This document shows, piece after piece, positions 1 through 64,000 of a stretch of DNA of 64,000 nt. The translations under genes and the position numbers were made by a program. Under the pieces are notes generated by a model. That model was not told the DNA's origin and searched no databases. It worked only from the letters and a program-made list of their open reading frames with translations. The stretch lies in assembly GCA_963767735.1 (NCBI GenBank), contig CAVYES010000004.1, forward strand, positions 64,001 through 128,000, given 5' to 3'. Position 1 is the stretch's first letter. Each line of letters opens with the position of its first letter. The DNA is from Candidatus Bathyarchaeota archaeon. GTDB taxonomy: Archaea; Thermoproteota; Bathyarchaeia; Bathyarchaeales; Bathycorpusculaceae.

Positions 1-2287
1 CTATGAATCCATCAAGGTCAAGCTCGTAAATGCCATCGGTATAAGTTGCGTCCAAACGGCTTTTCCACAAGTTATGATCCTGATAGAGCCCTTTTGCTTT
101 TGAAACTACTTCTTGAACCTGCTCGAAATATTTAGCGTCAAACCATTGCGGCTCCGGCTTATCCTCGGCGAAGCATAACAATGCCATTTGAGATAACTCT
201 TTTATTTGCTTAACTGTCAAGCCGTCACCGTCCAATCCGAGCAGCGGAACGAGCGCTTGCGAAGTTTCCCTCCATTTTCTTGACGCTAACTGCGTGTTTT
301 TTATGAATGCTAAGAGTTTCTCGCGTTTCTGCAGAAATTCGCCTTCTTCCAACTCTACCGCTGGCAACATCTCTTTAAGTGTATCAAGCTGCTGCTTAAT
401 TTCAGCAGACCTATTTAGCACCAAAGTAAACAAGGAGGGATTATATCGTTCATTTAGGCTGGCACGTGTGTTCTTTATCCATACTGAAGTTTCATTGTAA
501 TTTTTAGCTTCAAGGTAGAGTTTTTCAAGATCAGGATTCGTTAGCCAATAAGCCTCTGGCTTGGGGCTTTCGTAGAGGAACTGGCTTATTTGTAAAAGCC
601 ACTTTATCTTGGCAAAGGTTTCAGGCGGGGACACGCCAAGTTTAGCGGAGAAGTCTTCAGTTTCCAGTTGCATCTCATGAAGCGTTTCGTTTATGTTTTC
701 AAGCTCAGTCAACACTTCAGAACGGATTTCAAGGTTGTAGGCGTCCGCTCGGTATCCCAGCCATGGGAAATCTGGTTCCTCAATTACTTGCCAAACCTTG
801 CTTAGTTGAGAAACAAGTCCTTCGAGCTCATGCATTTTTTGAGGGGTCAACGTTCCCAGTTCAGTTAAGCCTACGGGAACAAAGGGAACCCGTTCAAGGC
901 TTGAAATCAAACTTAAAACTTCGTAAGCGCTTCTCTGCAAGTACGGGCGTTTCTCATGCAACGAAGTAACGTAACCGTTTAATTCTTCACGGTACTCAGT
1001 CATCAGCTCGAACTCATGAGCTGACGGCAGTTTACGGGGAACTAAGTTTTCGTCGAGGCTACGCTTGAGTTCAGCTACAACTTGTTGCTTGTTGGCTTTG
1101 CTGCTGTGAAGTTCAAGGCAGAAATGCGCTAAACCAACTTCGCTTAATCGTTTATAGACAACTTCAAGGGCGGCCATTTTGTCGCTTACGAAAAGCACAG
1201 ATTTCCCGTTAGCGATGCATTCTGCAATTATGTTCGCGATGGTTTGACTTTTTCCCGTCCCAGGTGGGCCTTTCATGACGAAGCTTTGGCCTCGCAATGC
1301 ATATTCGATTGAGACTCGTTGGCTGCTGTCGGCATCAAGCACCTGATAGGTTTTCTCTGGAACCTCAATTTTGTCTACGTCTTTCTCGTCAGGCAACCCA
1401 TCTAAGATGAGGTTGTCTTCTTTTATGCCGGCTATTGCTCGAATTAAGGGGTGTTGGGTAACTAAATTTGCGTTTGCTTCCAGGTCTTTGTAGATGACTA
1501 GTTTTTGGAATGAAAAAAGCCCTAGGTCAACTGATGGCTCTGCTTTCCAGCCCATTTCAGCGACAGCTTGGTTAACTAAGTTGAAGTAGTCTGATAGGTT
1601 TTGGTTTCCCCATTCTTCAGGCAAAGGCGGCAATTCAATTTTGTAATCGTTTTTCAGTTTAACCTGCAATGCCGGGTTTAAAACGGCTTCTTCTTCAACT
1701 GGCGGCACCGCTATCGCGTAGGGTTGACGTATGGAATCCCGCGTTAATTCTAAAGGTACAAGAATCAGAGGAGACTGAACGTTTTCTTTTGTTTCCAAAT
1801 CTACCCAGTTTAAGGTGCCAAATGCGGCATGCAGAATGCGAACACCGCGTTCTCGATAATCAAGAAGTGAGCGCCACTGTAATCCTTTGAGGTTTCTTTC
1901 AAGGTCAAAACGAGTTAAGTTTCCGCTGACCAGTTGATTTGCAGTTGGGCGCTGTTTTGGTTCTTCCGGCACGGCTGATTTAATATCGGGGTTAACCGCT
2001 GCTTTTACGTTGGTTTTGGCTGTTTTAGCCTTAGTTTTTCCTTTATTTTTTGACTTTTCTGTCTGCTCAGGGTTTTTATTCTCTTCAGGGGGCATCCAGA
2101 ACTCTAAACGACGTTTTTTCAAAACTAACGCATTGAAAATTGCTTGCTGGTCAGGTTGCGAGATAGATAGGCTTCCACGCTTCGCCTTGTGAAAATACAG
2201 GAGGTTGTTTCTTTTTGAGAGGTCGATTAATCGTGACTTCCAATCTTCAACACGTTTCATAGGTTGAGAGGTAACCGTTTGCGTCAT
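1..2287 (-). CDS. DUF4011-domain superfamily 1 helicase (N-terminal part; continues past left edge)
   Basis: Manual translation from ATG 2287: MTQTVTSQPMKRVEDWKSRLIDLSKRNNLLYF (DUF4011-type WxxxLxDLSxRNxL). In-frame Walker A near 1276: MKGPPGTGKSQTIANIIAECIANGKSVLFVSDKMAALEVVYKRL. Missing from the ORF track, presumably because its stop lies outside the window. Confidence 0.9.
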   Translation of the reverse strand, partial: MTQTVTSQPMKRVEDWKSRLIDLSKRNNLLYFHKAKRGSLSISQPDQQAIFNALVLKKRRLEFWMPPEENKNPEQTEKSKNKGKTKAKTAKTNVKAAVNPDIKSAVPEEPKQRPTANQLVSGNLTRFDLERNLKGLQWRSLLDYRERGVRILHAAFGTLNWVDLETKENVQSPLILVPLELTRDSIRQPYAIAVPPVEEEAVLNPALQVKLKNDYKIELPPLPEEWGNQNLSDYFNLVNQAVAEMGWKAEPSVDLGLFSFQKLVIYKDLEANANLVTQHPLIRAIAGIKEDNLILDGLPDEKDVDKIEVPEKTYQVLDADSSQRVSIEYALRGQSFVMKGPPGTGKSQTIANIIAECIANGKSVLFVSDKMAALEVVYKRLSEVGLAHFCLELHSSKANKQQVVAELKRSLDENLVPRKLPSAHEFELMTEYREELNGYVTSLHEKRPYLQRSAYEVLSLISSLERVPFVPVGLTELGTLTPQKMHELEGLVSQLSKVWQVIEEPDFPWLGYRADAYNLEIRSEVLTELENINETLHEMQLETEDFSAKLGVSPPETFAKIKWLLQISQFLYESPKPEAYWLTNPDLEKLYLEAKNYNETSVWIKNTRASLNERYNPSLFTLVLNRSAEIKQQLDTLKEMLPAVELEEGEFLQKREKLLAFIKNTQLASRKWRETSQALVPLLGLDGDGLTVKQIKELSQMALLCFAEDKPEPQWFDAKYFEQVQEVVSKAKGLYQDHNLWKSRLDATYTDGIYELDLDGFI

Positions 2288-2402
2288 TAAAGCACATCCA
2301 CACGTGATAGTTTGCATTATTGTGCTGATGATACTTTAATATTTGCGGTTAATCCACGACGGTTCGGGCAATCAATATTTAACTTTTAAGCGTTAAAAAG
2401 AG

Positions 2403-3023
2403 TCAGGTGGCTCTAGTTCTATGTTCAATTGCATCAAAAATCACTTGCCTCACGTTTTCAAGACCTATTTCCATAGTTTGGAGAATCGGCAGCCCAATGC
2501 CTAACTTTTCTAACTCTTCTTTGCATTTTTCCGCGTTTCCACAAGTGTCCAGTAACACGATGCCTTTGATGCCGCTGAACATGTTCGTGAAGGCTGCCTC
2601 ATCAACACCTTCTTTCAGCATCTTTTCTTTCATATGCTTGAAGAACTTTATCATGCCTGGACCCATAAACATGAGGTTATGATTCGAATCTGCTTCAAGA
2701 AATACGCCTTTTCCGCCAAGTTGGCAATCGATGCAGTTTACCGCGTCGACTTTAACTATTCCGTATTCTTCTGCAAGCTTTTTCATTTCGTTGTTTTGGC
2801 CGAGACATAGGTCTCCATAAACGAGTATCACTTGCCCAAGGTATTTTGGCATAGTTTTTTCTATGACTTTTCGAACGTTTTGCTCTACAAGTTCATAATC
2901 CACATGGAAGTATTTGCTCACATAGACTACATCGACGTCTAAGCTTCCCTGTTTGATTAATTCTTCGATTTCTTCTTTAAGAACACTACAGGAAACTAGG
3001 CAAACCTTCGCTTTTCCACGCAT
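2403..3023 (-). CDS. DUF1638-family protein
   Basis: C..L..E N-terminus, VYGDLC and AVNCIDCQLGG motifs. Confidence 0.7.
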   Translation of the reverse strand: MRGKAKVCLVSCSVLKEEIEELIKQGSLDVDVVYVSKYFHVDYELVEQNVRKVIEKTMPKYLGQVILVYGDLCLGQNNEMKKLAEEYGIVKVDAVNCIDCQLGGKGVFLEADSNHNLMFMGPGMIKFFKHMKEKMLKEGVDEAAFTNMFSGIKGIVLLDTCGNAEKCKEELEKLGIGLPILQTMEIGLENVRQVIFDAIEHRTRAT

Positions 3024-3349
3024 GCAATCAACCTTTCGAGTTTAAAGCAAAGCGCATTTATTAATTAAGTTTTAAAAATAACTTCCGTGTCTTTTCTTCT
3101 CTTTCCTTGATTAAACGCTGACTTTTCTTATCCTTTTAATTGTCAAAAAACCCTTCGTCACTAGAACACTTAAGAATGTGTTCTTAGAACTTTAGCGTTT
3201 TTTCTCCGAGCTTTGTAATCAACAGCATGTGAGCATTTGTGGACACAACATCTCGATTTCAAAAGCCCAATCTGTTCAATCTTTCTTCTAACCCTTTAAG
3301 CCCAAAAGAAATGCTGAAGAAAAAAAATGGGTTTTTCAAATGTGGCGTA

Positions 3350-4765
3350 TTAGCTGGGAGCGGGGCGGGTTCCTAAGACAAGGGGAATATTCATTGTTTG
3401 CCCATCTCTCACGATAGTGATGTTTATTGTTTGGTTGGGTAGCGTGTTCTCGGCGAGGAATGTTGATAAGTCATCGTCGTTAATGATGCGTACGCCGTTG
3501 ATGGATGTAATTATGTCTCCTCCGACGACTATTGAGCTTCCATCTATTGTGGCTTGGGTTGTACCTGCTTTGAGGCCGGCTTTGTCTGCTGGTCCTCCGC
3601 TTACAACCTGCTCAACAAGCACGCCGTAGGTTACACTCAATCCCCCTTGAGCGGCAATATCATAGGTATTGTCTACCACGCTTATGCCCAGGTACGGATA
3701 CTGCGTGTAGGATCCAGTGTCAACTAAGGAGTTTATTTCGCGAAGTATCGTATCTGAGGAAATTGCAAAGCCTAATCCTTGTGCTGCGCCGCCGTTCTGA
3801 GTGTTTTCGATGCCGGCTGTGTTGATGCCGACAACTTGACCTGCAGAGTTCAGTAAAGGACCGCCGGAGTTTCCCGGGTTAATTGGAGCACTAAACTGAA
3901 TAACGTCTGCGATGGGATAGTTGCTTGTTGACTCCGTTATGGTTCTGCCAAGCGCGCTTACAATCCCCGTCGTCATCGAGCCTGCCAACCCAAATGGGCT
4001 GCCGACAGCTGCTACAAAGTCGCCTACGCTAAGGCTTGAAGAATTAACGACTTGGAGCGGTTGGAACTCGCTTGCTGGAGCATTAACGGAGAGTACTGCC
4101 AAATCAGCGTACGGATCAGCGCCTAAAACGGTCGCTGCGTAGCCGTCGCCATCGGCAAATGTTACGCTTATCCCTGTTCCTGAAGCGATAACGTGGTTGT
4201 TAGTAACCACAACCATACGTCCACTAAGATCATCGATGAAACCAGAACCCTCAACAAAGCTGCTCGATTGCGTATCTGTTATGACAACCACCGAATCTTT
4301 AACCTCATTGTAGAGTGAAGACATCGAAACGTTCTCAGGAACAGCTTCTTCAGTTAAGCCGCCGTTGGCTGATAAACTCGCAACCTGGTTTTGCAGGTCA
4401 GTAACCTGCTTTTGAAGGCTCGATAACTTGTCTGAAGAGTTCATGTTGCCTGCCCAATAACCAAAGACCCCGGCAAACAGGCTGCACGCAATAATCGCTA
4501 CCACCGCGACCGCAAGAAACCGCCCTCTACGGGACCTTCTAGAGGAACGAGGTTGTTCGGGTTGCTGTGTGGGTTGAGGTTGTGGAGAAGGTTCAGATTG
4601 TTGGGGTTGTTCGGGTTGCTGTGTGGGTTGAGGTTGTGGAGAAGGTTCGGGTTGTTGGGGTTGCTCAGGTTGTTGAGAAGGCTGTGGTTCAGGTTGTTGA
4701 GGTTGTTCGGGTTGTTGAGTGGGTTGAGGTTGTGGCTGTTCAGGTTGTTGGGAAGGCTGTTCCAC
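3350..4765 (-). CDS. htrA: Membrane-anchored HtrA/DegP-like serine protease with PDZ domain and Pro/Gln-rich N-terminus
   Basis: TNNHVI, DLAVL and INPGNSGGPL catalytic triad motifs; C-terminal PDZ (GPADKAGL...GDIITSING); one TM helix. Confidence 0.92.
   Translation of the reverse strand: MEQPSQQPEQPQPQPTQQPEQPQQPEPQPSQQPEQPQQPEPSPQPQPTQQPEQPQQSEPSPQPQPTQQPEQPRSSRRSRRGRFLAVAVVAIIACSLFAGVFGYWAGNMNSSDKLSSLQKQVTDLQNQVASLSANGGLTEEAVPENVSMSSLYNEVKDSVVVITDTQSSSFVEGSGFIDDLSGRMVVVTNNHVIASGTGISVTFADGDGYAATVLGADPYADLAVLSVNAPASEFQPLQVVNSSSLSVGDFVAAVGSPFGLAGSMTTGIVSALGRTITESTSNYPIADVIQFSAPINPGNSGGPLLNSAGQVVGINTAGIENTQNGGAAQGLGFAISSDTILREINSLVDTGSYTQYPYLGISVVDNTYDIAAQGGLSVTYGVLVEQVVSGGPADKAGLKAGTTQATIDGSSIVVGGDIITSINGVRIINDDDLSTFLAENTLPNQTINITIVRDGQTMNIPLVLGTRPAPS
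4550..4760 (-). repeat. Coding tandem repeat (about 54-nt unit, PQQPEPSPQPQPTQQPEQ) in the HtrA N-terminus
   Basis: Two near-identical 54-nt units plus degenerate copies visible in DNA and protein. Confidence 0.9.
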
Positions 4766-5338
4766 TATAATCGTCTCCTAAGAATTGCAAGCGTTTTCTC
4801 AAAGTACGAAAAAGCCCTGATTGATCTTACTCGATAAGTCATATCCCTGTTTCTCCATGAGTCGATTGCTTCTTAAAGCCGTGAAGTTATTAAAAAGTTT
4901 TTCATAAATTATACCCAATTTATACAAACATGAACGTTAGCAAAACTAAGAGAGCAAGTATTCCAACAGCACGCCTGAAATTTTAAACGTTAAGTTTAAA
5001 GATAGCATTTGCTGGCAATAATAGCTCAGCATCCCGTCTTCCCCCTGCTGGAACCAGTTGCTTGAGTTCTCTTTTAAGATATTGCTGGGAAAAGACCAAA
5101 CTTAGTTTTTCAGTTCACCTTTTTTTCAGCTTATAAGTTAAACCCAGTTATCAAATCCTCAATCGGCTTTTTTCCCCATAATAATTAAAGATTTGATGAT
5201 ATACGATAATATTAGGAAAAACCCATCAAAGAGCGAAGAAAAACAGATCATTTGTTATGGCCCAAAACCGTTGGATGAACAAGTTTAATATACTTGGACA
5301 AGACAAAGAATAAATGTGTTTTAGACAAGTGAACTAAA

Positions 5339-6235
5339 ATGACCCAAACCAAAACAACGGATATGCCGTTTAGAATTGGGTTGTTGCTTATTGCCCTCTC
5401 GTGGTTTACCTACAATCTCTACGACTTCTTCTTAGGCGTTTATAATCGCCATACAACCGGTCGATTGGCATATGAGGATATACCAGGCTCTTTGGCAATC
5501 GGTTGTGTGGTTGCGGCAAGCTTCATCATCGTAATCACCGTTCTCTTCTTCGCTGCAAAAAGAGACCTTTCAAAACCAGAAACATACATGGCTGTTAGAT
5601 TATTCTTAGTTTTTGAAATAGGCTACTTCTTGTTATCCTTCTGGTCCCCGATTTTTGTTGAAGGCATCCCCGGCGTCGCCCACTTTACACTCGCAAAATT
5701 ATTCCAACTCACCATTCCTAGCGCGGTTGAGGCAACATTAATTCCAATTGTGCTTGGCAAATTATTTTTTGAAATGAACCCAAACAAACCCGTTGCAAAC
5801 CAAATAAAATGGGGGCTGATCGCGGGTTTCTCCTACATTTTCGTTTTCTGGCTCAGCAACACGGGCGACTGGATAGGCACAGTAATCACAAAAGGAATAG
5901 ACTACATCATCCAGTACCCAGTAAACATGCTCAGCTTTATCTTTACCACAATCGGGCTATTCTTACTCGCCTTATACACCGCTTACTTTGCGAAAAAATC
6001 CATTCCGATAGCAGCCCTAAACCCCAGTAACATTGACCTGAAAAAAGCAGGCCTAATCATCACGGCATTAGGATCATACTTGGTATTTATTTTTCTATTA
6101 TACCTCGTCTTTGGAAGCTCCGGAGGATGGTCCGAATGGTACGCCTGGTTCCTAGCCCACGGCTACCTGGATCTATGGGCCTTGACACTGCCCTTCATCG
6201 GTCTATGCTTAATCTTCACGTTCCACAAAAACTAA
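5339..6235 (+). CDS. Multi-pass membrane protein of unknown function
   Basis: 298-aa ORF with about 8 hydrophobic segments. Confidence 0.8.
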   Translation: MTQTKTTDMPFRIGLLLIALSWFTYNLYDFFLGVYNRHTTGRLAYEDIPGSLAIGCVVAASFIIVITVLFFAAKRDLSKPETYMAVRLFLVFEIGYFLLSFWSPIFVEGIPGVAHFTLAKLFQLTIPSAVEATLIPIVLGKLFFEMNPNKPVANQIKWGLIAGFSYIFVFWLSNTGDWIGTVITKGIDYIIQYPVNMLSFIFTTIGLFLLALYTAYFAKKSIPIAALNPSNIDLKKAGLIITALGSYLVFIFLLYLVFGSSGGWSEWYAWFLAHGYLDLWALTLPFIGLCLIFTFHKN

Positions 6236-6269
6236 AGATGCAGATAAAGTCCCTAAGAAACGCTATACG

Positions 6270-6491
6270 TTGAACAGTAAAATGGTAAACTTGCTTCTAT
6301 ACTTGACCCAAGCGTTCGGAGTCGGCTTCTTTATTGTTTTTTCAGCTGCTTATGACATTCCACTGCCTTCGACCACGGTTCTCACAGGAGAACCTATTTT
6401 CCATAATTTGCTTTTGATAACCGGAGGGTTATACTTCATTTTTATACTCTTAGTTATAGGAATTAGCGTTATAGGATACATAAAAGAGTAA
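6270..6491 (+). CDS. Small two-TM membrane protein
   Basis: 73-aa ORF, two hydrophobic helices, directly downstream of the previous gene. Confidence 0.6.
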   Translation: MNSKMVNLLLYLTQAFGVGFFIVFSAAYDIPLPSTTVLTGEPIFHNLLLITGGLYFIFILLVIGISVIGYIKE

Positions 6492-6656
6492 AAGCAAGCA
6501 AAAAGAGTTCAATATAGTTGCTAATTGAGCTTAAAATACAGAAGTTTTAAGGCTAATGACCTGATGGTTGAAAGGGCAATTAGGAAAAAGCTATATAATA
6601 ATCGAGCACTTTTTAGATTCAACGGTTTAGGTATCGGGGAAGAAAAGGGAAACGGC

Positions 6657-7541
6657 ATGAAGAAGTATAAAATCTTGGTAGTTACGTTGTTAGCCATAAT
6701 GTGTTTTGGCTTGGTTTCGATTCCAAATTCCTTTAGTCAAGTGGGTCAAGTAAATACTAACATCAAAGTTTTGAGTTACAGCTGGTACGTTAATACAGCG
6801 GGTGATTTAATTGTGGTGGGCGAAGTGCAGAACACAGGCACCTCCATTTTATCATTAGTGTCTTTAACTGCAGCGGTTTACGGGTCAGGCAGTACCGAAT
6901 TAGTGAGTGCCACTGGTATGCCATACGTGAGTGATCTTCTTCAGCAGCAAAAAGCGCCCTTTTACATTGACTGTGGCAACCCTGGCGCCGGCGCCGGCTT
7001 AACCTCATCAAGCGTTAGCAACGTTGAATTTACCATCACTAATGCGCCTACAACTCAAAGCCAACAGTATCAGGGCCTACAAATAGATAATACCTCTAAC
7101 GAGACTTTAGCGGGCGCTTACATCGTTACGGGATTAGTGTATAACTTTGATAATCAAACGGCGAAGGGAATCAATGTGGTTGGGACGTTCTATAACCGTG
7201 CGGGTACGGTAGTTGCGGTTGGGTTCGTAAAATCGAGCGTTGCTTTAATTCCAGGCAACCAAACGGTCTTCTCGGTCAGTGAATTCGATCCGACAACTAG
7301 CCTCGTGTCTCAAATTTCAAACTATTCCCTTCTGATTCAGACTTCCACTCTTCAGAATAATGCACTCTCCACTTCGTCATCCTCATCTTCCTCGTCATCT
7401 TCGGGTTCGTCAGAGTTGACTTACATTGTTGTTGGCGTAGTAGTGATTGTTGTGGTTGCCGCTACTGCTTTGATTTTTCTAAGGAAACGTCGCAATCTGC
7501 CTCCACCTCCGCTTCCCCCACCGCCTCCTCTTGCATCCTGA
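6657..7541 (+). CDS. FxLYD-like duplicated-domain surface protein with C-terminal TM and poly-Pro tail
   Basis: Likely start ATG 6657 (MKKYKILVV signal peptide); two GEVQNTG/GLVYN..GTFYN..G.VV domains; Ser linker, TM, RKRR. Confidence 0.75.
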   Translation: MKKYKILVVTLLAIMCFGLVSIPNSFSQVGQVNTNIKVLSYSWYVNTAGDLIVVGEVQNTGTSILSLVSLTAAVYGSGSTELVSATGMPYVSDLLQQQKAPFYIDCGNPGAGAGLTSSSVSNVEFTITNAPTTQSQQYQGLQIDNTSNETLAGAYIVTGLVYNFDNQTAKGINVVGTFYNRAGTVVAVGFVKSSVALIPGNQTVFSVSEFDPTTSLVSQISNYSLLIQTSTLQNNALSTSSSSSSSSSSGSSELTYIVVGVVVIVVVAATALIFLRKRRNLPPPPLPPPPPLAS

Positions 7542-7747
7542 TTACAGGAAGAACTCGACCCTTTGGCTATTCGACGTGATTCCCCAGTGTACTTCTAGTT
7601 AATCTTTTCTTGGGGAATTGAAAATGCGGAGGCCCTAAAACCTTTTTCAATTGATACTTCTTTAGCACAAGGCTATCGAATGAGTGGACATTTATACAAT
7701 CTACGAAAAAAGTGCGGGAAGAATAAAAACTGATCTGGGGATGTTGC

Positions 7748-8155
7748 CTAAAGTGTAACGGGTTTAAAGCAGTATCTTGTCCACTGTGGCCACTGTTGCG
7801 TTGTGCTGCATGAGCCGAAGTCTAATGTTAATTCCATCCCTATCTTAAGCTGATCTTGGTTTACGCCATGTATCATGCCGGGAATTTTCAAGGCGTTTTC
7901 TAGTTGCACAATTCCTACGGCGTAGGGCGTTAGGGCTTGGAACTGCTGTGGCGCAATGTTGATGATTGTGTAAGTGAGCAGTTTGCCCCTTCCAGAAACG
8001 TTGACCCACTCGAACTCTTGCGAGAAGCAGTTGTCGCATAAGGGTCTGGGGGGCAAATGGATTTTTCCGCATTTGAGGCATTTTCCGGCCATGAGTTTCT
8101 GCTGCTTAAGGAATTTGTAGAACTGCTCGATTGTGAACGGTTCTTTTACGCTCAT
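7748..8155 (-). CDS. DUF35 Zn-ribbon/OB-fold protein (thiolase partner)
   Basis: CLKCG...PPRPLCDNC, GKLLTYT, PYAVGIV; abuts the thiolase stop. Confidence 0.9.
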   Translation of the reverse strand: MSVKEPFTIEQFYKFLKQQKLMAGKCLKCGKIHLPPRPLCDNCFSQEFEWVNVSGRGKLLTYTIINIAPQQFQALTPYAVGIVQLENALKIPGMIHGVNQDQLKIGMELTLDFGSCSTTQQWPQWTRYCFKPVTL

Positions 8156-9336
8156 TACTGGTTGCTCCTGTAGATGTGAACTGCCGCTGTAGCGCCTGAC
8201 CCGCCAACATTATGAGTTAAACCTACTTGCGCGTCTTTCACCTGACGTTTTCCAGCTTGCCCTGTGAGTTGCAGGTACATTTCGTAGGCTTGCGCTGTGC
8301 CTGTAGCGCCGACAGGGTGACCTTTAGCTTTTAAGCCGCCGCTCGTGTTGACTGGAACGCGTCCGCCAAGGCGGGTTTCGCCGCTTTCCATCAGCTTCCC
8401 CCCTTTACCTGCAGGGCAGAAATCTAAGTCTTCGTAAGCCATTAACTCAGCAAATGTGAAGCAATCATGAACTTCCGCCAGGTCCATATCTTGCGGTTTT
8501 GCGTTTGCCATTTCATAAGCCATTTTAGCCGCTAGCCGGGTCGCGTTTAGCGATGTGAGGCTTTTGCGTTCGTATAAGCCGATGGTGTCGCTTGCTTGTC
8601 CGCTGCCGATTATGTGTACGGGCATATCGGTGTATCTGCTGGCGAATTCTGGTTTAGTTAAGATTATGCAACTTGCACCATCAGTTATTAGTGAGCAATC
8701 GCAGAGTTTAAGGGGCCAAGCCACAGGGCGCGACGCCATGACAGCTTCAAGACTGATTTCCTTTTGCATATGAGCTTTAGGATTTAGGCTTCCATGATAA
8801 TGGTTCTTGACTGCGACTAAAGCCATCTGCTCCTGCGTTGTGCCATACCGGTGCATGTGAGCGGTCGCCATCATCGCAAATAAGCCCGGAAAAGTGATGC
8901 CGTGCCACTGCTCAAACGGGTAATCCGAAGCCATAGCCAAATACTCAGTAACCTCAACCGTTGTGCGATGCGTCATTTTCTCAACCCCGCCCACCAAAAC
9001 CACATCCGCAAGACCGGACATCACAGCGTAAATTCCCGTTCTCAACGCAGCGCCTGAAGAAGCACACGCCGCCTCAGTCCTGGTGGCTGGAATACCTGTG
9101 AGCCCTGCCCAATCCGCAGCGGCTGGCCCCATGTGCCCCTGATGCTCATAGGCTTCACCCATGTGCCCGATGAACATCGCTTTGATGTCGTTTTTCGGGT
9201 CAAGTTTAGGGCAGCGGCTGAACGCTTCTTTTGCGGCTTCGGAAAAAATTTCTCTTGCAAGTAAACCATCATGCTTGCCGAATTTGGACATGCCGGCACT
9301 GATTATGCTGACGAGCGGTTTCCCATTCAAACCCAA
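8155..9336 (-). CDS. Archaeal thiolase (acetyl-CoA acetyltransferase, SCP-x-like)
   Basis: EAACASS, EVHDCF, VNTSGGLKAKGHPVGATG, HNVGG. Confidence 0.93.
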   Translation of the reverse strand: MGLNGKPLVSIISAGMSKFGKHDGLLAREIFSEAAKEAFSRCPKLDPKNDIKAMFIGHMGEAYEHQGHMGPAAADWAGLTGIPATRTEAACASSGAALRTGIYAVMSGLADVVLVGGVEKMTHRTTVEVTEYLAMASDYPFEQWHGITFPGLFAMMATAHMHRYGTTQEQMALVAVKNHYHGSLNPKAHMQKEISLEAVMASRPVAWPLKLCDCSLITDGASCIILTKPEFASRYTDMPVHIIGSGQASDTIGLYERKSLTSLNATRLAAKMAYEMANAKPQDMDLAEVHDCFTFAELMAYEDLDFCPAGKGGKLMESGETRLGGRVPVNTSGGLKAKGHPVGATGTAQAYEMYLQLTGQAGKRQVKDAQVGLTHNVGGSGATAAVHIYRSNQ

Positions 9337-9391
9337 AGTTCCCTCTCTGATGCCAATACACTGATGCTAAACCAGTTTAAAAACTATACAA

Positions 9392-10369
9392 CTAAAACCC
9401 AGCAATATAGATTCGTAGAGCTAAAACCGGCAAAACCACCACTAAACCAAACAGAACGGCGGTAAGTGTCATCACACGCAGTGACCTTGGGATGTGTTCT
9501 GGCGAGATGCCGTGGTCGTCGCCTAAAGCGTAGTAGCCTTGCTTTTCCAGTTGAGTGTCCAGTGCGCCGGCCATGGCTGAAATTGTCCAACCTGCATTTA
9601 CGCTCGCAGTTTTTCCTTTGTCTCTTTGCAGAATGAGCCATGATTCCCGCCAATTTTCCCTTAAAAGGAAGGAGGCAACAACCATTAGGTACGCTGTCAA
9701 TCTAGCGGGGATATAGTTCGTTATTGTGTCCAAGTTAGCTGAGAACCATCCAATGTTCTTGTTTTCCTCGTTTTTGTAGCCAACCATGGAATCTAGCGTG
9801 TTGATTACTCGGTATGCGAATGCGCCTGGGACGCCGAAGAGGGCGAAGAAGAAGAATGGCGCAGTTATCCCATCGGTTGTGCTTTCCGCGATGGATTCCA
9901 CGGCTGCAGAAGTAATCTGCTTTTCATTAAGCGTATTTGGGTCTCGGCGAACAATGTAGGGCAGCCATTTGCGTGCTTCACCCAAATCTTTTTTCTTCAG
10001 CGCCTCTGCGATGGGTTTGGTGTATTGGCCCATGCCTTTAACCGCGAAAGTTGCCTTAAACAGTATTGCGCCCACAATAATGTAGGCTATTTGACCGTAG
10101 AATCCGAAGGATTGCCTCAGCCAGAAAAGCAGCAGAAACACTGGAACCGAAACAATCAGCATAACGCTTAAGGCTAATAGGACGCCGTTTGCCTTCTCGA
10201 TTTTGGGGTTTGGGTTTTTCAGTTTTGGTTTTAGGTATGCGATTATTTTGCCTATTCCTATGGTTGGGTGAATCCTGTCCGGGTACTCGCCTAGGATTGC
10301 GTCAATTAAGAAAGCTAAAATGAAGATGAACGCGGAATCGATAAAGAAAGAGAGTTCAAAAGAAAACAT
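9392..10369 (-). CDS. cbiB: Adenosylcobinamide-phosphate synthase
   Basis: GEYP..IHP, ESIAES..DG, YRVINTLDSMVGYK, NYIPARL, NAGW...AMAGAL. Confidence 0.93.
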   Translation of the reverse strand: MFSFELSFFIDSAFIFILAFLIDAILGEYPDRIHPTIGIGKIIAYLKPKLKNPNPKIEKANGVLLALSVMLIVSVPVFLLLFWLRQSFGFYGQIAYIIVGAILFKATFAVKGMGQYTKPIAEALKKKDLGEARKWLPYIVRRDPNTLNEKQITSAAVESIAESTTDGITAPFFFFALFGVPGAFAYRVINTLDSMVGYKNEENKNIGWFSANLDTITNYIPARLTAYLMVVASFLLRENWRESWLILQRDKGKTASVNAGWTISAMAGALDTQLEKQGYYALGDDHGISPEHIPRSLRVMTLTAVLFGLVVVLPVLALRIYIAGF

Positions 10370-10396
10370 GGCTCACTACTCAAACCTTGGTCTTTT

Positions 10397-11509
10397 CTAA
10401 TTTTTCACTGTCCGCTTCAATGCTTCAATCAACCGCTCATTCTCCAAGCGGGTTTTAACGGCTACACGAATGTAGTATTGGTCAAGTCCTCTAAAAGAGG
10501 TGCAGTCCCTAATCAAAATGCCCTGCTGCAACAGTTTATTCTTGAGCTCAGTTGCTGTTAAGCCAGATTTACGAATGTCAATAAAGAAAAAGTTTGCGTC
10601 AGCATGGAAAATCTTGAACGATTTAATTTCCGCTAATTCGGCTAAGAGTTGTGTTTTCTCTTTTTTGATAAGTTCTCGCGTCACCCTCAGATGCTCTTGG
10701 TCTTTCAATGCGGCAACAGCGGCGGCTTGCGCTAAACAGTTAACGTTCCACGGAATCTTCGCGCATAATAACACATTGATGATTTCTTCAGAAGCAATTC
10801 CATAGCCAACCCTTAAACCAGTTAACCCGAAAATTTTCGTAAAAGACCTTAAAATAAACAGGTTGGGGTAGTTCTTTATTTTGTTTATCATTGTTAGGGC
10901 TTTTTCGTTTTCTACGAACTCCAAAAAATCTTCATCGAGAAAAACCAGAGTATCCTGCTTCAAAGCCCGCTTAATTATTCCTGTTAAGGATTCGTTTGGA
11001 ATAAGAATGCTGGTTGGATTATTGGGGTTGCATAAGAAAATAATCTTTGCGCCAGCCATTTCCTGCTCAAAAAAGCCCGCGTCAATGTTGAGATTGCTGT
11101 CGAGCCTCACGAATTTTGGTGTTACGCCAGTCCTTCTAACTGCACTCTCATATTCCCCAAATGTCGGTGCAGGAATAATGGCGGTGTCGCCTTTTTTGAG
11201 GAAAGCCTCAGCGAACAAGTACATAAGTTCGGTTGAGCCATTGCCAACAACAATATTGTTTTTGTTTAATTTGGTAAAGTTACTGGCAATAGCTTGCCGT
11301 AACTCGTTAGAATTTGAGTCTGGATAGGCAGGAATTTCTTTAAAGCTGTTTTTTGCTGCTTCAAGCGCCTTTTTTGAAGGCCCTAAAGGGTTTACGCTTG
11401 AGCTGAAATCTAAAATTTCTTCCCGTGTAAGCCCGCTTTTGTCTGCAGCATCCAAAACCTCTCCGCCATGAACGCATGCCTTCAGATTCTTTATGTTATC
11501 ATTCACCAA
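10397..11509 (-). CDS. cobD: L-threonine-O-3-phosphate decarboxylase (HisC-like PLP enzyme); N-terminus may extend to ACG 11527
   Basis: HGG, DFSSSVNPLG, CNPNNPT, RSFTKIFGLTGLRVGY; adjacent to cbiB. Confidence 0.85.
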   Translation of the reverse strand: MVNDNIKNLKACVHGGEVLDAADKSGLTREEILDFSSSVNPLGPSKKALEAAKNSFKEIPAYPDSNSNELRQAIASNFTKLNKNNIVVGNGSTELMYLFAEAFLKKGDTAIIPAPTFGEYESAVRRTGVTPKFVRLDSNLNIDAGFFEQEMAGAKIIFLCNPNNPTSILIPNESLTGIIKRALKQDTLVFLDEDFLEFVENEKALTMINKIKNYPNLFILRSFTKIFGLTGLRVGYGIASEEIINVLLCAKIPWNVNCLAQAAAVAALKDQEHLRVTRELIKKEKTQLLAELAEIKSFKIFHADANFFFIDIRKSGLTATELKNKLLQQGILIRDCTSFRGLDQYYIRVAVKTRLENERLIEALKRTVKN

Positions 11510-11664
11510 GTTTTCTACGGGCTTCGTTTAGGTCACAATCCTTCAGCAACATGGCTGAATGCGTAGGTTTCTTTTTGACGTAAATGATATAAATGTTTGG
11601 TTGGATGTTCCATCCAAAAAACAGGAAAGAGTTTTGAGAAAGAACAACATAAATAATCTGTGAC

Positions 11665-11862
11665 ATGAAGGAAGATGCGATGAGCGATAAAACTGATAAA
11701 CATATGATTCAAGAGTTAAAGGAAAAGCTTAAAGAAAAAAAACCTGATGAACCCGTAGAAAAAACTCTTACGATATTCTGCGAGCGCACGGGAATATCCA
11801 TGGACACCTGCCGCCTTTACTATAAGCAGTTGGTTGAAAAGGGCGAGGTCAAGGAAAAATAA
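11665..11862 (+). CDS. Small hypothetical protein
   Basis: 65-aa helical charged ORF at the head of the dph5 cluster. Confidence 0.65.
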   Translation: MKEDAMSDKTDKHMIQELKEKLKEKKPDEPVEKTLTIFCERTGISMDTCRLYYKQLVEKGEVKEK

Positions 11863-11904
11863 CGTTTAATTCTCAACCCTTCAATTACTTACAAGGGCTC
11901 ACAT

Positions 11905-12702
11905 TTGAATGAACTTGTCTTCGTAGGCTTAGGGTTAAACGATGAAAAAGGGATAAGCATCAAGGGTTTAGAAGAAACCAAAACTGCAGATTACGTTTTC
12001 ATAGAACTCTACACTAGCCTCATGCCCGACTTCAACCTGCAACGTTTCGAGTCTTTGTGCGGCAAAAAAGTTCAGTTAGTTTCAAGACGGGAACTTGAAG
12101 AAGAAAACGGAGCCATCATTCTTGAAGCCGCCCAAAAAGGCAAAGTAGCCTTTCTTGTTCCAGGCGACCCATTCATCGCCACAACACATGTCACTTTGCG
12201 AATTGATGCAGAAAAGCATGGAGTAAAAACACGGATTATCCATGGGGCATCCATAATCTCCGCGATAATAAGCTTATCAGGATTGCATAATTACAAGTTT
12301 GGCAAAACAGTCACCGTTCCTTTCCCAGAAAATTTTTCTGAGACGCCTTACAATGTTATCTTTCAAAACAAGACGTTTGGTTTGCATACCTTGTGCCTTT
12401 TAGATTTGAAAGCGAACGAAAAGCAGTTTTTAAGTATTAACCAAGCCATTGCAATGCTGCTTGAGATCGAACAAAAAAACAAAAAAAGCGTAATCACCCC
12501 AGACACGGTTGCGGTTGGCATTGCACGGGCGGGAAGTAACAGTCCAGCCTTGAAAGCTGATTTCGTCAAAAACTTGGTAAATTATGACTTTGGCGAGCCG
12601 CCTTACAGTTTGATTTTTCCAGGTGCCCTACATTTTATGGAAACTGAATCTCTAATTGCTTTTGCTGGTGCACCAGCAGAGTTTCGGAGTCTTGCCAAAT
12701 GA
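11905..12702 (+). CDS. dph5: Diphthine synthase
   Basis: GLGL, ELYTS, GDPFIATTH, YKFGKTVT, GLHTLCLLD. Confidence 0.95.
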   Translation: MNELVFVGLGLNDEKGISIKGLEETKTADYVFIELYTSLMPDFNLQRFESLCGKKVQLVSRRELEEENGAIILEAAQKGKVAFLVPGDPFIATTHVTLRIDAEKHGVKTRIIHGASIISAIISLSGLHNYKFGKTVTVPFPENFSETPYNVIFQNKTFGLHTLCLLDLKANEKQFLSINQAIAMLLEIEQKNKKSVITPDTVAVGIARAGSNSPALKADFVKNLVNYDFGEPPYSLIFPGALHFMETESLIAFAGAPAEFRSLAK

Positions 12703-12986
12703 GTCTTGAAGCGCTCACTTCAAAATATATTTCTTCGGCAGAAAAAGTCCTCAAAGAACTGCAACAAACAAAAGTGCCCATCAGCGTGACCGAAGAATCT
12801 GTGGGTAATATTTTGGGTTGGGCTTCGGATTACTTGAAGGACGCAAAGTATTATAAGGCTCAAGGGAAGTTTGAAACGAGCCTAACTTCGGTAGCTTACT
12901 GCGAAGGGCTCCTTGACGCTTTAAGATTATTAGGCGCTGTGAAATTCGAATGGCCAACAAACCAAGAAAGAAGAAAGTCGTCTTAG
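12699..12986 (+). CDS. DUF357 protein
   Basis: YLKDAKYY...AYCEGLLDAL; typical position after dph5. Confidence 0.85.
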   Translation: MSLEALTSKYISSAEKVLKELQQTKVPISVTEESVGNILGWASDYLKDAKYYKAQGKFETSLTSVAYCEGLLDALRLLGAVKFEWPTNQERRKSS

Positions 12987-13429
12987 CCTCGGGCATTTTC
13001 GACCTGCTTCATTTAGGTCACGTTAAATTTTTGGAGGATGCTAAAAAAGCAGGCGGAGAAAACGCTAAACTAGTAGTTATCGTTGCAAGAGACAGCACGG
13101 TAGAGAAGACTAAGGGTAGAAAACCCATAATGCCTGAGGATCAACGCCTTGCGCTGGTTAAATCGTTGAGGGTGGTTGATGAAGCATTGCTGGGCTATGA
13201 ACACCTTGATATCGGTGAATTTATTGAGAAAGTTAAGCCCGATGTGATAGCTTTAGGATACGACCAAGATAAAATGGAAAAAAGAGTGTCCCAATACGTG
13301 AAAGAACATAATTTAGACGTACAGATTGTTCGGGTAGCCAAATTCGAAGCAGATGAACTGGGCTCTTCGTCACAGATACGCGAGAAAGTCGTTGAAAACT
13401 GGCGAAAACGAAGAAGCGATCATGACTAA
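12950..13429 (+). CDS. ribL: FAD synthase (cytidylyltransferase family)
   Basis: GIFDLLHLGH, VARDS, PDVIALGYDQ, SSSQI. Confidence 0.88.
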   Translation: MANKPRKKKVVLASGIFDLLHLGHVKFLEDAKKAGGENAKLVVIVARDSTVEKTKGRKPIMPEDQRLALVKSLRVVDEALLGYEHLDIGEFIEKVKPDVIALGYDQDKMEKRVSQYVKEHNLDVQIVRVAKFEADELGSSSQIREKVVENWRKRRSDHD

Positions 13430-13576
13430 AAATAGAACCGCGCGAATTACTGGATAAGGAACAATGAGAACGTTGAAATTGTTGAATCGGCAAGTTTGAA
13501 GGGTATAGTTTAGATAGTTCATCAAAGATTAAACAGAAAATAATTGATAAACTGAAGGTTAAATCGGTCTGGCATC

Positions 13577-14185
13577 ATGAATTCCGTGAAGTATAAGCCC
13601 ACGTACATTCTAATCGCAATAAACGTCGCTGTCTACATTTACACCTCTATAGTCGGCGGAAATTGGCTGAACACAAACTACAATATTATGCTCCAGTACG
13701 GCCAATATAACTTTCTTGTGTTCCATGGTTGGTATTACCAGCTTTTCACATCCATGTTTATCCATGCCTCAATAGCGCACATCGGCGGCAACATGCTTTT
13801 TCTGTTCGTTTTCGGTTTAAGGGCGGAAGAAATGTTTTCTTTGCCCGAGTACCTTGGAATCTATCTTGTCGGAGGCTTAGCGGGAAACGTTGTTTCCTTA
13901 GCGTTTGGACCGAACCTTTTATCGGTTGGAGCTTCGGGCGCCATCTTTTCATTGTTTGGGGCAGTTGTGATTTATAATAGGCGCTCTGTTAGGCAATCAA
14001 TCTTTGGCGCATTGGTTTACGCGTTTTTTCTGCTGCTTTTAAGCGGATTGGGGCCAGGCGTGAATGATTTGGCTCATATAGGCGGGTTAGGTTTTGGTTT
14101 GCTAATAGGTTACTTTTTAGGCACAATGCGTAAGCCGCAGGAGCAGTATTCAGTTAAGTACAAACACCCCATTTCACCGTTTTAA
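13577..14185 (+). CDS. Rhomboid intramembrane serine protease
   Basis: HIGGNM, GASG, AHIGG. Confidence 0.93.
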   Translation: MNSVKYKPTYILIAINVAVYIYTSIVGGNWLNTNYNIMLQYGQYNFLVFHGWYYQLFTSMFIHASIAHIGGNMLFLFVFGLRAEEMFSLPEYLGIYLVGGLAGNVVSLAFGPNLLSVGASGAIFSLFGAVVIYNRRSVRQSIFGALVYAFFLLLLSGLGPGVNDLAHIGGLGFGLLIGYFLGTMRKPQEQYSVKYKHPISPF

Positions 14186-14187
14186 GC

Positions 14188-14877
14188 CTAGGGCATAATG
14201 TAAATTTCCGCTTTCACTTTGTTGCCGTCTTTGACGTTTAGCTGTTTTCTGAGGCATACCGGAGCGATTATTTCCAGCACTGAAACATCATAGTGGCTTC
14301 GCAACGCCGTTATCAGCGCACCTTTGACTTTGTTATCGATGATTGCAGGGTAACATTTCACTAAGCCGAAGGTCCGATCTTCGTTCTTGAAGCCTGTGAT
14401 CTCGATTGCTGGGTACGCTTCGATTTCCATGCGAGTTTTAATGTCGTAGTCACTTGATAATTTAAGGTTAAGCGTGCCAGGATAGGGCTCAAATCCCAGT
14501 TTTTCAGTAAACTGTTTACGATAAGCCTCTTTAGCGATGTAATAAGCGCCTTCACCTAACCCCGTGAAAACGGTTCCTTCCAAAGTTACCGAAGGAGGAT
14601 ACGATTTCTCAACCAAAAACTTCAAGTTAGAATAAAGTTTATGCAGCTCTTTAATTCCAGCCTCATCAATTTTAATTAAGCTCCCCTCTGGAGTAACATT
14701 TCTCTGTATCCACCCCTTACGCTCAAGCTCAATTAGATAACGCGACGCGGTTTGCTGGGAAATCCCAAGTTTGCCCGCTAAAAACTCGGTTGAAATCTTG
14801 GCGATTCGGCGGTAAGCGCCCATCTCCGCGAGCTTAAGAAGCATGTAAAGATGCTGCCAATCCTGCTTTTCAGTCAA
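14188..14877 (-). CDS. ribK: CTP-dependent riboflavin kinase with N-terminal winged HTH (RbkR-like)
   Basis: GISQQTASR HTH; GLGEGAYY, LGFEPYPGTLN, LEIIAP. Confidence 0.93.
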   Translation of the reverse strand: MTEKQDWQHLYMLLKLAEMGAYRRIAKISTEFLAGKLGISQQTASRYLIELERKGWIQRNVTPEGSLIKIDEAGIKELHKLYSNLKFLVEKSYPPSVTLEGTVFTGLGEGAYYIAKEAYRKQFTEKLGFEPYPGTLNLKLSSDYDIKTRMEIEAYPAIEITGFKNEDRTFGLVKCYPAIIDNKVKGALITALRSHYDVSVLEIIAPVCLRKQLNVKDGNKVKAEIYIMP

Positions 14878-15417
14878 AGCTTAATCTCCAATAAATTAGA
14901 CAATAAATACTGGATATTTAAGGGGCTCGAAACCTTAAAGGAAAGCAAAGTAACTCTATGCCCATTTGTATGCTTTTTACGTGTCAAAGTAGGGTGTAAA
15001 TAGCAGGAGGAGGCTCCATATTTTGTGGTTGAATTTTATCACAAAAATTAGGGTACCCTATAGTTAGCAGCGTTTGTGCGCTCTCACAAGCCTACCCCAG
15101 TCTAACAGATGCTTCTATTGTAGATGTGTGAAAATTCGACGGTCTGATTTTTTTTAAGAGAAGAAGAAGCCTCAGAAAACCGTTTTTCTTCTTCCAAAAA
15201 ATTCAGGCGGTAAACACGTGAAATTGATTGTTCCAATTTAGCAATTCAGCCTAAGAGCGCTTATTCATAGTTTACACAATTATTAGAGAAAGAAAGGCAA
15301 AAAAGCGCAATGAACAATTAGTCCAGAAACCTTGACTAAATCCATTCAAGAAACTTTTACAAATAGCCTTTTATCGCCTTAAAGTATAAACAATTTATTA
15401 GTGAAAGATGAGGCAGT

Positions 15418-16899
15418 ACGAAAAAGCATTTAGCCCTTCTAATTGTTCTTCTCTTCCTAACATCTTTAGTCATGCTTCCAAATGCAACCGTAAAGGCACA
15501 GTCCAAAACCATCATTGTTCCCGACGATTACCTCAGCATAGCCGCGGCTATAGGTAACGCTACAAATGGCGACACGGTACTTGTCAGAAGTGGCACCTAT
15601 CTTGAACACTCTTTAGTAATTAACAAAACTATTTCTCTAATAGGCCAAAATGCTGACAACACGATAATTGAAGACATTGACCCTAACGTTCCAATAAATA
15701 TCCCAGGCATGAATCCCCCGTTTACCATGATGTCTCTACCAATTCCAGTAACAATTTCTGCCAATAATGTTGTCATCTCAGGCTTTACAATCACTAATAT
15801 CAACAGTAACACTACTGTAGACATATACTCTAGCGGCTCAAAAACACTAATAACAGGAAATAACTGTCCAGACGGTATAAAACTGGAAATTGGGTCATAC
15901 CAAACCGCAGCTCAGAATAATGCATCGGTAATAAATTGTGTTAGTCCCTACTGTTTTATCGCCAACAATACACTGGCAGGTGAAGTAGCAGGTAATGGAG
16001 GTATAGGTGTAGGCGCGAGTGGGCTTAGCGTCGCGGATAATAGCGTAGCATATGGAAATGTCATTTTAAACGAGGACTTCGGTATTGATGTCTATAATTG
16101 TCAAGGCGTTTTTGTTGTGGAGAATTATGCAGTCGATAGTCATGGTGCAATCGCAATGAGTAATTGTGGCAATAACGTAATTGAAGGGAACACCGTTACT
16201 AACAGTTTCATTGGACTTTCAGAAGCTATTAGCGCCTACGCACAAGTCAATGCTGGGAATGGTGGCAACAATACTTTTTACGCTAACAATATAGTGAACA
16301 ACTCCAACGCCGTTATACTGACAGGGATAGATGATACTCTCTACGGTAACAACTTCATTAATAACTCACAAGACACGGGGTCCTTTGGACCGCAACCAAA
16401 TGTGCCACTAAACCCAACCCCAGTCATCTTGTGGGACAACGGCACAATCGGCAACTACTGGAGCGACTACCTGACGAAATATCCCAATGCAACTGAAGTA
16501 GACAGTTCAGGAGTAGGCAACATCCCATATGCCATAGACGCAAACGATACAGACCCATACCCACTGATAGCGTCTTACGATACTTCCTCATTGCCAATTC
16601 AACTGCCTATTTGGGTAAACCTTTCTTTGGCAGCCCCCCTTCCAACTCCTTACTTCCCGCCTCCACACTCGTCATCTCCTTCAACCAGTCCAAGCCCAAG
16701 TTCTTCTACGTCTCCTTCGCCTACTGCATCGCTTTCTCCTTCTCCTTTGTTATCTCAGCAGCCTTTTTCAATCGTAACTGTTGCGGGTGTTTTAGCGGCA
16801 GTAGCGGTAGTTGTGGCAGGTGCCATTTTTTTGGTCTACTTCGCGAAGCACAAACGCATTCGCGCGCTGCCTTGTCCCGAAATAGGAAAAATGTTGTAA
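15418..16899 (+). CDS. NosD/CASH right-handed beta-helix surface protein; signal peptide begins at ACG 15418 (first ATG 15472)
   Basis: IIVPDDY..I..AI..A..GDT..V.SGTY.E, GNYWSDY, DPYPL, Ser/Pro linker, TM; in-frame (T)KKHLALLIVLLFLTSLV upstream of ATG 15472. Confidence 0.85.
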   Translation, partial: TKKHLALLIVLLFLTSLVMLPNATVKAQSKTIIVPDDYLSIAAAIGNATNGDTVLVRSGTYLEHSLVINKTISLIGQNADNTIIEDIDPNVPINIPGMNPPFTMMSLPIPVTISANNVVISGFTITNINSNTTVDIYSSGSKTLITGNNCPDGIKLEIGSYQTAAQNNASVINCVSPYCFIANNTLAGEVAGNGGIGVGASGLSVADNSVAYGNVILNEDFGIDVYNCQGVFVVENYAVDSHGAIAMSNCGNNVIEGNTVTNSFIGLSEAISAYAQVNAGNGGNNTFYANNIVNNSNAVILTGIDDTLYGNNFINNSQDTGSFGPQPNVPLNPTPVILWDNGTIGNYWSDYLTKYPNATEVDSSGVGNIPYAIDANDTDPYPLIASYDTSSLPIQLPIWVNLSLAAPLPTPYFPPPHSSSPSTSPSPSSSTSPSPTASLSPSPLLSQQPFSIVTVAGVLAAVAVVVAGAIFLVYFAKHKRIRALPCPEIGKML

Positions 16900-16924
16900 G
16901 ATACTGGAGGCTAAACCAATTCTT

Positions 16925-18217
16925 GTGAGAAATCTAAAGAAAATCTTCTTGGTCTCAATTCTATTCACATTAATTCTTGTCTTGTCAGCAGCAACTGCGG
17001 TTCATGCTGTTGAAGCAGCTCCTTCGGTGGCTTGGAGCCAAACCTACCCTGGCTTTGGCGATTCGGCGCGTTCGGTCGTTCAAACCAAAGACGGCGGATT
17101 TCTTTTGTTAACCACGGATTCTAATTCCGCATACCAGAATTATGTCACTGGCAATTTCTGGCTGTTGAAAGTTGACTCGTCTGGGAATCAACAATGGAAC
17201 AGAAGCTACGCCGGAACCATCTATGACGTTGACAGCGGCCAATATGCCATTCAAACTTCAGATGGCGGTTACGCCGCGATAGCTGAATACCAAAACAAAC
17301 TTCTGCTCATAAAAACAGACCCATACGGCAATGAACTGTGGAACCGCACCTATGCGGGAGCCGGAACATGCGCAGCAAGCGCCATCATCCAAACCAGCGA
17401 CGGAGGCTATGCCCTTTTAACGGTCTCGGATTACGGAACAAGCGGCAGCGACAAGGTATGGCTTGTCAAAACTGACTGGAAAGGCAATCCACAGTGGAAC
17501 CAAACCCTAGACGCGGGCGATGGCTTCTCGCTTATTCAAACCAGCGACGGAGGCTATGCAATCGCCGGAGAACCTGACAACGCACAATTTATGCTACTCA
17601 AAACAGACCCAAACGGAAATTTGCAGTTGAATGAAACCTATGGCGACAGTGATGAAGGGTGGGCCAGTTCTGTTGTTCAAACCAATGATGGAGGTTATGC
17701 TATAGGCGGATACATGTGGCTGAGGAGCAACGGAGGAGGCCCGAATATTGCTATAGTGAAGACGGATGCAGCGGGCAGCGTGCAGTGGACTCAGTATTAC
17801 GGTTCAGGTGTAGTTTTCTCTATGACGCAGACAAGTGATGGCGGCTTTGCAATAGCTGGCGATGAACTTGTCAAGGCTGATTCTTTCGGTAATGAGCAAT
17901 GGGAAATAGGGCTCGGTGGACAAGCCTCCTCGGTGATTCAAACGCAGGATGGGGGTTACGCAATCGCAGGATATGCCGCCATAAATCAGACTGTCTCTGG
18001 AGCTTGGCTGGTTAAAATAGATGTAGCCAACGCAAACCCGACAACTCAGCCTACGACCTCCCCTAGCCCAACTGTGCCGGAGTTCAGCAGTGCAGGGCTC
18101 ATTTTAGTGGTAACAGCAGTGGTGGCTGTGACCTTATGCGCGGTTGCATTGGCAGTAAGAAAATTGAATCGAACTAACTCTTATTCCAAGCAGACAACAA
18201 AGTGGGTGCGAACCTAA
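16925..18217 (+). CDS. Surface beta-propeller-like repeat protein with PEF-CTERM-like sorting signal
   Basis: About 7 repeats QTSDGGYAIAG...LVKTD..GN.QWN; C-terminal PTVPEF, TM, basic residues. Confidence 0.85.
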   Translation: MRNLKKIFLVSILFTLILVLSAATAVHAVEAAPSVAWSQTYPGFGDSARSVVQTKDGGFLLLTTDSNSAYQNYVTGNFWLLKVDSSGNQQWNRSYAGTIYDVDSGQYAIQTSDGGYAAIAEYQNKLLLIKTDPYGNELWNRTYAGAGTCAASAIIQTSDGGYALLTVSDYGTSGSDKVWLVKTDWKGNPQWNQTLDAGDGFSLIQTSDGGYAIAGEPDNAQFMLLKTDPNGNLQLNETYGDSDEGWASSVVQTNDGGYAIGGYMWLRSNGGGPNIAIVKTDAAGSVQWTQYYGSGVVFSMTQTSDGGFAIAGDELVKADSFGNEQWEIGLGGQASSVIQTQDGGYAIAGYAAINQTVSGAWLVKIDVANANPTTQPTTSPSPTVPEFSSAGLILVVTAVVAVTLCAVALAVRKLNRTNSYSKQTTKWVRT

Positions 18218-18370
18218 AAATACCATATTTTAGGGACAAGCCAACGCGCGCTTGGTTGGACTATAACGCCTATGTGAACAAATACGCCATAATCACCAAA
18301 AATTATGTAATTGCTGAAATATGCCCCAACCCTTAGAGAATTTAAGTGATAAAAAATAGGTGAAAAAAAT

Positions 18371-18520
18371 TTGGATAAAGCCCATAAGTTTAGGAAAGAC
18401 TTTACACCAGAGCAATATGCAGCTTATTTGGAAAGAAAAGCTAAAAACCCAGACGCTCTAATACCTGAACGTAAGGAACAAAAAAATATAAAGTTTAAAT
18501 CTAAAAAGAAGACTGGTTAA
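18371..18520 (+). CDS. Small basic hypothetical protein (49 aa)
   Basis: AGGTGA RBS then TTG: MDKAHKFRKDFTPEQYAAYLERKAKNPDALIPERKEQKNIKFKSKKKTG; followed by a T-rich tract; below the ORF-track cutoff. Confidence 0.55.
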   Translation: MDKAHKFRKDFTPEQYAAYLERKAKNPDALIPERKEQKNIKFKSKKKTG

Positions 18521-18649
18521 TTTTATTTTTTGGGATTTTTTGGTTAGAAAAAAACGCTTATGTGCACTTTTTAAAAATAGGCTTAGTTTGTGGTTTTTCG
18601 CTGATTTTGGGCTTAATTATCTCTGTCTAGCGCCCATATGGAAAGGAGG

Positions 18650-19225
18650 CTAAGTGTTTAGTTTTTTGATGAGCCAAGCCATGTTTTTTCCTAAGTCTTC
18701 CATAGTTTGCATGCCTTCCTCGTCTTTTTCCACGTCGCCCTTGTTTAAGCCTATGCCAACGTTCCAGTACGATGAGCCTGGAATAATCATTTGATTGATT
18801 AAAAAGAAGTGATTTATCCCATCAAAAGTCGGTATTCCACCTGCCCTTCGCACTGCCACAACCGCGGCGCCAACTTTTCTCTTAAACAAATCAGAATTCG
18901 ATCGCGCAACAAATCCTGAACGGTCAATGAGTGCTTTCATTTCAGGAGACATCATCGAAAAATACGTGGGTGAACCAAGAATTATTCCATCCGCCGCAGT
19001 CATCTTCTCAATATAGAGGTTAACGTTATCGTTTACAATTTTACATTGCTTATTTTTGACTTTTCGGCAAGTCCCACATGCCATGCAACCGTGAATTTGC
19101 TCGCCTGCAAGCTGAATCAATTCAGTTTCTATACCTTCTTTTTCAAGAACTTGAAAAACACGGCGAATTAAAATCGTGGTGTTGCCGTCTTTCCTTGCGC
19201 TTCCATTAAATGCAACAACTTTCAT
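18650..19225 (-). CDS. Iron-sulfur flavoprotein (Isf/flavodoxin family)
   Basis: GSARKDGNT, CMACGTC.....C, GSPTYF, MKALIDR. Confidence 0.9.
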   Translation of the reverse strand: MKVVAFNGSARKDGNTTILIRRVFQVLEKEGIETELIQLAGEQIHGCMACGTCRKVKNKQCKIVNDNVNLYIEKMTAADGIILGSPTYFSMMSPEMKALIDRSGFVARSNSDLFKRKVGAAVVAVRRAGGIPTFDGINHFFLINQMIIPGSSYWNVGIGLNKGDVEKDEEGMQTMEDLGKNMAWLIKKLNT

Positions 19226-19351
19226 TTCGAAACCTCAATTGTATGTTTTATAGTTGGGATAAAAAAGTATTGTTAGAAATTTTGGGCTTATCCCCATGCC
19301 GAGTTACCGATTGGCAAGAGGTTTTAGGTGTCACCTTTAAGAGAGTAAGCG

Positions 19352-20632
19352 TTAGTCAAGGTTGTATGCTTCTTCTCCATGCTGGCTGAGATCCAATCCG
19401 TCCTCTTCTTCTTTTGGACTCACTCTTAGCGGCGAAAAGAAATCAACCACTTTCAGAAGTGCGTAAGAACCGCAGAACGCGAAGGCCGCAACGACTAATA
19501 CGGCGAATACTTGGATGCCGAGTTGAGCGGGGTTGCCATAGAATAAACCGTTTGTGCCGTTAATCGCCGCTGATGCGAATAATCCTATTGCGACTGCGCC
19601 TATAATGCCGCCTATTCCGTGACAGGCGAAAACGTCTAAGGTGTCATCTATTCTAGATCTGCCCGCTCGCCAGTTAGCAATCAAGTTGCAGGCTATCCCT
19701 GCGACCAAACCAATAATCACAGCTGCTGTAAAATTCACATAGCCTGATGCGGCTGTAATGGCTGCCAAACCACATACCGCACCCACTGCAATGCCTATTG
19801 CTGAAGGCTTACCCTTGATTAACCAGTCCATTACCATCCAGGTTACGGCTGCCGCGGCGGCTGCCAAATTCGTTGCTACAACGGCAGAGACAGCAAGGTT
19901 GTTGGCAGCTAACGCGCTGCCACCGTTGAAACCGAACCAGCCGAACCACAGAAGACCTGCGCCCAAAATCACGTAGGGAATGTTTGTCGGTTTAAACTCG
20001 GCTGCTGCTGATGCCGATTTGCTTTCGTCTTTTTGGCTTAAGGCTTTAAGCTGATCTTTCCAGTAAACGCAGCCTTTTCTTCTGCCAACGACAAGCGCCG
20101 CTGCCAATGCCGATAATCCTGCGGCTGTGTGTACAACTATGCCGCCGGCAAAATCCACCGCGCCTAAGACGTGTAACCATCCGTTGGGGTTCCACATCCA
20201 GCAAGCGATTGGAGAGTAAATCAGGGTGGACCATAAAACCACGAATATCAGAAGTGATTTGAATCGGATTCTTTCTGCACAGGCGCCAATAATCAACGCT
20301 GGTGTGATGGCGGCGAACTTTAGTTGGAAAGCGAAGAATAGTATTGTTGGAATGGCTGACGCGTTAGGGCTAACGGTATTTATGGTTATGCCATTTAATC
20401 CCACAAGAGAAAGGTTGCCTATTATTCCATCAATGCTTGGTCCATAAACGAGACTATAACCCCAAAAGAACCAAACTAGACTAACTACTGCAAAAATGAT
20501 GATGCATTGGACCAGCGTCGAGACAAGATTTTTTCTTCGGACTAAGCCGCCATAAAAGAAAGCTAAAGCTGGAGTCATCAGCATCACAAGCGCTGTTGAC
20601 ATTAAAACCCATGCGATGTCGGCTGCTGCCAC
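19352..20632 (-). CDS. amtB: Ammonium transporter, copy 1 (probable start GTG 20632)
   Basis: LVMLMTPALAFFYGG, DFAGGIVVH, WFGWFGFNGGS, DDTLDVFACHG, HGEEAY; GAGGAG RBS before GTG 20632. Confidence 0.95.
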   Translation of the reverse strand: MAAADIAWVLMSTALVMLMTPALAFFYGGLVRRKNLVSTLVQCIIIFAVVSLVWFFWGYSLVYGPSIDGIIGNLSLVGLNGITINTVSPNASAIPTILFFAFQLKFAAITPALIIGACAERIRFKSLLIFVVLWSTLIYSPIACWMWNPNGWLHVLGAVDFAGGIVVHTAAGLSALAAALVVGRRKGCVYWKDQLKALSQKDESKSASAAAEFKPTNIPYVILGAGLLWFGWFGFNGGSALAANNLAVSAVVATNLAAAAAAVTWMVMDWLIKGKPSAIGIAVGAVCGLAAITAASGYVNFTAAVIIGLVAGIACNLIANWRAGRSRIDDTLDVFACHGIGGIIGAVAIGLFASAAINGTNGLFYGNPAQLGIQVFAVLVVAAFAFCGSYALLKVVDFFSPLRVSPKEEEDGLDLSQHGEEAYNLD

Positions 20633-20901
20633 GTTTGTCTCCTCGAAGGTGTTATTCCAAATTATTTGTCTGCATTTTGGCAAAACTAATATTTTAAACT
20701 ATGCATTTGCTACGATTATATGGCTGAATTTAGATGAATGTTCAATTATACACTTTTTATCAATTATTCATTCAATATGTGGCAAAAAATTTTGTTAAAA
20801 ATCGTAAATTTGTCCAACAAACTAACGTTATTTGCAGTAAATTGTCAAATATAAAATTGATAACAATTTATACAAATAGAGAAAAAGAGCTTGGTTTTGC
20901 T

Positions 20902-22182
20902 CTAATCTAGTTGGAAGGCTTCTTCGCCGTGTTCGGCTAGGTCTAAGCCTGCGTCTTCTGCTTCTTCGCTCACACGTAGTGGCGAGAATATGTTCACGAA
21001 TTTCAGTAATGCGTAGGAACCGAAGAATGCGAATGGTACCACCACGCCAATTGCTATTAATTGAGGGATCATTTGGGCTGGGTTTCCGAAGAATAAGCCG
21101 TTAACACCGTTTATCGCTGCTGATGCGAATAATCCTGTCGCGATTGAACCCCAAATTCCGCCGACCCCGTGGCATGCAAACACATCCAGTGCATCGTCTA
21201 TTCTTGATCTGCCTGCTCTCCAGTTAGCTACCCGGTTGCAGAGAACTCCTGCTACTAAACCGATTATTAATGAGCATGGTACGTTGACGTAGCCTGATGC
21301 AGGGGTAATTGCGACTAATCCAACAACTGCGCCGGCAGCGATACCTGTTGCTGACGGTTTCCCTTTAAATACCCAATCTGCAAGCATCCAGCTTATAGCG
21401 GCAGTTGCTGCTGCTAAGTTTGTAACGACAAGCGCTGAGACAGCTAAGTCGTTTGCGGCTAATGCGCTGCCAGCATTAAAGCCAAACCAGCCGAACCACA
21501 GTAACGCTGCGCCCAGCAGTACATATGGAATGTTGGTTGGTTTGAATTCCGTTGCATGGTCTTTTTGATCCAAAGATTTCATTGCCTTCTTCCATGGAAC
21601 GGCGCATCCCTTTCTTCTCCCAACCAAAACTGCCGCTGCCAACGCTGAAATGCCCGCTGAAATGTGCACGACTATGCCGCCTGCAAAGTCGATAGCGCCA
21701 AGAGTGTGGAGCCAACCGGTTGGATTCCATACCCAGCAGGCTATCGGGCAATAGATAAGTGTAGACCAGAGCACCATGAATATTAGTAGTGACTTAAATC
21801 GGAATCTTTCTGCGCAAGCGCCAATGATAAGTGCTGGTGTGATGGCTGCGAACTTTAGTTGGAACGCGAATTGCAGTAGTTGGGGAATTTGTGGCGCAAG
21901 TGAAGTGTTAACTGCATTTATGCTTAGGTTGTTCATTCCTAGTAGGTTTGGGCTCCAGCCGATCAAGCCGTTGATAGTGCCGCCAAACACAAGCATGTAG
22001 CCCCAGAGTGCCCAGACTAAGCTTACGACCGCGAATATTACGAAGCATTGAACGATGGTTGATACCAAGTTTTTCTTTCGCACTAAGCCACCGTAGAAGA
22101 ATCCTAGTGCTGGCGTCATTAGCATGACTAGTGCTGTTGCAGTTATAATCCAAGCTATGCTTCCAGAGTCCACCATTTTCAT
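20902..22182 (-). CDS. amtB: Ammonium transporter, copy 2
   Basis: Same Amt motifs including both conserved His; close paralog of copy 1. Confidence 0.95.
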   Translation of the reverse strand: MKMVDSGSIAWIITATALVMLMTPALGFFYGGLVRKKNLVSTIVQCFVIFAVVSLVWALWGYMLVFGGTINGLIGWSPNLLGMNNLSINAVNTSLAPQIPQLLQFAFQLKFAAITPALIIGACAERFRFKSLLIFMVLWSTLIYCPIACWVWNPTGWLHTLGAIDFAGGIVVHISAGISALAAAVLVGRRKGCAVPWKKAMKSLDQKDHATEFKPTNIPYVLLGAALLWFGWFGFNAGSALAANDLAVSALVVTNLAAATAAISWMLADWVFKGKPSATGIAAGAVVGLVAITPASGYVNVPCSLIIGLVAGVLCNRVANWRAGRSRIDDALDVFACHGVGGIWGSIATGLFASAAINGVNGLFFGNPAQMIPQLIAIGVVVPFAFFGSYALLKFVNIFSPLRVSEEAEDAGLDLAEHGEEAFQLD

Positions 22183-22262
22183 CTGCCCTTTTTGACGTTT
22201 GTTTACTTGATTATTTTTTACCTCTACAGCTATTGTCTAGTTATATTTAAAATATACGCATC

Positions 22263-22279
22263 TGCAACACATTGTTGCA
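22263..22279. promoter_or_regulatory. Inverted repeat TGCAACA-cat-TGTTGCA upstream of amt copy 2
   Basis: Perfect 7-bp arms just upstream of a TTTAAATATA TATA-like box. Confidence 0.4.
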
Positions 22280-22574
22280 TAGTTATGTGCGATTGTTTAT
22301 TTTAATGGTCAATCTATCGATGTTCATCCAATTTTTCACCTGACTATATTCTGATAATGAAAAGTCGTTCAAAATTAAGCTTCTAACTGCATGTTTCAAA
22401 GTTATGGAAAACAGGGAAGTTTCTAAACCTTGCACAAATTTACAGGTTTACGTTAAAACGTTGATAAAAACTGCATAGCAATCGGCACAGAAACCAATTA
22501 GGCAAATTCGCATATTAGAAACTAAACATACAACTTTTCCTGGAAGGACACAAATGCCCAAAGCATTTTTTCAT

Positions 22575-23951
22575 TCAGACGGTGCTCTTCGCTTTTTCTT
22601 TCCCACTTTTTCTCAGCATTAACACCGCTGCAACTATTGCTAAAATGGCTACTACAGTACCAATTCCGTAGATTGCCTCATAAGATAAACTTGACTGTGA
22701 TGTAAGATTCGGAGGAGACCTACCGCTGCTGGTTGTTGGGGGCACTGCAGTTGCTGATGGAGTTGGGGTTGGTGATGTTGTTGGAGTGGGAACGGTTGAA
22801 GGTGTAGGTGTTTGAGTGGGTGTTGGGGCTGGAGATTGTGTGGATGAACTGCCCAAAGCATAAACGCTGCCGGCATCGGTACCCGCGTAGACTACGCCTC
22901 CTACAACAGCAAGAGACGAATCAACCATGTAGTCGGTGGGGTAACTCCAGAGCACGGCGCCAGAGGCAGCATTTAAAGCATAAACGCAATCGTCCTCTGC
23001 GCCGACGTAAACTACACCTCCGACAACCGCGGGAGAAGAAGCAACGCTACAGTTCCCAGTATTGTAGCTCCACATTTGGGCGCCGGTTGCAGCATTTAAA
23101 GCATAAATGTTATAGTCAAGTGAGCCGATGTAGACTACGCCGTTGACGACAGCGGGGGACGAAACGACAGGGGCACCGGTGCTGTAGTTCCAGATTTTTG
23201 CGCCACTAGCCGCATTCAAAGCGTAAACGTTATTGTCGCATGAGCCGATGTAGACTACGCCGTTGACGACAGTGGGAGACGAAACAACATATTGCCCAGC
23301 GTTGTAACTCCACATTTTTGCGCCAGTAGCAGCATTCAAGGCATAAACGTTATCGTCCGTTGAGCCTACGTAGACTACGCCGTTGACGACTGCGGGAGAT
23401 GAATAAACGGGTGAGCTGGTAGCGTAGCTCCAAATTTGGGCGCCGGTTGCAGCGTTTAAAGCATACACGTCGCCGTTGTAAGAACCTATGTAGACTACGC
23501 CGTTTAAGACAGCTGGAGAAGAATAAACAGGCGCGCTAGTGTTGTAACTCCACGAGAAAGCGCCAGTAGCAGCATTCAAAGCATAAACATCGCCATCATA
23601 GGATCCTACATAAACTACGCTATTGACGATGGCGGGAGACGACTCAACATAGGCGCTGGTGTTGTAGCTCCATATTTGGGAGCCGGTAGCAGCGTTTAAA
23701 GCATAAAGGTTGTCGTCACCTGAGCCTACGTAGACTACTCCGTCGGCAACAGTAGGGGAAGAATGAACAAAGGCGCCAAGGGTGTCTTTCCAAAGCAGCG
23801 TTGGCGTAAGAACTGGATTGCCGGCTCCTGCGCCGCTGTGAGATGGATCCGAGCGGAACATTGTCCAGTCAGCGTTTGCAAACGGAATCAGAAGTATGCT
23901 TGAAAGAAAAATTATGCAAACTACAGCTGCTACCGAATGAAACTTGTTCAC
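22575..23951 (-). CDS. PQQ-like (BamB-type) beta-propeller surface protein
   Basis: Eight 40-aa repeats SSPAVVNGVVYIGS.D.NVYALNAATGA.IW (120-nt DNA period); signal peptide, Pro/Thr linker, C-terminal TM. Confidence 0.92.
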   Translation of the reverse strand: MNKFHSVAAVVCIIFLSSILLIPFANADWTMFRSDPSHSGAGAGNPVLTPTLLWKDTLGAFVHSSPTVADGVVYVGSGDDNLYALNAATGSQIWSYNTSAYVESSPAIVNSVVYVGSYDGDVYALNAATGAFSWSYNTSAPVYSSPAVLNGVVYIGSYNGDVYALNAATGAQIWSYATSSPVYSSPAVVNGVVYVGSTDDNVYALNAATGAKMWSYNAGQYVVSSPTVVNGVVYIGSCDNNVYALNAASGAKIWNYSTGAPVVSSPAVVNGVVYIGSLDYNIYALNAATGAQMWSYNTGNCSVASSPAVVGGVVYVGAEDDCVYALNAASGAVLWSYPTDYMVDSSLAVVGGVVYAGTDAGSVYALGSSSTQSPAPTPTQTPTPSTVPTPTTSPTPTPSATAVPPTTSSGRSPPNLTSQSSLSYEAIYGIGTVVAILAIVAAVLMLRKSGKEKAKSTV

Positions 23952-24250
23952 GTGTATAATGCACCATTGTCTTTTAGCATTAAAGAACTATTAAAGTTCT
24001 TTTGCAATCCGCTATATAACACGTTTCAAAGGCTAAGTGCAGACTAAAATTCTAAAGTGAGAGTTTCTCTCTGCTCAAAAGAACCCCAAAAGTTAACAGG
24101 ACCATTTGCGTATCCAAAACCTCGAACCCGATGCTTCTTAAATACTCTTTATATAATGCGCAGAGAGATTCTCTGGACAAGCTTTAGGTGGGAGCAATGC
24201 CGTTTTCGATGAGGCATCAAAGAAACTGATGAACTCAATCACAAACGAAG

Positions 24251-25267
24251 GTGGAAAAAATGAGTGAAGACGTAATTAAGGCTGAAGGCCTTACGAAAGT
24301 CTTCAATGGCAACCTCCTTGCCGTCGACCATATAAACTTCAGCGTTAAGCACGGCGAAATCTTCGGTTTCTTGGGACCAAACGGCGCTGGCAAAACAACA
24401 ACTGTAAACATGCTCATTACCCTCCTAAGACCAACGAGCGGAACAGCTTCTATATTTGGCAGCGATATCGCCAAACAAAACTTTGACGTCCGGCACTCGA
24501 TAGGCTTTGTCCCTCAAGAGTACACTGCCGACGAGGACTTAACAGGCTACGAAAATATGCTTTTGTGCGCGGATCTTTATGGAATTTCCCGGGCAGCTTC
24601 CAAGAAACGTGCAATGGACCTTCTGAAGCTTGTTGAACTTGAAGGCTTTAAGGACAAGCTGGTGCAAACGTACTCTGGCGGTATGCGTCGAAGGTTGGAA
24701 CTTGCATGTGGACTCATCAACAGACCTAAAGTTCTCTTCTTGGATGAGCCAACGTTGGGTTTGGATGTTCAAACTAGAGTCGCAACTTGGAATTACGTTC
24801 GAATGCTGAAAAACGAGTTCGGCATGACTCTCTTCATGACTACACATTACCTTGAAGAAGCTGATGCCCTTTGCGATCGAATCGCCATAATTGACCACGG
24901 AAAAATCATGGTGATAGGAACTCCTGAAGAGTTGAAAGCAAGTTTAGGCGGCGATATAATTAAGCTCTCAATTCAAGAAGACACAGACATCACTGGGGTT
25001 TTGAAAAAGATCGATCACGTTGTGGACGTTAAGAAGGAGAATGATGCCTATCTGATAAGGGCTGAAAACTGCGAAGTGACGGCACCTCTGATTATCGAGG
25101 CTTTGCGCAGGCAGGGATACGTTGTCACCAGGCTTTCGTTTACAAAGCCGACATTGAATGAGGTTTACCTCCAATATACAGGGAAATCTATGCGTGACGT
25201 TGAAGAATCAAGGGAAGCCGTTAATGCTCAGAGGATGACAGTTAGGAGGGCAAGGGGCAGTGAGTGA
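24251..25267 (+). CDS. ABC exporter ATP-binding subunit (DrrA-like)
   Basis: GPNGAGKTT, YSGGMRRR, LFLDEPT, TTHYLEEA. Confidence 0.95.
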   Translation: MEKMSEDVIKAEGLTKVFNGNLLAVDHINFSVKHGEIFGFLGPNGAGKTTTVNMLITLLRPTSGTASIFGSDIAKQNFDVRHSIGFVPQEYTADEDLTGYENMLLCADLYGISRAASKKRAMDLLKLVELEGFKDKLVQTYSGGMRRRLELACGLINRPKVLFLDEPTLGLDVQTRVATWNYVRMLKNEFGMTLFMTTHYLEEADALCDRIAIIDHGKIMVIGTPEELKASLGGDIIKLSIQEDTDITGVLKKIDHVVDVKKENDAYLIRAENCEVTAPLIIEALRRQGYVVTRLSFTKPTLNEVYLQYTGKSMRDVEESREAVNAQRMTVRRARGSE

Positions 25268-26180
25268 GGAGGATGGCCAAGTTTCTAAGAATAGGCTGCA
25301 TGGTCTTTGGGCCTTGACGAATCGCGATCTGAAAAAATGGTATAAGGCTCCCATAGTCTTCTTACTAACGATACTTCAGCCGATTGTTTGGATGGGTTTG
25401 CTGGGCAAATCATTGAATATAGGCGCAATATTCAGCACCAGTCAAATACCTCCCATTTCGTTTAACCCACCGCTCACGCTGTCACAACTCGGCCAATTAA
25501 GCAGCTCAATCCACGGTTTATCCGCAATTATAATGAAAAATACATTCGGCGTCACCGACTACTTCTCCTTTATGGCTATGGGCATGGTTACGTTCGCCAC
25601 GCTTTTCACCGCTTCCTATAGTGGCATGTCTGTAGTTTGGGATCGGCGACTGGGTTTTCTAAACAAGGTTCTAAGCACTCCCGTTTCAAAATCGGTAATA
25701 ATACTGTCAAAGGTTCTTTCAGCAGCGTTGCGATCAATTTTTCAAGCTGGAATCGTGGTAGCTGTAGCAATCGTCTTTGGCCTTAAATTGGGCACAAACT
25801 TCAATGCTTTAAGTATCCTTGGAGTTTTCGCCGTTGTTTTCCTAATCGGCATGGGGTTGTCATCGCTCTTCATTGCAATTAACTTGAGGGCGACAAGAAT
25901 AGAAACTCCTCAGGCCGTGATGACTCTGTTCACGCTGCCCATAATCTTTGCCAGCAACGCATTTGTTCCAATCAGCCTGATGCCAAGTTGGTTGCAGGCA
26001 ATAGCTAATGCAAACCCGCTGTCATACACCACCGATGCAGTGAGACGACTAATGATATTTAGTAATGGGATAGGCAAATTTCCATTTTCCCTTCCATTTG
26101 ACTTCGCCTACGTTGGAGTATTCGCTGCAGTGACGACGACAATCGGCGTGGTTCTTTCTTGGCGGTTTCTGAACAAGTAA
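25260..26180 (+). CDS. ABC-2 type permease
   Basis: DR..GFL...L.TP, P.WLQ.IA..NPLSY; overlaps the ATPase stop. Confidence 0.92.
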   Translation: MSEEDGQVSKNRLHGLWALTNRDLKKWYKAPIVFLLTILQPIVWMGLLGKSLNIGAIFSTSQIPPISFNPPLTLSQLGQLSSSIHGLSAIIMKNTFGVTDYFSFMAMGMVTFATLFTASYSGMSVVWDRRLGFLNKVLSTPVSKSVIILSKVLSAALRSIFQAGIVVAVAIVFGLKLGTNFNALSILGVFAVVFLIGMGLSSLFIAINLRATRIETPQAVMTLFTLPIIFASNAFVPISLMPSWLQAIANANPLSYTTDAVRRLMIFSNGIGKFPFSLPFDFAYVGVFAAVTTTIGVVLSWRFLNK

Positions 26181-26271
26181 ACTTCAAAAACGAATGTGAA
26201 ATTTATTGCATCTGGCATCCCTATTCAACTCTGAGAAATCTTCATAAGGCTGTGATATTATTAGAAACAAG

Positions 26272-27096
26272 ATGCTGAAAAAAAGGGCAAAAGAACCGGA
26301 GTTTGTAGCCGCGGAAGGGCGTCCCAGATGCTTGTGTGTTTTGCTTTGTTACAATGACGGCGATATCCTCGAAGACATCATCCTTCACATGTTGAAAAAT
26401 CACCATGACATTGTCGTTTGGGACCATGGATCAGACGACGAGACCCCTCAGGTCCTCGATAAATACGACTCAAAATTTGTTGAGCGAAAACTTGTCCCGC
26501 GGTCTGTGGATTTCTACGACTTGTACCAGAAAATGTCACAGAACCTCATTAGCAATTACATCAAACAGTATGATTGGATATCTTGGCCAGATGACGACGA
26601 AATACTTGAAGGCCCAGAGATGACTAAAACTTATTACGAGCACCTCTGCGTTGTATATTTTTCTCGGTATAATTACATACAATTCAACAATTTCAATTAC
26701 TGGTTCACAGAAAAAGACGATAACACCATCGCATCGCCTGTCCAAAGAATACGGTACTATTCGATATTTCCTGATTGCGCTCCAAGGATACGTTCGTGGA
26801 GAGCCTCAGCGACTAACATAAGAAATTTTAATCATAATCCCCTAAAAGGAAAAAAATACCCTGTTAATTTTAACTTAAAGCATTACCCCATGAGGTCTTA
26901 TGAGCAGATGATCAGGCGCATCACTAAAGACAGAGCGAACCTTCAGAGAGGCGGGATGAACTATCACTACAACAACATGAAAAAAGACATGGCAAAAATG
27001 ATGCTAAAACCAGAACAACTCTACTATGACGACGGCAACTCCGAATTAAAACCCTACCCAAAATACAATTGGAGAGAAATATACGGATACGGCTAA
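26272..27096 (+). CDS. Glycosyltransferase family 2-like protein
   Basis: YND.DIL, DHGSDDET, WPDDDE (DxD), LKHYPMRS. Confidence 0.8.
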   Translation: MLKKRAKEPEFVAAEGRPRCLCVLLCYNDGDILEDIILHMLKNHHDIVVWDHGSDDETPQVLDKYDSKFVERKLVPRSVDFYDLYQKMSQNLISNYIKQYDWISWPDDDEILEGPEMTKTYYEHLCVVYFSRYNYIQFNNFNYWFTEKDDNTIASPVQRIRYYSIFPDCAPRIRSWRASATNIRNFNHNPLKGKKYPVNFNLKHYPMRSYEQMIRRITKDRANLQRGGMNYHYNNMKKDMAKMMLKPEQLYYDDGNSELKPYPKYNWREIYGYG

Positions 27097-27270
27097 CGGC
27101 ATCAAAAAAACAGCAGAATTCACACGAATTTCATAAGCGGCTGAAAATGTTTTTTAGTTTAAGGCTTTTTTTTTACCTTAGAACGTACTTATAACAGTCA
27201 AAAAACGGCTTTTAGGAACAAACAGTGAGGGAGTAACCTGAATGCGTCAACTTATCTTCTTCAGTAAATA

Positions 27271-29091
27271 TTACGAGAAGTTTACAGCCACCTTGGAGGT
27301 AGCGCCTGTGACCACGATTTCCCCTGTCGAAGTCGAGTAGCTCCAACCGCTTCCTGGCGAAGTTTGTAGTACGCCGTCAATGTCTACTGATATAGGTTGA
27401 GCGTTCACGGAAAAGGTTTGGTTTCCGCTTCCGCTGACAGCATAGGTTATGTTGCTGTTCGGGTTATAGTTGCTTATCGTCACATTAGCGCCGAGTGCTG
27501 TCACTGTAAAGCTTGAAGTAGCTCCGTTCAAAGTCAAATCGTTAAAAGTTAACGCGTCGCCGTACTGGCTGAAACCGTTCAAGCTTACTTGGCTGTTGAA
27601 GCTTACACTAAAGCGGCTCGCACCGAAAAAAGGAGTGTTGGCTGCGATGTTGACGGCTGAAGATGAATAAGGCGTAAGGTTCGCTGTAAAGCTGTATTGA
27701 TCCACTGAATCAGTCAGGTACAGCATGGGTGTAAGATAGGTCGAATAGGTGTAAGCATTTACAACTGGGTTTGCGGGGTTGCTCATGTTGAAAGTATAAA
27801 TTCGCGCGGTTGCCGCACCCGTTTGATCATCCACTTCTTGCATGTTGAAGAAGCATTCTTCTCGGTTTCCTATTCTCACGTTGCATGCTGTCCCACCATC
27901 ATCAATGTCGTGCCCATTTAGCGTCATAAACACGTTAGAATAGCTATTTAGTAGATTTTCAAGGTTAGTGGCCCACTTAACGTCGGTCGGATCCACTGTC
28001 CAGCCATACGTTCCATTTCCATTAAGAAAATTATGCGTTGCCACAATCACGTTTACATTTGGGTTGCATTCAAGAAGCGTTTGCATCCAATCTAAAACGG
28101 TTTGGTTAGCATCATATTCGATGTTAATAACCATAAAATGGTAATTGCCATAACTAAATTTTACAGCTGTGTCTTTGCCAAAGTTAATGTCCCCTACCCA
28201 GTAAGGCAGCTGCCTCATAACTGTAACGTTGAAAGCAAGATAGTTTTCCCCTAACCACCCCGAGCTTGGACTTCCACCCCCAGGAGCTGAACTGTAAAAT
28301 GTATCGTGGTTTCCAGCATCCCAACAGTAAGGCACACCATTATTGTATAGCGTCATCATCGCAGTGTTGGCATTTCTCCAATCAGTCGTAGAGTTGGCAT
28401 CCTGAACAATGTCGCCCGTGTGAATAACCATCGCAAGATTCAAAGCGCCACTATTATTCGCTATCCAACTGGTTAATCCATCATACAAGGTAGGGTTGGA
28501 ATCACTCAAATATTGAGTATCCGTTATCTGAATTATGCTAAATCCATCAACGCTTGGAAGAGTATTCTCTAGCGAAGAAACCTTGCTTTGCAGGTTAGTA
28601 ACTTGTTGGTTTAATAAATCAATCTCCAAGTCATCTGACGCTATTTGACCCTTAGCGCTTGTTGTGTTAAACGAATTAATTTCTGAGTTATCGTTTGCTA
28701 ATGAGTTTTGGGCTGATGTAAGTTGACTTTGGAGTTGTGAGACCGCAGTTTTTTCTGATGTGATTTGGGTTTGCAGGTTTGACATTTCCGTTTTAATTGA
28801 ACTTATTGTTGTGTTGTCAGAGATAATTGTCGAGTTGTCAGTTACCGTTTGGTTTTGAAGGTTTGCGTTTTGGTTCTGCAGCGTGCTAATTTGGTTTTGG
28901 TCGCTTGTTATTTGGGCATCTTTACTGTTTAGCGCTGATGTGTAATTGGCAACTACTCCACCAATGACAATTAGTAAGGCGAGGCATAGCAATCCTATTC
29001 CTAGAGCAACTTTTCTGTTTACAACTTTCTTTTCGCCTAAGACTCGCCACCTCTTTTGCTTTAGACCTTTATGAATAGATAAATAAGGCAT
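27271..29091 (-). CDS. Membrane-anchored coiled-coil plus calcineurin-like metallophosphoesterase (true start possibly TTA 29040)
   Basis: TM, Gln/Asn coiled coil, then TDTQ, HTGD, GNHD, ATH, NGH. Confidence 0.85.
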   Translation of the reverse strand: MPYLSIHKGLKQKRWRVLGEKKVVNRKVALGIGLLCLALLIVIGGVVANYTSALNSKDAQITSDQNQISTLQNQNANLQNQTVTDNSTIISDNTTISSIKTEMSNLQTQITSEKTAVSQLQSQLTSAQNSLANDNSEINSFNTTSAKGQIASDDLEIDLLNQQVTNLQSKVSSLENTLPSVDGFSIIQITDTQYLSDSNPTLYDGLTSWIANNSGALNLAMVIHTGDIVQDANSTTDWRNANTAMMTLYNNGVPYCWDAGNHDTFYSSAPGGGSPSSGWLGENYLAFNVTVMRQLPYWVGDINFGKDTAVKFSYGNYHFMVINIEYDANQTVLDWMQTLLECNPNVNVIVATHNFLNGNGTYGWTVDPTDVKWATNLENLLNSYSNVFMTLNGHDIDDGGTACNVRIGNREECFFNMQEVDDQTGAATARIYTFNMSNPANPVVNAYTYSTYLTPMLYLTDSVDQYSFTANLTPYSSSAVNIAANTPFFGASRFSVSFNSQVSLNGFSQYGDALTFNDLTLNGATSSFTVTALGANVTISNYNPNSNITYAVSGSGNQTFSVNAQPISVDIDGVLQTSPGSGWSYSTSTGEIVVTGATSKVAVNFS

Positions 29092-29418
29092 CTGAGTTCT
29101 TTTTAAAACCTTGCTACGATTGCTTTATTGCCCCCTGATGAACAAGAATTGCAGGCTAAACACATACGTGCTATTTTCCCAACCTGCTTCAGCAAATAAT
29201 GTCGGGGACAAAGAAGCGCGCTTAACTATCCGCCGAAAAGTTATTAATAATAAAATTCTCATAATGCTAAAGTCAACGAAGTGAAGCCGTCTATCTCATA
29301 CTGCACTTGTCATTTTATCGTAAGCTTCTAAGAACCCTTTCATTTCTTTGAAAAATCCCGTGCAAACCCATTTCTGAGAATAGCCCAAAATTTTAATCAA
29401 ATAATTAAATAGTTTTAT

Positions 29419-29889
29419 TTAAGGTAGCGAAGAAATTTGGCTTTGCAGGTCTGAAATCTCTTGGTTTAATGCATTAATTTCTGAGTTTACTGATGCTATG
29501 TCATCCTTAAGGGTTGTTATGTTTGATATGGGCGTGTTATCGGATGCTAATTCACTCTGATACAATGAAAGTTGATTTTGAAGCTGCGTGACTTCAGATT
29601 TGTCTGATGTAATTTGGGTTTGAAGGCTTGAAATTTTGGTGTTCAATGAACTTATTGTCGTGTTGTCAGAACTAATTGTCGAGTTTTCAGACGATGTTTG
29701 GTTCTGAAGGTTTGCATTTTTGTTCTGTAGCGTTCCGATTTGGTTTTGGTCGTTTGTTATTTGGTCATCTTTAGTCTTTAGCGCTGATGTATAATTAGCC
29801 ACAAATACTCCTATGATGATTAATAGCGCGAGGCATAACAATCCAATTCCTAAAACGATTTTTCTGCTCACCACTTTCTTTTCACCCAA
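29419..29889 (-). CDS. TM plus coiled-coil protein; paralog of the N-terminus of the adjacent phosphoesterase
   Basis: MGEKKVVSRKIVLGIGLLCLALLII vs LGEKKVVNRKVALGIGLLCLALLIV; ends at SSLP, where the paralog enters its catalytic domain. Confidence 0.8.
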   Translation of the reverse strand: MGEKKVVSRKIVLGIGLLCLALLIIIGVFVANYTSALKTKDDQITNDQNQIGTLQNKNANLQNQTSSENSTISSDNTTISSLNTKISSLQTQITSDKSEVTQLQNQLSLYQSELASDNTPISNITTLKDDIASVNSEINALNQEISDLQSQISSLP

Positions 29890-30157
29890 AGGATTGTCAC
29901 CCGTCTATGGACCTTTACGTCAGATAACTTGCATCCGTTTCTTATTAAAACTTTGCAGAAATAGCAGTTTTATCCTAAAAAAATGATAATTGCAAGCTAA
30001 ACATGTACAAACTACCTGACTATGCTCGAGCAAATGATGTCGGATCCAGGCAGAGGACTAAAGGTTATGCAGGTTTTGCTTTGGATTAAAATTTATCCCA
30101 AATAAATGTTGATTTCTCTCTCAGCTTGGCTGGCAACAGCTCCTCTGAGGTTTGCTA

Positions 30158-31003
30158 TTAACCACTTTGCTTCTCAAACAGTGCGTTAGGCGCTAAGCTT
30201 GGATACTCTTTCATGATGTTTTGAAGTTTTTGCAACGACACGTTTTCGATAACAAAAGTCGATGGAGCCAACTCAACTCCGCCTTTTTGCCAAAGAGAAT
30301 CAACAATCTTGCTAACAATCTTACTTTCGTCAACCTTGGGTTCAAAGACTGCAAACCGAACCCTGAAGCGATTTTTCTTCAAGATCTGGAAGATTTCACC
30401 CAATTTTTCACGGAGATAATAAGGATGCAATTCTACCAGAATTTTCACATCTCCTTTAAGTGTCTGGAGCATCCCTCTTAAAATTTCGTATTCATAACCT
30501 TCGACATCCATCCGAATAAGATTTGGCGAAGACTTATTCTTGAGGAACGAGTCCACTGTTTCTTTAGAAACGCTCTGGGTTCCAATAATTTGGCCTACGG
30601 TGGAGCTTTTATTCATGGAGCATAGATTAGAAAAGTTGGAAACATAAATCTTAGATTCTTCGTTGCACTCTCCAATCGCTAGTTGGAAAATATCAACGTT
30701 TTTTAAATTATTCAGGCGCACGTTCTTTTTCAGTAGCTCGATGTTACCTTCGACGGGTTCGACTGCATAGACTTTTCCCTTTGCCCCTACGAGTTGAGAC
30801 TCGATTAATACGTAGTAACCGATGTTGGCACCAATATCTAAGACGACATCCCCCTCCTTGAGGACGCCGCCACCAATCAAATGATCAGTGCACATAACCT
30901 CCCTTTTCCTGTGCAAAAATAACTCCCTGTGAATAGCTCCCTTTTTCGGATAAACAAGCATTTTGGAGTTGTTTACTTCTACAATGGCTCCGTTTTTAGG
31001 CAT
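30158..31003 (-). CDS. FkbM-family methyltransferase (N-terminus may extend to ACG 31129 / ATA 31132)
   Basis: VLDIGANIGYY, AVEP, MDVEGYE, VELHP. Confidence 0.9.
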   Translation of the reverse strand: MPKNGAIVEVNNSKMLVYPKKGAIHRELFLHRKREVMCTDHLIGGGVLKEGDVVLDIGANIGYYVLIESQLVGAKGKVYAVEPVEGNIELLKKNVRLNNLKNVDIFQLAIGECNEESKIYVSNFSNLCSMNKSSTVGQIIGTQSVSKETVDSFLKNKSSPNLIRMDVEGYEYEILRGMLQTLKGDVKILVELHPYYLREKLGEIFQILKKNRFRVRFAVFEPKVDESKIVSKIVDSLWQKGGVELAPSTFVIENVSLQKLQNIMKEYPSLAPNALFEKQSG

Positions 31004-31293
31004 GTACCTGATGCGCTGAATTGGCCGCAGAAGAAGAGCCTCTAGTAGTACTGCGGTAACTATGGACGTTGTCTTTTCAAAGCCTCTCGCACGAGCATCT
31101 TTAATAGTTTTATGAAATGGAATTGGCGTTATCGCGAACCTCTCAATTCTTCACCGTGCAACACTTCGTTTTCTTTACTAACTGCCTTTTTTATCCTTAA
31201 ATTGTTTTCCCAAGTTAGATACTGACTTTATAATGCGCTATCGCATAACCAATATCGTAAAACCAATAGAAACGGAAGCATGGAGAACCAAAC

Positions 31294-32088
31294 ACGGCAA
31301 CCACAATTTATTATTTCTCAGGAACAGGCAACTCACTATACCTCACACGCCAACTGGCGACAAAAATCGGAAATTGCCAAATCAAATCCATGGCTAGACC
31401 GCCACCAATCCAACCAGTCGGCGGCTCAGAGGAAAACTTGGGTTTCGTCTTCCCCATCTATTACCGGGGATTACCAAGAATAGTCAAGCAATTCGCTGAA
31501 AAACTCAACATACGCCCCGGAACCTACTGTTTCGCAGTAGCAAATTACGGCAGGTCCAAACAAGGCACATTAGCCATGCTTAATGAAGTTCTGCAATCCA
31601 AAGGCACACAGTTATCTTACACAGAGGGAATAAAGTTGCCTGGCAACTACATCCTCAAATTCGACGTGCGGTCAACTGAAGAAACACACAAAATATTGGA
31701 AGAAGCCGACGGCATAATAGAGGAAGCAGCCAACGCAATCGCAAAAAAGGAAATTCGCCCCCTCACAAGGTCAGGCATTCACATAAGCAAAATCGGCAGC
31801 CGACTTTTCTACAGGAGCGCCGCCAAATTCGACGAGAAATTCACGGTGAATGAGAAGTGCATTAGCTGCGGTCTTTGCAGCGAGATTTGCCCAGTTCAAA
31901 ACATAAAGCTCGTAAACAAAAAGCCCGCTTGGCAGCATCACTGCGAACGATGCCTAGCTTGCATCCAATGGTGCCCCGCAGAAGCCATACAGTGCGGGAA
32001 GAAAACTGCTAAACGCGGAAGATACCACAACCCCAACATTAGGGCAAAAGACATCGTTGAAGGAAATAACGGAACAACAAACGTTTGA
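31294..32088 (+). CDS. EFR1-family flavodoxin-ferredoxin fusion; apparent start ACG 31294
   Basis: In-frame (T)ATTIYYFSGTGNSL upstream of ATG 31390; GFVFPIY, LPGNY; two CxxCxxCxxxCP motifs; GRYHNP. Confidence 0.88.
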   Translation, partial: TATTIYYFSGTGNSLYLTRQLATKIGNCQIKSMARPPPIQPVGGSEENLGFVFPIYYRGLPRIVKQFAEKLNIRPGTYCFAVANYGRSKQGTLAMLNEVLQSKGTQLSYTEGIKLPGNYILKFDVRSTEETHKILEEADGIIEEAANAIAKKEIRPLTRSGIHISKIGSRLFYRSAAKFDEKFTVNEKCISCGLCSEICPVQNIKLVNKKPAWQHHCERCLACIQWCPAEAIQCGKKTAKRGRYHNPNIRAKDIVEGNNGTTNV

Positions 32089-32391
32089 CAAAAAGTTGTG
32101 GTGGGGCTGCTCAGCCCTCAGCAATTATGACACCTTTCTAATCCTTCTTCATCTGTCAGCCTCCATTAAAACAACGGACAAACCTATCAATTGAGACTAT
32201 ACTGCGCTTTCACAATACATGCGCTGCTCTGCATGATCACCATGCTTCTGACGATAGTGATAGCTTAAGGTCGAACAGACCCAAAAAGCGAGATCAATCG
32301 TGATGGCGGCAAAATAGCAAAAACTAACACAAAATAGTAGAATTAGCAACAAGCTGGCGCGCTAAGTTATTTGTCATGGCACGATTAAATT

Positions 32392-32652
32392 CTACCCTTT
32401 CTTGTCTAAGGTATAATGCCCGTAAATTATTCGTTTAATAACTCGTTCAGGCAGAATTATAGTCGTTTCTTCTATTTCTGAAGTCTTTGTTTCCCCCATG
32501 CTTTTTGAAATAACTTCGTCTGGGTCAAATTTCACAAAGGAACCAACAATCTCAACATTTTTTGTTATGTACTTTACATCATCTAGTTCAGAGTTGGTTT
32601 GAATCTGGTACCAATCGGCTTTCCATTTTTTTTCTTTAGACAAACGGTTCAC
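32392..32652 (-). CDS. Small hypothetical protein
   Basis: 86-aa ORF with protein-like composition. Confidence 0.55.
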   Translation of the reverse strand: MNRLSKEKKWKADWYQIQTNSELDDVKYITKNVEIVGSFVKFDPDEVISKSMGETKTSEIEETTIILPERVIKRIIYGHYTLDKKG

Positions 32653-32784
32653 CTAACTTTTTTATAACCCCAAAATTAACAATCTTTGCCATCGCTTATG
32701 AAGTTAACCGAACTGGCTTTTAACATGTTTGGCAATTTCCGAGCATGTTGGTATCTTGTGGGTACACTACAAGCTAATACAAGT

Positions 32785-33097
32785 CTATTCTAGATAATTG
32801 TCAGCAACAGCTTCTAGTAGGTCAAACATCATATGTGATGCGTTATCTTTTGCTTGAAAACAAAAATGATAACCTTTGTAAATATCCTTAGCTCTTTTAA
32901 CTTTATATTTTTCAAAAATTTTGTTCATTGCTTCAAAGTATGCTTTTCCTGAAATCCTTTTCGTCTTCAACAGTAATGGCAGTACCTAGAAAAGCCTCAA
33001 AAACTTTATCAGGGCTTTCTATTAGTTCTCTTTTAAACAAAACAGAATCGAAATCTACGACAGAACTTCCCAAATACAGTTTACTTCTTGGCGACAA
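32785..33097 (-). pseudogene. Probable frameshifted, truncated hypothetical gene
   Basis: TTG 33097 frame (..VFEAFLGTAITVEDEKDFRK) joins the 32785-32970 frame (AYFEAMNKIFEKY..) if one A is removed from the run at 32944-32947. Confidence 0.35.
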
Positions 33098-33308
33098 TAT
33101 TTAACGAGAGTGGTTTTAAGCGTTTGCACTAGAGAATAAGCTGAAAAACTCAAATCAAGTCATGACAAATAACTTAACAGTATCCCGAGTTATACCATAA
33201 TTAAAACCTGACAGATTTAGTCAATTTTCTTCAATCTGGTTAAAAATTAAAAACAACGGTTCTTCTATATTACTCAAAAACCTTATAACGCTAAGACCGC
33301 TCTTTTGG

Positions 33309-34232
33309 TTGAAAAAGGCGTATTTAATGAAACTTGGTGCATTTACTTTCCAACCTGAAAAAGCGCAGGGATTTGATTTCCAAGTTTTACGCGTTAAAAC
33401 AGAAATGGGCACACGGATTTCGCCTGTGCAAGACATGTACAGTAATGTCGCTGTTTTCGCAGACAACGTTGCCGTACGCAATCACTCCGACTGGATATCT
33501 CAGTCTCCATTGGGACCGGCGAAAATGGGAAACAACAATTTCAATATATACTGGGACATTGTCTGCGCCACTCAGCCAGAACATAGAGCTGAACAATTAA
33601 ACTACATGACAGACGTCGATGATCACTCGCTTGGCGTGTGGTTAAATAGCCAATATTTTGCGGAGCAAGGACACTGCATTTGCCCACGCTGCAACGAGCT
33701 GTGGAAGAAAAGTGGTTTAAGTTGGCTTGAATGGCGCAGAAAAGAAGTTACCGAGTACATTGCTCAAGTTCGAGAGAAAGTCAAGAAAGAACTCGTTCTA
33801 TGTATTCAGCCCGACCCTGTAAGCTCTTTAGAGCGTTACGGAGTAGACTTTGACCAACTTGCAAAGTACACTGATACCTTCAACGTCGTGATGTTCAGCA
33901 AAAACTATGCCACCCCATGGTACTGGGAAATGCTTACCCGCGCCTTCAAAAAACTACTAAAAAAACCATTCTACATAAGCTTCTACGTTTACGGGCCAGG
34001 CGACAACCCAAACGACGTCCCATCCGCCCAAGAATTGCTCACCGTTAGTGTTCGCTGCGCAAGAGCAGGCGCCGATGGATTCCTATACCTAACTGATGGA
34101 GCCAGCCAAATCCGAGCCTTCCAGAAAACGGCTGTTGAAATGGTTGAGCTTAGAAAAAAGCTAAGAACTTATGGCGGCCAGCCAGTGCAAGAATTCCTGG
34201 ATCACGTTGAAAGCTGGAGTAAAATCGTGTAG
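33309..34232 (+). CDS. Putative glycoside-hydrolase-like TIM-barrel protein with HCxCxxC motif
   Basis: P.HR..QL, GHCICPRC, W.EWR...VT.Y, YGVDF..L; family assignment tentative. Confidence 0.6.
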   Translation: MKKAYLMKLGAFTFQPEKAQGFDFQVLRVKTEMGTRISPVQDMYSNVAVFADNVAVRNHSDWISQSPLGPAKMGNNNFNIYWDIVCATQPEHRAEQLNYMTDVDDHSLGVWLNSQYFAEQGHCICPRCNELWKKSGLSWLEWRRKEVTEYIAQVREKVKKELVLCIQPDPVSSLERYGVDFDQLAKYTDTFNVVMFSKNYATPWYWEMLTRAFKKLLKKPFYISFYVYGPGDNPNDVPSAQELLTVSVRCARAGADGFLYLTDGASQIRAFQKTAVEMVELRKKLRTYGGQPVQEFLDHVESWSKIV

Positions 34233-34354
34233 TTTTAAACTTTGTTCTCTTTTTAAGAGTGCTTTTTTTGACTTGCCGTTTTTTTTGGATTCTTGTAGGC
34301 GTTACGTTTTTATCGCATCGTTCTTTTGACTATGATTGTCTGGAGCCACGCTAG

Positions 34355-34942
34355 TTGGATTTCATCACAGATTTAAGCAGAGCCGCCATAGCGCTATTCA
34401 TCATAGTGGATCCGTTCGGTAACATTCCAATTTTCGAGGGATTAACTACAGACATTCCACAGGATCAAAGACAAAAAGTCTATAACACCGCGACTCTCAT
34501 TGGCTTTGCTCTGCTTCTTATTTTCGCATTCACTGGACAAGAAATCTTTTCACTTTTCGGATTATCGATTTACAGTTTCGAAGTTGCCGGAGGCATCCTG
34601 CTATTAATTGTTGCAATTAGAATCTTGATTACAGGGGGCATGCATGAGAACGTTGAATCTCCGGAAAGCTTAGGTGCCGTTCCCATTGCAATCCCTCTTC
34701 TCGTGGGGCCTGGAGCAATCACCACTACTATTTTGGACCTTCAAAATTACGGTATTGTGATAGCGCTTTTGGCAGTTTTGATTGTGTTATCCTTGACATG
34801 GGTTATTCTTAGGTACATTAACGGAATTTACAAGTTTTTAGGCAAAACAGGCGCCCTAGTTATAGCAAGAGTTATGGCATTACTTATCGCCGCCATTGCA
34901 GTGCAATACATTTTAACAGGCGTCACTCATTTTGTAATTTAA
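34355..34942 (+). CDS. marC: MarC-family membrane protein
   Basis: LFIIVDPFGNIPIF, AGGILL, VPIAIPLLVGPGAIT. Confidence 0.92.
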   Translation: MDFITDLSRAAIALFIIVDPFGNIPIFEGLTTDIPQDQRQKVYNTATLIGFALLLIFAFTGQEIFSLFGLSIYSFEVAGGILLLIVAIRILITGGMHENVESPESLGAVPIAIPLLVGPGAITTTILDLQNYGIVIALLAVLIVLSLTWVILRYINGIYKFLGKTGALVIARVMALLIAAIAVQYILTGVTHFVI

Positions 34943-35126
34943 CCAAACTCATTCATTAAACATGCATTTCATTAAACAATTTTATAAAAAAAGTTTTTAT
35001 TTATTTTTTATTGAATAACATTTTGGAAGGAAAACGAACATTAGAGCCATCTCTTGATAGATACCAAAAGGCTTATTTTGTAATTCGAACGTATCTTTAA
35101 CGGTAAATTTTTTTAAAAACGGTGAA

Positions 35127-35900
35127 TTGATGAAAAATTTAAAATATTCTAAATTTTTAGCTTTGATTGTCTTGGTGTCAGTTCTCTTACTGGCAGCTGT
35201 AAATCTGAATATACCCAGCGTTAAAGCGCAGACAACGGAAAGTGTTTACGTTTATACGTCTTGCGGTGGAACAATTTCAGCAAACGGAGCAAGTCTAACC
35301 GGTGGATCTACCTACAATTATACTAGCGGTGCCTCTGTTACCTTCACAGCAACCCCCACTAGCGGCTGCAAACTCTTGTACTGGGAGTATGCGTCAAAGT
35401 CAGCAACCGGTACTTCCACTAATAACCCGTTCGTATTCACTATTCCCTCAATCGCAAGCGCAATACAGGCTATGTTCATTCCAACCGTGAACTCTTCAGT
35501 AGCCTCCAGCTCTAGCCAAACTGGCACAGCACCCTTTGATGTCCTAATCTCAATAGGCGGAACAACAACTCCAGCAGCAGCAATATATAGTAACTATACT
35601 ATCGGTTCTGTTATTAACTTCGCAGCCACCGCCGGAAACGGCTTTAAATTTATGTACTGGTTAGTTCCCGCTGCAACAGGAAATCAAGTCAGCATTTTAA
35701 CTTCCAATACATTTGCATTCAAAGTTACTGCAAACGCATGCGCAGTACAGGCTTATTTTGAACCAACCACTAGCAACATCACACTGCCGACAATAACCAC
35801 AGTAAATGAGTTTTCATCAGCAACTGCAATCATCACAGCCCTGGTACTGGTCATAGTTGCATTTGGAACTTATGCGTACAGCAGGAAAACCAAGAAGTAA
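35127..35900 (+). CDS. Secreted protein with two InlB-B-like repeats and a PEF-CTERM variant (VNEF)
   Basis: GGT...Y..G..V.F.AT...G.KF.YW twice; TTVNEF, TM, RKTKK. Confidence 0.75.
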   Translation: MMKNLKYSKFLALIVLVSVLLLAAVNLNIPSVKAQTTESVYVYTSCGGTISANGASLTGGSTYNYTSGASVTFTATPTSGCKLLYWEYASKSATGTSTNNPFVFTIPSIASAIQAMFIPTVNSSVASSSSQTGTAPFDVLISIGGTTTPAAAIYSNYTIGSVINFAATAGNGFKFMYWLVPAATGNQVSILTSNTFAFKVTANACAVQAYFEPTTSNITLPTITTVNEFSSATAIITALVLVIVAFGTYAYSRKTKK

Positions 35901-36034
35901 AATCTCAAAACCACTTTTTTATATTTTCTTAATCTTTTGAGTACGGCAAAACCGCAGCCATCTTCTCTAGCCCTTTTTGCTCAGCTAACATCACATTTTT
36001 TAGAAACGAGCACCCTTAACCAAGTTGTTACTAG

Positions 36035-36325
36035 GTGTTTGATATGGAAAAATCTGTTCAGAAATATTTGTTGATGATTAAGTTAAGTCCCAACATGGCT
36101 GCAAAACTTTATGAGCCTTTGATAGAATTTCCCGAAGAACCTATGGAAGGCGTAAAACTTGAGGAAGCATTTCAAGTTTTTGGTCAATGGGATTTTGCAG
36201 TTTTATTTCAAGCAGACACCAACACGAACGCCCTACATTTCGTCGGGGATAAAATCCGCTTAATTGAGGGCATCATTGAAACTTCCACCATACCGCTGGC
36301 TCCGATAAAGGACTACCGCAAATAA
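36035..36325 (+). CDS. Stand-alone Lrp/AsnC ligand-binding (GYD-like) domain protein
   Basis: FQVFGQWDF, IRLIEGIIETST. Confidence 0.75.
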   Translation: MFDMEKSVQKYLLMIKLSPNMAAKLYEPLIEFPEEPMEGVKLEEAFQVFGQWDFAVLFQADTNTNALHFVGDKIRLIEGIIETSTIPLAPIKDYRK

Positions 36326-36567
36326 TAGTTTTTTTAACATCTTTTTCGCAGAGACTCGCGCTTATTTTGTAGAATTCGTAGTTTATCCCTTTGAGACCTG
36401 CACCTCAAACGACTTGTTGCGAAGTCGCGTTTTTTCTGGACGATTAATTAACGCTCTGTAAGTCGTATTTTTGTTGTGCAATTTTTTGATGTGGATTGGG
36501 GGTTAGCAAGCTTTAATAATGATATATTAAGTGTTGATATTCAATACTGTTAGGTGTGTTGCGACAG

Positions 36568-36711
36568 TTGCCTGAAACCAAAGTTCACCCATTAAACTCA
36601 ACTCAAATTAACAACAAAAGTTCTTCTTCAAATAAAGAAACAACACCAAAACCAAGACAACTTCAGCTCTACCATCGCAAAAAACCTCGGGAGCGTGTTA
36701 GATTTGGCTAG
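36568..36711 (+). CDS. Possible small basic protein (47 aa)
   Basis: AGGTG then TTG: MPETKVHP...YHRKKPRERVRFG; weak support. Confidence 0.3.
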   Translation: MPETKVHPLNSTQINNKSSSSNKETTPKPRQLQLYHRKKPRERVRFG

Positions 36712-36964
36712 AGTCAAACCGAATGAACACATGTTCGGATTACGTCTGACCTTTCACTGCATAGGCATCAGCTGCTTAGCAGGAGCAGTGTTTCTACAAG
36801 TTTTGGTGTTCATGAACATCGCCTCTCAAGGCTTCTTCATGGGCGTAGAAAAAAATCCATTCATATTAAACTCAGAAATAGGACTCACCATCTTCTGCGT
36901 CGTTTACCTACTATACCTATCTATAACAAAAATAACCTCATTTCTAAATCCGCGAACCAACTAA
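36695..36964 (+). CDS. Small two-TM membrane protein (start possibly ATG 36731)
   Basis: Two hydrophobic helices. Confidence 0.6.
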   Translation: MLDLARVKPNEHMFGLRLTFHCIGISCLAGAVFLQVLVFMNIASQGFFMGVEKNPFILNSEIGLTIFCVVYLLYLSITKITSFLNPRTN

Positions 36965-37362
36965 AAGAACCCACAACCTTTTTCCTTCAGCAACTCCTAC
37001 CCAACGCCTAAGTCAACAAAAACAGCAAATACTGCCTTATCGTTTTCAGTCCATTAACTGGTGCATAAAGCGTGCTGGCTTGTCCCGAAATTAGGCGTTT
37101 TGACTAACTGTATATGTCTTTGTTGTTCTCGAAGCTACGCCATCAGCATTGTCATCGGACGGAACCAGCTTTTCGATTACGTGGGGCAGATCTTAAGGCT
37201 AATCCACTGAAATTTAGCGAGCAAGCATTCCTTTTTTTAGTTATTTGCGGCTCACCTCCTAAGCGCGGCGCGGAGGTAACTCATTTGAAATGAGGCCCAA
37301 CCAAAAAATAAAAATTAAATTAATTTAGGGACAAACCAACGCTCTAACTCAATGGGTTGTCT

Positions 37363-37680
37363 CTAAAGCCAGAGCGAGGGCTTTTGACGGGGTTCCGTCA
37401 CGTCGGTCACGTCGGCATCTATCATGTCCGCAGCTCGTTGTAAGACTTGCTTAGTTAGTTCCATGCATATGGTTGGCGTTTTTAAGTGAGCCACTGTCAT
37501 GTCAGCATTCGGTTGCTTTTTGTGTATGCTTACATGATTGTCAATGGCTTCAATCATTTCCTGCAAAGTTGGGGACATAGGGATTTTTTCACCGCATTCT
37601 GGACAACTTATGTATTTGATTTGGGGGTTTTCAGTGACGTTTTCTTTGGATTTTTCATTATTTTCTAAATTAGTTATCAT
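37363..37680 (-). CDS. C2H2-like zinc-finger microprotein, family copy A
   Basis: ISCPECGEKIPMSPTLQEMIEAIDNHVSIHKK...LTKQVL. Confidence 0.8.
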   Translation of the reverse strand: MITNLENNEKSKENVTENPQIKYISCPECGEKIPMSPTLQEMIEAIDNHVSIHKKQPNADMTVAHLKTPTICMELTKQVLQRAADMIDADVTDVTEPRQKPSLWL

Positions 37681-37953
37681 ACTCAGACGCCTTGTACGTA
37701 AGGTGACTAAATGAGAGGATAAACGCTTATAACATGCTCATATAGTGGAGCAGATTATCTTGACTGCTGTTTTTCCATTTCAGTTTCAGTGGTAGTGCAC
37801 TTATATGATGTATCTTGAGTCTGGAATCACAATAGTTTGCGTGTTTCATGCTAAAAAAAGACAACAGTTTTTAATCGTCATTTTATGGAAAAATGAGAAC
37901 TGCACAACAATTTTTGCTTTATGTTTGAACCATTAGAGAAATTTTAGGCGACT

Positions 37954-38253
37954 TCAAATTTGCTGAAGAATCTGATTCGCTAAAGCCAGACGAATATTAA
38001 TTGGTTTAGTATACTTCAGAAGAAGATTGGACTCTATTTCATCCTTATGAAGCTGGATATGATTCTCGATTGCCTCATTCATCTGTCTCAAAGTAGGTGT
38101 TATAAGAATTTCCTCACCACATTGAGGGCATCTAATCAATCCCTTTTTGACCTGACAACGATTTAGGCCAACCACCTTTGCCTTCAGTTTTCCTGATTTT
38201 TCACCATCTTCTTCAAAGATTCCTGTAGCCATAATCACCTTCTCCTTTTCCAC
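37954..38253 (-). CDS. C2H2-like zinc-finger microprotein, family copy B
   Basis: IRCPQCGEEILITPTLRQMNEAIENHIQLHKD...LANQIL. Confidence 0.8.
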   Translation of the reverse strand: MEKEKVIMATGIFEEDGEKSGKLKAKVVGLNRCQVKKGLIRCPQCGEEILITPTLRQMNEAIENHIQLHKDEIESNLLLKYTKPINIRLALANQILQQI

Positions 38254-38482
38254 TCAGCACACAAATTTTAACTCTGAATGTAATTCAAACTTAACGAAAC
38301 ACTTTATAAAAATTTATGACATGCCGGTATAGTCAAGAAAGCTTGTCTTTTTAAAGGAACAGTTGATGGGAATTTTATATTTTTTCGAAATAAAATATCC
38401 CGATTAAGTCTGGATTTGTAAATAACCATTTATAGTTCGGGTGCATGGTACGAGGAATACACTTTGAAAAGGTTGGATAGCA

Positions 38483-38722
38483 GTGGATGTTCATATTTCT
38501 GAGTCGAAATATAAATGCAAAGCTCGGTTACCCGTAATTAGATGTTCTTGCGGGGCTGAAATTTTGTTAGTTCCCAATGTTAAAAAGATGGGCGAAACAA
38601 TTGAAAATCATGCTGATTCGCACAAGCAAAAAGTAAAAGACCCTGAGGAAGCGGAAGCAGAAGCAGAAAGAGTACGTAATGATTTAATTGTAAAGATATT
38701 GGAAAAAGCATGTAATTCTTGA
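38483..38722 (+). CDS. C2H2-like zinc-finger microprotein, family copy C
   Basis: IRCSCGAEILLVPNVKKMGETIENHADSHKQ...LIVKIL. Confidence 0.8.
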   Translation: MDVHISESKYKCKARLPVIRCSCGAEILLVPNVKKMGETIENHADSHKQKVKDPEEAEAEAERVRNDLIVKILEKACNS

Positions 38723-38734
38723 TAGCTTATTAGC

Positions 38735-39307
38735 TTAAAAGTGGGAATTACCCAATGAACCTTCCATGATGTTTTGTTCAGCTATGTCTAACTGCAGAGA
38801 CAACCATTTTTTAAGAATTATTGAGAAATCAGGAGCGCCCTCATATATGATTAATTGGTTTCCCCTAAGGGCGTCAACTTGGAAAACCTTCGCAGTCTCT
38901 TTATATCTAAAAAATAGCATTTGCGCATGCATTGCTAAGACCTGAAAATCTGCCCACTGTTTACAACGCAAAATCACGGAAGGCTCACCTCGAACAACTG
39001 TTGGCGATACGGCAGGGGCTTCCTGAACCTGAGGCTCCTGTTCCTTCATCGAAGCTGGTAAGTCTTTTTTAGGTGAGTTCAGCAGGAAGCCAATTAGGCT
39101 TGTTACTTCTTTTTGCAGGTTATTTATTTTTTCATCAACCTCTTCCACCTTAACTTTTAATCCGTTCGTTGTGTTACCTATGATCTTGGCAACCGTCGCC
39201 AACTCTCCAGTCGACTGGTCCAAATTTTGTTCATGGATCTTTAGAACGTTAATTAAGAAATCAAAAGCCTTTACGGAATCATCTTTCGAATCTGGGTTCT
39301 CCACCAT
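38735..39307 (-). CDS. Hypothetical protein with N-terminal coiled coil
   Basis: 190-aa ORF; heptad region followed by a globular domain (CKQWADF...KVFQVDAL). Confidence 0.7.
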   Translation of the reverse strand: MVENPDSKDDSVKAFDFLINVLKIHEQNLDQSTGELATVAKIIGNTTNGLKVKVEEVDEKINNLQKEVTSLIGFLLNSPKKDLPASMKEQEPQVQEAPAVSPTVVRGEPSVILRCKQWADFQVLAMHAQMLFFRYKETAKVFQVDALRGNQLIIYEGAPDFSIILKKWLSLQLDIAEQNIMEGSLGNSHF

Positions 39308-39752
39308 ATCTTCCGTTTCCCAGATAAATCTTGGATAATTTGCTTTTTAAGGCGTATTTCGATGCTGGATTATTCTGTTTCCTGAAACCCCCTTCTCAAC
39401 TTCACAACAGAATCGCCGACGACTATCTACGTGGCTGAACATTGCTCAAGATGTGAATAAAAAGTTCGGGATAACAAGTGGCTCCTGCATTTAATATGGA
39501 AAAATCTCAAATCATGAACGGTAAAAACTGTGCGCGTGTGTGTTCCTAAATTCGTAATTAGTTGAGTCATGTGCCTCTCTTGGAGTGAGCAATGAAGAGA
39601 CAGAGGCTTTAGCACCAGGTTGAACGATATTTTTATAATAAGTTGCGATTTCAGATGGCTTTTTGTGTTATGCGTTGTATTTTAATTTGTGGTATGGAGC
39701 CCGTGCAGATTATTCATATATAGCGGGCGCCTTTTGTTCTCTGGTGTTACAA

Positions 39753-40109
39753 ATGAACTCAGAACAAATAAATAGTCTCTTTAAAGTAATTGATGAGATG
39801 GATTGTGAAAAGTTCGCTGCATTCTTAGATGAAAATGGTGAATTTAAGTTTGGGAACGCCTCAACTGTAAAAGGAAGAGCTGAAATAAAAAAGGCCGTTT
39901 CTCAGTTCTTCAATAGCATTCATGGATTGCAACATAACATTAAACAAATTTGGAGCGTTGACAGTTGTGTTATTGTAAACGGAGAAGTCACCTACACAAG
40001 GAAAAACAAAACACAAATCACTATTCCTTTCATGAACCTTTTAGAAATGAATAACGGTTTAATTAAAAATTATCAGATATTCATTGACATTAGTCCATTA
40101 TTTGCCTAG
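39753..40109 (+). CDS. SnoaL/NTF2-like protein
   Basis: Start ATG 39753; F.FGN...V.GR..I, GEVTYTR, I..YQIFID..P. Confidence 0.85.
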   Translation: MNSEQINSLFKVIDEMDCEKFAAFLDENGEFKFGNASTVKGRAEIKKAVSQFFNSIHGLQHNIKQIWSVDSCVIVNGEVTYTRKNKTQITIPFMNLLEMNNGLIKNYQIFIDISPLFA

Positions 40110-40146
40110 CGCGCGATTGTGTGAAAATGACTTACATGTTTTTAGA

Positions 40147-41043
40147 TTAGACAACGGCTTGTTTTCCACCTCTGGTGAGGAAGCGCCAGACTAAAAGAGC
40201 TTCTACAAGCAAGATTAAAGCAGCAATGCCAATGAAAGCTATGTTCACAGGAAGCCGATAACCGGACAAGTTTTCTATTGACAGCACTGCGGATGAGACA
40301 AACAAACTCGCTGCAACTGCAAACGGAACTCCGAACACACGCCAAGATTTGCCTTTCAACCTGAGCCAACCGCCAGCGTAAGTCACCACAATCGCAGCAA
40401 AAAGGCTCAAAACAGGGTAGAAGGCACCCGAAGACAGGAAATCTTTGGCCTGAATTGTAAAACTCCGGTTAAGGAATGAATACAGGATTAGCAAAGATAA
40501 CGAGCCCACGAAGAACCAGTTGTCAACAATCTGTCCGTTCAAAGCAGGTCCGTAGGTTCTCCGCCAAGGAACGGGTTTTGACTCTCGCAAATCTGGATCT
40601 GAGAGCTCGGTCAATTCTGCGGTATCTTCGTTTAGAAAATACACTCTGTCGGGAACTTTCTGATCTAGCAATTCAAGTTGGCATTCTTCACCCTTTTGTG
40701 TCGCAGCAAGAGCGTAACGGCCCCTTTTTACAAGTCTGGAAAATGGGAAGAGCCACTCGACTCCTCTGTCCTTTTCGGTTGTTAGAGCATCCAAAAAACT
40801 GTGAAGGAAAGCGCCTAGAGCAAGCCATTGATTAATAAAGAAAAGCGCAGCAAAAAATAATAGGTTATGGAAAAGCGAACGATGCCATTCTTCTTCTGTG
40901 AAGGTTTTTCGCCCGCCCAACAAGTACTCTCTATCAAGATCAGGTATTAAGGCGCCCACGGAGGCAAGAATAGCAAAATAAGGATTACCCGTTAACACTC
41001 CAGTAATCATAGCGCTAAAGAACACATGCGTTTGAAGATTCAA
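40147..41043 (-). CDS. YdjM-like membrane metal-dependent hydrolase
   Basis: TH, GALIPDLD, HRSLFHN, HSFLD, GVEWLFP. Confidence 0.85.
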   Translation of the reverse strand: MNLQTHVFFSAMITGVLTGNPYFAILASVGALIPDLDREYLLGGRKTFTEEEWHRSLFHNLLFFAALFFINQWLALGAFLHSFLDALTTEKDRGVEWLFPFSRLVKRGRYALAATQKGEECQLELLDQKVPDRVYFLNEDTAELTELSDPDLRESKPVPWRRTYGPALNGQIVDNWFFVGSLSLLILYSFLNRSFTIQAKDFLSSGAFYPVLSLFAAIVVTYAGGWLRLKGKSWRVFGVPFAVAASLFVSSAVLSIENLSGYRLPVNIAFIGIAALILLVEALLVWRFLTRGGKQAVV

Positions 41044-41369
41044 ACTCGGTCAACTAATAATAGCCTAAATTGAAATAAGAGGTTTACTCATGCGCCAATT
41101 CAAGTTTCTAACGATACTTCAAGAGTCGAGTTAAAAGATAAAATACGGCACATGAAATTTTGCTAGGGCAAAAGTGCACTAAAGCAGATTTACCTGTTGC
41201 TAACAAAAAAGCGGCTGATTAGGTTGGGTTTCGAGTCGCCTCTTCACGTTTACGTTAAAAAAGCCCAATTAGAATGAATATATTCTGCTTGACCAAGTTG
41301 TTACCCTGGTCCTTTTGTAATTTGTGGAAGTCTGTTTCCTGTTTACAGCACGTTGCCACCGACACATGA

Positions 41370-41669
41370 TTATTTGACATTGATGGTTTTTGTTTTACTT
41401 GTCACTATTAGCACCTGCTCAGCCAGATACTGCTCCAATAACTCAGGTGACAAAATATTTTCTGAGCTTTTACTTTCGGCCTCGTGTTCGGCTACGTGGT
41501 TTTTTATTGCTTGGTCCATGGCTTTCAAATCTGGAGTCACTAAAATTTCGGTGCCGCAACGACATTTAATGGCCGGCATGCTTTTTTCATGAGCAAAGGA
41601 TTGGCCGTTGTGCTCTTGCTCAGAGTTAAGATTAGCTTCTTGAACGCTTTTTTTGTCCATAACATTCAT
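41370..41669 (-). CDS. C2H2-like zinc-finger microprotein, family copy D
   Basis: IKCRCGTEILVTPDLKAMDQAIKNHVAEHEA...LAEQVL. Confidence 0.8.
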   Translation of the reverse strand: MNVMDKKSVQEANLNSEQEHNGQSFAHEKSMPAIKCRCGTEILVTPDLKAMDQAIKNHVAEHEAESKSSENILSPELLEQYLAEQVLIVTSKTKTINVK

Positions 41670-42023
41670 CCTAAAATGTCAACTTTTAATTTTGATAGAA
41701 TAAGCTAGGTTTTAGCTACCGCAGCAACTTATAAGAGTTTGTTGTAGGCTTGACACAGTCACAAACACGCCGTATTTGCTAATAATTCTCTCAATTTAAA
41801 AGGCTTTAAATTCATTTTTGTGTCTAAATGCACAGTTTTGTTCAGAAAAAGTGTAATTATTTGAATTAGGTAACAGCAAAATGCGCAAGGCTTATAAATA
41901 CTTTGACACTACTTTGAAGCAGGCAAGCTTGAGGTTTGAACTTCCCTATGGCGGGTGTTGCCCAGAAAGCCACCAGATACCCCAATAATGCCCGAATTAA
42001 AAATTGATGAATAGAGAGAAGGC

Positions 42024-42323
42024 ATGCGGATGAGACGATCAAAACTTGAAACGTATGTTGCTATCCTTAACGTGTTGGCGCATAGAGGTCCTTTGAAGCT
42101 AACTCACATCACATACAAAGCTAACGTCAACTGCAGCGTACTCAAAGATTTTATGGATTTTCTGGTTAAAAATGACCTAGTAGAAAAACGGTTAGTGAAA
42201 AGGAGCCATGCGGTTTTTGCAATCACGCAACGCGGCGTCAACGTGTTGAAGTACTTCCGAGAACTTACACAAGTATTGCCAATCGTGGAGGAAGCCCGAA
42301 GTCAAACAAGTAGAGCATCATAA
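42024..42323 (+). CDS. Winged-helix transcription regulator (archaeal HTH_45-like)
   Basis: RRSKLE.Y..IL, THITYKANVN, ITQRG. Confidence 0.88.
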   Translation: MRMRRSKLETYVAILNVLAHRGPLKLTHITYKANVNCSVLKDFMDFLVKNDLVEKRLVKRSHAVFAITQRGVNVLKYFRELTQVLPIVEEARSQTSRAS

Positions 42324-42459
42324 AATTACTGAATCGCTCGAATTGAAATCTATCTATTACTATAATGTGCATTAAAATGTTCTCCCTCTGGAATCGATAG
42401 TCAAGTGCACTCATTAACTTTTAATAAAAGATAAGTTGATGCACGCTTAACGCCTACGA

Positions 42460-42744
42460 TTACCTAAAGAATTTTTTTGGGCGTTTTTGGGGTTTGAGAA
42501 CAATCGGGGTTATGGTACTTTTGACGCCTTGAATCTTCATGATTTTCTTTTGCAAGACGTTTCGGAACTCCTCTATGCTCGAAGCTGAAACTATTGGGAC
42601 TATGTCAAATTCGCCTTTGACGTCATAGATTTCATCGATGTTTTCGAGTTTTGAGAGGGCGTCTATAACTTTGGCCTTCTAGGTTGGATCAACAAAGATG
42701 TTAACTGAGGCCTCAAATAGGTCATGGTTATTGTGGGTATCCAT
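42460..42744 (-). pseudogene. Lrp/AsnC ligand-binding domain gene interrupted by an in-frame TAG
   Basis: MDTHNNHDLFEASVNIFVDPT*KAKVIDALSKLENIDEIYDVKGEFDIV...KIQGVKSTIT; TAG at 42679-42681. Confidence 0.8.
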
Positions 42745-42950
42745 TTTGCTTCATCGCAAAGCCCTTAGCTCCCAGGCGGCTTTTGAGCTTTTTTGAGAAT
42801 TTAAACGCGCTAATTTGCAAAGCATACTAAACGAGCGTTGAGATTAAATCTAAGACTAATTTATGTTAGTTATGACAGTTACTTGATTTCAATATGTTTT
42901 TTCTTGCCTATCTTGGTCACGTTTTGAAGAGCTTTCGGTTGTTTGTCAAG

Positions 42951-43151
42951 CTAATTTATGTTTGAAGAATTAATCTTGCTTGCCACCGTTAAAACCTGCT
43001 CGGTTAAGAACTCCGCTAATACCTCAATTGTGTCCAAACCATCCCTCGCTTGCTTATGTTCTGTTACATGATTTTGTATAGCGATGCTCATCGCCTTCAA
43101 GTCAGGCAACACTAAGGTTTCAGAGCCACATAAACATCTGACAATAGGCAT
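42951..43151 (-). CDS. C2H2-like zinc-finger microprotein, family copy E
   Basis: MPIVRCLCGSETLVLPDLKAMSIAIQNHVTEHKQ...LTEQVL. Confidence 0.8.
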   Translation of the reverse strand: MPIVRCLCGSETLVLPDLKAMSIAIQNHVTEHKQARDGLDTIEVLAEFLTEQVLTVASKINSSNIN

Positions 43152-43271
43152 ACTTTTTTTGCTGCGGCGAACAAACTTTCATCACATGCTCTTTTTCGCG
43201 CGGCGCGCTAATAAATGTCGGGCAATAACAATTATACCAGACGAATCCCATGTTCTCTATGAGATTATTTT

Positions 43272-43673
43272 ATGTTGAAATATGCAGCTTCAAAAGAACA
43301 GAATATTTCAGAATTAAAAATCATGAAGATCATGAGCTCAGTCCCGCACGATAAGGGATTCCATTTTTTCACTGATCTGGACCGCAACACAGGCGAGACT
43401 GCTACTAGTTTAGTAACATTCGCTCAAAAACTCGAAAGAATAAATGCCGATTCCCTCAAGTTCCATCTTCAAAGAAAAGATTTTCAAAACTGGATAAAAA
43501 CCGCTGTGGGAGATGATGTATTGGCTGAAAGAATTAACCACATAAATATGCAGCTTCCTGTTGAAGATTTGAGGAATGAACTAGTTCAAACCGTGCAGAA
43601 CCGCATCTCTTATCTAAAACTTCTATATGGCGAATCAACCCCTTCACAAGGTGAATCGATCCGCTCAAAATAA
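43272..43673 (+). CDS. DUF5752-family protein
   Basis: FHFFT.....TG..A.SL..F, SLKFHLQRKDFQNWI...GD..LA. Confidence 0.8.
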   Translation: MLKYAASKEQNISELKIMKIMSSVPHDKGFHFFTDLDRNTGETATSLVTFAQKLERINADSLKFHLQRKDFQNWIKTAVGDDVLAERINHINMQLPVEDLRNELVQTVQNRISYLKLLYGESTPSQGESIRSK

Positions 43674-43914
43674 AATATACCACACTTAAGGATAAAATAC
43701 GGTTAATTATAAATCAAAGAGTCTCAGCGGCGCACCTGCCTTTTTTCGTACGCTTAGTTTTGATACGTTACATTTTATGAAATATACTTTATATGTTTTC
43801 TTTCCTATTGCTTGGCTTAAGGAAGAGGCACCGGAGAAGTGGGAAGGGGTCTCAACAAATTTTGCGTAGAAAGGAAAACGTGCAGATTAAAACAGGTGGA
43901 GAGTTAAATTTAGA

Positions 43915-44103
43915 ATGACCCAAAAAACTACAGAAGAAATTCGAACACTTCTAAAAAACGCCAAGCTTGATTTTGAGTCAGTAGAAAATAGAGCATTGAA
44001 CAATTATCTTCCAAAAATATTTCGCAGTTGTCCCTTTACAGATGATGTGTGCACAACAAAACAATGCTTAGAATGTGAAGTCTTCAATAGTATCCATAAA
44101 TGA
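43915..44103 (+). CDS. Small Cys-rich protein
   Basis: CPFTDDVCTTKQCLEC; GGAG RBS. Confidence 0.65.
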   Translation: MTQKTTEEIRTLLKNAKLDFESVENRALNNYLPKIFRSCPFTDDVCTTKQCLECEVFNSIHK

Positions 44104-44215
44104 GCAAACTTTCCATATTTGAACGCCCTTTATTTGAGCGAAGAATAAATTTTTATAAAATTACAAGTTTTCTTTGATAAGTGTCTATCAAGCACAATTT
44201 AACTCAATTTTAGAA

Positions 44216-44356
44216 TCATTTAAACTCGCATAAATGTTGTTGGGAAAGACGGCAGATAGACTGCAGCTTTAAAGCGAAATGCCAATGAGAAAAGGCCGAA
44301 ACGTTGTCACACTTCAGCAAAATTTCGCGGCCACATAAACATCTTACGGTAGGCAT
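44216..44356 (-). pseudogene. Decayed zinc-finger microprotein copy F
   Basis: MPTVRCLCGREILL matches copy E, then similarity stops and the H-x3-H pair is not at the family spacing; upstream leader is frameshifted. Confidence 0.65.
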
Positions 44357-44442
44357 CCTAGTTTTATTAGGGTCAAAGTTATCATTGCGGTCTGCGTCAA
44401 GTTTAAAGTTGATTCCTTTGCGATTTGTTTTTTCATGTCAAC

Positions 44443-44787
44443 TCAACCAGGTTTTTGATTTTGCCACAATTTTCTGGGGCTATAATTGTTTTTTTGGTTA
44501 AACATTTTCAAACGCTTCTCGACTTCCACTTTAATCTCAAAGTCTCTTTCTTTGATTAAAGCCTTAGATAAGAGGCGCTTAGCTAGTGGAACGCTTTCTT
44601 CTCCGAAAATCTTTCCAAATGTGGATCGCCCCTTAATTAAACCTTGAATTTGAGGTAACACGCAAATAAAATTCAATGGGTAATCCTTGGAAGTATCAGA
44701 ATCAACTACTACAAAATGGACCTCCGTTTTCTGATTTTCAATTGTTCTACCAATTTCTTTTTTTAAGAAGTATAGATTGGGTTTCAT
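44443..44787 (-). CDS. Hypothetical protein
   Basis: 114-aa ORF with AGGTG RBS. Confidence 0.7.
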   Translation of the reverse strand: MKPNLYFLKKEIGRTIENQKTEVHFVVVDSDTSKDYPLNFICVLPQIQGLIKGRSTFGKIFGEESVPLAKRLLSKALIKERDFEIKVEVEKRLKMFNQKNNYSPRKLWQNQKPG

Positions 44788-44849
44788 TCGGTTCGCACCT
44801 TTTAAAAACTGTTTGAAAAACTAATTAGTTTTAGTGATTTATTTTCTTG

Positions 44850-44868
44850 TTGACATTATTAATGTCAA
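44850..44868. promoter_or_regulatory. Perfect palindrome TTGACATTA-T-TAATGTCAA, candidate operator
   Basis: 9-bp arms, 63 nt upstream of the 44787 start. Confidence 0.5.
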
Positions 44869-45176
44869 AGGAAAAAAATGACTAATCAATCATTTAGGTA
44901 GAAATGTCAACTTGGACAGAACAAAAACCGAATTAAGACGTAAAAAAGCCCATTTGGCACATATTTTAATTAATAGATACGCTGCCTTGTCCCGATATTA
45001 TGTTTGATAGTAAATTCTTTTCTATTTTTTCCTTCCATTTCCTTTCTAAGGCTTAGGACTCTTGGCGCGCGCGAAACGCAAAATTAAGCTCATTTTTTCA
45101 GTTTTTCGCGTAAACGTTCGCACCGTTTTTTTTCGCACTCTGGATAACCTTCCTTTGTATGAATTAACTCCAAAAT

Positions 45177-45344
45177 CTATGCGGTCTTCAAATCCATCGA
45201 CTCACCCAAATATTCGCTTTCAAGCAGTTCTTTGAAGCTTAAATGAATAAAACCTATGTCTTCAAACTGTTCCTTCAACTTTGCCAAAATCTCTTCAGCA
45301 CTGATGCTGGTCTTGGCTAACTCTTTAACGAACAAAATCCCCAT
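45177..45344 (-). CDS. Possible small protein or gene remnant (55 aa)
   Basis: MGILFVKELAKTSISAEEILAKLKEQFEDIGFIHLSFKELLESEYLGESMDLKTA. Confidence 0.35.
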   Translation of the reverse strand: MGILFVKELAKTSISAEEILAKLKEQFEDIGFIHLSFKELLESEYLGESMDLKTA

Positions 45345-45600
45345 CTTCTACACTGAACAGTTCCCGCAACTGTTTCGGAACAATAACCTTACCCCCAGTA
45401 AAAACCCGAACCACAAACTCCTCCACGACAACCACCAACGACAAAAAACAATAAAAAGTACGTAAAAGTTACCAAATTACTCCGCCCAAACCAAAAAAAC
45501 CCAAAGCAACTTGAACAAAAAATGCAAAAATAGCCTATGGATGATAAGATTTTTAAGCTGTATAGCGGTTTTATACTAAAACTTTGGTACGAGCAGAAAC

Positions 45601-46180
45601 ATGCTGAAAAAGAAATTTGCTTTATTTTTGGTTGTTGTTTTTTGGTCTGTTCCATATTTTTTTCAGTATATCTTACTTCAAATTCAAACAATCAAATATA
45701 CTGGGGTGCTTGGGTAGGTGAAAATGACAGAATGCCCTTGTCAACAATACAAGCATTTGAGAATCAAGTAGGAAAAGGTATGTCTATATGGAATTGGATG
45801 CAATGGTGGACAGGACCAACAGACCAAGTTCAAGACCCGAATTTTAATTCTACTTGGATGGATGAATGCCGAAATGCAGGGATGATTCCTATGATAAGTT
45901 GGGGTCCCTTCTTCCATCTATATTGCAGGAGTGTATCAGGGGTATGACGATATTCTTAGCGGGAAATGGAACGCTTATTTAGATGCATGGGGAAATGCTT
46001 CAGCAGCATGGGGTCATCCATATTTTGTTCGATTCTATTGGGAATTTAACGCTCAATGGGTAAATGAATCTATGTCGTTGGAGTTTTGGTAGTTATTATT
46101 GTCGCTATATTAATTTATAAAAGGCCGCGGACGCGAAACCTAACTGCGAAAACCTTAAGCCCACTTTATTTTTTTAGCCC
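45601..46180 (+). pseudogene. GH26-like secreted glycoside hydrolase remnant
   Basis: Signal peptide from ATG 45601, frameshift in a T6 run, YWGAWVG...FENQVGK...IPMISW, second frameshift near 45910, GHPYFVRFYWEFN, then an abrupt junction to a TM/basic tail. Confidence 0.75.
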
Positions 46181-46392
46181 AAAAATTTTTTAGCCGCTTA
46201 AATGTTACTAAGTGAGTTTTTGAATACAACAACAATATTTGAAATTAACGGTAAATGTTATTATTAGAGGGTAACACAAGGTACAAACAAAAATTTTAGC
46301 CCTGACTTCTTAAAGATAAACTGAGAAGACGTTTTTATAGCCTTTGCACAATCACAGAAACAGCTTGTCAATAAGTCAATCGAATAAAGACT

Positions 46393-47028
46393 TTACACTT
46401 CCTCCATCACGCTTTGGATCCATGATTGCGCAATTAAAGCGTGTCCTGCTAAAGTAGGATGTACTCCGTCTATAGCCCAGAATGAAGGAACCCGCTTGGC
46501 GCACGCTTTTATAAAAATATCGTTTAAGGGAATTAGTTTGGTTTGAAATTCTCGGGATAGTTCTTTGACTACTTCTATTTTTTTGTTCAGCTCTTCAGTG
46601 ACTTCGAGAAAGTCCTCGTGGGAATGGACAAGAAATGGCTCCAGCAGGATTATTTTGCATTGTAACTGCTGGGTTTGTTCCAGAATGCTTTTGTAATCTG
46701 CTTGGAAACTTTCCGTTGGAGTTGAACTTTTCCAAAAAGGCAGACCCAGATCGTTGACGCCTATCAATATCGAGACTAAATTGGGTCTGAGGTCTAAACA
46801 GTCTTTTTTCCAACGCTTCCTTAGGTCCCTGATCTGGTTTCCGGCAATTCCCCGATTATAGAATTTTGCATGATATTCTGGATGTAATGCAGATAGCCAT
46901 GCCGCTGTCATCATTACATAGCCATCTCCAAGCGATTCGTTTTGATTGCGTTTTCTTCCTGAATCCGTTATACTGTCACCCTGAAACAAAACTGTCGAAT
47001 TATCCATTAAACTTAGTTTCTTTGACAA
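46393..47028 (-). CDS. SGNH/GDSL hydrolase
   Basis: GDSITD, NRGIAG, IGVND, DGVHP. Confidence 0.93.
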   Translation of the reverse strand: MSKKLSLMDNSTVLFQGDSITDSGRKRNQNESLGDGYVMMTAAWLSALHPEYHAKFYNRGIAGNQIRDLRKRWKKDCLDLRPNLVSILIGVNDLGLPFWKSSTPTESFQADYKSILEQTQQLQCKIILLEPFLVHSHEDFLEVTEELNKKIEVVKELSREFQTKLIPLNDIFIKACAKRVPSFWAIDGVHPTLAGHALIAQSWIQSVMEEV

Positions 47029-47508
47029 ATAAAATGCCTCGTCTATTACTTGATGCCTTTTTCTCCCGAATTTTTCTAATTAACTCCTCGGGATACAAAT
47101 TGAGGCAGACTTTTATTGATTATTCTCTTTCGCAAATGCTACAGAGCGCTATCGTCTATTATCAAAAACTGCCACTCCCTGGAATGTACCTTTTACGCGA
47201 CTTTGAGAAAACTAAAATAAAAGAAGAAACTTTCACCTTGATTTTAAAGGCAATCACGAAGCGGCGATTATGCCGCAAGGGCAGGTTCTAATGAGAACTT
47301 CATTGCTTAATCTTTCAAAGTTTTCCATATCACTCTACCCCACAATTTTTACATTCAAGGAACTTATGAACAGCTGTTTTTTTTCCTCAGTTTTACTATC
47401 CTGCGTTATGCAGATTTAAGACCTATCATCAATGAAAAATAGTGGTTCTGTTTTGTTACCGAGTGCATCTTAAGGCTTTCTAATACTTTATAAACTTAAG
47501 CTAAAATA

Positions 47509-47712
47509 CTAAATTCTTTTCTCACTAAGTTTCAGTTTTTCAAGTTTCTTTTTATTAGCGTTTCTTCTATTAGCTATGAAAATGCCCCATTGTTTTTTAT
47601 TGTAGAGAGCTTGACATCGGTTACTATGAAAGAGCTTATTTTCATCATAAGTCTCAAAGACTATTCCGCAAGGACATTTTCTAATAATGATTGTGTCGGA
47701 TAACAGCGTCAA
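47509..47712 (-). CDS. Small Cys/His zinc-binding protein
   Basis: CPCGIVF......LFHSNRC and a basic tail. Confidence 0.6.
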   Translation of the reverse strand: MTLLSDTIIIRKCPCGIVFETYDENKLFHSNRCQALYNKKQWGIFIANRRNANKKKLEKLKLSEKRI

Positions 47713-48057
47713 TTCCCTGACTAACTCTACTATAGGCTGTGCAGTTTAAGTTTTTGCATTTTTAGCCTTTTCTTCTTGCTCCACAGTTAGGACAGAAAAT
47801 AGATGTTTGAGGCATCAAACCATTCAGTAAGCACATGGAATCAAAACAACTTCTCGAACAACCTCTTTATTTGAAACTGGAGGCTTGGTAAGTAAATTTG
47901 ACCACCATTACTGCCTATAACATATCTGTACCCTTTTATTGTAACGTACCTTACGAGATTTCCATGTTGCAAAACAGATACCTTTAAACAACAATCTTTA
48001 TTTCTGTGATATAGTCTTACTTACTAATTCATACATGTGAAGAAGCGGAGGGTAAAC

Positions 48058-48189
48058 ATGTTATCTCGCGATTGTGACGGGTGCGAAAGACAACTTTCTG
48101 AGTGTAAACGTCGTTTTACAAAGGTTTCTTTAGGTGAGAAAGTCTTTTGTCCCGATGGCACAGCCCATCTAGTTGACTGCAAAAGCTAA
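48058..48189 (+). CDS. Small Cys-rich protein (43 aa)
   Basis: GGAGG RBS; MLSRDCDGCERQLSECKRRFTKVSLGEKVFCPDGTAHLVDCKS. Confidence 0.6.
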   Translation: MLSRDCDGCERQLSECKRRFTKVSLGEKVFCPDGTAHLVDCKS

Positions 48190-48377
48190 TATCGCCAAGC
48201 AATATTGTTTTCTTTGCAGGTAGGCATCATCAATAAAATGCCTTTTTCTTGCTTCGTAACGCCTTTCGAGGTTTTCTTCACAAACCTTTGCTCTTTGGCT
48301 TAGAATTCGCCTAAAAAATATAGCCAAACTGGTTTTCGATTTAGGATTACAGAGAAATAAAATTGAAGATTCTATTT

Positions 48378-49271
48378 TTATTTTCTTGGCAAAAGTTCAG
48401 CAAGCTCAGCACTTGCAACGCATAATGCGGTATCTGCGCCGCCGTAGTAGATCAGAAGTTGATCGTCCATTATTGTTTGCCCACAACTGAAAACTACGTT
48501 AGGAACTTTTCCGTAGCGTTCATAATCTTCTGTTGGCGTTAGGATCGGCTCTTCGGATCTGTAGAGAACTTGCTCAGGGTCATTCTTATCCAATAGTGCG
48601 ACTCCTAAAGAGTAAACTCTGTCCACACTTACGCCATGATAAATTAGAAGCCACCCTTCATTTAGCAGGATAGGCGGTCCTGCAGCACCTACCTTCCAAG
48701 AATCCCAACCTTTGTCGCGTGTACCCAAAATGTATTTTAAGCCATACCAACGACGCAGATCGGGAGACCGTGCAATGCACAAATCAGGTTCTAATCTGTG
48801 AAACATCACGTAGTCGCCGTGGAACTTCTGAGGAAACAACACTGCATCTTTATTGTGGATTCCTGGGAAAGCTAAAATTCTTTCTCCCCATTGCCATTTT
48901 CTACCCAAAAAATCGTCTTTGTTAATGGACGTTATTGCAATTTGGTAAACTTGATGCTGATAGTGGATTCCAAATGCTGTGTATGCCATAATCAGTGAAT
49001 TGTCAAATAGGCTTAGTCTTGGGTCTTCGCATCCTTGGCATTCTGCTTCATTCGCTGGACTGAAAACTGGTAGCGGTAAACGTTCATCAATATTGTAGCC
49101 ATCCGAAGATGATGCTAATCCTATGCGCGAAATATTATCAGTGCCCATAGCTCTATAAAGAATATGGACGCGGTTGTTAGATGCGAAAACTGCTGCATTG
49201 AAAACTAAGCTTGATTCCCAAACATGCTTTCCTACAGGCTCAAGAATAGGGTTGCGCGAGTAACGTTTCAT
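48378..49271 (-). CDS. GH130-like glycosidase/mannoside phosphorylase (5-bladed propeller)
   Basis: NPIL, VFNAA, LYRA, GCEDPR, NKDAVLFP, GWLLIYHG, VPNVVF, YYGGAD. Confidence 0.9.
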   Translation of the reverse strand: MKRYSRNPILEPVGKHVWESSLVFNAAVFASNNRVHILYRAMGTDNISRIGLASSSDGYNIDERLPLPVFSPANEAECQGCEDPRLSLFDNSLIMAYTAFGIHYQHQVYQIAITSINKDDFLGRKWQWGERILAFPGIHNKDAVLFPQKFHGDYVMFHRLEPDLCIARSPDLRRWYGLKYILGTRDKGWDSWKVGAAGPPILLNEGWLLIYHGVSVDRVYSLGVALLDKNDPEQVLYRSEEPILTPTEDYERYGKVPNVVFSCGQTIMDDQLLIYYGGADTALCVASAELAELLPRK

Positions 49272-49307
49272 CTCTTTTTCTCCAGTGTCAATTTGTTTTG
49301 TAGTTAC

Positions 49308-49682
49308 TTACAGTCCACTTAGTTCATCCAAAATGTTCCTAACAGATATCAAGCCCACTAGTTTCCCGCTTGCGGTTATCACGGGCAAATGCCGAACCTT
49401 AGCGGATTTGATGATGTTTTTTGCTTCATCGAAAGTGGAATCTTCGTTAACTGTAAAAGGGTTTTTAGTCATGATTTTTTCTATCGGCGCATCTAAAGGC
49501 ACGTTTTGCGCCACGACTCTTATAGCATCCCTCTCGGTGAAAAGACCTATGCATTTCTGTTCATCGTCGACAACAACAATGCACCCAACGTGTCTTTTGA
49601 AAAGAAGCTCAATTGCCTCCTTTATGGGCACGTTTCCATATATAGTAACTACGTCTTTTAACATTAGGTCACGAGTCATCAT
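49308..49682 (-). CDS. CBS-domain pair protein
   Basis: GLFTERD, IMTK, VRHLPV, LVGLISVR. Confidence 0.92.
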   Translation of the reverse strand: MMTRDLMLKDVVTIYGNVPIKEAIELLFKRHVGCIVVVDDEQKCIGLFTERDAIRVVAQNVPLDAPIEKIMTKNPFTVNEDSTFDEAKNIIKSAKVRHLPVITASGKLVGLISVRNILDELSGL

Positions 49683-49790
49683 ATAGTTTGATCTCCAGTT
49701 TTAATCCGAGTTTCCGAATTAATAAATGATGTGAATTATGTTTAAGCTTTGAATTTTTAGCTGTCATATTTGAATCTTAATTTCTAAATT

Positions 49791-50838
49791 TTACTTTTTT
49801 GACTGATATTTTTTTATCTCTTCCAAGTTTAAGCGAGCTTGGAGGTAAGCTAAGGTGGCTTCAGCGCCTCTGTTTTGGTTTAAGCCTTGGGGTGTTATGC
49901 CGTCGCAGCAGCTTCCGTTTTCTGGATCATACAATATTAGACCTTTCAGGTTTCTACCAAAAAACCATTCAAAGGCATCGTAGGCTGCTTGGAGGTAAGC
50001 TTCTTCGCCGGTGTTTCTGAAAGCAACTATTGCTGCTTCTGTGGTGCAGGATGCTTCAACGGATTGTTGATCGTAGATTGCTCGGGCAGATCCTTTTCTA
50101 TACCAGCCACGATTTCCTATGGGTACGAATATATTGTTTATTGTTTGGGTACTTATTAGAAATTTCATAGATTTGGTTGCTATTTGGAGGTACCGATTTT
50201 TTCCAGTAGCTTCGTAGGCTAAGAAAAGCGAATGAGGCATTCTCGCATTGGAGTAGGTTAGATATGATTCAAACCATTCCCAATCCTTAGATGATTCCAA
50301 TTCAAATTGCTTGGTCAGCTGATCAGCAAGGGCAACAATGTTTAGGTTTACATTTTGATCGTTCTGGATAAGCTTTTTGGTAATTAAACAATCCCATAAT
50401 TGAGTACGCTTTTGCTCTCGGTGAGGTAAAACTTGAAGTCCATTTGAAAACTTTGTCAAAAATCTCTTTAGACATGAGTTTTGTTTCATCGGATAATTTT
50501 GAGTTCAAGCAGTATCCGCATGCCCAAAGTGTCCGGCCCATGCAATCCTCGGAGCCTGTTTCATCCAAAAGTTTGCGGTCATAGCCGAGGTAGTTGTGCA
50601 TTTTGCCGTCAGATTTCTGCATATAGAGTAACAAACATAGGTAGGTGTCAATTAGTTTCTTGACGCTTGTGTCATTGAACAGCATGAGGTAATTTGTACA
50701 TGCAATTAGAGCTCTTGCGTTGTCATCTGTTGTGTATCCTTCTTTTTTATTAGGTGTTGAGTATTTCGAGTGCTGGAGTATTCCTACGTCGTCTGTCAGT
50801 GTTCTGACAAAATCTAGTTTTATGGGTAGTATTGTCAA
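49791..50838 (-). pseudogene. Six-hairpin glycosidase-like partner of GT4, split by a +1 frameshift
   Basis: GAGGT RBS and TTG 50838; LTDDVGILQHS, YTTDDNARAL, EDCMGR; extra base at about 50364 (YP|NDQN); then WFE..LTYSNAR, DQQSVEA, NQNRGAEATL. Confidence 0.8.
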
Positions 50839-52012
50839 CTTGGGGAACCTCTTTATTGTCAATTATTGTTTTAATTAGGTTTACATATTTTTTTGCTACG
50901 TTTTTCCAAAGGAAGCGTCTACTGTATTTGTAAGCTTTCTTTTGAACCCCATTGCGGAAATTTTCGTCTAAGAGCCTGGTTAGACCTTCTGCAATTGATG
51001 CGGGATCTTCAAATCTGCATAGTATTCCTCTATCGTTAGCCAAGACCTCTTGAGCGTGGTAGTAAGGAGTAGAAACTACAGCTTTTCCGGCGCCAAGGGC
51101 ATAGATAAGGGTGCCACTGCTGATTTGGTTAGGGGAAACGTAAGGGGTTAAGTAAATATCGGTTGCTTGAAGAAAATTTTTTAGTTCACTTTTGGTAACA
51201 AATCTGTTTGTGAATCTGACGTGTTCTTCTAAATCGAGTTCACTAACAAGCTCTGTAAGTCTATTTCGGTATTTTTCGCCCTCATTTTTTCTGACTTCAG
51301 GGTGCGTTTCGCCTATAATTAGATAAATTATTTGAGGCTCTTTCTTAATAACTTCTGGCAGAGCCTGAATAGCGTATTCGATTCCTTTGCAGCTGCTTAT
51401 TAATCCGAAAGTAGAAGCGACCAAACGTCCTTTTAGGCCTAGTGATTCCTTGATTGATTTGTTGTTTTTGTACTCTATGTTTGGACAACCATGGGGGATA
51501 ACAACGCATTTCTTGCAAGATATTCCTTGGTTTTTTAGGATGTTGATTGCGGCATGAGCAATTACAACTATTGATTCGCTTCCTTCAACTATGTATTTTA
51601 GAATTTCGATTGCTTTTTGATCAAAATTCGGTTGCACGGTGTGAAGGGTAGTAATTACTGGTTTTTTGACATTTTCTAAGAAGATTTTAATGTTTGATCC
51701 GTAGTCGCCTCCGTAGAGGCCGAACTCATGTTGAATAACTAATGCCTGAATATTTGATGAGTTTACGTATTCGGCTGCCTTAACGTAATCTTCAATTTTG
51801 TCTCGACTAATTTTTCGTTTAACTCGCCCAGCGTAATTATAAATCGCGCCTTTTTCATTTATCGCAATTACGGAAGACTTAAGCTCAGTTAGCTCACCGG
51901 AAGCATCAATTAAGTCTTTTGTGAAGTTTGCAATACCGCATTCTCTGGGGGGATAAGTGCTCAAATACCCTACGTGAGTTGGGCGACTATCCAAAAATTG
52001 TTTCTTGATCAT
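50750..52012 (-). CDS. Glycosyltransferase family 4
   Basis: STYPPRECGIANFT, QHEFGLYGG, IPHG, KGIEY, GETHP, SSGTL.YA. Confidence 0.92.
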   Translation of the reverse strand: MIKKQFLDSRPTHVGYLSTYPPRECGIANFTKDLIDASGELTELKSSVIAINEKGAIYNYAGRVKRKISRDKIEDYVKAAEYVNSSNIQALVIQHEFGLYGGDYGSNIKIFLENVKKPVITTLHTVQPNFDQKAIEILKYIVEGSESIVVIAHAAINILKNQGISCKKCVVIPHGCPNIEYKNNKSIKESLGLKGRLVASTFGLISSCKGIEYAIQALPEVIKKEPQIIYLIIGETHPEVRKNEGEKYRNRLTELVSELDLEEHVRFTNRFVTKSELKNFLQATDIYLTPYVSPNQISSGTLIYALGAGKAVVSTPYYHAQEVLANDRGILCRFEDPASIAEGLTRLLDENFRNGVQKKAYKYSRRFLWKNVAKKYVNLIKTIIDNKEVPQVDNTTHKTRFCQNTDRRRRNTPALEILNT

Positions 52013-52446
52013 TTTTTAAATAACCTCTCATTCGAATTTTTATTTATCGCACAAATCCTCTATTTAGCAATTCATGAGAAACAAGTATTCCCAAGATCAC
52101 ATCGGCCTTCTTTTTCACCAAAGAAGTTAACTGGAAGAATTTCTGGTTGAGGCTTTGAAGTATTGTTTACCTCATTTTATAGTTACCTTCCGACCTTAAT
52201 GTCTATTTCGTCTTTTAATAGCCATTTTTTATGTAAAGAGATTCTAAATATTACTTCGGTCTAATGATCGAGGTTGTCGATTTTTCCAGTTTTTTACAGG
52301 AAAGAAGAAACGGACATGCGAAATGGTGAAAGATCGTCAGGTCTGTCTTATGACGTCACGTTTGTGACTGTGGTGACCCAATCACTGAACTTAATATTTT
52401 ATCTTAACTTATTATAATCGGTTAATCTTTACGAAAGTGTGCCTGT

Positions 52447-52680
52447 TTGAAGAGAAAACTGAGAATTCAATGCCCTTGCGGCTATGTATTTGATGTTTTA
52501 AGCACTGAGAAAGATGCATTAGTCCGAATAAGGTTTCATTTTGAACGTTTTCACAGGGATTTTCTTCCTTTCGGAATTACTGACACCGAAGCATTATCCT
52601 TGATAAAGAATGCACGAGTAGGCGGAAAACAAAAAGGTTCGTCAAGGCACTTCAAGCAAAATTCGCCTATAAGCCAATAA
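52447..52680 (+). CDS. DUF1059-like small zinc-binding protein
   Basis: CPCG-x18-H-x4-H: IQCPCGYVFDVLSTEKDALVRIRFHFERFH. Confidence 0.7.
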   Translation: MKRKLRIQCPCGYVFDVLSTEKDALVRIRFHFERFHRDFLPFGITDTEALSLIKNARVGGKQKGSSRHFKQNSPISQ

Positions 52681-52794
52681 GTAATAAGTATCCTGCAAAG
52701 AAACAGGATTCAAAGAAAGTTGCTTGTTTTCTGGAAGAGGATTATGGATTTTGGAAAAAGCAAGCAAACCACTTCATCGATATTCTCAAAAACT

Positions 52795-53178
52795 TTAGCG
52801 TTCTTGTTGTATTATACGTAGCCTTTCTCGAACCGTAGATATGAGCTCTTCAGCTTTAACTGGTTTAACTAGAAAATCGTCTGCTTCATAATCGGCAGCT
52901 TTTTTTCCAGCCTCTTCAGTGGAGAAGCCGGTGACAATAATTTTAATTGCTTTAGAGTTTTTTGGTATTTTAAGGAGAAGCTCTGTTCCGTCCATGTCTG
53001 GGAGCTTGACGTCAACTATGTACGCATTGAACTTTGATTTTTTTATTTTCTTGAGGGCATCTTTGCCTGTCTTAGCAGTCTCAACTATGTATCCTTCTTT
53101 TTCTAAAACACTTTTAAAAACCCTCAAAATATCCGAATCGTCATCTACTACAAGAATTCGATTTATTTTCCAGTTCAT
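52795..53178 (-). CDS. Stand-alone response regulator receiver domain
   Basis: ILVVDDD, DVKLPDMDG, TG, KP. Confidence 0.92.
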   Translation of the reverse strand: MNWKINRILVVDDDSDILRVFKSVLEKEGYIVETAKTGKDALKKIKKSKFNAYIVDVKLPDMDGTELLLKIPKNSKAIKIIVTGFSTEEAGKKAADYEADDFLVKPVKAEELISTVRERLRIIQQER

Positions 53179-53570
53179 TTAACTTCTCCAATCAACGTTA
53201 ATAAATTCGAAAAAAGTTCCGATGAGTGTTGGCTTTCCCGAACTCTGAGAACAATTTCATAAATCATATTTGTCATAATATCAAGAATGTAACTTAAAAA
53301 TATATGTCAGAGGATAGAAACTCGATCTTTTTAACAGTTTTTTCATTCCTTTTGCGAGAATTGTAGTTAACTGACATAAAGTTAATACTTGTTACATCGA
53401 TAATTAAGGAAAAAACAGGAAGTTTGAGAAAACAGTAAATGTTTCAGACATGACAATTTATTTTTGATTTAAAAAAGATTTGCCAATTGATTGAATCAAG
53501 CAATGGAAAATAGCGTAAGGTTTATAAAAAAGCACTATTGCATAAAATGAGCGTCAATTTTCAGGTTTGA

Positions 53571-56500
53571 TCATATGCTACCTGGTTTTCGTTTTAAACG
53601 TCTGATGGCTATAACTGTGTAGACTAAAATGATTTCGGGGACGGTTATGCCGACAGCGAACACAGGTCCCAACGATAAAGTTAGCGCTGTTTTTGGTGCT
53701 TCGAAATTTATTGTTACTTGGTGTGTGCTGAAGCTTGTTGTATACCATACATAGAAGTTTTTGACGTTTTGTGTGTAGCCTTGGTTTGGAGCCTGCACAC
53801 CATCTATGTATACGACTGGGCTTGTCCCGTAGGATATTGCTGTTTTTGGAATAGTCATGTTGCTAAAACCTACTGTTCCGCTTGGCCCTGTTATTGTAAA
53901 GGACACTGTGGCTGTTTTGTGCGATTGGTTTGATGTGATTGTGGCGTTGGAGATCTGTGAGCTGGTTACGTTTCCGCTTATCGCAAGGTCAACCGTTGCG
54001 TCACTACCTGTCGTAGTTGGCACAGTTGTTGCAAACGGGCTTGGAGTGGGTGAGGGCTTCGGAGTAGGGGGAGTTGTGGGTTTAGGTGTGGGCGTTGGTG
54101 CAGGGGTCGGAGTGGTCGTTGCTGAGGGTGGTGGCGTCGGTGTGGGTGCAAACGTTGCCGAAATGGTATTTGAAGCCTGAACATTGTTGAATGTGTAGGA
54201 GCTAACAGCGCCAGCTGAACTTCCATTCACCGAGACATCAACAATGTTATAGCCAGTGTTCGATGTAATAGTGAAAGTTTGATTGTCACCATATTTAACG
54301 CTTACAGACCCATCTGGGCTGATAGAACCGCCGGCTCCAGCAGAAGCAGTAATATTGAACGTGTTAATCGTAAAGTTGGCAGTAATCGTGTGAGCAGCCT
54401 GGACATCAGTGAAGGTGTAAGATGAAATGGTGCCCACAGAAACGTTATCCGCAAAAACATCGGCAATTTGGTAGCCAGTACTCGCTGTTATAGTGAAGCC
54501 TTGACTGCCGCCATAGTTGACAGAAACACTTCCAGTCGGACTGATAGCTCCATTAGCTCCAGCAGAAGCGGAAATAGTGGGATTCACCTTAAATGAGTTG
54601 CTCGTTCCAGTATGAGTGCCATCAGTAGCCGTAATAGTAATGCCTAAACTTGCAGCAGTTATCGTAACCGAAGTCGCCCCAACACCGCCGACAAAAGCAC
54701 TCACAGTATCGGGACTAATAGATCCAGAAGAAACCGTCAAAGACGGCAGGCCACTATAACCTGTAACAGTGTTTCCCGAAGTGTCCTCAGCCCTAACCGT
54801 TATGCTGAAAGCAGAACCAGCAGTCTGAGTCGCAACAGTATTAAAGACAAAGTGATCCAGAGCAGCCGGATTAACCGTTAAACCCGTTGTGTAAGCCGCG
54901 GAAGCATAAGTGCCCGTAACAGTCCAGTAACCAGCAGTAGCAGATGCGTAAACGTTGCTGGTCCAAGAACCCCCCGCGCTTGAGCTTATGTTCCAATTTG
55001 TTGAAGAAGTCACATCCCAAGAGTTACCATATAGGTCAGAAGCCGTAGCCGAGAAGGTCTTAGATACCCCAGCCGTAACCGATGAATCAGCAGGAGAAAT
55101 CACAACATTAGCGACCGCAGCAGCATGATTCACCGTTATGCCCGTTTCTGAGCCAGCAGTCGAGCCGGTAGCTTTGTCCGTAGCCGTAATCGACTGAGAA
55201 CCAGCAGTCTCCAATGTAACACTAAAAGAGCCAACACCGCCCGTGAGAACCATACTCGCAAGCAAAACCGCTTGGCTGTCACTTGAAGTAATCTTAACCG
55301 TACCCGCATAACCCGAAGCTGTATTGTTATATGCATCCTCAGCTGTAACAGTGACGGAGAAAGCAATACCAGCTACTTGAGAAGTCCCACTTGAAACCAC
55401 CAAGTGCGTAGCAACACCGGGATCAATCGTAACCGAGTTACTTGTTCCAGTATGAGTGCCATCAGTAGCCGTAATAGCAACGCCTGAACCCGCGCCAGCC
55501 ATCGTAATGATACCAGTCCAAACGCCACTTGAGAAAGCGCTTGTGATAGTTGGACTAATAGTTCCAGTTGAAACACTCAAAGTTGGCGTACCAGTGTAGC
55601 TGGTAACAGTGTTTCCGTTTGAAGCTTTAGCCGTTATCGTTATACTGAAAGCAGAACCAGCAGTCTGTGGACTGCTAACAGCATTAAAGACGAAATGGTC
55701 AAGAGCGACCACATTAACTGTGAATGAATTGCTCGTTCCGGACTTTCCAGAACCAGAGGTACTAATAGTTATTCCTGAACCAGATGCAGAAAGCGTCACA
55801 TAACCCATCCAAACGCCAAGTGAGAATGTTCCAGTGCTTGTTGGACTTATAGTTCCTGAAGACACCGTTAAAGTGTTAGTTCCAGTATAGCTCGTAACTG
55901 TATTGCCACTCGAATCTTCAGCAGTAAAGGTTACGATGAAAGCAGTACCCACAGTCTGTGTGCCAATATTGCTAAAAACAAAATGATCAAGAGCACCCGA
56001 ATTAACATTGAACGAATTGCTTGTTCCAGACTTTGAAGAACCAGATGTACCAATAGTAATTCCCGAACCAGATGCGGATAGTGATACTGAACCAGTCCAA
56101 ACACCAGCCTTAAATGCAGAAGTGCTTGTTGGGCTTATCGTTCCAGAAGACACGGTTAAAGTGTTAGTTCCAGTATAACTCGTCACTGTGTCACCGTTGG
56201 AGTCTTTAGCCGTTATCGTTACGCTGAAAGCTTTACCTACAGTTTGTGGACTGCTAACAGCATTAAAGACGAAGTGGTCAAGAGGCGCTGCATTTACAGT
56301 GAGCGAGTTGCTTTTTCCAGATTTGCCTCCGCCACTGGTTGAGATTGAAATGCCTGTTCCCGCTTGAGAAAGTGTTACTTGACCTGTCCAGACTCCTGAT
56401 ACAAATGCGGTTGTGCTTGTTGGGCTTATCGTTCCAGAAGACACGGTTAAGGTGTTGGTTCCAGTGTAGCTGGTAACAGTGTTGTCGCTTGAATCTTTAG

Positions 56501-56663
56501 CTGTTATGGTAAGGCTAAAAGCGGAACCTGCAGTCTGTGGACTACTAATAGTGCTGAAGACAAATTGAGACAGACTGCTTGCCGCTTTGACTTGCATACC
56601 CGTGTATGCGAAAATTGATAACGAAACTAGAAAAGCGACTATTAAGATTAGAATTTTCTTCAT
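53571..56663 (-). CDS. Large Ser/Thr-rich surface protein with tandem Ig-like repeats
   Basis: Signal peptide; about 98-aa repeats LDHFVF...QTAG.AF..T.TA.D..GNTVTSYTG; two InlB-B-like repeats; Pro/Thr linker; WYTTSFSTH domain; TM with VPE and basic tail. Confidence 0.88.
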   Translation of the reverse strand: MKKILILIVAFLVSLSIFAYTGMQVKAASSLSQFVFSTISSPQTAGSAFSLTITAKDSSDNTVTSYTGTNTLTVSSGTISPTSTTAFVSGVWTGQVTLSQAGTGISISTSGGGKSGKSNSLTVNAAPLDHFVFNAVSSPQTVGKAFSVTITAKDSNGDTVTSYTGTNTLTVSSGTISPTSTSAFKAGVWTGSVSLSASGSGITIGTSGSSKSGTSNSFNVNSGALDHFVFSNIGTQTVGTAFIVTFTAEDSSGNTVTSYTGTNTLTVSSGTISPTSTGTFSLGVWMGYVTLSASGSGITISTSGSGKSGTSNSFTVNVVALDHFVFNAVSSPQTAGSAFSITITAKASNGNTVTSYTGTPTLSVSTGTISPTITSAFSSGVWTGIITMAGAGSGVAITATDGTHTGTSNSVTIDPGVATHLVVSSGTSQVAGIAFSVTVTAEDAYNNTASGYAGTVKITSSDSQAVLLASMVLTGGVGSFSVTLETAGSQSITATDKATGSTAGSETGITVNHAAAVANVVISPADSSVTAGVSKTFSATASDLYGNSWDVTSSTNWNISSSAGGSWTSNVYASATAGYWTVTGTYASAAYTTGLTVNPAALDHFVFNTVATQTAGSAFSITVRAEDTSGNTVTGYSGLPSLTVSSGSISPDTVSAFVGGVGATSVTITAASLGITITATDGTHTGTSNSFKVNPTISASAGANGAISPTGSVSVNYGGSQGFTITASTGYQIADVFADNVSVGTISSYTFTDVQAAHTITANFTINTFNITASAGAGGSISPDGSVSVKYGDNQTFTITSNTGYNIVDVSVNGSSAGAVSSYTFNNVQASNTISATFAPTPTPPPSATTTPTPAPTPTPKPTTPPTPKPSPTPSPFATTVPTTTGSDATVDLAISGNVTSSQISNATITSNQSHKTATVSFTITGPSGTVGFSNMTIPKTAISYGTSPVVYIDGVQAPNQGYTQNVKNFYVWYTTSFSTHQVTINFEAPKTALTLSLGPVFAVGITVPEIILVYTVIAIRRLKRKPGSI

Positions 56664-56936
56664 GTTTCTTTCATTCTAATGTTTTTTGTTAACTTTTTTA
56701 AGCGATATAAGCTAAAGCTAATCGAAAACTGTTGACTTAACCATGCAGAATCAAGACTGCGAGCAATTTGTTTGCCTAAGTCCAGAAATGCTTGAAATCA
56801 GAAGTCTAAGTTGAGTTTGTCAAAGATTAGCCGTTAAGTTCACAAAGGTAATAGTAACCAAACTAGTTCTTACATATTTGCCTTGATTTATTTTGTAGTT
56901 GCTGCTTTTCCATGACTTCTTCTGTTAAGTTTTGTC

Positions 56937-57122
56937 TTATTGTGCAGGTTCGTCGAAGTTAGCTTCTATAACGCAATTTATTTGTTTTAGGTCGGTCATC
57001 GGCAAAATTTTGGTTCCACATTCTCGTTCAATCGCCACTTAATATCCATTGGAGCAGGCCACGAAAACCTGTACATTGTTCACCGGATTAACTTTCACGC
57101 CTTTAGGATCTTGCTTTCTCAT
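56937..57122 (-). pseudogene. Decayed zinc-finger microprotein copy G
   Basis: After an in-frame TAA: VAIERECGTKILPMTDLKQINCVIEANFDEP aligns to IKCRCGTEILVTPDLKAMDQAIKNHVAEH, with three metal ligands lost. Confidence 0.55.
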
Positions 57123-57408
57123 TTCTCTTTTTTAAGCCCCATGCGCCTCATTGGTTATTCTAGTTCGAAATTTGAATTTATTTCTTTGTGGCTGTTCGGA
57201 TACACCAACAGCAAAGGATCTTCAAACATCTCGAAAAACTCTAATGCAGACGTCATTTTTTGTGATTTTTATTCTGGTTAGTCGTGACTATGCAGGCAAT
57301 GTTGCCAGTCTGGTTCTTCTTACGCGCGCGGTTTTTGATTTTAGTTTTTTTGGGGGAATCAGCAATAAGTATTTAGTGTAATTTTACACTTTTACACTTA
57401 GCTTCTAA

Positions 57409-57677
57409 ATGACTGTAAGCATAAAAATAGATAATTTAAAAAAACAAAAACTCGACCGTTTCCTAGCACAGTTACTGCTAAGAGAAGGCAAGAAAATGAC
57501 TTTGCAGGAAGCGGTAGGCTTGATGATTGATCATGCGCTGGAAAACGAGGATGAATTTATACAAAACTTGAAGAATCTGCCCCAGTTGAAGAAGACCCAC
57601 TTTGGAAAATGATGGAAAACGCGAAGCCTCTCGGCATTAAAGAACTTTCTATTGGCATCGATGAATATCTCTACTGA
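57409..57677 (+). pseudogene. VapB-like antitoxin with a frameshift in a C4 run
   Basis: Adding one C at 57580-57583 restores ..LPPVEEDPLWKMMENAKPLGIKELSIGIDEYLY*, an antitoxin-like tail; directly upstream of a PIN remnant. Confidence 0.65.
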
Positions 57678-57688
57678 AGCAAGACTTG

Positions 57689-57775
57689 ATGGCGTTTTTT
57701 GTCGATACAGGTGCGTTTCTCGCTCTATATTGCATCGACGATCGTTATCACCAAAGAAGCAAGGTTCATAATTAA
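57689..57775 (+). pseudogene. vapC: Truncated VapC/PIN toxin remnant
   Basis: MAFFVDTGAFLALYCIDDRYHQRS matches the PIN N-terminus (VDTxxxxA....D..H); stops after 28 aa. Confidence 0.7.
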
Positions 57776-57897
57776 AGACTACTTCATTTTGGTTAGCTTT
57801 GTTCCTTCTAACACTACAGCCGAGTTAACAGCGGCTTCAATGTTTGAACGGAGCTGACTATCAGTGAAGGTTGTAGCGCGCCGTGCTATCTCTATCG

Positions 57898-58683
57898 CTA
57901 ATAAGAGGCTTGGTTCCAATTGTGTTCAAAGTAGTTTTTGGCCAGTGCTATGAAACAGGAGTTGTTTGACCAAATGGAGGAGGCTCCAGAGAGTGTGGCT
58001 CTTGCGGACAAAGTAACGCTTACTTCTTTATTGTCAAATATTGATACCATCGCCGTTGGGGGCCCGTCAAAATATTTTACTTCGAAGTTTGAATCCTCCA
58101 TGAGGTTTTGAATGGTTTTCAAGGCTTTTTCATGAGGAACATGTCGGTCTGTTGCTATCCTGATTTTTACACCTTTTTTCAAATCTTTCCGATAGTTTTC
58201 TTCAAATTCAAGAATCGCGGCCGAAAACCTCATCTGCGAGGTTACGACGCAGACACTGATTTGAGCTCTCAGAAGTGATTCTTTTAGTCTTCGGATAATA
58301 GCTTCTTGTCCGGAAATTATAGTGATTTCCCCATCTGCTTCTTGAACACCGTTTGCACGGGTGCTTTCGAAGTCGCTAAGCAGTTCTTCTGTTTTCTTTT
58401 TCAGTTTGTTTTGTTCTGCTGCTTTGCGTTTAAGAATTTTGGGCAGCAAATATGCCATTGGGATTGCTCGGAAACTAGCGGGCTTTGTAATCTGTTTTTC
58501 GACTATGCCCTCTTTTTGCAAAGTTTGAATTATCCGGTAAAAGTCAGGTCGAGCTATTTTCGAGATTTCTGCAATCTTTCTCGCAGTTGCTGGTCCTTCT
58601 TGGACAAGAGCAAGGTATATTCTCGCCTGGTCTAATGTAAACCCTAGCTTCATTAGGGTTTGTATTTTTTCTTCGCTTTTCAA
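57898..58683 (-). CDS. TrmB-family transcriptional regulator
   Basis: LMKLGFT..QARIYLAL, R.D.YR....L...G.V, P..F.A.P, IFD.KEV, YFE..W. Confidence 0.9.
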   Translation of the reverse strand: MKSEEKIQTLMKLGFTLDQARIYLALVQEGPATARKIAEISKIARPDFYRIIQTLQKEGIVEKQITKPASFRAIPMAYLLPKILKRKAAEQNKLKKKTEELLSDFESTRANGVQEADGEITIISGQEAIIRRLKESLLRAQISVCVVTSQMRFSAAILEFEENYRKDLKKGVKIRIATDRHVPHEKALKTIQNLMEDSNFEVKYFDGPPTAMVSIFDNKEVSVTLSARATLSGASSIWSNNSCFIALAKNYFEHNWNQASY

Positions 58684-58871
58684 GAAAAGTTACCCGTAAA
58701 CCGCGATTTTTGTATTGAACCGGTAGTTTCTTGATTCTATCCAAGTCCTTATAAAATTTGCCCAATTGCAAGTAGTGTTCTATTTTTGTAAGTAGTGCTA
58801 CTATTTACTACATCTTATTAAGATTAACATAGCAATCAATACCGTTTCAAAAAAAATGAAGGAAAAGAAAA

Positions 58872-61623
58872 ATGCAAAATCTTAAAGGAAAACTTTTCGC
58901 TATTTTGATTGCAACAATTTTAACACTTTCGATAGGAGCTTCAACTTCACTAATACCAAGCGCTCGTGCAACACCGATAAACATTCCAACGTTCGCCTAC
59001 GTTGCGGCAAACCCTAATCCTGCAGGTGTCGGCCAAACAGTTAACATTGGTTTTTGGCTTGATCAACCAACACCTAATGCAGCCGCGCAATATGGCCCAA
59101 GATGGGGGAACTTTACAATTAAAGTTACAGACCCAGTCGGAAACACTGTAAGCTTAGGACCGTACACCGCAGATGACACAGGAGGAACACACACGAACTA
59201 CGTGCCCGCTAAAGTCGGCAACTACACGATAGTTTTCAGCTTTCCAGGACAAGTACTTAGCAACGTCAACCCAATTCCGGGATCAGCGGTTAATCCGTTT
59301 GTCGGCGACTATTACGAACCATCAACTGCCACTACAACGCTGATGGTGCAACAAAGTTCAGTTCCAACGATTCCAGAAACCCCGCTTCCGACAAACTACT
59401 GGTCGCGCCCAATAATATCCGTAAACGACAATTGGTATAGTATTAGCGGCAATTGGCTTGGGCTTGGTGTATCGACATTTGCTAACACTGGAGAATACAA
59501 CGCCACTGGAAACTATAATCCTTATACTGACGCGCCAACCACCGCACACATGATATGGACAGAGCCAGCTAGCGCGCCCGGAGGCCAGATGGGCGGAGAA
59601 TTCGGCGGAACTGATACGAGCAATTTCTACGCACCTGCGCAGTATGAGCCCAAATATGCACCGATAATCATGAACGGAGTCATTTACTATGAGATGTATC
59701 CGGGAAGTTCGAGTGATCCTACTGGCTGGACTGCCGTAAACTTACAAACTGGACAAACGCTATGGACAAAAAATACCACTGTTGGAGCAGCATTGGGACC
59801 GATTTTAAGATGCGGGCAAATACTCGATTATGTATCACCTAACCAGTACGGAGGCTTTACATACTTATGGGCAACCGGAGATCCATTTGGAAGCCCAACA
59901 TTAACTGGACAAATGCTCACTGTCCCAGCAGCAAAACAAACCGTTGAGAATCCTGGATCATTTGCGTTAGGCACCACTGTACTCACTGGAACTACATATA
60001 GCATGTACGACGCCGTGACGGGACAATATATACTCAGCATAGTTAACTGCACTGCAATGACGCTTACTGAAGATTCCAGCGGCGACTTGATAGGCTATTT
60101 CGTTAACTCAAGTGCAACCAACGCATATGCACCTACGTTAAATATGTGGAATTCAACCGTAGCAGTTCTTTTGAGCCAAACAGCCCAATATTATGGCGCA
60201 ACAAGCGCGAATGCTTGGTTCTGGAGACCAGAAAGCAATGGCATCATTCCCTTTGCATTGGGAATACAATGGACAGCGCCATTACCAACTAGCCTTGCAG
60301 GTGTTCCTTTTCCCATAGCTATTGTTAGTTTACCTTCCGGACAGGTTCAAGAACCCACAACTCTCGCAATAAGTAGTGGTTGCATCGAAAACGGTGTTGT
60401 GCTTATGACTGATGCAAGCAGCTTAGATGGAAGCTTCCAAGTTGGGTACCAAATTGAAGCAGGCTACAGCTTAACCAACGGACAACAACTATGGATAGTT
60501 AATCGGACAGAAACACCCTACACAAGAGTGGTTATTATGCCAGCTACTGCTGGAGTATACGGCGAAGTAAACCTTGATACTGGTGTTATGACTGGGTATA
60601 GTATTACTACAGGTCAGCTAGGCATGGGGCCCAACTAACCTTCCAGAAACTGATGCCTATAGCAGCATTGGCGGCTACAATTATGTCTCGGCGAATGGCT
60701 ACTGTTACTTGTGGGGCTTCGGAGGAACAATATACGCCGTTAACATGGCTACAGGAGCAATCAAATGGACAGTCACAACCGCGCAACTAGTTGGTCCCGC
60801 TGGGTCTAACACTCCTTATGGCGTATGGCCAGTATGGACCTTCACGGTAGGAACTGTTGCTGACGGAATGCTATTTCTCCCTATAGGCCACCAATATAGT
60901 CCCCCAATGTTCCGCGGAGCACAGCAACTGGCAATAAACTGTACTACTGGCGCCCTAGTATGGAGCAATTTGGGTTTCGACATTACAAGTGGTCCCGCTA
61001 TTTCCGATGGCATAATGACCGTGTTTGATGACTATGACAACCAGATTTACGCATATGGAATGGGTCCTAGTCAAACTACTGTTACATCACCAAGCGACGG
61101 CGTTTCGACTGGCGTACCAGTGGAGATAACTGGTTCAGTGATGGATATTTCTGCAGGTTCTCAACAACAAGCAGTCAAAGCGAACTTCCCCAGTGGTCTT
61201 CCATGCGTATCTGATGCAAGCATGAGCCAATGGATGCAGTATGTTTATCAGCAGCAGCCGCAACCAACCAACACGACCGGTGTCCAAGTTACCCTAACGG
61301 CTATCGACCCCAACGGTAACACCATCACCCTTGGCACAGCTACAACTAACATTTTGGGCGACTTCGGCTTCTCATGGATGCCTCCAGCGGTCCCGGGAAA
61401 CTACCAGATCATAGCCACATTCGCAGGAACCAATTCCTACTATAGCTCAGCTGCTTCAACTTTCTGCACCGTAAGTAGTGGACCAACATCGTCGCCAACC
61501 GCTGCACCTGTAACGGGCCTAGCAACAGCATCAGACCTAACTTATGGAATAATGGCCGCAGTAATCGCAATAATAATTGCAATCGCCATAGTCGGCTTAC
61601 TCCTGCTTAGAAAAAAGCCATAA
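58872..61623 (+). pseudogene. Large PQQ-like beta-propeller surface protein split by a +1 frameshift at about 60621
   Basis: Removing one G of GG at 60621-60622 gives GQLAWGPTNLPETDAY.., in frame with ORF 60709-61623 (VADG, YDNQIYAYG.GPS.TTV, V.D.SM..WM.Y.Y.Q, TM). Confidence 0.8.
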
Positions 61624-61889
61624 AACCAAAACAAAAAAACAACCAAAATCATCTTTCCCCTTTTTCTTTTTAATCGATCTCGAAAGGCAAAGTATTTTCT
61701 GTTTTTTCTCATAGTTTCAGCCATTATCGTTCAACAAACTATATATTTCTCATCAGCACTTAAATTTGCCCTTTTTTGCAAGTTTTTGAGAAGTTTTATA
61801 AGTGGTCGTGATAAATGGGACTCTGTTGGGCGAGAGTGTTTAGTCTTCTTGCTCAATAAAAAATAAAATAAAATGGAAGGAAAATAAAA

Positions 61890-64000
61890 ATGCAAAATCT
61901 AAAAGGTAAAACTATGGCTATTTTGATTGCAGCGATTTTAACAATTTCAATAGGAGCTTCAATGACATTAATACCAAATGCTAGTGCACATACACCTCCG
62001 TGGAATATTCCAACGTACGCCTACATTAGTGCAGCACCTAGCACTTTAGGTGTCGGTCAGACGACACTCATTTATATGTGGCTGGATCCGGTTTATGGAG
62101 CGGCTGGTGGAACGAATATCGGAGCGGTTGGAACGACTGCCTTAAATGGTACACTTGCTGGTGCAGCATTGCTTTCAAATGACCATAGATTCCACAATTA
62201 CCAGCTTACCATTACAGCGCCTAACGGTGCGGTCACAACACAGTCTTGGGCTGTTGTCTCAGACCCTACATCAGATCAGTCTTATACCTTCACTCCTAAT
62301 GCGGTCGGCACATATAATTTCACCTTTAGTTACCCAGGACAAGTCTATGGGGCGGACGGCGACGGAAACCCATCTTCAGCATTAATTAACGATACTTATC
62401 TGCCAAGCAGCGCAACAACAACACTCACTGTGCAGTCAACACAAATTCCTGGGGCTATAACTAGCGAACCGCTACCTTCCGATTTCTGGACACGCCCAAT
62501 ATACGGCGAGAACACTAACTGGTACACGATTTCGAGTAACTGGCTAGGTACAGGTGCAGCATGGTATGCTAGTGCCACTACGGGTGTATACGACTTCCAT
62601 GCAGATGCCGTAGGACCCCTAACTGGTCATGTCATGTGGACACAGCCGCTTGAAATGGGAGGAATCGTTGGCGGGAACGAGTTTCCCGCTGATACGGGAG
62701 TCGGCTTCTTCGAGGGCACAGCATACTGTACAAGATTCGGCAATCCGATAATAATCGATGGATACCTATACTATCAAGAAGTAATAGGATTCACGAATGG
62801 CGCCGTTGGACCAACCATCTGCGTTAACCTGGTGACAGGGCAACAAGTTTGGAGCAGCACCACTGTACCTCCGTTATCATTCGGTTACATATACGACCTT
62901 TATGACCCCGACGAGCACGGAGTATTTCCGCCTATACTAGTTGCAGTTGTAGGAGGAGGAATCACCGGTACACCTTTGACTTGGGAGATGATTGATGCAT
63001 ACACAGGAACCCTACTGTTCAACGTAACCAATATTCCAGGCACGGCAGCTTCTATATCAGTCGGAGCTAACACATACGTGTCAACACCGGGTCCACAAGG
63101 CGAACAGTTGCGGTATGTCTTAGCTAACGCAGGCACCGCAGCTAAGCCAGATTGGTATTTGGCTGAGTGGAACATGTCCAAACTCTGGGTATACGATATT
63201 AATCCATACACTGGCATTGGAAGTCTACCTCCATCAATTATAAATGCAACCAACGGAGTCCTCGTTAATGAGGAGTCACCAACTTCACAAGATCCTATTC
63301 CAATTACAGGCACCATTGGTATCCTGCCAAATGGAACTGAGACCTTTATTCCCTATGGTTCCACACTGACAGTTAATGCAGGCGTCGGCATCCCGGAAGG
63401 TAAAGCTGCATCCAGCGTTAATCCGACAACCACTTATGACTGGAACGTTTCGGTACCATGGCTTAACACCATGCCTGTGCAGCCCTCGGCCCTCCCCGGT
63501 ACAGATACAATAGTACCAGCACCTCCTGGATTAGATCCCGTAAGGATTATTCAAGCTCAATATGGCAATATGTTACTTTGCGAAAACGGCACTCTACCTA
63601 CTGGTTTCGGGACAACCAGCATCGGCTATCCACAACTTCCATGGACAATGTTCGCAGTCAACCTTAATGCAACTAGAGGCGCAATCGGTTCGATACTGTG
63701 GATGCAGACCTATAACCCGCCAACAGGCAACGAAACTCTCGAACAAGGCCCAGTTGACTGGCAGACCGGTGTGGTCATGTTTAGTTTACAGGAAACTATG
63801 CAATGGGAAGGATACAGTCTGACTACAGGCAACCTATTATGGGGTCCAATTACACCTCAAACTGACTGGGACTACTATGGCAACTCAGGAACTTCAACTT
63901 TAGTCGGTGAATGTGCTTACGGCAACCTCTACTGCAGTTCATTTGGAGGCATATGTTACTGCTATAACGATTTAACTGGAAAACTGCTGTGGACCTACGG
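61890..64000 (+). CDS. Paralogous large beta-propeller surface protein (runs off right edge)
   Basis: ATG 61890 MQNLKGKTMAILIAAILTISIGAS; NIPTYAY, GVGQT, WTRPI, SNWLG motifs shared with the 58872 gene. Confidence 0.88.
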   Translation, partial: MQNLKGKTMAILIAAILTISIGASMTLIPNASAHTPPWNIPTYAYISAAPSTLGVGQTTLIYMWLDPVYGAAGGTNIGAVGTTALNGTLAGAALLSNDHRFHNYQLTITAPNGAVTTQSWAVVSDPTSDQSYTFTPNAVGTYNFTFSYPGQVYGADGDGNPSSALINDTYLPSSATTTLTVQSTQIPGAITSEPLPSDFWTRPIYGENTNWYTISSNWLGTGAAWYASATTGVYDFHADAVGPLTGHVMWTQPLEMGGIVGGNEFPADTGVGFFEGTAYCTRFGNPIIIDGYLYYQEVIGFTNGAVGPTICVNLVTGQQVWSSTTVPPLSFGYIYDLYDPDEHGVFPPILVAVVGGGITGTPLTWEMIDAYTGTLLFNVTNIPGTAASISVGANTYVSTPGPQGEQLRYVLANAGTAAKPDWYLAEWNMSKLWVYDINPYTGIGSLPPSIINATNGVLVNEESPTSQDPIPITGTIGILPNGTETFIPYGSTLTVNAGVGIPEGKAASSVNPTTTYDWNVSVPWLNTMPVQPSALPGTDTIVPAPPGLDPVRIIQAQYGNMLLCENGTLPTGFGTTSIGYPQLPWTMFAVNLNATRGAIGSILWMQTYNPPTGNETLEQGPVDWQTGVVMFSLQETMQWEGYSLTTGNLLWGPITPQTDWDYYGNSGTSTLVGECAYGNLYCSSFGGICYCYNDLTGKLLWTY

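Follow-up and report, generated by a model that had tools for sequence, protein, structure and literature searches.

A genuine gene family, so far known only from Bathyarchaeia, is represented in the 64,000-nucleotide stretch of Candidatus Bathyarchaeota DNA analysed here (the window) by five intact members and two decayed ones. It encodes stand-alone microproteins with a predicted metal-binding finger made up of two conserved cysteines and two conserved histidines. Genes of this family recur close to genes for small Sso10a-like winged-helix (wHTH) proteins and share a conserved cis element, and our preferred but tentative reading, to which we give a probability of about 0.4, is that the finger proteins are zinc-dependent co-regulators that work with these DNA binders. 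Bathyarchaeia are abundant and uncultured, and to our knowledge almost nothing is known of their regulation. One survey of 19 Bathyarchaeota genomes reported that no module of protein families was both widespread among them and specific to the lineage (PMC9258230). The finger family supplies the parts for a testable regulatory module, in the form of a lineage-restricted multi-copy family, a metal-site signature, a predicted fold, a DNA-binding neighbour and a cis element, and its proteins are small enough for direct biochemistry and NMR. The intact copies in the window are:

37363..37680, minus strand: copy A, a 105 aa ORF with a CPECG knuckle (C-x2-C) and a long acidic C-terminal tail
37954..38253, minus strand: copy B, a 99 aa ORF when begun at the first GTG, or 92 aa as held in databases, with a CPQCG knuckle
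38483..38722, plus strand: copy C, a 79 aa ORF with a CSCG knuckle and an EAEAEAE linker joining two helices
41370..41669, minus strand: copy D1, a 99 aa ORF (96 aa from the second ATG, which is the database form)
42951..43151, minus strand: copy D2, a 66 aa ORF, the minimal form without an N-terminal extension

The initial annotation had proposed five ORFs of 66-105 aa on both strands with a common motif, and the coordinates, strands and alignment all agree with it. In the alignment of the five copies the residues C, C, G, P, M, I, N, H, H, L and L are invariant; each copy has the arrangement C-x(1-2)-C-G...x19...H-x3-H followed by a C-terminal helix, and the 19-residue distance from the second Cys to the first His is likewise seen in all five, as claimed. 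An HMM built from these copies and run over the six-frame translation of the whole window, 1914 segments in all, recovers every one of them at E-values from 3.8e-29 to 2.6e-37, the latter being the match to copy A, and then both decayed copies. Homologues of copy A in other samples are 70-82% identical to it. Copies B and C are divergently oriented, 229 bp apart, and in other genomes C-type copies occur close to D-type ones, with C as the best match in 12 cases. Copy D1 has an N-terminal extension that is basic and predicted to be disordered, followed by the finger and helix, whilst D2 is preceded by in-frame stops 9 codons upstream.

The family had been suggested to be expanded within its lineage, and database searches bear this out. 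At E <= 0.001 it comprises 609 clusters at 50% identity, the best 150 of which hold short stand-alone proteins of 64-188 aa; longer fused forms (238-2000 aa) were sought and none found, which is weak evidence. A word-index search returned 340 homologues, and all 120 of those listed are without a precomputed Pfam domain. The four-ligand pattern is kept in 119 of these 120 and, as C-x1-2-C-x19-H-x3-H, in the five window copies and 141 of 144 representatives, with the one-residue C-x-C spacing predominating (117/144). All 79 fetched genomic loci derive from Bathyarchaeota/Bathyarchaeia MAGs, as judged from record titles, and there are many paralogues per genome, up to seven loci per assembly by a hand count over the fetched loci. 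Purifying selection acts on the family: the median NG86 dN/dS is 0.266 (1415 pairs with 0.05<dS<1.5), and the value for 44 disjoint pairs is 0.289 (range 0.073-0.755).

Two further copies in the window have decayed:

44216..44437, minus strand: a decayed D-type copy, recognised from HMM matches, tblastn alignments and its sequence
56866..57038, minus strand: a decayed copy, recognised from HMM matches, tblastn (E 0.001-0.005) and its sequence

Both relics had been proposed earlier, and both are detected by the five-copy HMM and by an independent HMM of 147 homologues, mostly foreign to the window, for which the best match to reversed decoy segments has E 0.44. The first (44219-44437, minus strand; E 5.3e-5 and 2.6e-6 with the two HMMs, respectively) retains the N-terminal extension and C-x-C-G-x-E-I-L-L, after which an 11-residue insertion follows; it also has Phe for the second His, a stop after helix 1 and an upstream ATG that is out of frame. 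The second (56940-57038, minus strand; E 0.004 and 7e-4) has Arg for the first Cys, A-N for N-H and an in-frame stop, and a piece of its C-terminal helix lies in another frame as a frame-shifted, colinear match at 56866-56958 on the minus strand (E 0.99 and 0.082). The homologous part of this relic is 56866-57038 and not 56937-57122, as had been given. Birth and death of copies is backed by the two relics, whilst the further suggestion that birth is ongoing needs qualifying: in database searches the window copies sort into subfamilies of long standing, for each of which separate homologues are found, and most of the paralogy is therefore ancient.

A further gene in the window had been linked both to the finger family and to DUF1059:

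52447..52680, plus strand: a gene of a separate small family with C-P-C-G-Y...x19...H-F-x2-F-H...L-P-F-G-I-T, not a demonstrable member of the finger family

The C-x-C-x19-H-x4-H pattern of this gene is indeed present, and among its 19 homologues the ligands are invariant in 18 of the 18 aligned, but neither link is supported. The five-copy HMM gives it E 1.7 and the 147-sequence HMM no match at E<5, hhalign a probability of 4.7% (3.9% profile against profile), and it has no Pfam match. DUF1059 (PF06348) is matched at E <= 1 by none of the finger copies nor by this gene, and the sole trace of it is an Atlas lead (0.87) to a cluster with 13% DUF1059-bearing members.

Comparison of the finger copies with curated libraries agrees with the statement of the initial annotation that they fall in no characterised family. 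There is no significant match in Pfam, NCBIfam, PADLOC or PHROGs, the best E when the family profile is searched against PDB sequences is 4.8, and the Atlas look-alikes are Bathyarchaeota clusters without a name. For zf-C2H2 there is no match at E <= 1 in the window copies and none at E <= 0.01 among 147 family members; zf-C2H2_FBX41 appears at E 0.4 in one copy only. Ligand conservation, selection and membership of a characterised family had been named in advance as the points on which the proposal could fail, and it was found that the ligands are conserved, that selection is purifying and that no characterised family is matched.

The AlphaFold model of D2 (pLDDT 87, pTM 0.72) has strands at residues 3-5 and 11-13, which flank the Cys pair, a helix at 18-35 bearing His28 and His32, and a second helix at 40-63. 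The paralogue D1 is modelled with the same beta-hairpin, His-bearing helix and second long helix (strands 33-35 and 41-43, helices 48-66 and 75-97) behind residues 1-26, which have pLDDT <50. Foldseek searches with the pLDDT-87 model gave no match at E <= 0.001 in either PDB (12 matches at E <= 10) or BFVD (141 matches at E <= 10), which is weak evidence of a novel fold because folds so small are hard for Foldseek. To judge from the conservation of the ligands, the two-Cys knuckle on the predicted hairpin and the two His, spaced by one helical turn on the predicted long helix, most likely hold one zinc ion. Variable N-termini had been noted too and are confirmed. The N-terminal extension, which is predicted to be disordered, has a median pI of 9.7, as against 5.8 for the core (5.1-6.1 for the window cores); D2, like other short forms, has no basic tail. 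The possibility that the conserved QEINF-coding stretch of the extension is promoter rather than coding sequence was rejected; the frame is open for at least 25 codons upstream of the first Cys in 91/100 copies and the peptide is conserved, and the stretch is therefore counted as coding.

The neighbour on which the preferred reading turns lies between D1 and D2:

42024..42323, plus strand: the gene of an Sso10a-like protein with a winged helix (Pfam HTH_45), oriented divergently to copy D1

This protein passes the HTH_45 model PF14947 (E 3.8e-14, 52.9 bits, cut-off 25.5), for which one of its locus homologues scores 55 bits, and its profile matches the structures of Sso10a (1r7j) and Sso10a-2 (4hw0) at E 2.2e-6; against NCBIfam Sso10a_fam it scores 48.1 bits, under the cut-off of 60. 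Sso10a proteins are small dimeric DNA binders that are discussed as transcription factors and chromatin architects alike (PMC4941522), and no zinc-finger partner of proteins of this type was found in the literature searched. Genomic context was sampled through D-type peptide patterns only, so that the neighbourhoods of A-, B- and C-type copies are barely covered. Within this sampling the wHTH gene is the only recurrent neighbour: its cluster has 46 members in 32 loci, in 31 of which one lies within 2 kb of a finger gene, and every other neighbour family is found near a finger gene in at most 9 loci. Of 92 C-x-C copies, 35 have an HTH_45/Sso10a-like gene no more than 1 kb away, on the opposite strand in 24 of these pairs (the same strand in 11), with 18 of the 35 arranged as upstream-divergent. 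Since 57 of the 92 copies are without one, the pairing, if real, is not obligatory or acts in trans, and in the window copies A, B, C and D2 are without a wHTH gene as immediate partner. The divergent layout fits a regulator with its target gene as well as it fits two partners.

Prediction of a complex between the wHTH protein and the finger core gave a score of 0.57, compared with 0.00 for the best of three controls; the runs share at least 93% of contacts and the partner pLDDT is at least 69. Of 157 solved complexes 116 reach the mark that this score passes, as do 2 of 215 mismatched pairs; just 18 of the 157 pass it with a score of 0.60 or less, and so do both of the mismatches. Going by the calibration of the tool, a pass of this kind would more often be wrong than right unless the prior is high. 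The prediction lends weak support to the complex.

The intergenic region between the two genes holds a second conserved feature:

41739..41764, minus strand: a 26-nt element that adjoins the TATA-like box of D1 on its upstream side, a candidate operator

The 21-nt core of this element has one match in the window, with 0 mismatches, and was matched in 0/100 shuffles. The element itself is found upstream of 37/100 C-x-C copies, as against 13/2000 random windows, and in other loci too it sits at a fixed position, a median of 181 nt (IQR 177-185) before the first Cys codon. The sequence between the wHTH and finger genes can be aligned over 17 loci and contains conserved blocks.

The initial annotation had proposed regulators, adaptors or metal/redox sensors, and these roles stay conjectural; what is new is the recurrent wHTH neighbour and the conserved promoter-proximal element, with the weakly supported complex beside them. 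Taken as a mechanism, the preferred reading would run as follows. The predicted architecture can be likened to a stretched C2H2 beta-beta-alpha finger, to which a second long helix is added that folds against the first; many members also have the basic N-terminal tail, predicted to be disordered. The acidic finger-plus-helix core may serve as a protein-interaction module that acts with the small Sso10a-like DNA binders, either as a co-regulator or as an anti-regulator. Expression of the finger genes themselves would be tightly controlled through the conserved element that abuts the TATA-like box.

A somewhat doubtful alternative is that the proteins are autonomous nucleic-acid-binding regulators, in which the finger helix and basic tail contact DNA or RNA and the wHTH protein regulates the finger gene or is regulated by it. 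The basic extension and the predicted hairpin-plus-helix fold would suit such a role, as would the conserved intergenic region common to the divergent wHTH and finger genes. There are also archaeal precedents: the C2H2-type single finger of the archaeal virus protein AFV1p06 is reported to bind zinc and DNA (PMC3541406), and Brz of Halobacterium is described as a small zinc-finger regulator (PMC2253796). Against direct binding stand the acidic to neutral core, the absence of the basic tail from D2 and other short forms, the single finger with no tandem array, and the lack of a sequence or fold match to DNA-binding fingers in PDB and BFVD.

It is less probable still that the C-x-C...H-x3-H site takes up and releases zinc or another metal when oxidised or when metal is scarce, and that the proteins serve in signalling or metal storage, as redox or metal sensors or buffers, with no fixed protein partner. 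C-x-C zinc centres are known as redox switches, for example in Hsp33, and the near-invariant Cys2His2 set, the predominance of the unusual C-x-C spacing and the many paralogues per genome are what this explanation would lead one to expect. One site per protein of 66-105 aa would however make a poor buffer, the recurrent neighbours include no metal transporters or redox enzymes, and the conservation of the second helix and of the surface points to a macromolecular partner.

Very unlikely, in our estimation, are selfish or defence two-gene modules (toxin-antitoxin-like, or remnants of mobile elements) that multiply and decay, even though the copies are multiple, dispersed and in part decayed, have a small wHTH partner gene and share highly conserved non-coding sequence between different genomes. 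PADLOC and PHROGs gave no match at E <= 0.001 (best E for the finger copies 0.028 and 0.004, respectively), the MqsA-type antitoxin model TIGR03830 scores 13.3-14.5 bits, far under its cut-off of 61.8, the finger-wHTH pair is mostly divergent rather than operonic, and selection on the subfamilies, which are old, is purifying. The window is one of ordinary chromosomal genes, with 0 Rfam matches and 0 genes in a tRNA scan. None of the 39 large ORFs scanned has a Pfam match of integrase or transposase type, and an origin of the 37-45 kb region from a mobile element is accordingly unsupported.

Least credible of all is a distant relationship, on the prokaryotic side, to the RIP-type zinc finger that eukaryotic RPA-interacting protein carries (RPA_interact_C, PF14768), with action on single-strand-DNA-binding proteins rather than transcription: the match over the finger and helix 1 recurs below threshold in 4/5 window copies (17.1-19.3 bits, E 0.0017-0.0083) and in 29/147 members at E <= 0.01 (best 8.5e-5), but the gathering threshold of 25 bits is never reached, 118/147 members have no match at E <= 0.01, no replication or repair genes recur nearby, and the likeness may reflect only Cys/His spacing and helix composition.

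Classical C2H2 fingers follow C-x2-4-C-x12-H-x3-5-H, with an interval of about 12 residues that separates the second Cys from the first His. As in the TFIIIA type, the finger family is predicted by AlphaFold to carry its Cys pair on a beta-hairpin and its H-x3-H pair on the helix that comes next; unlike it, the family has 19 residues in this interval, its knuckle is C-x-C in most members, its second long helix is obligatory and its core is acidic. It would extend the catalogue of prokaryotic C2H2-like proteins by a new sequence family with an unusual C-x-C/19-residue variant. With AFV1p06 the finger proteins share small size, a single finger and the presence of extensions (PMC3541406). The C(P)XCG micro-proteins of Haloferax volcanii and Brz are likewise described as occurring in many paralogous forms, with regulatory phenotypes for some of them (PMC11241148, PMC6562870, PMC2253796), and the finger family resembles them in being archaeal, very small and stand-alone, with many paralogues and a C(P)XCG-type knuckle. 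The haloarchaeal proteins have two or more such motifs (four Cys), and by the definition given for them (PMC11241148) the finger proteins, at 66-105 aa and with a single knuckle and His as the other ligands, fall outside the group. The two belong to different phyla, and the only sequence likeness on this side is a weak match of copy A to Brz-ribbon (E 0.034). Zinc-binding anti-sigma (ZAS) factors are small, helical bacterial proteins with a Cys/His zinc site (H-x3-C-x2-C) that bind a transcription factor, the sigma factor encoded beside them, and some release it on oxidation. Their likeness to the finger family is a functional analogy only, with a sigma partner in one case and a wHTH neighbour in the other. 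An unlikely but far-reaching extension is a phylum-wide two-part transcription switch confined to Bathyarchaeia, in which a zinc- or redox-sensitive microprotein attaches to an Sso10a-like protein, of winged-helix or chromatin type, and turns DNA binding by that protein on or off at the conserved operator; if true, it would be the archaeal counterpart of zinc-dependent anti-sigma factors, built on a stretched C2H2-like finger and present as many paralogous pairs per genome.

The initial annotation had described a family of C-x(1-2)-C...x19...H-x3-H microproteins (here the finger family), with five intact ORFs and two decayed copies in the window and 19 residues between the second Cys and the first His. 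The five ORFs were all found exactly as it had described them, and the spacing is 19 residues in their alignment (A1), where pairwise identity to the first copy is 23-35%. The columns invariant in all five are Cys, Cys, Gly, Pro, Met, Ile, Asn, His, His, Leu and Leu, and the consensus reads I/V-R/K-C-x(1-2)-C-G-x-E-x-L/P...P-x-L/V-x2-M-x2-x-I-x-N-H-x3-H, plus a C-terminal L-x2-Q/K-V/I-L. The features concerned are as follows:

37363-37680, reverse strand: copy A
37954-38253, reverse strand: copy B
38483-38722, forward strand: copy C
41370-41669, reverse strand: copy D1
41739-41764, reverse strand: 26-nt element
42024-42323, forward strand: wHTH neighbour
42951-43151, reverse strand: copy D2
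44216-44437, reverse strand: relic
52447-52680, forward strand: gene 52447, similar in spacing
56866-57038, reverse strand: relic

The window's 1914 six-frame segments were all searched with an HMM built on the five copies, which recovered the intact ones at E 3.8e-29 to 2.6e-37 and the relics at E 5.3e-5 (44219-44437, reverse strand) and 0.004 (56940-57038, reverse strand); the next segment lies at E 0.42 and gene 52447 at E 1.7. A second HMM, made from 147 mostly foreign homologues, placed the relics at E 2.6e-6 (44216 copy) and 7e-4 (56940 copy), and also matched a frame-shifted, colinear C-terminal piece at 56866-56958 (E 0.082; best reversed-decoy segment E 0.44). These searches confirm that the window holds five intact copies and two decayed ones. 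The relic at 44216 has kept a recognisable N-terminal extension and the domain start M-P-T-V-R-C-L-C-G-R-E-I-L-L, after which there is an 11-residue insertion; its first His is present, Phe replaces the second, a stop follows immediately after helix 1, and the upstream ATG and the domain lie in different frames. In the relic at 56940, the first Cys has become Arg, N-H has become A-N and there is an in-frame stop, with the helix-2 remnant L-T-E-E-V-M-E-K in a different frame.

A word-index search with A1 returned 340 proteins at E<=0.001 out of 683 candidates, and an exhaustive search of 1.84 billion representatives gave 609 clusters at E<=0.001, 245 of them at E<=1e-10. No precomputed Pfam domain is found in the 120 listed of the 340 word-index homologues, whose source names are 'hypothetical protein' except for 'RpoP' (n=2) and 'thiamine monophosphate kinase' (n=1). 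The best 150 of the 609 clusters are 64-188 aa in length; longer fused forms were searched for and none was found, which weakly suggests that the family is free of them. The pattern C-x1-2-C...H-x3-4-H is present in 119 of the 120 listed homologues, the sole exception (P0027) having Asn in place of the first His. Other spacings were given by regular expression in 21 of the 119, and these are caused by a further Cys upstream or by an H-H doublet, the ligand columns being unchanged in the alignment. Exactly 19 residues separate the ligand pairs in 141 of 144 further representatives (117 with a C-x-C knuckle, 23 with C-x2-C); P0215, P0230 and P0251 lack the pattern, and the last of these differs at the N-terminus. 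Four subfamilies are recognised in the alignment, all of them old and each retrieving homologues of its own in the database search; the relic at 56940 is too degenerate to be placed among them.

Subfamilies of the finger family: motif and members in the window
A: CPECGEKI; one copy
B: CPxCGEEILITP; one copy
C: CSCGAEILLVP with an EAEAEAE linker; one copy
D: CxCGSEILVVPDLKAMNRAIKNHVAEHK; two copies and one decayed D-type copy

Nei-Gojobori dN/dS was calculated for the finger core domain only, using copies from the window and from the fetched loci. Across the 1415 pairs with 0.05<dS<1.5 its median is 0.266 (IQR 0.218-0.337; 95% of pairs <0.5), and across 44 disjoint pairs 0.289 (range 0.073-0.755). 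Compared with the closest locus copies, D1 and D2 give 0.18-0.28; A, B and C give 0.39-0.70, figures that say little because their comparisons are all distant (dS >0.8).

The loci were obtained by scanning two D-type peptide patterns against one genome per prokaryotic species, which gave 88 confirmed matches, 80 of them kept and representing 79 distinct loci. All 79 are titled Candidatus Bathyarchaeota or Bathyarchaeia, and they are spread over 43 assemblies with a maximum of seven in one (prefix PLYI01; hand count of contig prefixes); look-alikes in the Atlas fall in unnamed clusters with Bathyarchaeota as the commonest phylum. Within fetched stretches of up to 20 kb, 15 of the 79 loci have at least two finger copies (maximum five, L016), and C-type copies are frequently close to D-type copies. 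With six copies within 7 kb, the window is at the high end among loci and is not unique. Its remainder looks like ordinary chromosome, with genes for cobalamin and flavin biosynthesis, two ammonium transporters, ABC transporters and glycosyltransferases; no tRNA gene was found in the window, and the 39 large ORFs scanned gave no Pfam match of integrase or transposase type. The two ammonium-transporter genes stand in tandem at 19355-22182 (reverse strand; Pfam Ammonium_transp, E ~1e-118 to 1e-120). The 1030-aa product of 53571-56663 (reverse strand), where local GC rises to 0.48, combines a signal-peptide-like N-terminus and many ~95-aa tandem repeats (...HFVFNAVSSPQTAGSAFSITITAKD...) with a linker rich in Pro and Thr and a membrane anchor at the C-terminus; Pfam gives nothing for it at E<=1e-5, and it probably belongs to the surface or S-layer type. 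Two reverse-strand ORFs of 232 aa (49791-50489) and 179 aa (50323-50862) share ~170 nt, read in different frames, and the second also overlaps a glycosyltransferase gene (50750-52012, reverse strand); this stretch, 49791-52012, may hold a frame-shifted gene or overlapping calls.

An AlphaFold2 model of copy D2 (66 aa), built with a 147-sequence alignment, has a mean pLDDT of 87 and pTM of 0.72. In it, Cys6 and Cys8 are bracketed by strands 3-5 and 11-13, His28 and His32 lie on helix 18-35, and residues 40-63 form a second helix; the model of copy D1 has the same core, with pLDDT <50 for residues 1-26. The predicted fold is that of a C2H2-type metal site on a beta-hairpin plus helix. The modelled helix begins about ten residues ahead of the first His, the linker being lengthened and a further helix added. 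No significant match came from a PDB sequence search or from Foldseek against PDB and BFVD. The core has a median pI of 5.8 (window cores 5.1-6.1), acidic to neutral, and the N-terminal extension a basic one of 9.7. This extension is coding, since in 91 of 100 C-x-C copies the frame stays open for at least 25 codons ahead of the first Cys, with M-x-K-K-S-I-Q-E-I-N-F as a recurring peptide; D2 is without one, with stops 9 codons upstream. The fifth residue before the first Cys is Met in 62 and Leu in 22 of the 100 C-x-C copies, and some genes, such as D2, begin exactly at that Met; alternative starts giving long and short forms are possible.

Gene 52447 had been linked to the finger family, credited with the 19-residue spacing and H-x4-H, and called DUF1059-like. 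The spacing is present (C-P-C-x19-H-x4-H), but Pfam gives no DUF1059 match and both family HMMs miss the gene; hhalign against the family yields a probability of 4.7% as a single sequence and 3.9% profile versus profile, with the ligands in register. It has 19 relatives, and all 18 aligned sequences (the window protein and 17 of the 19) share C-P-C-G-Y, H-F-x2-F-H and L-P-F-G-I-T without variation. On sequence comparison, gene 52447 represents another, smaller family whose ligands are laid out analogously, and kinship to the finger family is not demonstrable. It adjoins a stand-alone receiver-domain gene (52795-53178). Two other small Cys ORFs have no Pfam match: 47509-47712 (reverse strand; 67 aa, C-P-C-G), which aligns with the finger family over I-R-K-C-P-C-G only (hhalign probability 5%), and 43915-44103 (forward strand; 62 aa, C-x6-C-x2-C).

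Neighbour clustering of 1915 ORFs from the fetched loci and the window found a sole family recurring beside finger genes, a wHTH protein of ~100 aa. Its cluster has 46 members in 32 loci, at most 2 kb from a finger gene in 31 of these; cluster 7 of the same analysis is an antisense ORF of the wHTH gene. The remaining recurrent neighbours are diverse and individually rare (among them response regulator-PAS proteins, FilR1-type and TrmB regulators, MscL and ABC-2 permeases). A wHTH gene lies within 1 kb of 35 of 92 C-x-C-type copies (upstream, 18 divergent and 6 on the same strand; downstream, 6 on the opposite strand and 5 on the same one), and 57 are without one. The window member passes Pfam HTH_45 (52.9 bits vs cut-off 25.5); the wHTH profile matches the Sso10a (1r7j) and Sso10a-2 (4hw0) structures at E 2.2e-6, and the score is below the NCBIfam Sso10a_fam cut-off (48.1 bits vs 60). 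Between copy D2 and the decayed copy is a DUF5752 protein (43272-43673, forward strand; E 5e-10), with relatives in eight fetched loci, some having a fused flavodoxin-like domain.

From the wHTH start to the finger gene the region is of near-constant length, and 17 distinct loci were aligned across it. A conserved TATA/BRE-like TTATAAGCTTT block faces the wHTH gene, and a conserved 26-nt element (TTGTGAyTGTGcCGnGCCTACtACAA) is directly followed by a TATA-like box, ~55-60 nt past which come a Shine-Dalgarno-like AGGA/GGAG and then the long-form ATG. The 21-nt core of the element has a single match in the window, at 41744-41764 (reverse strand) upstream of copy D1, and 0 of 100 shuffles matched. 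The strict element occurs once each in 21 of the 79 loci, in 20 of them just upstream of the matched gene at a matching position; the L003 site is elsewhere. With seven mismatches allowed it is found upstream of 37 of 100 C-x-C copies (18 of 37 with a wHTH neighbour, 19 of 63 without), a median of 181 nt from the first Cys codon (IQR 177-185), against a background of 13 in 2000 random 350-nt windows from the same loci. Archaeal regulators usually act at elements abutting BRE/TATA, and we infer that the neighbouring wHTH protein binds the 26-nt element. Cross-species non-coding conservation of this intergenic region is unusually high; further blocks (window 41860-42030; loci L001-L063, upstream of wHTH) include a partly palindromic TTGTTTAATTCAAGCAA stretch and, near the wHTH start, a TATATCTGCATG-TTATG block.

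A single complex prediction, pairing the wHTH alignment A4 with copy D1 residues 28-99 in alignment A5, scored 0.57 (best of three controls 0.00), with contacts at least 93% in agreement between runs and partner pLDDT of at least 69. Of 157 solved complexes 116 pass the mark used, as do 2 of 215 mismatched pairs; scores of 0.60 or less account for only 18 of the 157 and for both mismatches that passed. With the conserved gene pairing as prior, the prediction modestly raises the odds of binding, and no more, lending weak support to a wHTH-finger complex. The most likely role, given a probability of about 0.4, would be that of a zinc-dependent co-regulator acting with Sso10a-like winged-helix DNA binders under a conserved promoter-proximal element. 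Its main rival is an autonomous nucleic-acid-binding regulator.

The finger family is real, and no description of it seems to exist in the libraries and papers searched, which included literature on bathyarchaeial zinc-finger, winged-helix and small or hypothetical proteins. According to one survey, many unannotated archaeal families show zinc-finger-like matches, and a widespread lineage-specific module is absent from the 19 Bathyarchaeota genomes analysed (PMC9258230). Sub-threshold similarity to RPA_interact_C (PF14768) recurs in four of the five window copies and 29 of 147 members (best E 8.5e-5) and can be taken as a lead. The family departs from zf-C2H2 in spacing and profile, and from the haloarchaeal C(P)XCG micro-proteins by their two-motif rule. 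These micro-proteins and Brz resemble the finger family as small, stand-alone, archaeal zinc proteins, zinc being predicted here (PMC11241148, PMC6562870, PMC2253796). The finger family is new at the sequence level and forms an unusual variant of a known domain kind, with a C-x-C knuckle, a 19-residue spacer and an added helix. Its closest likeness is to a single finger of C2H2 type that carries extensions, and a zinc- and DNA-binding precedent is provided by AFV1p06 of an archaeal virus (PMC3541406).
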